Shown here piece after piece: positions 1 through 64,000 of a stretch of 64,000 bases of DNA (position 1 is its first letter; each line of letters opens with the position of its first letter). The DNA comes from Chiloscyllium plagiosum (taxonomy: Eukaryota), in assembly GCF_004010195.1 (NCBI RefSeq), contig NC_057719.1:40092872-40156871 (forward strand). Reading direction: 5' to 3'. The notes beneath the pieces are model-generated. The model saw nothing but the letters and a program-made list of their open reading frames with translations, did not search any database and had not been told where the DNA came from. A program made the position numbers and the translations under genes.

Positions 1-229
1 ACTCAAGGCACAGTCTAATTAGACTTGTTTACAAATTCTGTACATTTTCTACCTCTGTTTAAAAAAAAGGGGCGTCTCTGCCTTCTTAACCATCTTATTT
101 ATCTATCCTGTTATTATTAATGATCTGTGAACATAAACATCTCGGTCTGGTTCTGCATTACTACATAACCTTTCATGTTTTTATTATGCAGAAATCTCTC
201 AATCTTAATTATGGATATTTTCAACAATC

Positions 230-2300
230 CATTATTCACAATGATCTGTGGCAGAGATTCACCAGCCTTTGAGATATTTCTGCTCATCTCAATCCTAAAT
301 GGCCTGCTCCTTTTTTGATGCTGTACCACTGGTTTTAGATTTGTCATGCACTGCAAGGACACTGCATCTTTCAAATAAATCACCTCCCATTCTTCTAAAC
401 ACCAGAGAATCAAGTTCCAGTCTACTGAATTTTCAGTATAGAAGAACCCTTCTATTCCAGGAATCAGTTTGGTGAAACTGTTGCTCTGGCTTTGGGAAGT
501 ATATCTTTCCTGAGGTAAGACTTCGCAATACTCCAGGTGCGGTCTGACATTTTACTAATCATAGCATATTAACATCTTCTTGTGATAAGGGCCAATATAT
601 ATTTTGCCTACTCATTTGCTTGCTGTACTTCTATGTTAACTTTCAGTGACTCATAAATGAGGATATCCAAATCCCTTTGAAGTTTAACACTTCACAGCCC
701 CTGGCCATAGAAATACTCTTTCAGCTTTTCAAAGTGGGTAACCTCACATGTCTACATGTTGTGTGCCATTCCCCAAATGTACCTGTAAATTTGGAATTGT
801 TACAGTTCGTTCCCACATTCAAATCAACTGGATGGATTCTGAATAGCTGGGGCTCAAGAATAGGTTCTTGCAGTACCGTGCAAGTCATAGTCTGCAAAAC
901 TAAAAATGACCTATTTAATCTGACATGGTTTTTTTGTATATTAACAATGCTCAAACCATGCCAGAATATTCTTCAATTCACATTCTAATTTTGTTTAATA
1001 AGCTAGTGTGGAACGTTCCCAAAAGCCTTCTGAAAAATCTGAACAGATCAACACCTACTCACTCTGTTTTTACTTATTTGCCATTACATCCTCAAAAAAT
1101 CTTTAACAGATCTGTGAGATATGCTTTCCCTTTCATAAATCTATGTTGATTTGCCTAATGTTATTTTCTAAGCATCCCATTATAACATACTGCATACAAT
1201 CTAACATTCTTTCTATGAAAGACACAAACTCAACAAATCTGTTGTTCCCCATTTCCTTCTTCCTTACTTTCTTTAGAGGGTTATATTTCTGAACTTTCCT
1301 GCCTGCAGATAAGAATTCACAGAATTTTAAAATAGCCATCAATGCATTTACTATCTCTACAGCCATTTCTTTCAACAGCTTAGGATTTAGATCAGGACCA
1401 GTGCATTCATCTACTTAATATTTCTCACGTTTTAAAAACTAATATTAATGCCTTGTAGTTTTCATTCACAATAGTCCTTTGATTCTCTATTATTTGTGGA
1501 AGTTTACTAGTATTTTTCTCTGTGAAGACGGTCATGAAGTATTTGTTTGGTTTGTTTGTTTCGCTTAGACACTTGCATAAACTACAAAAAGGGATTAAGC
1601 ACTGAACCCTCTAGAAACCCAATGGTAGCAGCCTTTGGATCACAAAAACATAAGGCAACCTCCTGTTACAAAACCAATTTTGGATCCAATTTGCCATTGT
1701 CCTTTGGATTCCAAGGGCTTATTTTTTTGACGAGCTTGCAGTCACATAGGAACTTGTCAAAAGTGTTGGTAAAATCCATGTAAATCACACCTTTCACCTT
1801 GGCCTCACCAAATCTGTTTGTCATCTCAAAAGATTTAACAGTCCCCAGACATGACACTGCCTTAACCATCCCGTATTGACTTTCCTTGATTAAATCACAC
1901 TTTTCAAAATGAAAATTTACATTGCCCCGCAAAATTGATTTCAATCATTTTTCTGCAACTAGAAGGAAGATAATTGGCCTATAATTTTTTAGATTATCCT
2001 CGTTTCCCTTTCAAACAACAATACGATACTGACCACCTTCCAATTCTCTGACAGCACTCTTGCAGTCAGGGAGAATCGATACATGACTATCAGAGACTTT
2101 GCAATTTCCTTCCTTGCTTCTCCCACAAATATAGGATATATTTCATCTACCTTGGGAGACAGCAAACCCTTTAAAACATCTTATTTATCCAATTCAACAC
2201 TTCATTTTCTTCTTATGGATTACATCATGATCAGCTCTTTTTTTCTGAGAAGATAACCTTCGTTAAGGATTTTCCCCACATCCCCACCCTCTGCACAAAG
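230..2300 (-). mobile_element. Decayed CR1 LINE fragments
   Basis: RT-like remnants (ESQYGMVK..SCL, VIYMDFTNTFDK) with many stops. Confidence 0.7.
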
Positions 2301-5300
2301 ATTATTCTACTCTTTCCTCATTTAAGATCTTGCTGACTCTGTACTCACATAAGCTTCTATCTCATCTTCCCGTATATGCACACATCCAACATCAGTTTTT
2401 TGCAATTTAGTTGCTCATTCAAAATTAAATACTGAAATTTCAGTAGTAGCAAGATAACAAATTGTCTGAACAATTTTAGCATACAATGAAAAAACTTCTC
2501 ACTTCTGTCAGGACCAAATTATCAAATCATACAATGCACTTCTGGGCGCATTCTAGGGGCAGAAAATATTTTTAAAGAGTGAACTTTTTTACTTTTAAGA
2601 AAAACACTAAGATTGCCAGCAACATTACTGTCGGACAATGTTCATTCTCTTGAAGTAAGGAACACGTTTTTGGGATAATATATGGCTCAGGAGGTAAGTG
2701 CACCTTGTGGGTTGTACTGATGCATTCGGACTGGGAAGTTCAATCCACCAGGAATGTCTGCAAGATGTCTTACTAAACATGATCAAACTATTTCTGATGT
2801 AATGTCTGCATGTGTCAGGTAAATACAAGATTAAAAGGTTTATATCCTGTATTGGTGAACAGCCACCTGCTGTAACAGATCTGAGTTCGCATATGCAAAG
2901 TGGTAACTGGACCAGATACAAAAACTAAATCCTGGGACAGGTTCTTTTTAGAAAACATAAGAAAGAAAGAAATAGAGCATTCAAATGGGCAAAATTTGAA
3001 TTTTCTTTTCTTATCAAGTTTCACAGGCTGTCTTCATAATAACATGTTTAAATTGGACTTTCACATTATCAACAGGTCCACTCTCACATACACTTGCATG
3101 TGAGGCAGTAAAAATAACAAATGATCTTGCAAAATTTTGATGTGAACTTTAAGTTTACAGCAAAATATCACAATCTCAACAGCAAAGATGATAGGAAATA
3201 ATGTCGAGATAGCTTTGTGGAATCAAGTGCTTTTACAAATATCATTGGCTGGCACACGGCTCAAAATTACTGCAGAAAATTAGACAATGCACAATACTAA
3301 AATGTTTTGAGAGAGCACCCTGAAAATAAAATTTTAACATTTGCTATGAAACAATATACAGTATAGTTGAATACTTTTTAACCAGCATCTGAAGGTGTCC
3401 TTGATATATTTAGTTTTGAATTGAAGTTCTGACAAACATTTTTGAAATTTGTACATAATTGCTAAAAGCACTGATAATGCTGTCAGGACAAACTGTTCTA
3501 GGTTTGAATTGCCAACGGAATGATTTAACAAGCAGTTTTCACATTCTACCGAAGGAGATAAAAGGACTGGAATGCAGTAGTCGATAGCACAGTTTCCTAG
3601 GGTTGGATGGTTTTAGATTTGATATCAGGAATCTGCAGCCCGAGAGATTCAGGGAGGCTACTCAAGGATACATGGATGTTAGCGATGCTGGATAGCAACA
3701 GACATTGGAAAGTTTCTGTGTCAGTTTAAAAATTGAAACTTCATGAAAATACTTTTGCAAGTACTTGTTGATTTACTGCCACTGTGCTTAAATCCCTACG
3801 TTCTCATCACATCAAACTCTGTACTTTTACCATCATATTTATCATAATGCTGTTATCCTGAGTCTAAAATCACCTGAGTTCAAAATTACTGTGTTCAAAG
3901 GCATCTGCATTTCCAACCCCAGCTACCTTATATGGTCTGTTGCCACATACAGCTTTGTGATTCTGCTCCAGTGTTGTTTTCCCTCTCTTGATCCTAGTTG
4001 TCATCTCAGCTGTCTACCTAGCTTCTCATTTCTGCTGGTTCTACTTCCATCTATGCCAGTCTTCAGTTCACCCTCACCAAGATTTGTTTTCTAGCAGAAA
4101 GGTAGGAAACATGCCATTTTTTTTCCAAAAAACAGATGAACCTTGAGACCCATTAACTGATCCCTTGACTTGATTCACATTAAACTGCTGACGACCCAAT
4201 TTTCCACTTCAATTAATATTGTTAAGTTCTCTCTCTGCCATCTTCATTCCTTGACTTAAAAAATACACAAACTTTTTTATATATAGATAAAAAATTAATA
4301 CTTATTGGAGAATTTGGATTTTGAACTAGTGGCACGTGGGCTTTGGAATCCATTCATAAACACAGACCAATAATTAACTTGTCAGTATTTTTGGAGCCAT
4401 GATTTGTTTTATACCACATTGAGAAATGGAGTCCCTGGGTTAATAATAAAGATTTGTTTGTGAAGGAAAAGCTATGTGTGTGTGCACAGTAATCATTTAG
4501 AAGTATTAACTTGTTTTCAATTCCCTGTTGAAGTAGGAGTTTATATATTTCACACAATGTAATCCGTTGCCCTTTCTATGCTGGAGTAGTTTGCTTTAGT
4601 TGTACTAACACTTCAGAACCAAATGCAATATGTTTGTCATCTGTAACAGATATCTTTAAAGCATTTCTGGATTGGATCTACTTTCAATGTGGTAAACTTG
4701 AAAGAGTCATAACATTGAAGAATATATTTCCTAGAACATAAATAGTTTAAGAAATTGAGAAAAATGTTAGGGAACTTCCTGACACACGTATGGTGCATCT
4801 TCATGAAGCAAACCTCAAAGAGAAGTTACTCTGATACCAAAATTTGGAACGAAGGTGGATAAAAAGCTCAATAAAGTCTTTGTGATGTTTGTGAATCACC
4901 TTTGTCTTGCAGTGTAGGCAGTTTCTGTACGCCTTCTGTTTTGGTAGTTTCAGGTCTAATACCATTTGAAGAGTTGACTGATTCAAAGAAATTGATTTGG
5001 CTGACATCATATGATACTTATTTGCTATTGACTATTAAGCCTCATCATCTTGTTGTTGCCATGAGCCTATGAAGACTTGTGTCATGTGTATGTTTAGTTT
5101 TTCCAAGATTTGCAACATTAACTGTGATAGAGAGACAATGTGCGAGTTATTTATGTTACAATCCATATGATGTTGGAATAGACCATAGCTAACAGATAAT
5201 GCAAATGGTAATGAAAAAACTCAACATCTACCAAAAGGAAAAGTTGGCAGTTCCTGCCACTCTGGTGAAAAATATAAGGACTAACATCTATTTTTGCCCT

Positions 5301-6669
5301 CCAGTTTAGTATGATGCATGGTGAGAGAATTATTAACCTTTATTTCAGATTTTTAAATTTTGAACTAGTGACGTGACTTTTGTCTGAAGTGGTTTAATGA
5401 TTCACTTTTAGATGTTTCCATAGCAGTGGTCATTTCTTTCTTAAAAAGCAATGAAAGAGATAGTTCAAGGAGGCTAAAGGACATTTGTTTGAATTGGGAC
5501 AGTGCATGAAAGAATAAAGTAAACAATGCAGTATATCAGGCTTTCAGATAGAATAGTCTCAAACATTTTTGGGGGCTTGCCTAACATCCATAGTGTAGAA
5601 TAAAAAATCCTTTTAAATTCACTTTGGAGAGTTTTCAGAAGACTTGGCTATACACACAAAACAGTTACTCCAAGAAAGGGAGGTCGTTTAAGATGGTTAA
5701 CGAGGTTACCTTAGTGTTAACTTGCTGTAACAGTAAAGTGCCACAAATATACAACTTACAACTGAGTACTGTTTTGAAGTTCAAAACTAGAACTACCAAC
5801 CCTAATGGTAATCAGTTTTTCCCTCGAGACAATGTCCTCTCGATAAATAACTTCAAAGTAAAACCAAACTCAAGCTACACTCTAGCAAAACAGTTACGGA
5901 GATTGCTTGGATAAATAGGACTGAAATTATCTTAAGCCATGATTGTATTAAACAGACTTGATGAGCTGAACGGTCTACTCCTGTTCTTTTGTTTTCCTTC
6001 CTTACGGTACTGGCTTCGCAACCCAACTATCATGACCTCAGGAAGGATACTAGATCATGGCAATTATGAGAAAAGGGCAATATGAAGAGCAATAAATACT
6101 CTCAGTGTCAGTAACATACAAAGAACAGATAATGTTTAGGAGAAAGGTAAAAGATCCCAAACACATTAAATTATGACTGGACAGGCTAACAGAGGTTCTT
6201 AAAACTTCCTGATTCTGTTATTTAACAGCTTCATGACTAGGTCTTTCAGAAAACTATCCTGATTTCAGCTTGCAGTTTTTGAATGCAAGAGGCTGGTAAG
6301 ATGCAAGTTTTAATCTGTCATTTTATAGTGACAAGAATGTTCAGCTAAAAGTCACTTACATCACTGACCACCTCAAATCAACTTTGCTACTTTTCTGTTA
6401 GGCTGCTCATTGCCCAGCAGCTTTGAAGCAAACTTATACAACACTTCTCAATTGTGTCATTCTTTGTATAAACATGACATAACATACAATTTACTTGTGC
6501 TGAACTGTATTCCACTAAATCACAATATGTACGAATCTGTTAAGTTCTGCTGACTTAGACAGCTCTTCTTATATTAACTTTGGTATACCAACAAAGCATG
6601 AATAATGCTCAACATGAATTCCAGAAAATAATTTTCAAGTACTTTTAGAAACTTTAAATTGGAAAGTAA

Positions 6670-8085
6670 GGTAAGTGTAGGCCATTCGGCCCTTCGAACC
6701 TGCTCCTCCACTTAATATGATCATGACTGATCATCCAACGCAGTACCCCATTTCCTCTTTTTCCTCATATCTTTTGATGCCTTGAGCCCCAAAATCTATA
6801 TTTAACTTCTTCTTGAAAACATTGTACAATTTGGTCTCAACCGCTTTCTGTGGCAGTGAATTCTACCAGTTCACCACACCTGTGTGAACATATTTCTCCT
6901 CCTTTGTCCTAAATGGCCTACTCCATACCCTTCAGGCTGTGGCCCCTAGTTCTGGACTCCTTGGTCATTGGGAACATCTCTGCTGGTTTTACCCTGTCTT
7001 GTCCTAAACCAATGAGGTTTGCAGATTTGTGTCCCCCATTCTTCCAAACTCCAGTGAATACAGTGCTATCCGTTCTAGTATCTCTCATATTTCAGTCCTG
7101 CCATCCCCAGAATCAGTCTGTTAAATCTTTACGGCACTCTATTCATTGCCAGAATTTCCTTCCTCTGATCAAAATACATAATACTCCAAGTGTACATGAA
7201 TCCTCTCACTATGAGGGCCTTTTGCCTTCTTCACTGCCTAGTTACTTTCTGTGAGTGGTGTATAATGACATCCAGGTCTCTTTGCACTTCTTTCTTTTCC
7301 AATCTATCACCTTTCAGATAATAATCTGTGCCCAGTTTTGCTAATAAAGTAGATAATCTCAGATTTATCCATACCATACTTCACTGGCCATAGCAGAAGT
7401 TCCTGTGTACCCCGCTAATCACTGCCAGCCACTCGGGGGGAAAAAAAGACTAATATTCTTATTCTTTACTTCCGGTCTGACAACAAGTTCTCTATCCATT
7501 TCAGTATACTATTCCCCCACCACATGCGCTTTGATTTTACATGTTAGTCTGTTACATGGATCTTTATTGAATACCTTCTGAAAGCCCAAGTAAATCCTAT
7601 CTATTGTCTTCCCCTTATCAATTCTACTAGTTACATCCTCAAACAGATTTATCAAGTATTCCTCTTTGGTAAATCCCTTCCGACTCTATCCAATTCTCTC
7701 ACTGGTTTCCAAGTGCTCCACTGTTAAACCTTTTATAATGGATTCTAACATTTGCCACATTAATCATGTCAAAATAGCTGGTCTATAATTCTCTACACCT
7801 TCTCTTTTAAATAGCAAAGTTACATTAGCTACCCTCCAATCCAAAGGAGTGGTTTATGAATTTATAGAATCTTGAAAGTGATTACCAATGCATCTTTTTA
7901 TCGGGTAACCTCCTCTGGAATGTAGGCTATTGGGTCTTGGGTATTTATCAGCTTTCAATCCCACCAATTTCTCCAACACCACTTTCCTATTGAAATAGAT
8001 TTTCTCATGTTCCTCCCTCTCACTAGACCCTGTGTTCTCCAACATTTTTGGGAAATGATTTATGTCTTTCTTTGCACATACTTTA
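6670..8085 (-). mobile_element. CR1 LINE 3' part
   Basis: VLEKLVGLKADKYPRPNSLH motif and a CR1 3' tail (AAGGGCCGAATGGCCTAC on the minus strand). Confidence 0.8.
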
Positions 8086-8094
8086 GTGAGGATT

Positions 8095-9210
8095 TAAACA
8101 GGGGTTAGGAGTGTGGGCAAAGAAGTGGCAGATGAAATACGTAGGATCATGCACTTTGGTAGGAAGAATAGCGACATGGACTATTTTCTAAATGGGGAGG
8201 AAATTCAGAAATCTGAAGTGCAGAGCGACTTGGAACTCTTTGTTCAGGTTTCTCTTAAGGTAAACTTGCAGGTTGAGTTGGTAGTTAGGAAGGCAAATAC
8301 AATGTTGTCATTCATCTCGAATAAACTAGAATTTAAAAGCAGGGATGTACTTTTGAGACTTTACAAAGATCTGGTCAGATCACATTTAGAGAATTGAGAG
8401 CAATTTAGGGCCCCATACCTCAGGAAGGACGCATAGGACCTGGAGCAAGATGAGAGGAGGTTAATGAGAATGAATCTAATCTAATCTAATCCCGAATGAG
8501 GAATGTTTAAGGATTCTGGAGCTATACGCGATGGAGTTTAGAAGGATGACGAGAGATTTGATTGAAATTTATAGAATACTGAACAGCCTGACAGGACAGA
8601 TGCTGGGAAGATGTTTCAATTGGCAGGACAGATGAGGACCTGAGGGCACAACCTTGGAGTAAAGGGAAGACCTTTTAGAATGGAGATCAGGAGAAACTTC
8701 TTTCGACAGAGTGGTGAAATTGTGGAATTCATTGCCACAGAAGGCTGTGAAGGTCAGGTCACTGAGTATATTTAAAACAGAGATAGATAAGTTCTTGATT
8801 TCCAAGGGGATCAAAGGCTACGGGGAGAAAGTGGGAAAGTAGGGTTGAAAAACCCATCAGCTATGATAAAATGGTGGAGCAGACTCGGGTCGAATGGCCT
8901 AATTTCTGCTCTTATGTTTTATGGTTTTATATCTTACGTCTAAGGAAACCAAGGCTGAGAGAGTTCAACCATGTTGAGGTTCAAGGGAGTAAGGTGAGGC
9001 TGGATAGTCTCTACTTTAACGCTAGGAGTACGAGAGGTAAGACAAATAAGATAAGGGCTTGGATTGACATGTGGACTTGCCATGTTGTTGCTATCACAGA
9101 GATGTAGTTGAGGGAAGGGGCAGGACTGACAACTCAACATCCTGCACACAGGATCTTCAGGCAGGACAGGCAAATGTGTAAATGAGTACATCACATCAGT
9201 CTTCACTCGG
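8095..9210 (+). mobile_element. CR1 LINE 3' end plus endonuclease-start fragment
   Basis: MHFGRKN..RDVLLRLYKDLVRSHLE, followed by YFNARS..VVAITE. Confidence 0.8.
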
Positions 9211-9898
9211 AGAAGGATATAAGAACAGAATCAGGAACACGGACTGAGAGACAGAGAAACGTGAAACATAATAGGCCATTTGACCCCTCAAAACTGCTCT
9301 GCCATTCAATATAGCTGATCAAGTTTAATACCCAAATCCCACCATCCCCTCTCAAATACCCCTTGATCCCTTTAGCCAAAGGAGCTGTAACCACTTTCTG
9401 TGGTAATGAATTCCAAAGACTCATTGCTCTCTGGGTGAAGAGATTTCTCCTCATCTCAGTCCTAAAAGGTTTACCTCGTATCCTTAAGATATGACCCCTG
9501 GTTCTGAACTCTCTCACCATCCGGAACATACTTCCTGCATCTAACCTGTCTAGTCCTGTTAGAATCTTATAGGTTTCTCTAAGATCCCCCTCCCCATCCC
9601 CCCCACCCAACTCCCATCATCTTTCTAAACCCTAGTGAATATAATCCTAACCACTTCAATCTCACCTCATACATCAGTCTTGCCAACTAGGAATCATTTT
9701 GGTTAACCTTTGTTGCATTCCCTCCACAGCAATAACATCATTCATCAGATAAGAAGCCAAAAACTGCACACAATATTCTCAATGTGGCCTCACAAATGCT
9801 CTGTATAATTATAGCAAGACATCCTTGTTCTTGTAGTTGAATCCTTTTGTTATGGAGGTCAACTTAAAACTTGCCTTCTTTACAGTGTGCTGCAGCTA

Positions 9899-10205
9899 TT
9901 ACAGTACATTACAGTGTGGAAACAGGCCCTTCGGCCCAACAAGTCCACACCGACCCGCCGAAGCGCAACCCACCCATACCCCTACATTTACCCCTATACC
10001 GAACACTACGGGCAATTTAGCATGGCCAATTCACCTGACCTGCACATCTTTGGACTGTGGGAGGAAACCGGAGCACCTGGAGGAAACCCACGCAGACACG
10101 GGGAGAACGTGCAAACTCCACAGTTAGTTGCCTGAGGCGGGAATTGAACCCGGGTCTCTGGCGCTGTGAGGCAACAGTGCTAACCACTGTGCCACCGTGC
10201 CGCCC
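9899..10205 (-). mobile_element. tRNA-derived shark SINE (HE1-like), young
   Basis: Minus strand GGGCGGCACGGTGGCACAGTGGTTAG (A box), GGTTCAATTCCC (B box) and a CR1-like tail. Confidence 0.88.
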
Positions 10206-11284
10206 ACAAGTTATGTGCTTACTTTCAGCAAATAGTGCACAAGGACACCCATGTTTCATTGATCATTCCCCTCTCTCAATTTACAGCTGTTCAAATTATA
10301 ATCTGCCTTCCTATTTTTGCTCCCAAAGTGGATAAACTCACAGTTATCAACATTACACTGCATTTACCATGCATTTGCCCACTCACTCAGCCTGTCAAAA
10401 ATCATATTGTAACATTTCTGCATCCTCCTCACAACTCACCCTTCCACCCAGCTATGTATGGCCTGGAAATTTTGAGATATTACATTTAGTTCCCTCACTT
10501 GAATTAACATATATTGTGAATAGCTGAGTCGTAATACTGAACCGCATTAGTTTCTGCCTGCCGGTCATAAAACAATTCATTTATTTCCTGTCTGCTAACC
10601 AATTTTCTATCCACCTCAATATACTACTCCCAAGTCCCATGCACTTTAATTTTACATATTAATCTCTTATTTGGGACTTTATCAAAAGCCTTCTGAAAGC
10701 CCAAATAAACTACATCCATTGCCCCCCCCATCTTCGATCAATGCTATTATTTACATTCTCGAAGAATTCCAGTAGATTAGTCAAGTATGATTTCCCTTTT
10801 GTAAATCCATGTGAACGTGTCTGATTCTACCACTGATCTGCTATAAAATCCTTGCATCTTCCCCAAAACTAATGTCAGACTCACTTGTCTATAACTCTCT
10901 GGTCTTTCTATCTTTATTTTCAAACTGGGGCTACCCTCCAATCTGTAGGAACTGTTTCAAAGTCTAAAGTATCTTGGAAGATAACCACCTACAAATCCAT
11001 TATTTCTAGGGCCACTTCCTTAAAGTACACTGGAATGTAGATTATGAAGCTCAGGCGATGAATTAGCCTTCAATCCCATCAATCTCCCTAACACCATTGC
11101 TCGACTAATATAGATTTGCTTCAGCTCCCCCGTCCAACTAAATCCCGTGTTCTCTATCATTCCTGGTACGTTATTCGTATCCTCCATGAAGACAGAAGTG
11201 AAGCATAAATTTAGTTTGTCAATCATTTCTTTGTTCCCCATTAATCTTATTCTATTTCCACACTTATGGAAACTTTTACAGTCA

Positions 11285-11640
11285 GGGTGGTGGTGTGGCT
11301 CAGTGGCTAGCACCGTTGCCTCATAGCGCCAGGGACCCAGATTCAATTCCTACCTGGAGTTTCTATCTGTGTCGAGTTTGCACAGTCTCCCAATGTCTGC
11401 ATGGGTTCCTGAGGGGTCCTCCAGGTTCCTTCCCACATCCCAAAGAGGTTAGGTGAACTGGCCATGCTAAATTGTCCATAGTGTCCAGGGATGTTCAGGC
11501 AAGGTAGATCAACCATGGCAAATGCAAGTTAAGGGGAGAGGATGGGGAGCTAGGTTTGGTTGGGAAAGTCCTTGGAGGGTCGGTACAGACTTGATGAGCC
11601 AAATGGCCTCTTTCACACTCTGGGGCTTCTATGATTCTAA
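11285..11640 (+). mobile_element. HE1-like SINE, older
   Basis: GTGGCTCAGTGGCTAGCACCGTTGCCTCA head with a diverged body and tail. Confidence 0.8.
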
Positions 11641-12550
11641 CCAGTTCTTGTGTTCCTCACAAGCTTACTCTCATACTCTATATTCCCTGTTAGTCATATC
11701 ATTGGTCCTTTTTAGTGTCTTCTAAACTGTCCCCAAATCTTCAGGTCTATTGTTTTTCCTTATCAATTTGTATGCCACTTTTTTTGCATGTAATACTATT
11801 TCCAACTTCCCTTATAAGGTTGCGCCAGACAGGCATAAACAATTTTTGTAATTCACCCATTCGCTCTTTAACTGTTTGCCATTGCCTATCACAGTCATTT
11901 CTTTGAGAAATATTTCCTAATCCATCACAACCAAGTCATGCCTCATACCAATAAAGTTTCCTTTAGTAAGATTCAGGACTCTAATGTTAGAATCAACTAT
12001 TGCATACACTGTCTTGAAGGATTCTACCATATTATGGTTGTTTTTCCCCAAGTCATACACAAATACCTTACTAATTTTTCCTTTGCGTTACACAATATCC
12101 AGCCTAAGATGGCTTGTTCTCAAGTTGATTCCTCAAAGTATTGGTCCAGAAAAAACATCCCATACACAGTCCAGGAATTGCTGATCTACAGTCGAGACTA
12201 ATTAGATTCGCCGAATCAGAACGCAAATTAAAGTCACCCATAATTACACATGTTCTTTCACTGTATGCATCTCTGATTTCCTGTTTAATACCAATCCCAT
12301 CACCACAATAGTTCAGTGGTCTATATATAACCCTGACTCATTTTTTTGCCCAATGGTTTTTCTCAGTTCTACCCACAGATTCTACCATATTTGAGCTAAG
12401 ACCTTTCCTGCATATTGTGTTTATATTTTCTTTAATCAGTACAGCATATCCATTGACTTTTCCATTTTTGCACATGCTTCAGAAATAATAAATACCCCTG
12501 GATATTCAGTTCCTCTCCCTGATCACCCTTTAGCCATATCTTTGTAAGCC

Positions 12551-12718
12551 CAGAGAACCTCGATTATCCGAACGAGCTGGGCCGGCACTATTTCGTTTGG
12601 ATAACTGATTATTCGGTTAATCGGTTCAATACCTTTCCTCTGGGGCTCAGAGTTTTCTATTAAGTCTGCTCCCCATTCAGGAGACTAGGTAACACAGCGC
12701 CTGCACGAGGCCCCCCGA
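12551..12718 (+). mobile_element. Tc1/mariner (Tigger-like) terminal fragment
   Basis: CAGAGAACCTCGATTATCCGAAC is a TIR-like start; the segment is CpG-rich. Confidence 0.45.
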
Positions 12719-13380
12719 TAGAAATAAACCAGGAAATTACAGACCAGTGAGTCTCACACATCAGTGGTAATTAAACTATTGGGAAATTCTGAAGGATAGA
12801 ACTAATCTGTACTGAGAGAGGGAAGGTTTGATCAAGGATAGTCAGTTGAAAATCATGCCTCTCAAATTTTGAGAGGTGGTGACCAGGTGAGCAGTTGATG
12901 GGTTTCTGCTAAGTCCTTGAGAAAGTCCCACATGGGAGACTGATAAAGAAGTTAAAAGCACATGGGTTGCAGGGTAACTTGGCAAGTTGGATCCAAAATG
13001 GGCTTATTGGTAAAACGCTGTCTGAGACACTCTAGGTTGGTATGTGGTGGTGTAACAGAGGGATCTGTGCTGGGTTCCATATGGTTTGTCAAACATAAAG
13101 GATATAGAAGAAAATTTGGGGATGAGAAGGTTTGATGAGCAAGAGTACAGATGACATGAAGATTGGCTGGAAGAAGGAAGATGTTAAGTTAAGGGTGAAC
13201 ATTGATATGTTGGACAGATGAACAAGTCAGTGGCAGATGGAATTAAATGCAAGGTAATACACTTTGGAGGAAGGGAGAAGTCAAGTACTCGATGATTGGC
13301 AGGTCACTAGCAAGGTCAGAGGAACAGTGAGATTTTGGGATGCTTGTCCACAGACCCCTGAAGGTGACAGGCCAGATTTG

Positions 13381-13706
13381 GGGTTGCAGGGTGGCTCAGT
13401 GGTTAGCACTGCTGCCTCACAGCACCAGGGTCCCAGGTTCGATTCCAACCTCGAGTGACTGTCTGTGTGGAGTTTGCACATTCTCCCCATGCCTGTGTGG
13501 ATTTCCTCCGGGTGCTCCGGTTTCCTCCCACAGTCCAAAAATGTGCAGGTTAGGTGAATTGGCCATGCTAAGTTGCCCATAGTGTTAGCTGCATTAGTCA
13601 GAGGGAAATGGGTCTGGCTGGGTTACTATTCGGAAGGTTGGTGTGGACTTGTTGGGCCAAAGGGCCTGTTTCCACGCTGTAAAGAATCTAATCTAATCTA
13701 ATCTAA
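13381..13706 (+). mobile_element. HE1-like SINE with (AATCT)n tail
   Basis: A/B boxes, conserved body and an AATCT repeat tail. Confidence 0.88.
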
Positions 13707-14014
13707 TTAATAGGGTAGTGAAGGCAACATATGGGACATTTGCCTTTATCAGTCTTGGCAGTGATAAGAGCAGAGAGGTTATGTTGGAGCTGTACATGAC
13801 TTTGGTTCAGTCACAGCTGGAGTACTGTGTGCAGTTCTGGTCACTGCACCAGAGGAAGGACAGGACTGCACTGGAGAGGAGATTCACCAGTTTTTCAGGG
13901 ACTGACCATTTTAGCTACAAAGAGGAACTGGATAAGCTCGGGTTGTTTAGAATAGAGATGCCTGAGAGGAGAATCCAATTGAAGTGTGTAAGATAACGAG
14001 GGGACATGGACAAT

Positions 14015-14321
14015 ATTAGACTTGTTACAGTATGGAAACAGGCCCTTCGACCCAACAAGTCCACACCGACTCTCCGAAGGGTAACCCACCCAGACCCTTA
14101 CCCTATATTTACCCCTGACTAATGCACCTAACACTATGGGCAATTCACCTGACCTGCACATCTTTGAATTGTGGGAGGAAACTGGAGCACTCGGAGCAAA
14201 CCTACAGAAATGCGGGGAGAATGTGCAAATTCCACACAGACAGTTGAACGAGGCGGGAATCAAACCCGGGTCCCTGGCGCTGTGAGGCAGCAGTGCTAAC
14301 CACTGAGCCACCGTGCTGCCC
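14015..14321 (-). mobile_element. HE1-like SINE
   Basis: Reverse complement of the same family. Confidence 0.87.
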
Positions 14322-15529
14322 ACAATGCTTAGAAAGTACCTGTTCCTCTTAGGTGAAAGGTCAATAACAACAAGGTATAGTTTTAGGACCAACCTATGTA
14401 TTCAACTGGTGTGCCATTTCCGTTTTCTATCACAACATCTACAATTTCTGACCGAAAGGGACCTACATTTGGCTTCATTTTTTTTTAGGAATTGCTACAA
14501 AAAGACAAAAAAGAATTCACAACGTTACTGGCATATGCCACAGATGAAATGAAGCAATTACTTTTAGTACAATAATTTTGCAAAATATGATAAAAATTTT
14601 AATTTTGCATTTAACCTGACTTTTACGAGAATAGTTTTAGAATGAAACAGAAAAACAAATGAGCTCAAAAGTCAACTGAAACATTCCTGAAGTTATTGGG
14701 TTTGAATAGTGAAGATATAACAAAGTTTTAAAACTTTGTTAGGAACCAGAATGTTTGATACAGAAAAACAGCAACCTAATAATGAATTGGCAAATGATAG
14801 TGTAATACATAATCCCTGTATATTTCTTGGAAGTCTATACACAACGACCTAGAGATCAATCACTGAAGCCAATGAAAAATCAGTTTAAATTATCTGGCTT
14901 TCTTTTTTCATGTTCTTCCTCTTTTACCCCATTATACTTGAAGATGGCAACATATTTAGGCATAAAACCCAAGTACCAGGATCATGTTTCCTCAAGGCAA
15001 TTCTAGATGAGAATGGTCTTTCAGCCAATTTTCTTTCATTCAACAATAAAGACTCAGCACCTTCTGCATTGTTGCACCTGATTGTTTAAATTATCCCTCT
15101 AAATAGGAGTCCTTTCCAAGCATGCTTACTACCAGGCAGAGCATTAGCTTTGACACACCACAATACCCTGATTCAATCCTGCAAAGTTGTCTACCTATTT
15201 GTTTTGGAGTATCAGGAACCACACATTAAGCTCAAATCAGTGTGTTTAATAGCTCAATTGGTATTAATAATCCTGCCTTTTGACTTGGGATTTATCGAAC
15301 AGAATGACAACAAAGCTCTTTTTAACATTTTTGTGCTGCAGAATTGCAAAAGAAGAAACCAACAAATGAAAAAATAATTCCAAGCACAAATATGATAAAC
15401 TTTCCTATGCTTCAAAAAACCAGAATGCCAAGACTCCAGACATCTGGCCTGAGGGCCACAATTTGGACATTCTGGTCTTGGACTTTGACATAAAGATCCA
15501 TCAAAGTTTTACTGAAGGTCTCTTTTGAA

Positions 15530-15950
15530 AGAGAAATTACTTGCATTTTTATTGCAATTTTTCTATTTTCAAAATATCCCGAAGCACTTCACAGAATCAG
15601 CATCAAACAGCATGGAAACAGACCCTTCACTCCAATCAGTCCACACTGAATATAATACCAAACTAAACTAGTCCCACCTACCTGCTCCTGGCCCAAATCC
15701 CTCCAAACTCCTCTTATTCATGTACTTATCTCAGTGTCTTTGTAACTGTTCTGCCAAAAAAGAATGTTGCATGAACGAACAAGACCCCACAAGTCGCAGA
15801 GAGTTAAATATTGGCTTGGACACAGAGAAAGCTCCTTATACCGCTTTGAAAATGTCAAACTGAACAAATGGATGAAGTCTTGATTTAATGTCACATCCAA
15901 ATATGGAGCAAACCTCTCATACTACATTCAAGTTTTTGAGTGCAGCTCAA
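15530..15950 (-). mobile_element. Ancient DeuSINE (SacSINE1/AmnSINE1-like) remnant interrupted by a CR1 tail (~15608-15745)
   Basis: Minus strand GGATGTGACATTAAATCAAG...GGAGCTTTCTCTGTGTCCAAGCCAATATTTAACTCTC resembles the Deu domain. Confidence 0.55.
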
Positions 15951-15959
15951 ACTCAATCT

Positions 15960-16267
15960 TTAGATTAGATTACAGTGTGGAAACAGGCCCTTCGGCCCAA
16001 CAAGTCCACACCGACCCGCTGAAGCGCAACCCACCCATACCCCTACATTTGCCCCTTACCTAACACTATGGGCAATTTAGCATGGCCAATTCACCTGACC
16101 TGCACATCTTTAGACATTGGGAGGAAACCGGAGCACCCGGAGGAAACCCACGCAGACACGGGGAGAACGTGCAAACTCCACACAGTCAGTCGCCTGAGGT
16201 GGGGACTGAACCCGGGTCTCAGGCGCTGTGAGGCAGCAGTGCTAACCACTGTGCCACCGTGTCACCC
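15960..16267 (-). mobile_element. HE1-like SINE, young
   Basis: Very similar to 9899-10205; TAGATTAGAT tail. Confidence 0.88.
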
Positions 16268-17739
16268 ACTGCCAGAATGCTCCTGTACCAATAAACCAAA
16301 TGTGACATGGTCAGGTTTTGGAAATACAAGGGTATTAAAACACATAACTAATTCTTGCTTTTCTAAAAACAGCCAAACAATACAAACATCTTATAATATA
16401 TTCCAATTTAGATGTCATAAAATCTATCTAAACATTTAATGATTGCAATAAACTGGCATGCATAAGGATTAGTGACAGAATTGTTTTGCTTGAAGGTCTA
16501 TTGCAAGCACTTTTAATCTAACCATCTGTAAGACTAAATAATCAGTCTGAAATTCTTAACCAGGGCTGAGTTTATTGATATCCATTTGGGTAGTTGTGTG
16601 AGGGGTTACAATTGGACTTGGTACCCAATGTAAAAACAGAAGAAACAGACTTGGCTCCCACCCTCCAACTTATATTCATGTAAATAGTGCAATAACATTA
16701 GGTCAAAATAGAATCATACTCCTATCCGCTCCCTCTCCACCACTGTATCTTCTGCCAACACACTAGAAAAAGTAGTTGGTGCCACTGACATCATCAATAT
16801 GTACCATGAACTAGAAGTCATTGGTACATGCACATTGCCACTGATGGTTATAAATCTGACCAACCTCACATCACAATTGCAGTTTACACGCACTGTTTTG
16901 GTCTCCAATGCCCATCTCCCTGGCTACCCGCTCCCTTATTGCCTCTTTCTTCCTGTTCCCTTATTTAGGGAGGATTGGTAAATAGTAAAGAAGCAGGACA
17001 GAGAGTGAGGGATCAAAGCCTGGTTGCCATGGAGGTAATGAACAGGCCAGCCAAGTATTAGAATGGGCCAGTGTGAAAATCACAACCCCCGGATTTAAAC
17101 TTAATTCATTTATAAGATTTGAACATGTGCCTTTTTATTGGTTCCAAAGTTTTCATGCAAGCAGTTACCTATAGCGTTGTTACAAACAATTCATACTGCT
17201 TGGGTGGTCAGTGCACCTGTGCAGCTGTGGTGGCAGCAGACACAGCCATGAGTCAGGTGAATTACACCACAGAGCTGATAGTACCCTTGAATTGTATTTA
17301 ATTCAGAAATCAATGCCTTCAGGCAAATAGTGAAAGAGTTGGAGAGAAGTGTATTGAAATAAGGTCGTAAGCCTGCTAAATCTTCCACATTAATTTTCAA
17401 ATGTAAAATTTAAAGCACTCACATGATAAACTGCTAATGTTAATGAAAATATTTTCCATATAAATGTTTTATTACACAAGACATGGAAAACAAAGAATGT
17501 GGCTGATGTTGCACTGCCTCAAAGAACCTTAAGATTATTCTGACTCTATAGTGGTTAGCAGCAGAATGATCATGAAGAAGAATGGCAAGCTATGGCTGCA
17601 TACTAACATCAGATTCTTGACCTTTAATGTCACATTCTTAGTATTATGAACATAAATTGGAAGGACCTGAACCAAGGAAAGAATTGATTAAGCAGCACAC
17701 ATACGTTCAAGGAAACTTTAACCAAAAGAAAACAAATAC

Positions 17740-17816
17740 CCCATTTTCAAAACGCTTTTCTGTAGACAGATGAATTCCATTCCATCTATTCAGTTGATCT
17801 TGAGACTGATGTCCAC
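17740..17816 (-). CDS. PPP1R13B: PPP1R13B exon 4 (77 nt)
   Basis: Acceptor cttttGCAG, donor GGG|GTATTT. Translates (S)GHQSQDQLNRWNGIHLSTEKRFENG; the ending resembles ASPP1 EKRTENG. Phase 1 in, phase 0 out. Confidence 0.9.
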
Positions 17817-17989
17817 CTGCAAAAGCATACCAAAGTATCTTTTGAAATATGCCCAGTTGGATTCAAGTTAAGTCAGTTAGAGATTTTAAAAAATGGATAC
17901 AAAATCTCAAGTCCTAATGTAGCATCGCATTCACCACAAAGGGTGTATGATAATGTCAGAAATTATTGCCTATTATGCAAGTGCATTAG

Positions 17990-18225
17990 TCACTACCAAA
18001 TCTCCCATTGTGGCTCTCAGTGTGTACCTTAGCCCTGTGTCCAAGTAAGGGGTTGTGAATTTGAGCCCAACTTGGTCTGATAATGGGGTGCAGAACTGAA
18101 TCACAACTATATGATCAGAGACACTATGTTGTTGAGATATCAAAATAAGAGTATGCTTTGCTAATTCAATTATTTCCAATTGTAGTGATGTTCTCATGGT
18201 ACTATTGGAAGAGCAGTGAATAGCA
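17990..18225 (+). mobile_element. Ancient DeuSINE-like remnant
   Basis: tRNA-like head plus CTCATGGTACTATTGGAAGAGCAG, a Deu-like motif. Confidence 0.45.
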
Positions 18226-18931
18226 GAACTGTTTTTTTTTAAATTAAACAATGAAAGGGTTAAGCAAATAAGTTTAAATTAGTATGCGATAAAAATAGAA
18301 ATAAAACAAGGAAATTCTTTTTCGCACGAAGTGTTCTGCATTTGAAATAAGCTTGCAAATAAGGATAATTGAGATGAAAAGTCTGGAATAATTTAAGGGA
18401 TAACATGACATGACAACAGCAGGACCACAGGGATATTCAGAATGGGTGAAGGACGATCAAAGGTGCTCCTCATCCTGCAATACCTTTATTACATTTTGTT
18501 AAACGGTGAGAGATTGACCTTTTGCCATTTCACTCTAGGCTGTTTCAGACTACTGCTGATTAATTTCCATGACAATATGATGAAATGTGGTAGTCTTAAA
18601 ATATCAAATAATAGAAATCAAAGTTGACTTCCTGCACGAATAATTCTGATTAAACCTTTTCGTATGAAATGCAGGGCTATGGGGAAAGAGCAGGTGAACA
18701 GAACAGTTGGATAATTCTTTCAAAAATCTGACACATGTACAGAATGGTCTCTTTACATACTGTATGCATATATGGATTGCCAAAAAATTCCAAATCAGCT
18801 TTTTTACACTATAGTTTGAAACTGCACAAAACTCCGCAGATAAACAAAGAACTAAAATGGTCCAGCTCCTGGCATGCAAACATTATTCCATATTCATAAA
18901 TTCTTAAAATATATTTCAGTGTTTTACTTGC

Positions 18932-19051
18932 TTTGTTCAATATTTTCATTGGGTGAATCTTCATGACGGAGAAAGAATTTTACTTCTTCTCTACGAGGTC
19001 CCCACTTCTGCAGATGCTCATACATCATATGGTCAGAAGGAATGGCACGTT
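18932..19051 (-). CDS. PPP1R13B: PPP1R13B exon 3 (120 nt)
   Basis: Acceptor tttctttgatAG. Translates (E)[39 protein letters not shown], nearly identical to ASPP1. Ends at a GC donor (AAA|GCAAGT). Confidence 0.95.
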
Positions 19052-20529
19052 CTATCAAAGAAACAGGATGTTATTGCCTCTAGAACATAACATCAACTTT
19101 CCTTGAATTTTCAAAAGTAAATAAAATGCTCGACTTTCTAAATAACTTGTTATAAAACACATCCTTTAGTGAGAATAATGCCCGGCTTTAACGATATAGA
19201 AGGCAACAATCCAAATCAAGTAGTTAATAACCCAATGATGCCTAAAATTTACTACTCGTTCTTTTTTATTTTAAATTAGGAGCATTCCAGCTCAAAACAT
19301 ATATACAGTAAAGGTGGGCAAAAGGATAAATACATGAATGGCGACTGTAAAGTTGAAAGTTGTATGGTATCACAGAACACATGAATATTTTGCTTCTCAA
19401 AGACTACAAGAGATAGACCGCAAATAATTAAGGACATGCACAGAAACAGAGAAGGGGAAGAGCACAAAGACTGACATTTCTTGTGATATAAAACTTGAAT
19501 GGGAGGGCACAGCTACAATGGTAGGTAAAATCATCTGAAAATAGAATGATGAAGTGGACCGATAAACAGACATTGTATTAGATTAGGGGAATAAGTTGAC
19601 AAGTACGAGACGTTAATTAATATAAATAAATGCAAGGGATGGGTTTAGGATAGGGGCTTAAACTGGATTAGAAAAATAAATAATACTGTATGCTTATATA
19701 GATTGCCAAAAAATTCAAATTAGTTTTTGATGCTGCACCCAACTCCAAAGAAATGCTTGGAGAGAATTAAAATGGTCCTATTTCTGAGACAGAACATGGG
19801 AAGGAAGTCTCAAATACTGATCTCTCATTCAAAGAAGCCACAAGTGGATAGAAGAATGATTTTAAATTTCATAGTCAAAGATAAAATACAAACTGTCAAG
19901 GTTAATAGTGAGCTTGCATGGAGCACTTGGTCAATACTATCCAGAGCAAGTAAAAAGAGAATACAGTCAAGCATGTAGCTCTGTCGCGCTGTGTAAATTC
20001 AATGTTATTACATTTGCATAGCTTTTGTTTTTGAAGCTTATCCCTGCCAGAATTATGCTAACCACAAAGCTGAAAAACAAAATCTTCTCTGAGCTTCATT
20101 CTCAGAGAGACAGATTTAGACCAATTCATATCGAATAACCTGCCCTGAAAACTCTGCTCATATTTTGGACAGCCAGGAAGCATGGCTCCCACAACAACCT
20201 ATAGAAGTCAATTTTCCATATTCCCCAATATTAAAACCTTTAAAAACTTCCTTGGACTAAATACGTTTAGCTTTCTCACTGAGATCTACAATAATTTGAG
20301 ATATATTGTTTGCCAAGTATGTTGCAAAAACATTATCTTCATTCACCACCGGTGGTGAAAGGAATAATCACATACTTCTGACCATGAAACCTGATGGAAA
20401 CATCTTAGTTTTTTTATGTGCATTCAATCTGCAGCTAAACAGATTAGGAAATTTTCATCTGAGTTGAAGCTGAGAATCTATACACTTGATTTCAGCACTC
20501 TGGTACAGTAATAAATTGAACTATAAAAA

Positions 20530-21050
20530 TTGTTTTTACAGATCAGAGACAATGAGTATATAATAGACAAAAAAAGAGAAAGCAGTTAGGTCCAAAATCA
20601 ACAGCATTGTTAAAGGGATAAGTTTTGAAGAGGCTTTTGAAAGCAAGACAAGAGGAATCAGAGCAAAGTGTTTTTTTCTCAGAAGAATCCAGAGTATAAC
20701 AGTTAGATATTTAAAAGGTGGCGCTAAAATTTAAGCATTGTTGGCTGAGTCAAGCGTCAGGTAGAGATATATGACTGGAGGTGATCACTGAAGCATGAAA
20801 TAAAAACAAGTATTGTAACCGCAAGTCAAATGAACTGGGCACACTGGTGCTTGGCAAGAAGAACAGTGGTTTAAGGATAATAATGCCAAGGTTTAGGATT
20901 TCTGCAAGAAAAAGGTAGAGTGATAGGTCAAAGTGAAGGCAGGAAATGTTGTACAAGTTGAAAAATGCAATTTTGGCAATGGAACAGGTCTGGGAAAGGA
21001 ACAGTAAGTCAGGGTCAAGCAACGTGACAAGTTTCTGAGGTTAAAAACAC
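20530..21050 (-). mobile_element. Ancient L2-type LINE remnant
   Basis: LDPDLLFLSQTCSIAKIAFFNLYNISCL resembles the L2 RT C-terminal motif. Confidence 0.55.
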
Positions 21051-21845
21051 AAGTTAAGTTGACCTGGAGATTTCACACAACCTATTCATGTATGAAGCAG
21101 GTCACTTGGTGAATACCTCACTGAAGCAGTAAAATGGATATTTAAAAAAGGAGTGCATAAACACAAAACGTATATTCCTAAACTCGCAGGAATCCTGTTT
21201 CCTTCAAACGATCAACATGGCCAAAATCTATACACTTCAGGAAGAAATTTAACTTTGAAGAAAATGTTATTGGTAGCCAGTGCTTTTGAAATGAGAAAAA
21301 AAAATATTCATTCATGAATAACAATCAAAAATGTAAACTTTTTGTATATATTAGATACAGATCTATGACCATTGCGTGAATTAACATCAGTATTACTGCT
21401 TCTATAGTGTACAGCAATGCAATGATTTGATTTACAGGATTGCTCACTATCCTCTTCTAAAATTCAAATAGCCTCATTCACAGACATTTTAAGCTGAAAA
21501 TAATGCTTCCATGATAAGGTAATTAAGTATGTTGTTCATTGCCTAAAATAGCATCTAGAGTTGGTATAACTTCTTCTGCCCTGTGAAAACTGCAGAAATA
21601 CAATTGGAGGTGCAACTCTTCTCCAGGAATCTTTTTTTGTAGAAACATTAAACCAATCATTGACTCTGTATACAATGTTTACTGGAGAACTGAAGTTAAA
21701 TTTATGCCAAAAACAATACCAGTTTGTTGTTCCAAATTAGCAAAATCAGTCAAAATTCAAACAGAAATTAACCTACCGTTCCTCATTTAAACAAATGCTG
21801 ATATAAATTAATAGTTCATATTTATAACCCAAATTATAAATATTT

Positions 21846-22144
21846 TAGATTAGATTAGCTTCTCTACTGTGTGGAAACAGGCCCTTCGGCCCAACAAGTC
21901 CACACCGACCCTCCAAAGAGCAACCCACCCAGACCCATTCCGCGAACACCACGGGCAATTTAGCATGGCCAATTCACCTAACCTGCACATCTTTGGATTG
22001 TGGGAGGAAACCAGAGCACTCGGAGGAAACCCACGCAGACACTGGGAGAACGTGCAAACTCCACACAGACAGTCGCCAGAGGCTGGAATTGAACCCGGAT
22101 CCCTGGTGCTCTGAGGCAGCAGTGCTAACCACTGAGCCACCGTG
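21846..22144 (-). mobile_element. HE1-like SINE
   Basis: (TAGAT)n tail plus family body and head. Confidence 0.87.
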
Positions 22145-22840
22145 ATTTACATTTATAAACTTAGAAAGCAACGATTTATTTTTATCTGAACTGGAGTCAT
22201 TTTTTCCTTACTGCCAAATGTTCCTGGTTACCATCACTTTTACATTTTAAAACAGTGTCTCCACATTTAAATAGCCCACTTGCATAATTGGCAGGTCTCT
22301 GTTGATGTTACACAAATGCGTTCGTATCTTAGGTCTGAGACTAACAAGGATTCTGTTTCAATCCATCATCAATCTCAGTTAAAGCAATGCAGCCTTAAGT
22401 GAAGGTGGACACAAAGAATAAACCATCCAGAAGTCCTGTTATTACTTGCAATTCACAGAGGCCTCTGCCAAAACAGAAGTGCTTATTGACATTATGTGAG
22501 AGGATACGTTCATCCATAATACCCAACTCCCAAACAGAAATGACCACTTAGATAAGTACCAGAGGACTGCTGGTATCCATTCGCTCCACAGAACATGAGT
22601 TAACAACTTCAGATGATTAAGGGAGTAAATTGGAAAGCTTTGAAAAAGAAAAATATCAGCTGCACATGAATGCAGCAACTTTATTCTAACATATTCCTTT
22701 GCAGTGTGTAGCAGCTATGCCTCTTTGATTTTGAAACTACATAATATATATACAGTAAAAGTGAGAATATCCTATTCCATCACTGAGTTTGAAATAAAGA
22801 ACCTGTTGGTTATTCTATCAACTGTCTACCTTCCAGAACA

Positions 22841-22933
22841 TTTTCTGAAGAAGGGCTCATGCCCGAAACGTCGATTTTCCTGCTCCTTGGATGCTGCCTG
22901 ACCTGCTGCGCTTTTCCAGCAACACATTTTCAG
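22841..22933 (+). mobile_element. 93-bp Penelope-terminus insert with minimal hammerhead motif
   Basis: Perfect 15-bp direct repeat CTACCTTCCAGAACA at 22826-22840 and 22934-22948. Core reads CTGAAGA-A-GGGC tcat GCCC-GAAAC-GTC at 22845-22872. Confidence 0.8.
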
Positions 22934-23234
22934 CTACCTTCCAGAACAATTTGGCTATCTTCATTCGTCTTCAATTTAAAACAGGTTAATCTTTGACAAA
23001 AAAAACTAGATATTTATTATATTCTATTCCTTAGTTGTAAAAGCGTTATGTGATTTGTTTTAGCCCATCATTCCTTTTTGTTCATTGCAAACACTACTGA
23101 TTTAAATTTCAGTGCATGATTACACGAGTTATTAGATTCTTATATATCAGAGAAGAAGTCTGGTGCAATAAAAATGGCTAATTATTTTTATTAGTTCTCA
23201 CAACAGTTGTTAACAAGGTGAAATTTCAATGTTC

Positions 23235-23465
23235 AGGAAATTCTGTGATAACGTGAATTTCATTGTTGTGAATTCGCTATAACGCAATTGACAAATTGTT
23301 TCTAAAGGGCTAACTTTTAAAAATTGTGTATTGGTTGTAATGCAATTCTAGCCCCATTAGTTTAAATGGTGCTGCTATCATGCAATTTTCTTATAACATG
23401 GGATTGCATGTATAACATGGGATTGCATGAGAACGGAACTACCGCATTAAAGCGGAACCGACTGT
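23235..23465. mobile_element. Tc1/mariner-type MITE fragment with a 19-bp tandem duplication
   Basis: TIR-like end GCATTAAAGCGGAACCGACTGT; TATAACATGGGATTGCATG x2 at 23392-23429. Confidence 0.45.
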
Positions 23466-24427
23466 TCTGTTAATATTCATTAATTTATTGATTAGGTTAC
23501 AATAAAGGGCAGCCACGTTTTTGGGCTACTTTGAGCAAAGGAATAAATTAAGTATTATGATTAACTTGTAAAAGGAATCTGGACAGATGCTCTCCAGTCC
23601 TTCGAACAATCCTGGAAAATGAGACCATGAGTACACATGGAAAACAAGAATAAATTACTCTTGAAACAAATGGCAGAGAGTTACAAACATAGAAACAGGC
23701 TGTTCAGAAATCTGGCTGATGCCAGTATTCATGCTCTAAGTAAGCTTCTGTCCACCCTACGTCATCTCAGCTTTTCCGTATATTCTTTTAGTCTTTTCCC
23801 CTAAATGAACTTATCTAGTTTCCCCTCAAATACCCCTAACTATGCCAGTCAATTATACCAATGAAGATACTGAGTTCCACAGTCTAACCACTCACTAAGT
23901 CAAATGCTTCTCCCAAGTTCCCTATTAGTTTGAGAATAATTATTTCATTTTTATGGCTACTACATAGAGACAACACTAACCTTCCTCCTAATTAGAAACA
24001 TGCTGTCTACATCTACTTTACTGAATCCCTCCCTAATGACAAATACTCACATCAGGTTCCTTCTGTTTTCTACTTTTCTCAAACTGCACAGAATCATATT
24101 GGGCTTTCTAGTACGCAATAGTCAAAGTTCACAATCAGGTCTATTTTATTCATATTAGATGCTTTCAGTGACCTGAACCCTTCCTGCCATTTGGTTTCTT
24201 CCACAGAAGGAATGGGGAGCTTGGAAAAATATGGAATTGCTAGACGTTCTCGATCACTCACATAGGGTTAGAGTTAAATAAGAGATGGTGCCTGAATTGA
24301 TTATTAACTTGTTTTGTCACTCAGGTGATGGGAAAAGCAGCAAATTACCACAGAGTGATAGTTGAGCACTTAGTAACTGATGGTCTTTTTTGGTCAAAAC
24401 ATTGACATGGACAATGATAGATATTTG

Positions 24428-24557
24428 GAGAAAGACAGGACTGCAGATGCTGGAAATCAGAGTTGAAAAGTGTGGCTCTGGAAAAGCACAGCAGGTCAGG
24501 CAGCATCCAAGAAGCAGGAGAATAATGTTTCGGGCATAAGCCCTTCATCAGGAAGGG
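24428..24557 (-). mobile_element. Penelope-terminus insert (same family), degenerate hammerhead
   Basis: TSD TAGATATTTG (24418-24427, 24558-24567). Minus strand reads CTGATGA-A-GGGC ttat GCCC-GAAAC-ATT. Confidence 0.78.
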
Positions 24558-24588
24558 TAGATATTTGACAAATATGTGCAACACTCAC

Positions 24589-24736
24589 CATTTCCTCGCC
24601 ACACCTCAGCCAAATGGCAACCGATCTCACCAGGCTCTTTACAGAATTCAATAACATCTTTACATGTTGTTTCTGGGGTTATAGGGACTTCAGTTAAACC
24701 CTGTTCATTGTTACTCAAGTACACAGTCAGTATCAT
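24589..24736 (-). CDS. PPP1R13B: PPP1R13B exon 2 (148 nt), ubiquitin-like/Ras-association domain
   Basis: Acceptor ttttttGCAG, donor G|GTGAGT. Translates [65 protein letters not shown] and WRGN fit ASPP1 better than ASPP2. Confidence 0.96.
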
Positions 24737-25189
24737 CTGCAAAAAAGAAAAGATTTTACATATTAAACTTAAACTATAATGATTTCAGTTTAGGTTTTAA
24801 TAAACTCAGATTTCCAAAGAACACCTTGTACATTCAAACTTAAACCTATTTTTTAAAAGGACAAACTCATTTGAACAGAGACCAACAATCTTTTCTGAAG
24901 AACAAATTTACTTGAAATATTCTGGGTTATAGCTCTCAATGGAACACAGTATAACTGTTGAGATTCTGGACAAAGTTGAAAACAAATCAATGAAAGCATA
25001 TTTATTGCTTTAAAAATAAATCATAGAGCCTGGAAACAGATCTTAACATTTTCATTTAAAAAGAATGCACTTGCCTCAGCAATATTTTGCATCAAATGTA
25101 TAACTTACTGTATAGCTAACACTAAACTGTAGCTCAACCTACCAATATGTCTTTAAAAGAACCCCCCCGAGCCAAATTTAAAAGAATGA

Positions 25190-25378
25190 TGTTAAAATTC
25201 ACACAACACCAGGTTATAGTCCAACAGGTTTAACTGGACACCAGGTTGTGATAAACCACCTGATGAAGGAGCGGCGCTCCGAAAGCTAGTGCTTCCAATT
25301 AAACCTGTTGGACTAAACCTGGTGTCGTATGATTTTTAACTTTGTACACCTTAGTCCAACACCGGCATCTCCAAATCA
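25190..25378 (+). mobile_element. Second-family Penelope-terminus insert with inverted arms
   Basis: TSD TAAAAGAATGA (25179-25189, 25379-25389); inverted segments ~25191-25233 and ~25299-25340. Confidence 0.75.
25257..25291 (+). ncRNA. Minimal type I hammerhead ribozyme motif
   Basis: CAC-CTGATGA-A-GGAGC ggc GCTCC-GAAA-GCTA-GTG: stem I CAC/GTG, perfect 5-bp stem II, palindromic AGCT in place of stem III, CUA cleavage triplet. Confidence 0.7.
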
Positions 25379-25392
25379 TAAAAGAATGACGG

Positions 25393-25587
25393 CATTCAAA
25401 TAAAGACAAAATACCGAGCATGTTGGAAATCAAACAAACACCGAGAATGCTAGGGAAACTCCGACTCAACTCCATCAGAACCTTCAATTCTGACGAAGTC
25501 ATACCAGCCTAGTAATGTTAACTCTGCTTTTCTCTATCCACAGATGTTGCCAGATCTGCTGAGTTTCTCCAGCATTGTGTTTTCTTC
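25393..25587 (+). mobile_element. Older third-family Penelope-terminus remnant
   Basis: Degenerate CTGACGA core and a CCACAGATGTTGCCAGATCTGCTGAGTTTCTCCAGCA tail, flanked by degenerate AAA(A/G)GAATGA(C/T)G repeats. Confidence 0.6.
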
Positions 25588-28056
25588 AAAGGAATGATGT
25601 CTACTAAATTTCCCAGAACAGTACATCTGTATCAACGCTTGAATCAAAACAGCAGCTACAGATTCTTTTTTCACGCACTATGCACACGGCTAATCATATC
25701 AATGATTCAGAAGACCAAATTCATTTGTTCTCATTGCACCTAAAATAATGATGCTACTGCTTGAATAATAAAACCACAAGTGGAGGCTAAGTACCAGAAG
25801 GTTTTAGAGTAGTGGCTCTCAAAATACGTTTATTAAAAACAAAAGGGAGCAGCTTTCAATAAATTCATTAAAAGTTTGTTGAACCTAAAAAGTTCTCAGT
25901 ATGAATTAATTTGACACTTATTTTTCAGTTTTCCATATTAAATCATTTTCTGTTATCTCTTACTTCATTAAATAGTATACTTTACTGGTTGATGAGGTTA
26001 TAACAAGTATTAAACAATAGAAGAGAGCTTAACTTGAATTCAGTGGAAATTAAAATGAAAATCTGTTTCCAAAATGGGCTGCCAAATCCAAACACTTTGC
26101 CTGGTTTTATGCCTGGTGATATACTGACTAAACCATCTCCTGTAAATCCAAAATGAAAGAGAGCTAAAGATAAACACTATTCATCAACTCGAATAACAAA
26201 ACATTCCCAGTTCTGTGACTTGCACACTAATTACCAGAGATAAATAGTATTTATCTGGTATTTTACTGAGATTGCATTTAACACAAGTAGCTTCGATAGT
26301 ATGCAACAATTTTGTTCCCTCATGGCAATTATCCAAAAACTTTTAAGGTTGCAGATTAAAAACAATAAAATCATATTCTACCTACTTTATTAAGATGCAT
26401 CACATACCTCAAAAAACTGCACAAAATGCTGAATTTATCAGAACACAACTTGTAACAAGACCACACACTGTACAAAACTCTGCTTGCCAAAGTACACAAA
26501 AGCAGCAGTTCATGTTTATTTGTGACGAAGAAACATTAACTTGATGATTGCAGGTGTTTTGCATACAAGGTCAAACTAAGCATTTCTAGATCACAATCAA
26601 CTTACTGTTACATTAGTTCAAAGAATATTGTATCATTTATACTTTACCTTTCCATGTGTGTAATTAGTTTTATTCCTGATATGAAGCTTTTGACCAACTT
26701 TTTTACATAGCCAAGAATTCTCTCTTGACTTAACGAAGCTCTGCAGTACCATTGCAACAAAATTCGTCATTTACTTTGCACTAATTATCAAACTTGAGAA
26801 AAAAAGAAAATGGAGGGAAATACAAAGAACAGGAGAAAAATGTTCCTGTCAACAGGAATGGAATTCCAAAGGAAAACAGTCTACCACCAGGTCTCTGTAC
26901 TAGGCTCAAATGGTAATCCACTTCACTGCATTAGCAGACGTCATTGGGTTCTTGTGATGCAGAACCAGCAGGCATACTTACGACTTTAACACCGATAAGA
27001 CGGCCCAAATAAAACAGGACAGCATTTTCTATTGACAGCAAATGGATATCAAGTACACTCTAATCTCTGATACATTTCAGGGAAAGAAGTTATATCAGTA
27101 GGTTAAAAAAAATCTGGATGCAGAATCATTGAAATGATAGTATGCGATTTGCAAAATATTTATTTACCGTTCCAACTTCACATCTTACCATTACACAATT
27201 AACTGTTAAAACATGCTCACTTTGTAGCTTCAATTTCGCAGCAGATTGCCACTTTTTGATGTAACATTTACAAGTTAACTTAGCTTTCATGATTATATAT
27301 GTACTGTACATTCCAGAACGTTATGCATGTCAAATGCAAGCAGTAACAACTTGAATTTACTACATAAAATTGCTACATAAATGGTCCAAAGCACATCAGA
27401 TGCCTGCTATTAAAGTAATCAATACAAAGCTACACAAAGAGATACAAGAAAGAGGTGGGTTTTAGGGAATAACTGTAAGGAGCAAAGATCACCAGAGAGC
27501 TTCAGGAAAGGCATTCTGGAGCTCATGATGTGGTCACCAAAGATGTTGTGTGGGATCTGAAAGACTCCAGAATTTGAGGAATGTGGATATCTCAAAGAGC
27601 TGTCAGACTAGCAGCAGTTACAAATAGAGGGTCAAAGCCATGGAGAATTTTGAAAACAGGTAGAATTTTAAGAGAATGCCATTGTTCGACTGGGAGTCAA
27701 CATCGGCCAGCAAGCACAAAAGTGGCGGGTAAATGAGACTTCATGCGAGTTACATTTCAAATTGCAGAGTTTTGGATCACCTGAAATTTACAAAAAGATA
27801 GAATCAAGGATGATGATCAGGGAAACTAATGTCAGCTTTCTCTGATTTTGTGCTGCATCAATGCAAAACAGCTCCCTAAACAAATCAGAATGGTAGATTA
27901 TAAACTTCGCCAAACATTTACATTTCCCTCAGGTAGAGCTTTTTAGTGGCACCACAGCTACAGCCAAAAATATAGTGAACTGTAAAACAAGCTTTTGGGA
28001 TATGCAGAAAAACTTCAAAATAGCCTGATTAAAGTTTTGCATGTTGTCAAACATAT

Positions 28057-28173
28057 GAGAGAGAGACACACACACACACACACACACAGAGAGAGACAGA
28101 AAGAGAGAGACAGAGAGAGAGAGACAGAGAGAGAGAGACAGAGAGAGAGAGACAGAGAGAGAGACAGAGACAC
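28057..28173. repeat. Compound (AG)n/(AC)n/(AGAC) microsatellite
   Basis: Directly visible. Confidence 0.95.
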
Positions 28174-29199
28174 TCATGCTGGGATTGGAAAGACAAGTTG
28201 GTGAGTTAAGACAAAGCTGGAAGATTTGTGTAGCTTTGTGCTAGGATCAGAGTGAGATCTGGTTCAACGTTCCAAAAGTTATACTTTTTATTTTTGATTA
28301 CCATGGAGATCAGTCATTGGACAAATTAACACGAGGCTGCCAATATACTTTTAACAAAAAGCAATGTTTATTATATAAAAGGAACAGTACAAACTGTTAA
28401 GTTATCCAGTCTCATTATAAACATCAGGGATTCAACCCTTTGATCCCAACAATTTTATGGATACCCAGATCTCAATGAAGAGTTATCTGTCTCCACATTG
28501 AAGCTCCTTCTCAGCTGACACAGTTATAATTAATTTCTTTCTGACAAATTCATACATTCAGTGAACACTATTTTCTCTAATGTTTACTACCAAAACTTTC
28601 AAATAAGCTGCTCCGTCAACTCACTTACTACTTAATATGGGCTCCTTAATCTCATGGCGACAGTTTTGCAAGGTGTCTCCCTCGAAGACATCACTACAGT
28701 CTTGTTTCTGAAATTTTCTTTGAAGCAACTCAGGACTTCTCCCCTAGTTATATTTTGGAGACTGCTAAACCAACAGCCTCTCTGCTGTGTTGGAGTATTT
28801 CTTTCTGAATTAAACGTTTTTCGGTCTCTTTTGCTCTGGTTTGTAAAACTCAAGTCAGCAAACACCTTAGCAATTGTCTGAGGCGTTTGCTCTTCACTTG
28901 GATGAAATCACACTATTTCTTGGAAATGTTGTTTTTAGCTCACTGTTCAAATTGAGGGACATTCTTGTAAAAAAGAACACAGTTCAGACCTAAATGGAAA
29001 ACATAGCAACAGTTACTATCACTAGAGAAAAAGTACAAAACAAACAGGGTTAAAAGCTTTGGATTTTAAAGGAAGCAGCCACAGAGATAATGGATGGATT
29101 TGTAGTAATCGTCAAGAAACCTTACACTCTGGAACGTCACAGAGGTTTGGAAAACACCCTTTTCCAAAAAGGAGGAAGACCAAAAAAATACTGACTATT

Positions 29200-30885
29200 G
29201 ACCAGCTACCTTTAACATCTGTCATTGCGGAAATGTTCAAATGTAGTGAACATTTCGAAATTTGTAAAATAATTAAGCCATGTTGGCACAGCTTCATAAA
29301 AGTGAAAACATATCAACAACAATGTTAAGAGTTGACATGGATAGAGAATTTGCAAACTAATAGAAGACAGAGTAGGGATAAAGAGGACACTTTCAGCATG
29401 GTAACATATAACGAGAGGAGTGTCACTGGGATCAGTGCAGGGATCATAATTAGTTACAATATATATGACTTAATGACAGAGCGAACATATTATCACCAAC
29501 TTTGTGGATGACTCAAACGAAGGCAAGTGGTGAAGAAGTCCACAGAGGCATACATACAGGTTAAGTGACCAAGTTAAAACTTTGCAGATGAAGTATTGAG
29601 TGGGAAAATAAGACGACATGCACATTTGATAGGAACAAGAGAAGAGCAGATTATTATTTCAATGGAGAAAGATAGCAGAAAGCTGCAGCATAGAGGGACT
29701 TGGGGATCCTCATGAAAGAATACAAAAAGCTCGCATTTAATTTGTGGGTAATAGTGAAGTCACATAAATATTGGCCTTTACTTCAAAGAAAATAGAATTT
29801 AAGTCTCATTAAAACTACGCAAAACACTAGTGAGACCACACCTGTGAACAGTTTTGGTCCCTTTATCCAAGTTAAGATAAACTGACATTGGCAACAGTCC
29901 ACACAAAGTTTACTAGGTACATTCTGGGTATGGAGGAATGGATACAGGAGCAGGGATGTCTGGCTGCAATTATATCGAGCTTTGGTGAGGCCACACTTGA
30001 AAAAGTGTGTGCAGTTTTGATCTCCTAATCTGAGGAAGGATGATCTTGCGATAGAAGGAGGGCAACGAACATTTACCAGACTGATTCCTGGCATGGCAGA
30101 ACTGACATATAAAGGGAAACTGGACTGGTTATGACTATATCCATTAACATTCAGAAAAATTGAGTGGCAGTTGGGGCAGAGAGTGTCACAGGTCTAAGGA
30201 TATGGGGTAAACCATTTAAGACTGAAGTAAGGAGACATTTCTTTACCTGAAGAGCGGTGAGCCTATGGAATTTATTATGACAGAAAGCAGTTGAGGCCTA
30301 AACACTGCATGATTTCAAGAAGAAGTTAAGTCTGAAGGGATCAAAGGAAATGACTCAAAAGCAGGAATAGGCTATTGAATTCCATGATCATAATGAATGC
30401 CAAAGCAGGTTTAATTGGCCAAATGGCCTATTCCTACTCATACTCATATTTTCTATGCTTCTATGGCTTTTGAGGAAAGTTAAGTAGGTTGGCCATATAG
30501 TCATTACAGTTCAGATGAATGAAGAGGCCTGACTGAAACAAATAAAACTCTTAGTGGACTTGACATAGTAGATGTGGAGAGTTTTGTTTTCCCTTATGGA
30601 TGAGTCTATGACCAGAGTGCATAATCTTTTGAGAGAGAAAAATAGGAGGAATTTCTTATCTCAAAGGGTAAAGAATCTGCGGAATTCTTGACTGCAGAGG
30701 GCTGGCAATTGTGTCATAAATGTATCCAAGGCTGAGATAGACAGACTTTTAATCACTAAATGGATAAAGGCTTATGGGGATGACACAGGAAAGGGTCGTT
30801 GAGGATGATCACATCAATCATCATCGCATTGAATGGCGGAGCAGACTCTAGGAGCTGAACAGCCTAGTTGTGCTTCTGATCTTAA
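29200..30885 (+). mobile_element. CR1 LINE with a nested second CR1 3' end (~29935-30465)
   Basis: Two RT C-terminal regions and two 3' tails. Confidence 0.75.
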
Positions 30886-31419
30886 GGTCTCATGGAAATT
30901 GAAATCCCTTTTCACTCCACCTTTAAGACCAGATTTTCCAAATAATAACAAGGTGTTGTAAGCCCTCATTACATTACAGAAAAGTCTCCAGCCTAAAGTG
31001 CACTGTGAAAGATCCTCCTGGAGTTCAAACTTTTCAGGCTGGAAAAGGAAAGCATTGAAAGTAAACCCTGAGGAGCTAAATATCACTTTGGACTGCTTCT
31101 GGGAGAATTGAACGTCCACTTAAAAGACAATGTGACACAGTCTTTTTGGAAATTAACTTTGGTTAAAAGCTCTGTTCTATTGTTAAATTTAAATTGCCAC
31201 CAAAAAAGAAGTTTTAATTAATACTGATATTTGTCTTTTGTTATAGTCAACATCCAAAGTGTGAAATCTTGTTGCATGAAATCTTTTGGGTCATCCATGC
31301 AGCAGTTAACTGGGATTTCAAAACTTTATCTTTTTAAAGATTCTTTGCTTCTTTACCAATTTTGAAGTATCCAATTAGAACACATGCACAAGCATACATT
31401 ACATAGCTGAGTGGAGACT

Positions 31420-33720
31420 TAACAGGACAGTCAGGAGCTGAAAATCTGCAACATGAGTCGCAGCTTAATTAATAATTTTTTGAAGAACAAGGAGGCAGTG
31501 TGTGTTTATTGGTCATGAATTACATGGTGGTAAGTTATTTGAAACATTTCTGAAGGACAAAATGTATCTACTTTTGGAGATAGCTGGATTAATCAGGGGA
31601 AGCGGGCATGGATTTGTTATTGATAGATCATATTTGGCAAATTTAATCAAATGTTTTTGAGGAGGTAACCAGGAGTGTAGAAGAGGATAATGCTTTTGAT
31701 GTGGTCTATATGATCTTTAGCAAAGCTCTAATAAAATCCTTCATGGCAGATTGGTCAACAAACTAAGAACCCACGTGATCCAAGGCAAAGTGGGGTCTTG
31801 AAACCAAAACTATCTGAGCAGGATACAGAGGGTGATGGCAGAGAGATGTTTACATGACTAGAATTCTGCTTGGTGTTGGAGCCCTTGCAGATCATGGTAT
31901 ATTAACAATTTTGACTTAAATGTAGAGGAGATAATCAAGATGTTTGCAGAAGACACAAATTGCAATAGTAAATGATAAACAGAATGATTGTAAACTGCAG
32001 GAGAATATTTATAGACTAGTCAGTTAGGTAAGGCAGTCGTAAATGGAATTCAGCCCAGAAAAGTGAGGGGTAATGCACATGGGGAGGTCTAACAAGGCAA
32101 GGGATTATAACATGATACTTTCAGAAACCTACTGAAGATCAGAGGCATCTTAGTTTATATATTCATGGATTTATAACAGGGCAGGTTGATTAGATGGTTA
32201 AGATAGCATATGGGATCCTTGCCTTTCTCAGCCAATGTACATAACACAAGAAGGATGAAGGATGTCACGTTGGAACTGTACAAAATGCTGGTCTGGCTAC
32301 AGCTGGGGAATTGCATGACATTCTGGTCATTACGTTCAAGAAAGGATGAGATTATATTCAAGAGGGTGCAGAAAAGATTTACCAGAATGCTGCCTAGGCT
32401 GGATTAATGGGAAGAAATGGAATAAGATAGAGTTGCTTTCCTCAGAGCAGCAGAAGCCATACATAAAAGTGAAATTAAGACAACGTTCATCACAGTTCAG
32501 TTAACAGCTCCTGGGCTCCACGAAAGCAGATTAAGGAACAATGGGAATACCCTGAAGACACAGCTGGGACAAGATCACCATTCCAGGACAAGACCTCCAA
32601 GACGGGCCGTTGGAATACTGGGCTGGAAGCCTCTGCTGAAAATCACCATGCCAAACAGACTACCTGCCAGGCCGCTGAAATATCTGGAAGCTGAAGACAA
32701 AAAAGGCCTCCACTTGGGGACGAGACCTCCAAGCCAGGTCAAGACTGCCACACCGGGAGACCACCATGTTTTGCAGAGACTGGCACTTCTCCTCCTTCAG
32801 GCAGCAAGGCCTAGCCATGGATCTGGAACCTCAGCCTCACTGTAAGCCCAGGCCAGAGGAGTCAGCCTGGAATTTGCTCCTCCCTTGCCGGGACACCCAG
32901 GACTAGGGTCGAGCCACGTCCGGTTCATCCTGTTGTCACTACCATTGCCGCCAGACGCCTCCTCCTTTACTGGTCACTCTCCAGACTTAGAAAGATACAA
33001 AAAGAAAAAAAAAGATAAAAAGAGCTAAACGATAAAAGAAGAAGAAAAAAAAGAAAGAGTAAGAAAGCTGATGGGAGCAGTTGAGTCCCAGGCTCTAGAG
33101 ATAAAGATAGAGTGGAATGGAATATTTCTTCCATTTGTAGAGGGACCAATAACTGGGGAATACATTTAAGCCAAGAGGTAAATGGTTAACAGCACAGTTG
33201 GGGTCATTTCCTCCCCACTCAGAGGATGATGTGATTCTGGAACTCACTGCTTGGTGGCACGGTGGCTCAGTGGTTAGCAGTGTTGCCTCTCAGCACCAGC
33301 GTCCCAGGTTCGATTCCAGCCTTGGATGACTGTCTGTGTGGAGTTTGCACATTCTCCGTGTTTGCGTGGATTTCCTCCGGGTGCTCCAGTTTCCTCCCAC
33401 AGTCCAAAGATTGCAGGTCAGATGAAGTGGCCATTCGAAATTGCCCATAGTGTTAGGTGCATTAGTTAGAGGGAAATTGGTCTGGGTGGGTTACTCTTCG
33501 GAGGGTCGGTGTGGACTTTTTGGGCTGAAGGGCCTGTTTCCACAATGTAGGGAATCTGGTCATCTAGTCTAAATGGTGGTCAAATCAGAAACATTTAAGC
33601 TGCATTTAGATAGTCACTTGTGTAGCCAAAATCTAGGGTTATGGGCTAAAAGCTGGAAAATAAGATTCACGTAGTCAGATTTTGATTGGGCAAGATAGAA
33701 CAAATAGACCTTTACCAACC
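31420..33720 (+). mobile_element. Decayed CR1 LINE with nested inserts
   Basis: DVTLELYKMLVWLQLGNCMTFWS..RVQKRFTRMLP. Confidence 0.75.
33253..33570 (+). mobile_element. HE1-like SINE
   Basis: GGTGGCACGGTGGCTCAGTGGTTAG head and family body. Confidence 0.87.
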
Positions 33721-35564
33721 AAAAAGAGGCTATGAGCTTGAACCTGATATATGAAACTGTATAAATTCTGTACATTATACTGCAAGTCAAAAGATAGTCA
33801 ATTTATAGCCACGAGTAAGATTTGAAAAAAACATAGTGACACTGATTTGCCAGCCATGGAATTAATTATAACAAATTATTTTTTCAGTTTTGTACTATAA
33901 TGTTTGTTTAGGGGTGAATAATTACATTGCACAGATCCCAGAATTTTTTCCAGCAATTTAGTTTGCTGTAGTCTTTATATTTGGGATACTTGTGATTATG
34001 ATCAAAGATTAATTACTAACTTCTCAGAGAGGTTAAGTCCAGAGGCCTAATCAGATTTAAATTGAGGCTTATCTTTCAGGCATTACATTATTTGCAAACA
34101 ATGAGGTCTCAATTTGAAAGTGCTTTGCATGGACATACAACATTCAAAGGTTACCAGCAAAAAATAACAAAGAACAAACTCCAAAAAGCATGAAGAATGA
34201 AATTTGCGCACAATGGATCAATGCTAAGGAATGGAAATTCCCCACATTTTGTAGCCATTGTCAAAGTGCACTGTATATAACAATGCTGGGGTATATTACA
34301 GTAACTATAAATGTACTTACTCTCAGAATTTACTCTTAAACACAACCCCCCACGAGGAAGAGATGGCTAGTACAGCTAATTAATGGAGATAATTCAAATA
34401 AATCAATGTTAAACACAGATTCAGGTAGATAAAAGGGGGAAAATATGGCCCTTAGTTATAGGCTTCACTCTCAAAACTCTCAGGCAGCCTCAAAAATGTC
34501 ACAGGATACAAGAAAGCTCCTCGGTGCATCGTTTAATGTGAACAGAGATACAGGATGGGGACAAATTTCTAAAGTGCTATTATGAGTGCAACTACTGTAA
34601 ACATCAATACATACACAACACATGCATGCCCCAATCCTAAATACTCTATTTTTAGCCCCACCACAACTAAGAATGTACAGTCAAATATGTCTTTTTAGTT
34701 TGCTACATAGGCTTAGAATTTTCTCCGCAAGATTTATGTCATAAACAAACTGTATAAAATACTAGGCTATCATTGAACCCTTAATGAATGCAAACTGTAG
34801 TTACTTTAGAATCCTACCCAAGAATCTGATTTACAAAGTACTTTATTTGAGCACTAAATATGCCATGACAAAAAATCATCTCACAATGTTGGCATGTGGC
34901 AAGTTAGTGAAAGCAATTCAATCTTCTGACTGCAGCCTTAGAAGTTGAACCAGTACTCCGAGGTGCAACTCTCCCTCCAATTGAGATCAAAATGAAATGC
35001 AACTTAATTAAACTTCAAAAAATTGAAAAGGAGATTTCTTACATAAATTCATTCTACTTCCAAATCCTTGCAAAAATTACAGATGATAAATAAAGCCTTC
35101 TTTCGTATAGCTTAAGAATATACCTCTTCCACCACTTTAGTAAAACTGCTTTTTTGGGACTCAAGCAGTAACACTTCAACCAACTTTTAAAGGTCAAGTG
35201 TAACATTTAATATTAATATCATGACCATTTATGACAATTTAAGATCACACGTTACTATTGGAGTACAGCTGTCTAGAACCTTGGCACAACCTCCTGGGCC
35301 AAAGGGCCTGTTCTGTGCTGTACTTTTCTATGTTCTAACCATCGCTTTAAACCCCTCAGAAGATCAACAGCTATGAACAAAATCAAAACTAGAGAAAACT
35401 TATACCTATGATACATGAACATGGGTAGCAATTTAACGTGAAGGTCAGAAAGGAGAGAATTTAAGAAAATTAAGTTGAGATGTTTTTAAAAACAAAAGTA
35501 AGATGACTACGCATATTACTTAAGAAAGTTTTGATTTTGATGTTGTTTTTCTAGGTTTCCACAA

Positions 35565-35847
35565 CAGTGGTTTAGTGGTTACCACTGTTATTTTACAGTG
35601 CCAGGGACCTTGGTTTATTTCCAGCCTTTGGTGACTGTATGGAGTTTGCACATTTTTAATGTCTGCTTGGGTTTCTTCCGTGCATTCCAGTTTACTCTCT
35701 CAGTCCAAAGATGTGCAGTTTATGTGGGTTAGCCATGGTAAATGTGGGATTACAGGGATAGGGAAAGGGATTGGGATGGTCTTTGCAAGGTCAGTGCAGA
35801 TTTGATGGGCTAAATGGCTTCTACTTGAACAGCTGGGATTCTATGAC
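35565..35847 (+). mobile_element. HE1-like SINE, old
   Basis: Diverged head and GGAGTTTGCACATT...CAGTCCAAAGATGTGCAG body. Confidence 0.72.
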
Positions 35848-36845
35848 CTTCGAATCTGTTAAGTTTAATTCCTCCACAGAATCTGACTTGTTACCCTGTA
35901 AGTATGACATCTATGTTGTATTGCATGAGCAGAAATATCCCACAACATATAGAAAGTCAGAAGCCATTGACCCAACCACCTTTCTCCACATTTTCTCTTA
36001 CTCAGCTAAAACGTCATCAGCTTTCAGGTCTCAAGCATTATTGACAACAGTAGTTAGTGTACAAGAGGAAGATTCTTCAATATATCCACCAACCATCCTC
36101 CTCAATGCTAAATGAAAGAAACCTCAAGCACAATAGAAGAGCAAAGATTGTGGGAAATTAAATAAAAACTTCCGATGGACAATTAGGTGGCATTTGTTAC
36201 CACCTGCAACACATTTTTCCGAATAAGTGAGTTTGAATTGTGATTTACCTAAATAGTTAGCCAGGAAGAACTACTCAAATTCCTGGCTAACTATAAACAA
36301 ACCCTTGGCTCTCAGCTCACCACTGTCAGCCTCCCCAATTTGCCTTCTGAACCCACCTCTCCCATTCACGTGTCTGGACCCTCCCCACATATCCCATACT
36401 ACTCCAGCACCTCTCTCAGGCTTCTATTCTGCTCTGGAGTTCATAAACTCTGACCAAATCTTCTTTCTTCCTTCCAATTCCAACATCACCATTCCCCCCG
36501 GGCCTTACACCAAACTGACTCTGACTCCTCAATCACTTCTTCTTAATCCTTCTCCAACGTCTACTCCCTTCCCTCAATCTGCTCTCAATCCTGATTCCCA
36601 ACCTGATTCTTCTCTCTGTTCCCCCTTCCCACCTCAACCTGACTATCCTCACTCCCCCAGCTCTGAAGATGAATTTGCTCCCTCTCTCTCCCCCCCACCC
36701 ATATGAGAACCTACACATTAGCTCTCCTCAAAAACAATGCTAAATTAAATGGACAATTTTTAATCTGAACCAGATCCTAAATAGAGATTTGAAACCAGAC
36801 CGAAAGGCTCAGTCTGGTGAACTGTTCCATACTTTGGGCACAGTC

Positions 36846-37162
36846 CAGAGGTGGGGAACCTTTTCATGTTGGAAGGCCGCATTATGTTAGCTGTAATCTA
36901 ATAAGGACGCATCCAAGAAACTTCAATTATATATTCTTCAAAATTCATATTTTTTAAATTGTGGCAGTCAGTCTGTGATCATTATTTCGTTGAATTTTCT
37001 TTTACTCTCTGGTATTTTAAATACATTCATTTTAAGATTAAAATAAAAATAATAAGTGACGAAAAAACATTAATAAAAAATAAAAGATTTGTTTTGCAAA
37101 ATTTGGATTCATTCAAAAGGCCACACACAATGGCCTAGAAGGCCGCAAGTTCCCCACCCCTG
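36846..37162. mobile_element. hAT-type MITE
   Basis: 14-bp TIRs CAGAGGTGGGGAAC / GTTCCCCACCCCTG (13/14), AT-rich interior, degenerate 8-bp flanks GCACAGTC / GGATAGAC. Confidence 0.75.
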
Positions 37163-37553
37163 GGATAGACCTTTTCAAGAGTGCTCCGTCAAAATCAATA
37201 CCAGCTTCATGTATTTGCAAATTATATTTTGACTTTGTTATTGGCAAGTACAAAAAAAAGGTAGATAATATGGTAAAGTATCATATTTCAAATACCTCAT
37301 ACTAGTACAGGTGCATCCTGCAAATCTTTGTGCTCTCAATCATTCCACATGCAAGATCATCAGGAACTAACTTTGTTCGCTGGTACTAAGGAAGTGAGAA
37401 CCATACTATACCCTTCAAACCAAAATGTTGGAAAAATCCACTGAAAAAGAATGAAAATACCCAATGTACTAGTGCATAAATTGAAATTTAATTCAGGAAG
37501 TTCATGATTTTGTTTTTGCCAGTGCTCCCTGATTTGAAAATGCTTCTATATGA

Positions 37554-37753
37554 AATATCTCCTACTCCTGCCCAGCATGCTGATTATTTATGTCAGATAA
37601 GACCAGCATATAGTGTAGATGTTGAATCACTGCCTTGTTTGATACAAACAAAACGACATGGACAAATTAATGTCCAGTGATTCAACATCTACACTATCTG
37701 CTGGTCTTATCTGACATTAATAATCAGTGTGCTGGGCAGGAGTAGGAGATATT
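37554..37753. repeat. Long inverted repeat (79-bp arms, 42-nt spacer)
   Basis: 37554-37632 is the reverse complement of 37675-37753 with 4 mismatches. Confidence 0.92.
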
Positions 37754-37911
37754 CCAGCTTTTGTATCAAACAAGGCAGCAATCTGTAACTGGTAACAGCT
37801 GCGGAACAGTTAGCTCCACATAGAAGTTACTTCCAGCAATAAGGGATGGCTTGTTCAAAGACTTTTGATGGGATACTCAGGACAATTCCAGAGCCACAGG
37901 GATTTTAAAGG

Positions 37912-38155
37912 ATGTCGAGAGTATGGTGCTGGAGAAGCACAGCAGGTCAAGCAGCATCGAACGGACAGGTAGGACAGGTCATGAGGGTGGTGCCAAGTTG
38001 GGAGGTTGGATCTAGGATAAGGTGTGGGGGCAGGGAAAATGAGGAAACTGGTGAAATCCATATTGATGCAGTGTGGTTAGAGGGTCCCAAGGTGGAAGAT
38101 GAGGTATTCTTCCTCCAGTTGTCAGGTGGTAGGTGTTCTTCCTCCAGTTGTGGTG
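37912..38155 (-). mobile_element. Penelope-like C-terminal fragment
   Basis: Minus strand reads QLEEEYLIFHLGTL*PHCINMDFTSF, joined to the GCTGCTTGACCTGCTGTGCTTCTCCAGCA terminus. Confidence 0.7.
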
Positions 38156-38334
38156 ATGAATACAGAGTTGAAGAAAAAGACAAAGTAGACTACATGTAGC
38201 ATTGCTATTTTTTAGGTGCAGCAAGTGAACTACTTGCAGAAGATCCAGTGAGGAATCACGAGCAATTGGATTGCATTGTTGTCAGAACTAGGAGGTTTCA
38301 GAAATTAATATGTAGCTAAGTGCTGGAAGTTTTT

Positions 38335-40255
38335 TTTAAATTCATTCATGGGGTGTGGGCATCACTGGCCAGCCAGCATTTATTGCCCATCCCTAGTTGC
38401 CCTTGAGAAGGCATTGGTGAACTGCCTTCTTGATTCGCTGCAGTCATGTGCTGCAGGTTGGCCCACAATGTCCTCAAAGAGAGAATTTTAGGATTTTAAC
38501 CCAGAAACACTGAAGGAATGGCAATATATTTCCAAGTCAGGATGGTGAGTGGCTTGGAGAGGAACTTCCAGATGGTGTTCCCATGTATCTGCTGCCCTTG
38601 CCCTTCTGATGGAAAGTGTTGTCTAAGGATCTTTGGTGAATTTCTGCAGTGCATCTTAGTACATACAGTGGCTACTATCTACAAGTGTCAGTGGTGGAGG
38701 GAGTGGATGCTTGTGAATGAGGTACCAATCAAGCGGGCTGCCTTGTCCTGATGGTGTAAAGCTTCTTGAATGTTGTTAAAGCTGCATTCATCCAGGCAAG
38801 TGGGGAGTATGCCAACACACTCCTGATTTATGCCTTGTAGATGGTGGACGGGTTTGTTGGATGCTGGATGGGGAGTCCAGGAGGTGAGTTACTCACTGCA
38901 CTATTCATAGTCTCTGACCCTACTCTTGTAACCATTGTGTTTATATTGTGTTTCTGTTCAATGATAACCTCCCGGATGTTGATAATGGGGGATTCAATTA
39001 TGGTAACACCATTGAATGTCAAAGGGCACTGGTTAAATGGTCTCTTATTAGAGATGGTCATTGCCTGGCGTTTGTGGGGTGTGAGTGTTACTTGCTATTT
39101 ATCAGCCCAAGCCTGGATATTATCCAGGTCACGTTGCATTTGAACATGGACTACTTCAGTGTCTGAGGAGTCACAAATTGTGACCATTTGTGTAATTATC
39201 AGTAAACACCTCCACTTATGTCCTTATGATCAAGGGAAGGTCATTGATGAAGCAGCTGAAACTGGTTCAGTCAAGGACGCTACCCCAGCAATTCCTGTGG
39301 AGAGGTCTTAAGGCTGAATGACTTATCTCCACCTACCTAGGTGTCAGGTATGACTCCAACCAGCAGAACACTGGCCCTCTGATTCCCATGGATTCCAGTT
39401 TTGCTGGAGCTTTGGGGGCGGCACGGTGGCACAGTGGTTAGCACTGCTGCCTCACAGCGTCTGAGACCCGGGTTCAATTCCAGCCTCGGGTGACTGACTG
39501 TGTGGAGTTTGCACATTCTCGCCGTGTCTGTGTGGGTTTCCTCCGGGTGCTCTGGTTTCCTCCAACAATCCAAAAATGTGCAGGTTAGGTGAATTGGCCA
39601 TGCTAAATTGCCCGCAGTGTTAGCTGAAGGGGTAAATGTAGGGGAATGGGTCTGGGTGGGTTGCGCTTCAGCGGGTCGGTGTGGACTTGTTGGGCCGAAG
39701 GGCCTGTTTCCACACTAAGTAATCTAATCTAATATAAAGCTCCTTGATGCCATATTCTGTCAAAAGCAGCCTTGATGTCAAGGGCTGTCACTCTCACCTC
39801 ACCTCTGGAATTCAGCTCTTTTGTCCATGCTTAAACTAAGGCTGTAATGTGGTCACGAGCTGAGTGGCCCTGGCGGAACCCAAACTGGGCATCATTGAAC
39901 AGGTGCTGCTTGATAGCTTGATGATACCTTCCACTGACGATGGGGCATTAATTGACCAGGTTAGATTTGTCCAACTTTTTGTGTACAGGATATACATGGG
40001 TAATTTTCCACTGCATCAGGTAGGTGCCGGATGCCAGAATTAAGCTGTATTTGTACTGGAACAGCTTGGCTAAGGAAGCAGCAGGTTCTGGAGCACATGT
40101 CTTTTGTACTATTGCCAGAATGTTGCCAGGGCCCACAGCCTTGACAGTATCCAGTGCCAACAGCGCTTTCTTGATATCACATGAAGTATATCAAATTGCT
40201 CCTGCCATGCCTTCTTGCACTCTCCATTGAATCAAGGTTGATTCCTTGGTTTGAA
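38335..40255 (-). mobile_element. CR1/L2-clade LINE (distinct family) with nested SINE
   Basis: ALDTVKAVGPGNILAIVQKTCAPEPAASLAKLFQ..SNLVN and PLTFNGVTIIESPIINI. Related 3'-end pieces at ~54348-54432 and 57745-59190. Confidence 0.78.
39414..39732 (+). mobile_element. HE1-like SINE, young, nested in a LINE
   Basis: Full head, body and AATCT tail. Confidence 0.88.
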
Positions 40256-41639
40256 AAAAAAAAATCAGAAAATTGCAAAAGCCAGAAAGGAGAGCATTTA
40301 TCTGGTTCTACTCTCTGAATAAGAGTTCACAACAGATTTCCTCCGCCACCTCCTCATAGCCTTGTCCTTGTCAGACACAACTCAATTCTCTCTCGAAAGC
40401 CTTGAATGAACATTCTCTTAGGCACTGCATCCTAACCACCCATTGCAAATATATTTTTCTTTGTACTTCCATTGATCCTTTAGGCAGTTAACTCTGTGCG
40501 CTCTCATTTTCAATTCTTGCATCAGAGAGAATTGTCTTATACGCGTGCTCTTTCGAAATCCCGCATTATTTTGAATACCTCTATCAAATTTCCTCTCAAA
40601 GGAAAACACACAACTGTTCCAATTTATCTTTACTCCCAAGATCACTTCTGCTATTTTTTTTTTGCATTTTCACATCTTCACATTTTTCCTAACATTTAGC
40701 ACCCAGAACTGAATCCGATATTCTAGCTGAAACCAAAACAGTGGCTGTCCACAAATTTAACACAATTGTTTTGCTTTCATATCCAGCCCTAGTAACAAAA
40801 CCTTGGATGGTTTATGTTCTATTAACCACACCCTCAAATTGTACTGCAACCTTCAGTTATTGATGCATACAATAAGTGCTCAACTAAAATTATGTTTGCA
40901 TTCCTGAAAATTACAACTAAACAAAACATGGGCTCCATAGGAACCAAAGTTAAAACTGTAGGTAGGATCCTTAGGGCAGTGTTTGTCAGAGAAAAAAAAA
41001 TTATACCCTCTATATTGAAACATTTTACATTCTTAAAAGAAATGACTTTCAAACTAAAATATGTTTCAAAGTCAAAGACAAAAACCTAACTTGTTACTTA
41101 TCAATATCTCCTTTTCAACCTTGGTCACCACAGACACGCTGCTCCATGAACCTTGAGCTTGCAGCCCCTTCCCCATTTTTGACCCAGCCTCTTGCTACTA
41201 CCTCGCCTTGGATTTGCATTCCCATTCAAGATCTAGGTTCAATCTGAAGCAGGAGTTCTAACCAAGAAACAAAAGAACTGCAAATCTGAAACAAAAACAA
41301 AAATTACTGGAGAAACTCAAGTCTGGCACAAATTCTGTTATTTCTCCTCAACTAAGGAAGCAACTACTGCACAGATAATTCTAAGAGGAGGGGGTTAGAA
41401 TTAACCTCTGTTTTATAACAATTGGCAAAGAGGTCGTTTATTTAGTTAATACCTCAGCTGTTCCCATCTCCACACATAAATTGCCTTGTTGGTCCCTAAT
41501 CAGCCTCCATCCTTTTCTTTATTTCTTCACGAGATGATGGTGTCTCTGGTTAGGTGTCAATTGCTCAACTCAACTGTTCTATTAAGCTGGTGGTTACCTG
41601 TCTTCTTGAACTGCTCGAGTCCTTGGGGTATCAATAAAA

Positions 41640-42220
41640 TACAGATGCCAGTGTAACCTTGAGATGTCCGAGGAACAGAATATTCAAAGCCCAAAATACC
41701 AAACCCAGCACCAAGCTCATGGTCGACAGAGTAGCCATGGTACCAGCCTCCTATGTGTATCAGGAAAATGGACCATGCACATCAGACACCTCAAATCCCT
41801 GGAGATTTACCATCAACAGTGATTTCACAAAATCCTACAAATGCACTGGCAAGATAGGCATTCCAACATGAGCATCCTTTCCCAAGTTCCAGTTTCAAGG
41901 AACTGGTCACATTCTCTCCATGCCTGACACAAGACTGCCGAATTAAGCGCTCTACTCCGAGTTCCACAATGGTAAATGATGACGAGGAGGGCAGAGGTAA
42001 CGCTACAAGTATACATCAAAAGCCACTCTAAAAAATCCAACCCCAGAACTTGGGAGAATCTGTGAAAATTCTGGTTTGAATGTCACCATCAACGGCACGC
42101 AAAATCCAGATCATCATACCCACCCACCTCAAACATCAGCTGGCTCAGCTATGGAAGAGTCTGTAGCTCCAGACTTGGAGCATTCATCAATCCCAAAGGG
42201 CTACCTAAGAGAAGAAACAA
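41640..42220 (+). mobile_element. RTE-clade LINE remnant
   Basis: GHILSMPDTRLPN.ALYSEFHNGK..GGQR.RYK resembles the RTE C-terminus. Confidence 0.6.
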
Positions 42221-42679
42221 CACTGTGAAGGAAGGGAGTTCCAGCATACTGATTGAAATAATGGCTCATGAGCTGTTACATTGCTCCAAGTTAGGATGGC
42301 GTCAACCTTGGGGAGGAGCCTGCAGTTTGTGTTCCCCTTCATTTGTTGCCCTTTGTCCTCTAGGTGGTAAATGTCACCATCCATATCCTATTCATTTAAC
42401 TTTTGAAAGCTTCTGGATTTCCATTCATATTCAACATTAATATCTTTTTCTACTTCTTTGTTTTTCATTTTTCCTCCAAGCTGTAGATACTGCACCTGTT
42501 CTGCAATTGCATGATTCATCTGACATCATCACTTCATCTTAACTTTCTTCCAAGGAGTCTCAATTTGTTTTCCCTACCTTTCCAGTTTGTGGGAAGGAAC
42601 CTTATGTCAAATCTCTCTCTTCTCAAAAGGAAATTTCCTTAACCTTTTCTAGAATCAACTCCCAGCAGTGGTCAAGCCA

Positions 42680-43290
42680 AAGTCCTACACAGCTCCAAGA
42701 TAACATCCTTGTTCTTATAACCTATGCCATGACTGACAAGTGTTTGTATGCCTTATCATCTATCCTGTTTACTAGAGTGCCATCTTTAGGAATCCGAGCA
42801 CAAACATCTAAAAATCCATCTGTTCCTCTAAGCTTCCTGTATCCGGTCATTCATTGGGTATCCCTTAAGCTGTTACTTCTTCCAAAGTGCATCCCTCATA
42901 ATTATCTGGATGAGATTCCATCCGCAACTGATCTGCCCAACTGACAATCCATTTATATTATCCTAAAAGCTATTATCTTCTACCTCACTGTCAACTCAGC
43001 CAATCTTGGTATCATCCACAAATTTTATAAACACCCTACATTCTCATGTACCTCATTTATAAATATCATAAACATTAAGGGACCCAGCACTGATGCCCAT
43101 GGTATGTCACTACATACAGCCTCCAGTCACAAACAACCTTCTACCAGCACCCTCTGTCTCCTGTCACTAATCCTCTCGCCAAGTTACCTTATTTATCTAT
43201 TATCATGTTGAACATTGCTGAATTCCGTATAAAATATATCAACTGTTCCACCCTCTTCAAACACGTCATGACATTAAAAAAAAATCCAGC
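42680..43290 (-). mobile_element. Decayed CR1 RT fragment
   Basis: Minus-strand remnant of VP.GSVLGP / DDTK motifs. Confidence 0.7.
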
Positions 43291-43675
43291 ACCAATAGTT
43301 GATCAGGGTTTCAATTTTACTTCTGCTTTCAAACAACTGCTCTGAATCCTCAGTAATTCTTTTCCCTGTTCACGTGCTGCTTTTCATGATACATTTCATA
43401 CTTGAAGCTTGTCAAGTTTTACTTGAAGATTTACCTTGGTTGAATGTGTTTTCACAGGCTTTTTCATTTAAACATTTCATGCCGTGATTCATTACTTCTA
43501 TTTCCTGTACCAATGTTCAAGTATTTGCATTTTTCATGAAAGAATGTTGGTTCTTTACATTAATCAATTTTTCTTCAGTACAGTTTAGTTCCTCATACTG
43601 CCATGGACATTCTGACATTTCTTGGTCAGGGGCTAATTGTTTTTACATTTTATTCTGTCTAGCCATCATGCAATC

Positions 43676-43960
43676 TGGTTGTGGAGTTTGCATGTTCTCC
43701 CAGTGTCTGCACAGGTTTCTGCTGGGTGCTCCAGTTTCCTCCCATGGTTCAAGATGTGAAAGAGGTGGATTAGCCACACTAAACCGCCCATTGTATTCAG
43801 GGATACGTAGGTTAGATGCATTAGCTATGGGAAATGCAGAGTTACAGGGATGGTGTAGCGGGATAAGTCTGGGTGGGATGTTCTTTGGAGGGTCAGTGCA
43901 GACTTGTTGGATTGAATGGCCCGTTTCCACACTGTAGAGATTCTATAATTCTATTCTATG
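43676..43960 (+). mobile_element. 5'-truncated HE1-like SINE
   Basis: Body and tail only. Confidence 0.75.
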
Positions 43961-45288
43961 ATGATCTGGGAAACAGTCCAAATGTTCTTCCTGTAAAAGC
44001 TCCTTTTCTCTTTATACCCTCATCCAATTCCAGATGTAGTGCTATCACCTCAAGTATGTCAACTTTCTTAACCCCTACTTTTAATTCTAACACCAACTTT
44101 CCTGTGAAAGCTACGAATCTACTCTTGGTTGATAGTCTTTTCCAAAATTCTCAGAAATAAATCTTCCTTCTCCAGAAAAGTCATTACACCTGACAAGGCC
44201 ACTTTTGTTTTCAACAGGTATTGCAAAACTCAGAATGAAAATCTTATCAAGGTTAACCTCAGCAAGTCCCAGCATTGATATTTGTCTGTGAATTTAAAAT
44301 TCCACAAGAACTGCCAAAATATGCTACAATTTCAGACAAGGCTATGAATTAATATTATGGTCTCTATCTAGACATTACCTTATGATCCTTGATAAACTGC
44401 CAAATTTATGTTTTAATCTCAGTCAAGAGCAGTAATTTATTTTTGTTCAAAGTAGTCAAAGTTTGAAATCCTAGATATTTACTAAGAGAATAAAGCCACA
44501 AGATTTTATGCTTCTGAACAAACAAAATACGCAAAAGTGAGTAAAGAAAAAAGTAATCTAATACATACACAAGTTAGAATGGAACATTCAGGATTAACAG
44601 GAGATAAATATAGGTTAACAGACAAACTTGGCCAAACATCACACAAAGAACATCAAGTAGCAGGTGCAGTCAAGACAGTCCGCATGGAATTTTCAGAAAC
44701 CTTGAGTTTTTAAGTGACAATGGGGGCCAAATTTCATTAAGACTTTGTCTCCTTTACAAAGGATTCATGTTTCTCACTTTCAAAAATCAATCCTAGAAAC
44801 TTCATTAAAGCCAATTCACCACCCACTGCCTCAATGACTGGTCATCTCTCAGTGATTGAGTGTCTATCCTTGGAATGGTCCTCTTAATTCTCATGCTGCA
44901 TTTGACCTTCTGCTCTCAGCACACACTAAGCTGCCCTGGATTTCCTCAAGATCTGTCTCCCAACATATACCAAGCAAATACTACACAGAACTTCCCTGAA
45001 CTTCACTCTCAGCTGCACTGAACTGATATTTTTTTCTAGCAATGACTTGCTCTCATTTCCTAATATTACAAATACCAAAAGGCTTCAAAATCCCAACTTC
45101 TTAGCATCACAAAGCCAGCAACAAGCACCACTTGAGTTGCATGGAGCCTCTTCCCTTGCTCCTGACTAAAACCCTCAAACTGATTACTACCCCTGAACCA
45201 CTGTTCACTTAGACTTGAACTGATCTGGGTATCCTCACAAACTACTTGAGTCCTGCCCAGTTAGTTAGTTATAAGACAGAAACAAATG

Positions 45289-45516
45289 TTGAAAAATGTG
45301 TTGCTGGAAAAGCACAGCAGGTCAAGCAGCATCCAAGGAGCAGGAGAATCGACGTTTTGGGCATAAGCCCTTTTTCAGGAATCTGGTTCCTGAAGAAGGG
45401 CTTATGCCCGAAACGTCGATTCTCCTGCTCCTTGGATGCTGCCTGACCTGCTGCGCTTTTCCAGCAACACATTTTTCAGCTCTGATCTCCAGCATCTGCA
45501 GTCCTCACTTTCTCCT
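45289..45516. mobile_element. Palindromic Penelope-terminus insert
   Basis: 92-bp inverted arms 45290-45381 and 45387-45478 (4 mismatches, 5-nt loop); TSD AGAAACAAATG at 45278-45288 and 45517-45527; intact plus-strand hammerhead core at 45390-45417. Confidence 0.82.
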
Positions 45517-46619
45517 AGAAACAAATGCTTCAAGCACTGGAACAAAGCCTGAGAGTGTGGTACGACTCTCCACATCACACAGCCCAAAGATACAAGAAAC
45601 CTAAATTTGATAACATGCACCATATTTTCTTTTCTATATTAAACTAAACCTCAAGCTAAGGTGATGCTTCACACTGAAAAAAATCAAGAGTTTCAAAAGG
45701 TTTGCTTATCTGCCTGCCTGTCTAGTACTCTTCAAAGCTTTGTTTGCAAAGTGAAGTTGATTCAGATTTATACCCCATTCCTAAGCCCAGGATAGTATCC
45801 TAAACATCAACTGAGAGTTTATAAACCTCCTCCCTGCCCAGTATTATGCAGCAGCAAGATAGGGAAATCCCCAATATCTCTATTAGTTTCTGCCTCCTGT
45901 CAGTCAGCAAAAGTTCACATTTTTTTTGGCCTTGTGACAGTTGGAGATTCCCTGGGAAGACGCTCTCCTACCAGCTTTGGCTGTATTTGAGACCCAACTC
46001 CCAGCTCCCACTCTTGGTTTCCAGCTGCCTCCCTATTGGACTCTCTTTTTCTGATTCTTCTCCTTGTTCCCCAGAGGATGTGGAATGGATCAGACTTGAT
46101 GATACAGCTAAAAGTCTCCTGAAAAACAGTAATGGGACTAGCCAAAATAACTGTTACTTCACCAATCACAAGTTTCTCCCCTTCCATGTATGCTGCTTTT
46201 TGAATCATGAATTAAGTCTCCAGAGGTGCGGTATAAATCATGTAGGAGGGGACTGGTGAACAGAGCTAGTTCAGCAAGCATGGGAGTAAGGGAATCTGGG
46301 ATTACAGAAACAACAAGGATAAGAGAGTCACAAGATGTGAGGAGATGCTTCTCCAATCACAATTCTGCATTATTTTCTCCTCACTCTCACACTGCAGTTT
46401 CAATCTTTTTTGGACTCTGGCGAGGGTGGAAGTTGGAGCTAATATATACCGAAGTTGACTTTGGTCTCCAATTTTGCTTTTCCTTTCATCCAGATCTTTA
46501 ATTTGCAATAAGATTATAAATGAAATGTCTGTGTATTTTGAACCCAACTGCCAAGTCAGCCAATAACAAAATTAGTAAAATTGAACATTTTGCCCTATAA
46601 ATACTTAAGAGTTAAATGT

Positions 46620-48372
46620 GAAGGGAAAGCATTGTTGATTATTTTGTTTTTTCCTTGTTGTACAGGGGGAAAGAAATTAGTGAGCATAAACTATACAGCA
46701 TCTAATTTGAGAAAGGAACTTCATCATAATAGTGAGTAGAGATGGGTTATTTTTGATTATATGTTTTATTCAGATCTGTTTCTTGATTAAATTTTAAAAA
46801 TATAAAACATAGATACTAAGTTAACCTGGAGCAGTATTTTTTAGAGCAGTAAAACTGTGCTATTTTGGGGTCTGATGATTGTTAAGGTGCAAAGATGACC
46901 TTTAAAGATATACTCTTCCTGTTGGATGTGGGGATTTATGGAGAGTTTCTATGTTACTGATGGTTACGTCTGCAGGAAGTGTCTTTGGTTGTGAATCCTA
47001 TTGTATCACATGCATTGGTTAGAGGCAATGAGGAATTTACAGGAGCTGGGGGTGTGTGTGATGGATGGCAGTTATAGGAAGGATGGAAAACTGCAGATAC
47101 AGTTAGGTAGATGAGTCACCTCCAGCAAAAGGCGGAGAGGGACACAGGTAGTGCAGGAGTCACCTGTGGCTATCCCCTTCTCAAACAAGTATGCTGTTTT
47201 GGAAAATGTAGGGGTCTATCTTATGTAGAAAGATTGGAGCGACTGGGCTTGTATACCCTTCTGAGAGGGGATCTGATTGAGACGTACAAGATTATTAAAG
47301 GATTGGACACTCTGGAGGCAGGAAACATGTTTCCGCTGATGGGTGAGTCCCGAACCAGAGGACACAGCTTAAAAATAAGGGTAGGCCATTTAGGACAGAG
47401 ATGAGGAGAAACTTCTTCACCCAGAGAGTGGTGGGTGTGTGGAATGCTCTGCGCCAGAAGGCAGTGGGTCCCAGTCTCTGGATTCATTTAAGAAAGAGTT
47501 GGATAGAGCTCTCAAGGATAGTGGAATCAAGGGTCATGGAGATAAGGCAGGAACAGGATACTGATTGAGGATGATCAGCCATGATCATACTGAATGGTGG
47601 TGCAGGCTCGAAGGGCAGAATGGCCTACTCCTGCACCTATTGTCTATAATGTAGCATGAACAGCCAAGCTTCTGGTACCGAGACTGGTTCTAATGTAACA
47701 GGGGGTACGTCACGATCCAAGTGATCGATTGTGAGATTGTCTAGTCAGAGGCATAGACAGACATTTTTGCAGCCGACAGTGAGAAATCAGAACGGTGTGT
47801 TGCCTCCCTGGTTCCAGGATCAAGGATATCATGGAGAGAGTGTAGAATATTCTCAAAGGGGAGAGGGACCAGCAGGAGGGACCAATAGTAGAAATAATGA
47901 CACAGGAAAGGAAAGGGATGAGATTCTGAAGGTACAATATAGGAAGTTCGACATGAATGTAAAAAGGAGATCCTCAAGGGCGATAATATCTGGATTACTC
48001 CTGGTGCTACAAGCTAGTGAGGGGAGGAATAGGAGGACAGAGCAATTGAATGCGTGGCTGAGGAGCTGGTGCAGGGGAGAAGGGTTGACATTTTTGGATC
48101 ATTGGAATCTCTTCTGGGGTAGAAGTAACCTGTATAAGAAGGACGGATTGCACCTGAATTGGAACGGGACTAATATCCTGGCAGAGAGATTTTTTTAAGA
48201 GCTGCTTGGGAGGATTTAAACTAGTAAGCTGAGGGGAATTAGTGAGGAAAGAGATGCATTTGAGACTGGTACAGTTGGGAAAAGGAGCAAGTCAAACAGT
48301 AGGGCAGGCAGGAACACAAAGAATAAGGTAGGATCGATAAATTAAGCTACATTTATTTCAATACAAGAGGCC
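46620..48372 (+). mobile_element. CR1 5' region with ORF1 esterase, interrupted by a young CR1 3' end (47220-47646)
   Basis: LNAWLRSWCRGEGLTFLDHWNLFWGRSNLYKKDGLHLN carries the SGNH-type DGLH motif; the nested piece reads GDLIETYKIIKGLD..RTRGHSLK. Confidence 0.82.
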
Positions 48373-48957
48373 TGAGCCACGTCTCTGTAATTACTATGAC
48401 ATCCTAGCATGGTACTTTCTCACTCAACTATTTTAATATGAGATGCATTTACAAATGTATTTATGAAGGGGTGAAGGACTAATATTACACTATGAAACTA
48501 TTAAATGTTTTGCTTTTTAAACAATTAAACATTTCTGGGTCACTACAAATGGCAAACTAATAAGTGTTCACTGACAATTAAAGTACCCAATTTTTCAGAA
48601 AACAATGTTTAAAACAAAATGGTGCAACTTGAATATGTAATACTTCATTACTTAAATATCTAATTACACAATCAACCAGGTCTTCAAATACTGTTAACTC
48701 ATTGACATACTGGCTAAACTTTTAAATTATTAGCAGATGTCATTTTTTGAAACTCTCATCACCCTTGAAAGCTATTTTAATTGCTAAAATATTCCTACTT
48801 CGGCTGAATTTATCAGAAATAATTCTGGTCCAAATTTAGACACATAGGTAAATCCTTAAAACTACTATGTATTTTTGATTTCCAGCATCCAGAGTAGGCT
48901 GGAAATGCAACAGGTCTGGAATTTCAAAAATACAAATTCATCCAAAATTTATGTTTT

Positions 48958-50395
48958 TCAAGCTCCTCATGGTAGACTGCTTAGCAACGTTAAATCACAT
49001 AGAATGCAGGAAGAACTAGCCATTCGGATACAGCACTGGCTCAAAGGTAAAAGATAGAGGGTGGTGGTGGATGGTTGCTTTGTAGACTGGAGGCCTGTGA
49101 CCAATAGAGTGCCACAAGGATCAGTGCTTGGTCCATTGCTTTTTGACATTCATATTAATGATTTGGATGTGAACATAGGAGGTATAGTTGGTAAGTTTGC
49201 AGACGACACCAAAAGTGGAGGTGATGTGGACAGTGAAGAAGGATACCTTAGAATACAACTGGATCATGTTCAGATGGGTCAATGGGCCAAGGCATGGCAG
49301 ATGGAGTTTAATTTAGATAAATATGAGGTGTTACATTTTGGAAAGGCAAATCTTAGCACGACTTATACACTTAATGGTAAGGGTCCTGGGAGTGTTGCTG
49401 AACAAAGAGAACTCGGAGTGCAGGTTCATGGTTCCTTGAAAGTGGAGTCACAGGTACACAGGATAGTGGTGGTGGTGTTTGGTATGCTTTCCTTTATTGG
49501 TCAGAGCACTGAATATCAGAGTTAGGAGGTCATGTTGCAGCTGCACAGGACATTGATTCGGCCATTTTTGTAATATTGTGTGCAATCCTGGTCTGGTTCC
49601 TATCAGAAGGATGTTGTGAAACTTGAAAGGGTTCAGAAAGATTTACATGCATGCTGCCTGGGTTGGAGGATTCGAGCTATCGGCAGAGGCTGAATAGGCT
49701 GGGTTTTCCCTGGACCATCAGAGACTGAGGTTTATAAAATCATGAAGGGCATGGATTAGGGTAAATAGAAAAGCTCTTTTCCCTAGAGTGGGGCAAGTCC
49801 ACAACTGGAGGCCAATTGTTTAAGGTGAGAGGGGAAATATTTAAAAGGGACCCAAGGGCAACTTTTTCACACAGAGGGTGCTGAGTGTATGAAATGAGCT
49901 GCTGGACAAAGTGGTGGAGGCTGGTACAATTAGAACATTTAAAAAGGATGGGTATATGAATAGGAAGGCAGAAATGGGTAAAAAACAATGACTGCAGATG
50001 CTGGAAGCCAGATTCTGGATTAGTGGTGCTGGAAAAGCACAGCAGTCCAGGCAGCATCCGAGGAGCAGTAAAATTGACGTTTCGGGCAAAAGCCCTTCAT
50101 CAGGAATGCCCAAAATGTCGATTTTCCTGCTTCTCAGATGCTGCCTGACCTGCTGTGCTTTTCTAGCACCACACTCGGCTTGGCACTGATATGAATAGAA
50201 AGGGTTTAGAGGGATATGGGTCAAGTGCTGGCAAATGGGACTAGATTAATTTAGGATATCTGAATAAGAAGGGTTCAGAGGGAAATGGGCTAACTGCTGG
50301 CAAATGGGACTAGATTAATTTAGGATATCTAGTCAGCATGGACGAGTTGGACTGAAGGGTCTGTTTCCACACTGTACACCTCTATGACTCTATGT
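48958..50395 (+). mobile_element. CR1 (HER1-like) LINE RT and 3' end
   Basis: VPQGSVLGPLLF..KFADDTK..WQMEFN; ~69-bp tandem duplication near the tail (50193-50330). Confidence 0.88.
49969..50188 (-). mobile_element. Partly palindromic Penelope-terminus insert nested in a CR1 3' end
   Basis: TSD ATATGAATAG(G/A)AAGG at 49954-49968 and 50189-50203. Minus-strand core CTGATGA-A-GGGC tttt GCCC-GAAAC-GTC at 50103-50076. Confidence 0.78.
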
Positions 50396-52588
50396 TATAA
50401 ATCTCTCAAAGTACAAAGGGAAACAAGAATAGTAACTAAATACACCTTACTTGCAGTGCTGACAATTTCATCAACCCAACCAAAAGATATAAAGATCAAA
50501 TTTGAGAGTCAAACATACCCAATATTTAACGGGCAGTTCAACATATACAAACTGGTTCCAGTTATTCGATGATTAAACCAATGTTCCCAACTTTTTTGTT
50601 GTGATGATTATGTTGAAAAGCAAAGAAATGTCAATTGGCACCAAACATTTTTGACAATAAGCAGCAGAATCAGAAGTAACATAATCGAAGAACTAGCACA
50701 CGTTGCTCAGCTGCATTGAAATCAGAACATTCAAAAAGACACACACAAACGCGACAATTAATTCAGTAACTTTTGAAAAGTTGTTTTATCAACAGAGTAC
50801 AGTCAGTTGAGAATCTAAAATATAAAGCGTATACATATTATATAACCAAAAAACAAAAATCAACATTTTTAAAAATAATTTTTTCTTGCCTATAACTCTT
50901 CACATTTTCTCCAAATTAAACTACTCATAATTTCACAATAAAAGCAACAGCTTTAATACAATTTATTGACCAAACAAAATACATCGAACTATGAGTGAGT
51001 TGTAGCAGTTGTTTTGCCAGAGTGAAACACTCATATTTCAAAAGTTTCAGGTCACATCACAAATCAAAAAAAGTTCCCCCACACTTTTATCCCTAAGGAG
51101 CTGCAGTTTATTCCGCAGTATGGGTGGTATGGTAAGTACCTACTTGAACTTGAGCATTCTTTAAGTACCTGCAAACCATTTCAGTAATACTTCCTTAAAA
51201 ATAATTAAAATAACTCACTAAAGCTTCTCACAGGGACCAATGGAAGGGGTGAAGCAATTATGATTATGAATCACCATCTTTGGGTTCCCTGATTGCCTGT
51301 CTCACCCTCCCTCACCTCATTGTTCTTTCCATATCCCTTTCAGTGAGTCCAAGCAAATCCACAAATTGATGTAAAAATACAGTTTCAAAAACAGACTTAC
51401 AAATAAAATGTTAAAGTTTGGAACTGCATTCTGCAACAGATATTTATTAAATGGAAATGACAGCAATAAATCCCAGAACATGCATCAGTACAGACTGTAA
51501 TGAATAAACTATTGTTCTGTCAGCTAAACACAAGTACAAGTAGGGTAGTGAATGAGGCAAAACAAAATTGCAAACCTGGTAAATAACTGGATCTCCACTA
51601 CTTTTCCAACTTTGTGTCAAATGTCAAAAGGTGTATATTCACAAGAAGTTAATGTTTTTTTCTTCCTACCTTTTCCATTAAAGAGGTAAAGCAATATCTT
51701 ATTGGGGGGAGGGGAATGGGAATGTAGGTGATTGAAAATTAAATTGCAAAGGGAGGAGTTTCACCTAAAATATTTTAGTATTTTGTCCTTAAGTTAAAAC
51801 CCCATCAAAAAGTCAGGCTTTCACATAACTTAATACAGTAACTTTAAACCTCGGACAAAAGTAGGGTGGTCTTATCAAGCTAAAAACTAAATCTAGCGAA
51901 TGCGCAACATTGTTGTACAACAACTTCATTATTATCTCGGGTAGAAATCTTTGACACACTTGGAAAGATAAAGGCCGCCGAAAACATAGCAAAAATAGCT
52001 AAATCTTATTTTTACCATTAATGGAATTACACATACTATTCATAGAAATATCACTAAAATGTTAGTGTTTTGCATCAAAGATTTACAATTTACACTCGCT
52101 ACGATATCAAGAAGTCCAACTTTTTCAAAGTCTTTTTGATATAATTCAAAAACTTTACAGTATTTACGTTTTAACGAACATCAGGATATGTCAAGTCTTT
52201 ATTAAATCAGTCAGTAAAATGATACCAAGATCATCTTAGATAATGGAGTGTAGGCAAACATCAAAACTCATGGAAGACATTGCTTGAAGGATAACATAGC
52301 AGAACATAATACTTTGATTTTTAAAATTAATATCTTTGACATGAACATTAAAATATCAGTAACACATCATTGCGAGTTATGTGAACACTGTGCAATGAGC
52401 CAGTAGAAAGGAGTTCACTGCGGTATTTTAGTTATCGCTCTTTTCTGCCACAATAGCGCAGAAACCCCATGAATTTATCAGATTACTCCTTCGTGGGTGA
52501 ATCATTATTTTAAAAAGGATAGCCAGTTTCGCCCTTAACCATGTCGATTCAAATTAGAGTACCAGGACAAAACTAGACAAATACTCAC

Positions 52589-52597
52589 CGGCATCAT
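52589..52597 (-). CDS. PPP1R13B: PPP1R13B (ASPP1) coding exon 1 (MMP)
   Basis: Minus strand reads gccaaaATG ATG CCG|GTGAGT at the edge of a CpG island. The 9-nt coding exon MMP with a consensus donor joins in phase 0 to the exon at 24736. Confidence 0.92.
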
Positions 52598-53200
52598 TTT
52601 GGCGACGTCTTAGCACAATCCTACCACGCGATCAGAAAGAAAAAAAGGTGCAATTCCCTTTGATCCCGGGTCAATGTGAGCGACCGCCGGCAGCTGGGAG
52701 GGGAGGAGTCTGGTCGGGGCACCAGTCCAACTCCAGGCCGCTGCTCGCTGCACCCTTGACACTCGGCCCAAGGAGACAGCAACATCCACAGGGAGCGATG
52801 GAGGGGGTGAGAGGGGAGCTGTGTCGTTTGTAGGGGAGGAAAAAAAATGGTAACCGCTCCGGCGGCTGCCGATCTCTGAAGTTGTTTCCGTTGAGGCTCG
52901 GTGCCGACGCGCGCTGAAGCCACGCCACCAGTAAGGCCCAGTCAGCTGACACCGCGCCCTCCCGCCCACTCCCTGCGTCAGCCCCGGGAGCCTGGGCGTC
53001 AGGTACCAAACATGGCGGCGGCTCGCAGGCACTGCCAGTTACGGAGGCTGTCTTTCACTACCACTACCTGTACTAAACAAAAATGTCGTGCTTCTCCTTC
53101 CCTGATATCTCACTCAAGAATATGGTGCTTTACGTTAACGGTTCGGTCGGTTTGACACGCGGGTGGAAAGCTGTTAGCAGACATGACGCAGGAGCCTGGT
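52598..53200 (-). promoter_or_regulatory. PPP1R13B: CpG island: PPP1R13B 5'UTR and promoter
   Basis: Sharp GC/CpG enrichment directly upstream of the start codon, a GC box (CCCGCCC ~52961) and a YY1-like AACATGGCGGC (~53009-53019). The TSS cannot be determined from sequence. Confidence 0.8.
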
Positions 53201-53404
53201 ATCTCTGGAATGTAAACCAATTGTCTCCGGATAGTCTGCAGGAAAGGCACAGCAATGCAGAGCAACATGGCATTGCACCAACTCCCTCAGAACACCACAT
53301 CAGTTCCGATGTACACCGGCCGCCCCCTATTGTCCGAGAGTGCTTTAAACAGAGAACTGACAATCTTTTAAAAATACTTTCAGCTCAAGCACAGAGCCTT
53401 TGTT

Positions 53405-53559
53405 GTGATTTGGACACGCTGGGAGTGTTAAAAATCATAATACTAGGTTATAGTCCAACCTGGTTTATTTGGAAGCACAAGCTTTCGGAGCGCTGCTTCT
53501 TCATCAGATGGTTGAGCTAGTGCTTCCAATTAAACCTGTTGGACTATAACCTAGTGTTG
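53405..53559 (-). mobile_element. Second-family Penelope-terminus insert upstream of the promoter
   Basis: Same family as 25190-25378; near-TSD AGAGC(C)TTTGTT; minus-strand core CTGATGA-A-GAAGC agc GCTCC-GAAAGCTT. Confidence 0.7.
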
Positions 53560-53694
53560 AGAGCTTTGTTAATATTGTATTTTAGTCGCCACCTCTTTTT
53601 TGTATAATGCCAAATGATGAATAAGTACATAAGACTGTATTAAAAGTAATCATGGGCATCTGGAGCTGTCCTGTGCTAACTAAAAAAAAATAAT

Positions 53695-53822
53695 CAGTTA
53701 CCTGATGAAATACAACACTCAAAGCTAGTACTTCCAACTAAACCTGCTGGACTATAAGCTAATGTTTTGTGATTTTTTAAAAAACTTTGCCCATCCCAGT
53801 CCAACAGCAGCACCTCCACATT
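53695..53822 (+). mobile_element. Degenerate second-family Penelope terminus
   Basis: CCTGATGAA...AAAGCTAGTACTTCCAACTAAACCTGCTGGACTATAA resembles the 25260-25378 sequence. Confidence 0.6.
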
Positions 53823-54867
53823 AAACCTCGCATGGGCAAAGTTTGAAAAGCCAAAGCTTAAAATTCACAATTTTTTCAGTTTTAAGTTGTTTTACTAATT
53901 AAGTTTTGGCTAAGTTTACCTTATATCAGGATAACTTCACCAGATATTAGTCAACCTCCTGCAAAAAATCCACTTGCAGAGTGTTTACTTCATTGTTTAT
54001 GCTTGAAATGAACAAGCTTAAATCGGTGTCCTCTGGTATTTGAATTTGGTAATAAAACGGAAAAACATAGAAGTACACAGCTGTCCTAGCAGCATTTGTG
54101 CAGAAGCTTCAGGTCAATAACCTTCAGCAAAAGAAAGATGAGCTTTAATTTTATGCAGTGTTCACAGGTACCTGAATGCACTGCTGTAACTGACAGTTGA
54201 AGCTGATTTAACAACTCTTAAAGAAATCGGGATATATGTACTTGCTTGTGAAGGAGGAGACAAACTGATGGGCAAAGAATTTGACATGAAGTCTGCACAG
54301 CTTCTCCCATGTGTGGTCATTTTCTAAAAATCACTTCAACTTTTTTTAAATTCATTTGTGGAATGTGGGTGTCCTGCCATCATTTATGGTTGTCTCTAGT
54401 TGATCTCCAGAAGGTGGTGGTGAGCTGCTTTGGTTCCACTGTACTTTTTTTTAAAATTAAAAAAAATTTTCAATGCAATTGAATATACTGATAGGATTGA
54501 CAGTCATTTTCTAAAAATATGATTGGGTGGAGAAAAATATCTTAAATAGTTGCAAGATGTGAATAGTTGCATGAATTAGAACATGCACAAACACTAGCGA
54601 TTGCTTCCACCCAATCTTGAGCAACAAGACCTTGGAAAAATAAAAGTAATCCAAATAACAACACGAGTATCCAACAATTGCCTCCACCCACTCATTCCAA
54701 ACTGGTGAAGCAATCTTCACCTATAAACCATCCAAGTAATTATAGAATGGCAGAATGAAAGTAAAACCACAAACTTTTCTAAATGATGTAAAGTTAAATC
54801 CATTCTAGACAGAGAGAAAAAAATAATAAAAAGGGATCCACAATAAACTTCCATTTCCAGAGCATCA

Positions 54868-54873
54868 TTTATT
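54868..54873 (-). terminator. ATP5MJ: Probable ATP5MJ polyadenylation signal (AATAAA)
   Basis: TTTATT on the plus strand, about 140 nt downstream of the stop codon, followed on the minus strand by T/GT-rich sequence. Confidence 0.7.
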
Positions 54874-55010
54874 GGTACAATTTCATAAACCTTGCACACA
54901 TTTGAACAAAATATATTGCGTGCTTCCAGATGATAAGTCTTCTGTATCCCATTTCATTCAGTAACGGTTTACATGATTTTAGCACAAGTCCATGTACCTC
55001 AGTTGTAGTG

Positions 55011-55033
55011 TCAATGTCCTGGACTAGAAGATT
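55011..55033 (-). CDS. ATP5MJ: ATP5MJ last coding exon (KSSSPGH*)
   Basis: Long poly-T tract, then ccTAG|AA TCT TCT AGT CCA GGA CAT TGA. The PGH ending resembles human APGHH. Total CDS 165 nt = 54 aa + stop. Confidence 0.87.
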
Positions 55034-55162
55034 CTAGGTATGATTAAAAGAAAAAAAAAACAAAAATATTACCATACAAAATATTTGTAATTCAAAGGAT
55101 GACAAAATGACAACTCCCAATTCTATTCTACGAATAAAGAGACTGTTCACTATATGATACAT

Positions 55163-55420
55163 GGGCTCTTGTGGCTCAGTGGTTGCGTCCCTTCCTCTGG
55201 ACCAGAAAGCCCAGGTTCACATTGCACCTGCTCCTGAGGCACATCCTAACAAAAGCACAATATTGTGGATGCTAGGAATCCAAAACAAACATTCTTAAAG
55301 TTTCAAATCTAGTGTGACTCTTGAACATTTGTCTCCAAAGATGCAGTCAGACTTGCAGAGTTCCTCCAGCATTGTGTTTGTAGGTCATACCATGTCCGAA
55401 CATGTTGATTAAAAATATCT
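55163..55420 (+). mobile_element. Short tRNA-derived SINE interrupted by a Penelope-terminus remnant; related copy at ~57532-57640
   Basis: GGGCTCTTGTGGCTCAGTGGTTGCGTCCC head. Both copies share a CATGTC.GA...GTTGATTAA end. Confidence 0.5.
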
Positions 55421-55689
55421 ATGAAACATGGGGGCTGCAGATAGAAGTAAAAACACTTTTTTTTGCGACATTTACAAGTGCTCTTACACACAACTGAATA
55501 TCTTCCCACCCCCATCTCAAATCCCATGTTTGTTTTTCCAATCTATTAACCATCACCAGTAAATTGAAAAACAGTTTAAAGTAAGGATAAGTTGGTCTAT
55601 CCCTGACTATTGGTGGTTTGGGGGAAATAAAGGCAAATTGCACATCTGGTCAGTCTGTATCTTAAAATACTTCATATCTCATCTAGTAC

Positions 55690-56522
55690 TGATCAACAAG
55701 CACCTGCCTGTTTACTTCCTCCTTCCTCAGTCTCCAAGAGCCCAAACACACCTTCCAGGTGAAGCAGCACTTCACTCAAATCTTGTGTACTGCATTTGCT
55801 GCTCACAATATGGTCTACTCTACATTGGGGAAACAAAGTGTTGACTGGGTGACCGCTTTGCAGAAGACCTGCATTCTGTTTGCAAGAAAAAAAAAACCCT
55901 GAGCTTCCGGTTGCCTGCCATTTTAACATACCACCCTGTTCCTGGCCAACATTGGTCTCAACTTGGTGCAGTGTGCCAGTGCACCCTGCAAGAACAGCAC
56001 CTTATTTTCTGCTTGGGAATTCTACAGCCATACGCTCAAGTTCAAGTTCAACAACTTTTGGGGTTTGAGTTGTCCAAAGTCCTTATCCCTATCCCCACAC
56101 ACCAGGCCTTGTTATCACATGGTCTGCTATTGCACACACTCTAGATCAGAGTGGTGCTGGAAAAGCACAGCAGGTCAGGCAGCATTTGAGGAGCAGGAAA
56201 ACTCGACGTTTTGGGCAAAAGCCCTTCACAAACCATTATTAGTCACAACTGTCCCCATTAATAGCTATTCTGCTCGAGAGAGGTATCCACTCATTTGTCT
56301 GCTCAACTGGTTCTCTCTCTCTCTCTCTCTGGACTTTATCTCTACCTACTGTTTACTCCTTACCCCTTCTCCTCCTCCTCCCCTCCCAACCAACCTATCT
56401 TCTGCATTAAAAACAGCTTTTTCCTAGCTACCATCAGTTCTGAAGAGTCACCTGACCTGAAACATTGACTATTTCTCTTCAGACATTGCCAGACCTGCTG
56501 AGCTTTTCCAGCAATTTTTGTT
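55690..56522 (+). mobile_element. Penelope-like retroelement 3' remnant with GIY-YIG endonuclease
   Basis: Disrupted reading SNLVYCICCSQYGLLYIGETKC*LGDRFAE..PELPVACHFN and EQHLIFCLG.LQP (GIY-YIG type VY..YIG). Terminus carries a degenerate CTGAAGA..GAAAC; a nested terminus fragment lies at ~56143-56228. Confidence 0.8.
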
Positions 56523-58004
56523 AACTTACACTGGGTTGGACTCCTCCTGAAGTGACATCTACAGTATGAAAGGTGTAACAACTGACTTTGACTGGTATAG
56601 TGGACAATGACCAAGGGACTTAGGTAGAGTGGAAACACCTTTGCTTGCAACTCTATTGGCTTAAGTATACTGCACACAGACAATGGACCCATGAAGTGAA
56701 ACAGAGCGCACAAATAGTCAAAAGCTATCTGACATCTTTATATGTAAATAGTAAAACAGTATCAAAAAAAATCTATAAAAGTGGTATGTGAACATAGAGG
56801 CTCCAAGCTATATAGTTATTCAGGGTTGAGAATGGCTGAAGACAAAGTGATTCAAAAACGGAGACAAGAGATAATACATACATGCACAAACAAAAAAATA
56901 CAAAATGGCAGTCATTGAATCATGAAATGGTCAGAAATATTATGGGGCTTATCGTAGTCCATGATGGAATGCAAATACTTTTAGGTTACTTTAAATGAGT
57001 AAAATTATAAAAATACTACAATGAGCAATTACTTATATCCCATAAAAAGATTTAATGATCTTAGCCTTAACATTTAAAAATCACTCTAGATTAGGTATTT
57101 CTACTTGCACTGATATCAGCGACCTCATATCCTAGGTCATCTGCACATTTAGAAGTTATTTGAGAGCAGGTAAGGGGAAGAGAAAGAGGTAATTGATATT
57201 TTAAAAAAAATAATGACAGTGAAGATACACAAAGTGTACTTCTGTTGCATAGTTACCACTCCTTAAGTTCAACCCCCCCATGTTCAAAATAAAATCATGT
57301 CCTCAAAAGAATGCAGACTTTTGAATGTGGCTATCAAACAACATATTTTGGTTTGCTCAGGTAAATTGTCCAAACAGCAACCAGCGAGTGGAAAACATTG
57401 ACAAAGAGCCTTTTGTCATAGAGAAAATATTTTGACGAGAAACCAAAATTAAAACCTACTCCTTCGTGAAAATTTGATCAGACAGATGCTGATAACCCTG
57501 AATTAACAAAACAAGCCTACACATGTACAAAGGGCTCATATGGTAGTGGCTGTGTCCCTCCCTTTGATCCAGAAGGCCAGCATTCAAGCCCCACCTATCC
57601 CAGAGGGGTGTCAAAACATGTCTGACTAGGTTGATTAAGCTATATCTACACACATACAAACACAGAAAAATCTCCTTTGTAACAGAACAACAGTGCACTC
57701 TGCATTTCTCTCCAGAATTATTCTATGAAACAATTGTAAAATTCACTCATGGGACATGGGCATCTCTAGCTAGTCAACATTTAACGCTTGTCTTTAGCTG
57801 CCTTTGAACTGAGTGGCTTGCAAGGCTCTCTCAGAGAGCAGTTAAGAGTCAAACACACTGTGGATCTGGAATCACATGTAGGCCAGACAAGGGGAGGAGG
57901 ATTTTAGCAAACCAGATGGCTTTTTTCCAAATTTGGCAATGTTTTCACAAACAAACAGTAGAAGTTTAATTCCAGACTTTTTTTAAAAAAAGGTGAATTC
58001 AAGT

Positions 58005-59085
58005 TATAGATAGAGTGATACAGCATGGAAACAGATCCTATGGTCCAACCAGTCCATGCCGAACATATTCCTAAACTAAAAAGTAGTCCCACCTGCCTGC
58101 TCCTGGCCTATATCCCTCCAAACCTTTCTGATTCATGTACTTATCCAAGTGTCTTTTAAATGTTCTAATTGTACCACATCCACTCACGTCCTCAGGAAGT
58201 TCATTCCACATGTGCACCACTGTGTAAAACATTCACCACGTCCTTTTTATATCTCTCTCCTCTCACCTTAAAAATGTGTTCCTTTCGTCTTGAAATCTCC
58301 CTCCCAAGGAAAAAGACAACTACCATTAATTCTATCTATGCCTCTCATTATCTTAGAAGCTTCTATCAGATCGCCTCTCAACCTCCTACAATCCAGTGAA
58401 AATAGTCTCAGCCCCCTTCCTTGGTAACTCAAACCTTTCATACCCAGCAACATCCTGGTTCATCTCTTCTGAACCCTCTCCAGCTTGATAATATCATTCC
58501 ATTAACTGGGGACCAGAACTGGACACAGTATTCCAGAAGAGACCTCACCAGCGACCTGTACAACCTCAACATTACTTCCAAAACCCTATACTCAAAGGAC
58601 CGAGCAATGCATGCCAAATACCTTTTAAACTATCCTGTCCATATGTGATGCAAACTTCAAAAAAATTATGTACCTGCACTCCAGAGTTGCTTTCTTCTAC
58701 AACATTACCCAAGGCCCTATTAACTATATAAACCCTACCGTTGTTTTGTACCAAAACACAATATCTCGCATTTATCAAGATGAACTCCATCTGCCACTTT
58801 TAAGTCCCTTGACCCATTTGATCAAGATCCCTTTGTAATCTTAGAAAACCTTCTGTACCACCAATTTTGGTATGGTCAGCAAACTTAATAACCATGCCTT
58901 CTATATTCTGATCCAAATCATTTATGTAAATGATAAAACAAAAAAAAGACACAGAAGCAATTCCTGTGGAACACGACTAGCGACAGGCCTTCAGTCTGAA
59001 AAGCAACTCTCCACCACCGTCTCCTGCTAAGCCAAATATACATACAGTTGGGAAGCTCACCCTGAATCCCATGTGATCTAACTTT
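58005..59085 (-). mobile_element. CR1 LINE 3' part
   Basis: LRGDLIEASKIMRGIDR plus the 3' tail. Confidence 0.82.
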
Positions 59086-60524
59086 TAAAGTCCCCCCCCA
59101 TCTACCATAGTGGGATTCAAACAGGTTCCCAGAACATTAGTTTCTGGATTAATATTCTAGCAATAATACCACAAGGCCATTGTCTCCCCAAAATCTACAC
59201 AATAAATAAAATCAGTGACCACACAACAGATAGAGCCCAAAGGATATTGGTAAGAGGTAGTTTTTGGAATATTAAGTGTTAAAACTTCTCAGCCACAGCA
59301 AAAACAGGTAACTTGAAGAAAAGGAATAGTACTATCAAGTAATTCTGTGTGCTGTAAGCACTGAACAAGCTAGGGTTAGGCTAGACGGAGTACAATGAGA
59401 ACAGGGAAAAAAAAATGAGGCACAATATGGTCACTCCCAAGCATTGGGTCACCTGGAAAGTTGCATGAACTTTACAAGACACCCAATACACGGAACAAAT
59501 ATGGGTGGCCCTCTACCCTTGGCTCGAGTACTTTATCATGGCTGCCAACTGGGACAATTGTACTGAAAGCTGGAAAGAAGGAATGTGAAGCCACATTCAA
59601 ATCTCATGGGAAGGGGTGGGAGTTGAAGTGTTTATGTCAACATTCACCAGTCTAAGTAGTAAACAGCATTTATTACTACTCAGCATTGACACAAGAATTT
59701 CGTGTGTGTGTGTGCGCGCATGTCTCTCTCCCCCCTCCATGTAGGGCATTGAGACTGCAGACTTCCCGCTGATAATTTGGACTGCAGCTGTATACTTTTC
59801 AGCTAATGCCAGGGAAAGTTTGAGGTCATGTGTCCGACGAGTCTGGAAACTGAACTAGGACATTACATAAGCAGTCAAACAACTATTCAAAAATTTCAAG
59901 TGATGTGATGGATATTGCATTTTTTTGTGTGTCTGCTTAATGAACAACTTCTACTTTTAATGACCTTCGGACATCAAAATCTTTTAGAATGAAATACTTC
60001 AGAAATGTAGTGAACATTCAAATTAAAGAAATGGAATGAGGTAAATGATTACTTAATTTTGGGGAGCCTAATCAAAGATTCAGAATCAGCTCTTACAGGT
60101 GGTGGAAGATTATAAAACTTTTCCACAAATAGCAATCGATATTACAGCATTGTTCTTAACATAAATTTAACACTTTTTGTAACATTAAAGTCAGAAATTG
60201 AATTCAGAGTTAAAGTTTTTTTTTAAAAAGTTAGTAATTGCTTTGTTAACATCTTCCAATTTTATGCATTCACAATGAAAATGCATTAGCTGTGAGCTTA
60301 ATATGAAAATGTGTTTAGAATGAAGACTGTGTGTGTGTACAATGTGTATCAATTACCTTGGAAAGCTTTTTTTTTTAAAAACTAACACTAGAAAATACTG
60401 GGTAATTTAAAAACTGCTTTCCAGCAAGTTAATGCTTTCCTGGAGTGTGTTGCTTTAAGTTAAATGGAAATTTAAAGGCAGACAGTGGAAATAAAGGGTG
60501 TCTTCTACAGAACGGCAGCAGTAA

Positions 60525-61690
60525 CTAGAAGAGTTCCACAGAACCAATGTTGAGATTATAACTCTTCATGTTATACCTTAATGATCTAGATGAAGGAACT
60601 GAAAGTATTGTTGTGAAGTTTGCAGATGATACAAAGATAGGTGGAGGGACAGGTAGTGCTGAGGAAATGGGAAGGCTACAGAAAGACTAGGTTAGGCTAC
60701 GAGTGGAGGCAAAGAAGTGGCAGATGGAACACAATGTGGGAAAATGGGAGGTTATGCACTTTAGTAGGAAGAATAGAGACAGAGACATAGACTATTTTCT
60801 CCTCTGGAATTCAGCTCTTTTGTCCATGCTTAAACTAAGGCTGTAATGTGGTCACGAGCTGAGTGGCCCTGGCGGAACCCAAACTGGGCATCATTGAACA
60901 GGTTAGGTTAAAGGGGTAAATGTGGGGGTATGGGTGGGTTGCGCTTCGGCGGGTCGGTGTGGACTTGTTGGGCCGAAGGGCCTGTTTCCACACTGTAAGT
61001 AATCTAATCTAATCTAAAATGACTTGGGAGTCCTGGATCAGCATTCTCAAGGTTAACATGCAGGCTCAGTTGGCAGTTTAGGCATACGCAATGTTGGGCA
61101 TTCATTTCAGAGGACAAGAATACAAGAGCAAGAACATACATGGCTCTGGTCAAACCGCATTTGAAATACTGTCAGCAGTTTTAGGACCCATAATCGAAGG
61201 AATGACATCCTAGCTTTGGAGGGTGTCCAGAGGAGTTTTACAAGCATAATCCTGGGATTTATCACATAAACAGCAGTTGAGGATTCTGGGATCGTAGCAG
61301 GACGAGTGGGGATCTCAATGAAACTTACTGTATACCAAGAGACCTGGTTAGAGTGAACATGGAGAGGATGTTTCCAACAGTAAGACAGACTAGCACTGGA
61401 GGGCACAGCCACAGAGTGAAGGGATAACCCTTCTGAACTCAGATGAAGGGGAATTTCTTCAGTCAGACGGTGATGAATCTGTGGAATCCATTGCCACAAA
61501 GTTGTAGAGTCCAAACAATTGAGCGCATTTAAACCAGAGAGACCCAAGTTCTTGACTAGTAAGTGAGAAATCAAAGGACATGGAGAAAAGTAGGAGGATG
61601 GGGGTGGAGAAACACATTAGCGACAACTGAACTGCAGAGCAGACTAAAAATGGGCCGAATGGCAAGTTCTGCTTCAATATCTTATGGTCT
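60525..61690 (+). mobile_element. CR1 LINE 3' part containing a composite insertion
   Basis: KFADDTKIGG..MHFSRKN, interrupted at 60801-61017. Confidence 0.8.
60904..61017 (+). mobile_element. 5'-truncated young SINE tail
   Basis: GGGTTGCGCTTCGGCGGGTCGGTGTGGACTTG...(AATCT)n. Confidence 0.85.
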
Positions 61691-62009
61691 TAGAGTGATT
61701 ACAACTCCAGAGGGCATTGATGAATTATTCCATTTCTGCTATTCAGTCCAAATTGTACGGTACGGAAACAGATTTCGATCCAATTCATTCATACTGAAAT
61801 AAGGCCTCACTCAGTCCCAGTGAGACATTTTCAGTTATACGTACAATATACTCCAGAGGGAATCTCCAAAGACATGAATGACATTTATAGTGATGTTCTT
61901 CTGGAAACACACAAGGGAAAGGTGACAGAAGTAAGAAGAATGAGATGAACAGTTTTTATATTCTTTTATGTATAAGGATTATTGACCAGAATATGGTCTT
62001 CCATGTTCT

Positions 62010-62905
62010 TATGGAGTCATAGATGTACAGCATGGAAACAGACCCTTTGGTCAAACCCGTCCATGCTGACCAGATATCCCAATCCAATACAGTCCCACCT
62101 GCCAGCACCTGGCTCATATCCCTCCAAACCCTTCCTATTCATATACCCATCCAAATGCCTCTTAAATGTTTCAATTGTACCAATCTCCACCACTTCCTCT
62201 GACAGCTCAATCCGTACATGTACCACCCTCTGCCTGAAAAATTAGCCCCTTAGGTCTTTTTTACATCTTTCCGCTCTCATCCTAAACCTATGCCCTCTAG
62301 TTCTGGACTCCCCGACCCCAGGGAAAAGACTTTGCCTATTTATCCTATCCATGCCACTCAATTTTATAAACTTCTATAAGGTCACCCCTCAAGTCTCCGA
62401 CGCTCCAGGGAAAACAGCCCCAGCCTGTTCAGCCTCACTCTAAAGCTCAAATCCTCCAACCTCGGCAACATCCTTGTAAATCTTTTCTGAACCCATTCAT
62501 GTTTCATAACATCTTTCTGATAGGAAGGAGACCAGAACTGCACGCAATATTCCAAGTGGCCTAACCAATGTCCTGTACAGCCATAACATGACCTCCCAAC
62601 TCCTGTACTCAATATTCTGAGCAATAAAGGAAAGCATACCAAATGCCTTCTTCACTATCCTATCTACCTGCGACTCCACTTTCAAGGAGCTATGAACCTG
62701 CACTCCAAGGTCTTTTTGTTCAGCAACACTCCCAAGGACCTTACCATTAAGTGTATAAGTCCTGATAAGATTTGCTTTCCCAAAATGCAGCACCTCACAT
62801 TTATCTGAATTAAAGCCCATCTGCAGCTTCTCCATCTGGTCAAGATCCTGTTGTAATCTGGAGGTAACCCACTTCGCTGTCCACTCCACCTTCAATTTTG
62901 GTGTT
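62010..62905 (-). mobile_element. CR1 LINE 3' part
   Basis: KCEVLHFGKAN..LYRTLVR..HLEYCVQFWSP. Confidence 0.87.
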
Positions 62906-63197
62906 ATTCAAACATAATTGTGAAATCTTTTACTTTTACCCCAAAAGAAAAAAGTCATGATCAATTTCATAAAACACCCCCTTCATCCCTCACTCAAATG
63001 TCAGTCGACATTTTGTGATGTTACAAATTAAAGGCAATAGTGCTCTTACTGAGCCAAGGCAAGTTTCTGGTGTCAGTTACTGGTGTTGTGCAAAACCATT
63101 ATGTGTAAAAGATGTTTAAAATGTAAAAATAGACAGCCCTCTTGTAAGATGTGTGTTCAGCTCAAAAGAGACAAAGTTTGAAATGAATTATACTTAC

Positions 63198-63218
63198 TAT
63201 CTTTTACTGCCTTTTTAC
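63198..63218 (-). CDS. ATP5MJ: ATP5MJ 21-nt microexon (GKKAVKD)
   Basis: ttcttGCAG|GT AAA AAG GCA GTA AAA GAT A|GTAAGT; phase 1-1, in frame with both neighbours. Confidence 0.88.
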
Positions 63219-63461
63219 CTGCAAGAACAGAAACATAGTATTATATAGAAGTGAAGAAACTGACTATATTGTTCCAAATTGTCCACAAGGTATAATTCGT
63301 GGTATATTTGCAAGAATCGGTTAAAATAAAACAAGGAAACAATTGGAGAGAGAGAGAAAAAATGTCCCCACAGTTAATAGATTCACTATTCTTCTCCCCC
63401 ATAAGGCCAAATCTAACACGCTTAAATAAAATGTGTTAACACGGTGCTCAAAGACACTCAC

Positions 63462-63582
63462 CTCCGTAGGATATCTTATAGTACAAGACTGCTGTGACAG
63501 CTAGACTGGGCCATAATTCCCGATAAGCAATGGCATAGGGTTTCATTAATGCCCACCATTCTGCTATAGCGCGACCAGCCAT
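63462..63582 (-). CDS. ATP5MJ: ATP5MJ (ATP synthase subunit j / 6.8PL) first coding exon
   Basis: Acceptor ccttAG|ACG ATG, donor G|GTGAGT. Translates MAGRAIAEWWALMKPYAIAYRELWPSLAVTAVLYYKISYG, with MKPY..AY.E.W and YYKISYG motifs plus one hydrophobic segment. Its position upstream of PPP1R13B matches human synteny. Confidence 0.92.
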
Positions 63583-63943
63583 CGTCTAAGGATTAAAGGA
63601 AAGGTAATACTGAAGAACGGTAATAAAAACTAAATATTCTCCTATCACAGCGAATCACAATCAAAATGTATCATTAATTTAGATCTGTTTATTGTAGATC
63701 TAAATCTCATCACATACAGAGTCCTCGCCAGTTGTCAATGAACTGCAGCCTCAGCCCATGGGAAGTTCAGGCAGTTTCTTAGGCCTGAACACCACCGTGA
63801 CCGGTCAAAACTGACCGACAAAACTTACTCATAGGAGGAAGAAAACAGATCATTCGCAATCCGACTATCTTAATAAATATTACACAAAACCCGCAGTACA
63901 CCGCACACATTAATGCAAACACTAACAGCAAAACCAAACTCAC

Positions 63944-64000
63944 TCCGCTGTTCCAATTCAAGGAAGGTCACAGCCCCTCACACTGCTCTTAATGGACGGT
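63944..64000 (-). other. ATP5MJ: Putative non-coding first exon of ATP5MJ (5' end not determined)
   Basis: Donor GGA|GTGAGT at 63943-63938 in a CpG-containing region, 358 nt upstream of the acceptor that precedes the ATG exon. Confidence 0.5.

Follow-up and report, generated by a model that had tools for sequence, protein, structure and literature searches.

The short hammerhead-bearing inserts dispersed through the window (the whole 64,000-nt stretch of DNA analysed here) are, with a probability of roughly 0.7, dead, 5'-truncated termini of Penelope-like elements (PLEs) from three endonuclease-bearing families, made by the ordinary PLE insertion reaction. The inserts are mostly ordinary, and the clustered stop of their 5' ends just before the ribozyme is a feature that random truncation does not explain. 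A strict descriptor of the motif (CTGANGA, 0 to 1 nt, a paired stem of at least 4 bp, and GAAA) matched the window five times, at 22845, 25260, and 45390 on the plus strand and at 24551 and 50103 on the minus strand, compared with a mean of 0.14 matches (maximum, 2) in 200 dinucleotide shuffles of the window. When a palindromic stem III was required as well, four of the five matches remained, compared with 0.005 in the shuffles. Decayed or partial copies were also present at 25490, 53702, and 56440 (plus) and at 45378, 53507, and 56232 (minus). The motif was thus found, whole or partial, in nine short inserts and one longer PLE body, which fall into three families (A, B, and C), in agreement with the initial annotation, which had proposed dispersed short inserts with hammerhead motifs from at least three families of Penelope termini. 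PLE termini cover ~2.2% of the window (1430/64000 bases). The inserts are PLE termini that carry minimal hammerheads of type I, a kind already described: the main text of Cervera and de la Pena (2014; PMC4209133) reports that PLE terminal repeats carry minimal hammerheads (min-HHR), and it mentions neither sharks nor any tendency of inserts to end at the motif.

We tested for direct repeats at 13 loci against a null of 1500 random positions, and the five inserts said initially to have repeats of 10 to 15 bp were all confirmed. Within family A, a 93-bp terminus (A1; 22841..22933, plus strand) has an intact hammerhead at 22845, lacks the tail, and is flanked by a 15-bp duplication (22826-22840 / 22934-22948; P = 0.0007). 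The 130-bp terminus A2 (24428..24557, minus) carries the tail and a decayed stem III and cleavage triplet between copies of a 10-bp duplication (24418-24427 / 24558-24567; P = 0.007). Two family A inserts are head-to-head pairs. The first, A3 (45289..45516, plus; 228 bp), has an 11-bp duplication (45278-45288 / 45517-45527; P = 0.004), an inverted arm without tail (45289-45381) whose core is broken at G8 and G12, and a direct arm (45387-45516) with an intact hammerhead at 45390 and a tail. The second, A4 (49969..50188, minus; 220 bp), has a 14/15-bp duplication (49954-49968 / 50189-50203; P = 0.003), a direct arm from 50107 with an intact core at 50103, a broken first stem I pair and a variant tail, and an inverted arm (50107-50188) that resembles another subfamily. 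The family also includes A6 (37914..37969, minus), a fragment without hammerhead or duplication, and A5 (56139..56228, minus), a terminus that lies inside the PLE body and begins within the first core box. In family B, the head-to-head insert B1 (25190..25378, plus; 189 bp) consists of an inverted arm (25190-25247) and a direct arm with an intact hammerhead at 25260 and a tail, bounded by an 11-bp duplication (25179-25189 / 25379-25389; P = 0.004). It shares one target with C2 (25390..25587, plus), an old family C head-to-head insert with a tailed inverted arm (25390-25478) and a decayed hammerhead at 25490 in its direct arm; the direct repeat of C2 is weak (9/10 bp; P = 0.16), and a third copy of the repeat stands at 25588-25597 (9/10). 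No duplication was found for B2 (53424..53577, minus), a tailless head-to-head insert with a hammerhead at 53507 that has one stem II mismatch and an inverted arm at 53515-53577, or for B3 (53695..53822, plus), a decayed terminus with tail whose boundary was set by loss of similarity. The family C fragments C3 (41285..41338, minus; partial tail, no hammerhead) and C4 (55327..55379, plus; hammerhead absent or unrecognisable) also lack a duplication. In all, 7 of the 13 loci gave no direct repeat (P of at least 0.43 against the 1500 random positions). The duplication-bounded lengths of 93 to 228 bp fit the range of 93 to 230 bp first given, and the insertion targets are modestly AT-rich (71% AT compared with 61% window-wide).

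The coding connection comes from C1 (55690..56522, plus), a 5'-truncated PLE body with a broken GIY-YIG-like frame (~55740-56070), a 3' noncoding part, and a decayed hammerhead at 56440, without tail, in keeping with the initial description of a GIY-YIG body ending in a related motif. The frame matched Pfam PF01541 with an E value of 0.0078, short of the cutoff, and two related proteins with 60 to 66% identity. The family C motif sits after this frame, the window holds no reverse transcriptase part of C1, and families A and B, which have no coding body in the window, are tied to a coding element by the shared motif alone. Sequencing data aligned to 55640-56570, in which RNA was represented by a poly-A single-cell run and RNA contigs, showed that other genomic copies extend beyond 56522 and that A5 is missing from other copies of the body (read joints 56120/56136/56138 to 56247). 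In the runs aligned, the terminus was far deeper than the body (in X21, 160 to 180 raw reads over the terminus and at most 10 over the body). Depth follows the local divergence of the C1 copy, families A and C have the terminal box in common, and no depth step was resolved at the hammerhead. Nor did these reads contain a site where many molecules start or end, a kind of site that the library type may not reveal. A2 sits ~30 nt into the intron that follows a host exon encoding the N-terminal RA domain of an ASPP-family gene (24590..24736, minus; PF21801, E = 4.7e-26), which is likely exon 2; the likely first coding exon, at 52597-52589, falls within a CpG island.

The motifs themselves retain much of the published PLE form. 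An extra A between positions 9 and 10.1, initially ascribed to all copies, occurs in 9 of 10 arms with the first box still in place and is absent from the body motif at 56440; the main text of PMC4209133 gives the extra nucleotide as a conserved trait of PLE minimal hammerheads. Helix II has 4 to 5 bp here, compared with 7 to 8 bp in the Schistosoma families of that study. The G10.1-C11.1 closing pair occurs in the A arms (one with G12 changed), B1, and B2. Helix I has two to four contiguous pairs beside the core in A1, both A3 arms, B1, B2, B3, and C1 (C2 was not scored in register) and is broken in A2 and the A4 direct arm; A2 has also lost the palindromic stem III through a CpG change. Each of the three families keeps a complementary stem I despite their differing sequences. 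B3 has a single double change there, which may be chance in a copy ~74% identical. Three arms (A1, A3 direct, and B1 direct) combine an intact core with an intact stem II and an intact first pair of stem I. Folding by energy minimisation did not yield the active dimer fold as the top structure, and an Rfam search matched no hammerhead family at E values up to 10. Motif scans of metagenome contigs, prokaryote genomes, and viral contigs gave no match, as expected for a vertebrate repeat.

The layout of the arms carries the assignment to the PLE insertion reaction, and its two main elements, head-to-head pairing and two classes of 3' end, go beyond what was initially described. Five of the nine short motif-bearing inserts are head-to-head pairs (A3, A4, B1, B2, and C2), and in A3, A4, B1, and C2 only one arm has a tail, which is 35 to 38 nt long in families A and B and is also present in C. 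The 3' ends fall into two classes in each family, 35 to 38 nt apart in A and B: A1 and the A3 inverted arm end at the same column, and A2 and the A3 direct arm are 35 to 37 nt longer; the B1 inverted arm and both B2 arms are short, and the B1 direct arm and B3 are ~38 nt longer; and C1, C2 direct, and C4 belong to one class and C2 inverted to the other. An inverted arm with a one-sided tail is the published PLE layout, given that endonuclease-positive PLE insertions show 5' truncation, an adjacent inverted copy, a one-sided tail of 30 to 40 bp, and a duplication of 8 to 10 bp (PMC3846280; PMC8557442). The present inserts share with them the head-to-head arms, the tail on one arm, the direct repeats, the modestly AT-rich targets, and insertion into or beside another PLE (here A5 in C1 and B1 beside C2). 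However, the inserts here are mostly only the last 90 to 130 nt, and their duplications reach 15 bp. The two 3' end classes match both this tail and the two reverse-transcription start sites that, according to the main text of Frangieh et al. (2024; PMC11167929), lie downstream of the hammerhead and define the tail of the Poseidon element of Anolis (PAc) in vitro, and so they support the PLE insertion reaction. In that account, the Anolis element is also alike in using uncleaved RNA as template and in extending both target strands; its main text reports no preferred 5' stop at the hammerhead. Nested insertion was rejected as the source of the unlike A4 arms (57/70 identical, with five transversions and different 3' ends), because the 5' part that the inverted arm lacks does not turn up on the other side and a single duplication encloses the two arms.

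The 5' ends are where these inserts depart from plain truncation. Among the 18 arms of this one window, 9 end between -4 and -14 relative to the CUGA box, 8 stop downstream, and 1 continues ~750 nt upstream. Of the 10 arms that extend as far as the hammerhead 5' edge, 9 therefore stop within ~14 nt of it. Counted by insertion, 8 of 13 end in this interval, 4 fall short, and 1 runs on. The downstream stop rate gives a probability of 0.08 for a stop within 14 nt, for which 9 of 10 has a binomial P of ~1e-9, a value that is indicative only because offsets were assigned manually, with several of the downstream ones approximate, and because paired arms are not independent. The 5' ends are not randomly distributed; random 5' ends had been named initially as a sign of simple truncation. 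Literature searches, mostly outside subscription papers and supplements, found neither a published shark case nor 5'-end clustering at a hammerhead.

Clustered 5' ends could also arise if the 90- to 130-nt termini were independent, nonautonomous, SINE-like masters with fixed ends and their own transcription that borrow the PLE protein. The near identity of A1 and the A3 direct arm (69/70) at a distance of 22 kb, the excess of termini over bodies in read depth, and the ability of PLE terminal repeats to act in trans (PMC3846280) fit such masters. We nevertheless consider them unlikely: the same layout recurs in three different families, which points to a shared insertion reaction, every head-to-head junction differs, each family has two 3' ends, and a polymerase III B box was absent from both strands of all nine inserts scanned, which also lack a poly-A tail. 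Rather improbable, too, is plain random truncation, under which the clustering would be an artefact of motif-based finding and of the upstream sequence of families A and B lying outside the window. The 8 arms that stop downstream, the 1 that runs on, and the reading of single motifs as truncated PLEs in the main text of PMC4209133 are in keeping with it. However, motif-less fragments were also gathered, by profile search; the duplications of A1 and A2 place their boundaries at -4 and -6 independently of the upstream element sequence; and family A copies share nothing past ~4 nt upstream. Spliced-RNA run-off was not supported either, since the family A copies share no upstream exon. Retrozyme-like units, in which dimeric hammerheads would cut multimeric RNA and the monomer would circularise and be reinserted, are highly improbable despite the three arms in which core, stem II, and first stem I pair are all intact, the complementarity of stem I across families, and the PLE-related retrozymes of vertebrates, including one cartilaginous fish (bioRxiv 10.64898/2026.07.22.740005), because the window has no same-family head-to-tail repeat (B1 and C2, the sole same-strand pair within 2 kb, belong to different families that share a target), none of the 18 arms starts at the cleavage site (B2 inverted comes closest, 4 to 5 nt before it), uncleaved RNA is the main template of the Anolis element in the main text of PMC11167929, the reads list no pile-up of molecule ends (which the library type may not show), and the copies decay at CpG sites. 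Animal non-LTR retrozymes (PMC7229834; bioRxiv 10.64898/2026.07.22.740005) are likewise short, noncoding, and PLE-related, with a type I hammerhead and long duplications when present, but their head-to-tail repeats yield monomeric and circular RNA, whereas the inserts here are single or head-to-head and end as PLE termini. The initial view that the terminal module was inserted on its own thus fits best in its form of extreme truncation, with a preferred stop, and fails in its retrozyme-like form.

Under the PLE insertion reaction, an element-encoded enzyme would cut the target with the 10- to 15-nt stagger recorded in the duplications. Reverse transcription would start inside the element RNA at two sites, ~90 or ~127 nt downstream of the hammerhead 5' edge, a cause borrowed from the Anolis element for the two end classes seen here. 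The enzyme would copy through the uncleaved hammerhead, as suggested by copies that span the cleavage site, and would mostly finish at the stem I 5' strand, 4 to 14 nt before the CUGA box is reached from upstream, where stops were observed in the window. The template may end at that point, in which case these would be run-off copies initiated within the transcript's 5' terminal repeat; the main alternative for the stop is arrest or template release at a ribozyme-protein complex. The other target strand would often prime a second copy, which could produce the observed head-to-head pairs with a tail on one side only. After insertion, the motifs appear to decay without visible selection in this small sample. 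Family A motif CpG positions changed in 8 of 41 cells, and non-CpG changes affected 2 of 61 core and 19 of 322 downstream cells. Stem II of family A had 0 changes in 52 cells; this slight excess of conservation over the rest counts against the neutral-decay picture, and in an invariant stem there were none of the compensatory changes that had been raised as a check.

We tentatively suggest, as a possibility that we rate as doubtful, that the majority of PLE insertions in this genome arose as "strong-stop-like" run-off copies, which the protein would begin in the 5' terminal repeat of its own RNA, ~90 to 127 nt from the RNA 5' end, with the boundary at a transcription start right before the hammerhead. 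Head-to-head pairs would then come from two RNA molecules priming on the two target strands, as suggested by the unlike A4 arms when set against those of A3 (67/70, no transversion), and the hammerhead would mark the RNA start or protein-binding end and not a cut site. In Drosophila virilis Penelope, transcription starts 46 nt ahead of a 75-bp intron (PMC2377424) whose far end lies at helix I, which places the RNA start ~120 nt upstream of the hammerhead and argues against a general rule that the RNA starts there. The inserts are dead elements with no sign of a host role. Collectively, they and their like in the genome represent very many natural insertion records, which bear on the role of the hammerhead in PLEs and on the origin of inverted ends. 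Were the 5' boundary to be the RNA start, the records would show where the RNA begins, whether inverted arms need two templates, and why short copies dominate.

Similarity and profile searches of the window recovered 13 loci that fall into three families (A, B, and C) of Penelope-like element (PLE) termini. Nine are short inserts carrying a whole or partial hammerhead motif, three are motif-less fragments, and one is a longer body, C1. A strict hammerhead descriptor found 5 motifs, compared to 0.14 in shuffles, and direct repeats of 10 to 15 bp were significant at 5 of the loci, weak at 1, and absent at 7. The short motif-bearing inserts, with their lengths and direct repeats, agree with the initial annotation, the observation of which was real and correctly described overall. 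At 25179-25597, two PLE families adjoin at one target, where a 10- to 11-bp repeat is present in three copies. The body (55690-56522), previously called a GIY-YIG Penelope body, does contain a broken GIY-YIG-like frame, but the domain match was below the cutoff (Pfam E 0.0078); of two related proteins, one had a weak GIY-YIG match and the other had none. A family A terminus (A5) has inserted into C1 and is missing from the body's other copies in the genome. The stretch just before the family C hammerhead, 56400-56439, contains a pyrimidine-rich tract, two AG dinucleotides at about -13 and -3, and an initiator-like motif.

Three terminus copies, or arms (A1, A3 direct, and B1 direct), appear fully intact. 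The stem I strands of every family can pair, with sequences that differ between the three families. The extra A previously assigned to all copies was found in 9 of 10 arms but is absent from the motif of C1. Stem II never varied within family A (0/52 cells changed), so there was no compensatory change to count. Changes affected 8/41 cells at CpG positions of the motif and 2/61 in the non-CpG core versus 19/322 in the downstream part, so that the core was no better kept beyond sampling noise; three changes in these counts, all in A5, are alignment dependent. Judged from sequence, the copies look like decaying relics. PMC4209133 reports that most motifs occur singly, probably as remnants of truncated elements, and that some form close pairs on opposite strands, a pattern to which the motifs here also conform.

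Five of the nine short inserts (A3, A4, B1, B2, and C2) are head-to-head pairs, an arrangement that had gone unremarked. Every family has two classes of 3' end, with a spacing of 35 to 38 nt in families A and B; the longer end, or tail, occurs on one arm only in four of the five pairs and on neither arm of B2. This is the layout of endonuclease-positive PLEs as given in PMC8557442 and PMC3846280, in which insertions are 5' truncated, have an inverted copy next to them, and may end in a tail of 30 to 40 bp. For an Anolis element, PMC11167929 equates the tail with the stretch separating two internal sites at which reverse transcription starts, and reports that both target strands are extended and that the main template is uncleaved RNA. 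In the centre of the B1 pair (25236-25250), a short piece of the inverted arm, from about 25207, has been copied a second time, a slip while the arms were joined. The 11-nt spacer of the A3 arms (45379-45389) is similar to the A4 tail variant, by chance or by a template jump.

The 5' starts, set by hand and counted from the C that opens the CUGA box, fell at -4 to -14 in 9 of 18 arms, downstream in 8, and far upstream in 1 (the body); per insertion, 8 of 13 stopped at -4 to -14. At A1 and A2, the target-site duplication fixes this boundary directly. From the downstream stop rate, 8% would be expected to stop within a given 14 nt, compared to 9/10 observed, which is indicative only, given nonindependent arms and hand-set offsets. 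The random 5' ends that the initial annotation had named as evidence against its proposal were thus not seen in the window. The boundary coincides with the 5' strand of stem I, suggesting that copying would start in the 5' terminal repeat and run off the template RNA at its 5' end, just before the hammerhead. A splice acceptor or transcription start at 56400-56439 could set such an end. Counting against a template end, the Drosophila element starts ~120 nt upstream of its hammerhead, and helix I is where its intron ends (PMC2377424; PMC4209133). A structured RNA halting the polymerase would also yield a preferred stop, but the halt should come before the fold rather than after it, which favors the template end. 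Ribozyme-cut ends find no support, as none of the 18 arms begins at the cleavage site. Across 55640-56570, coverage by DNA contigs from two sets, by a single raw RNA run, and by a single set of RNA contigs was far deeper at the termini than over the body, but no step could be resolved. Our literature search returned no report of shark cases or of insert ends clustering at the hammerhead; the supplements of PMC4209133 and PMC11167929, outside that search, may show such ends.

The paired arms bear on the number of templates. The A3 arms are identical at 67/70 positions and differ by transitions only; those of A4 are identical at 57/70, differ by 5 transversions, and do not share a 3' end. By transversions, the A4 inverted arm is nearer to A1 to A3 (1 each) than to its own partner, the direct arm's tail variant recurs in other genomic copies, and a single duplication flanks both arms. 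In this one case, a model in which the two target strands are primed on separate RNA molecules fits better than the self-priming proposed in PMC3846280, but unlike arms could also have come from a switch of template or from an older insertion. Taken jointly, run-off at the template end and two templates remain a tentative reading, to which we give about one chance in three.

In this vertebrate DNA, the minus strand of the window carries the 5' portion of a gene of the ASPP family. The exon at 24736-24590 (minus strand) has a match to the N-terminal RA domain of ASPP (Pfam E 4.7e-26; PDB 2uwq), and 52597-52589, inside a CpG island, is likely the first coding exon; from these two exons only, we infer that the inserts lie in the first two introns and upstream of the gene. 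Two hammerhead arms, A2 (24428-24557, 30 nt past a splice donor) and A4 (49969-50107), read in the same direction as the host pre-mRNA. Each has damage at its cleavage site or in stem I, and the A3 inverted arm is likewise damaged, while all three intact motifs are antisense, in numbers too few for testing a bias. A near-perfect palindrome of ~200 bp at 37553-37752, with long arms and no hammerhead, is MITE-like and accounts for weak Rfam microRNA matches. Further short interspersed repeats and pieces of LINEs, in many copies, lie at 9899-16267, 21837-22144, 33253-33569, 39408-39739, 43676-43956, and 60909-61020, and RT-like frames lie at 49058-49525 and 62497-62907.

The suggested retrozyme-like unit was rejected, given that retrozymes, as defined in PMC7229834 and bioRxiv 10.64898/2026.07.22.740005, have head-to-tail repeats and cleavage-set unit ends, both absent from the window. 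No polymerase III box was found in the inserts scanned. By the sequence tests applied, the inserts would work like PLE minimal hammerheads with a PLE insertion layout. The window has no coding body for families A and B, which are putative parts of a coding element. The inserts belong to an already known kind of element, and the remaining point of interest is the preferred stop before the ribozyme.
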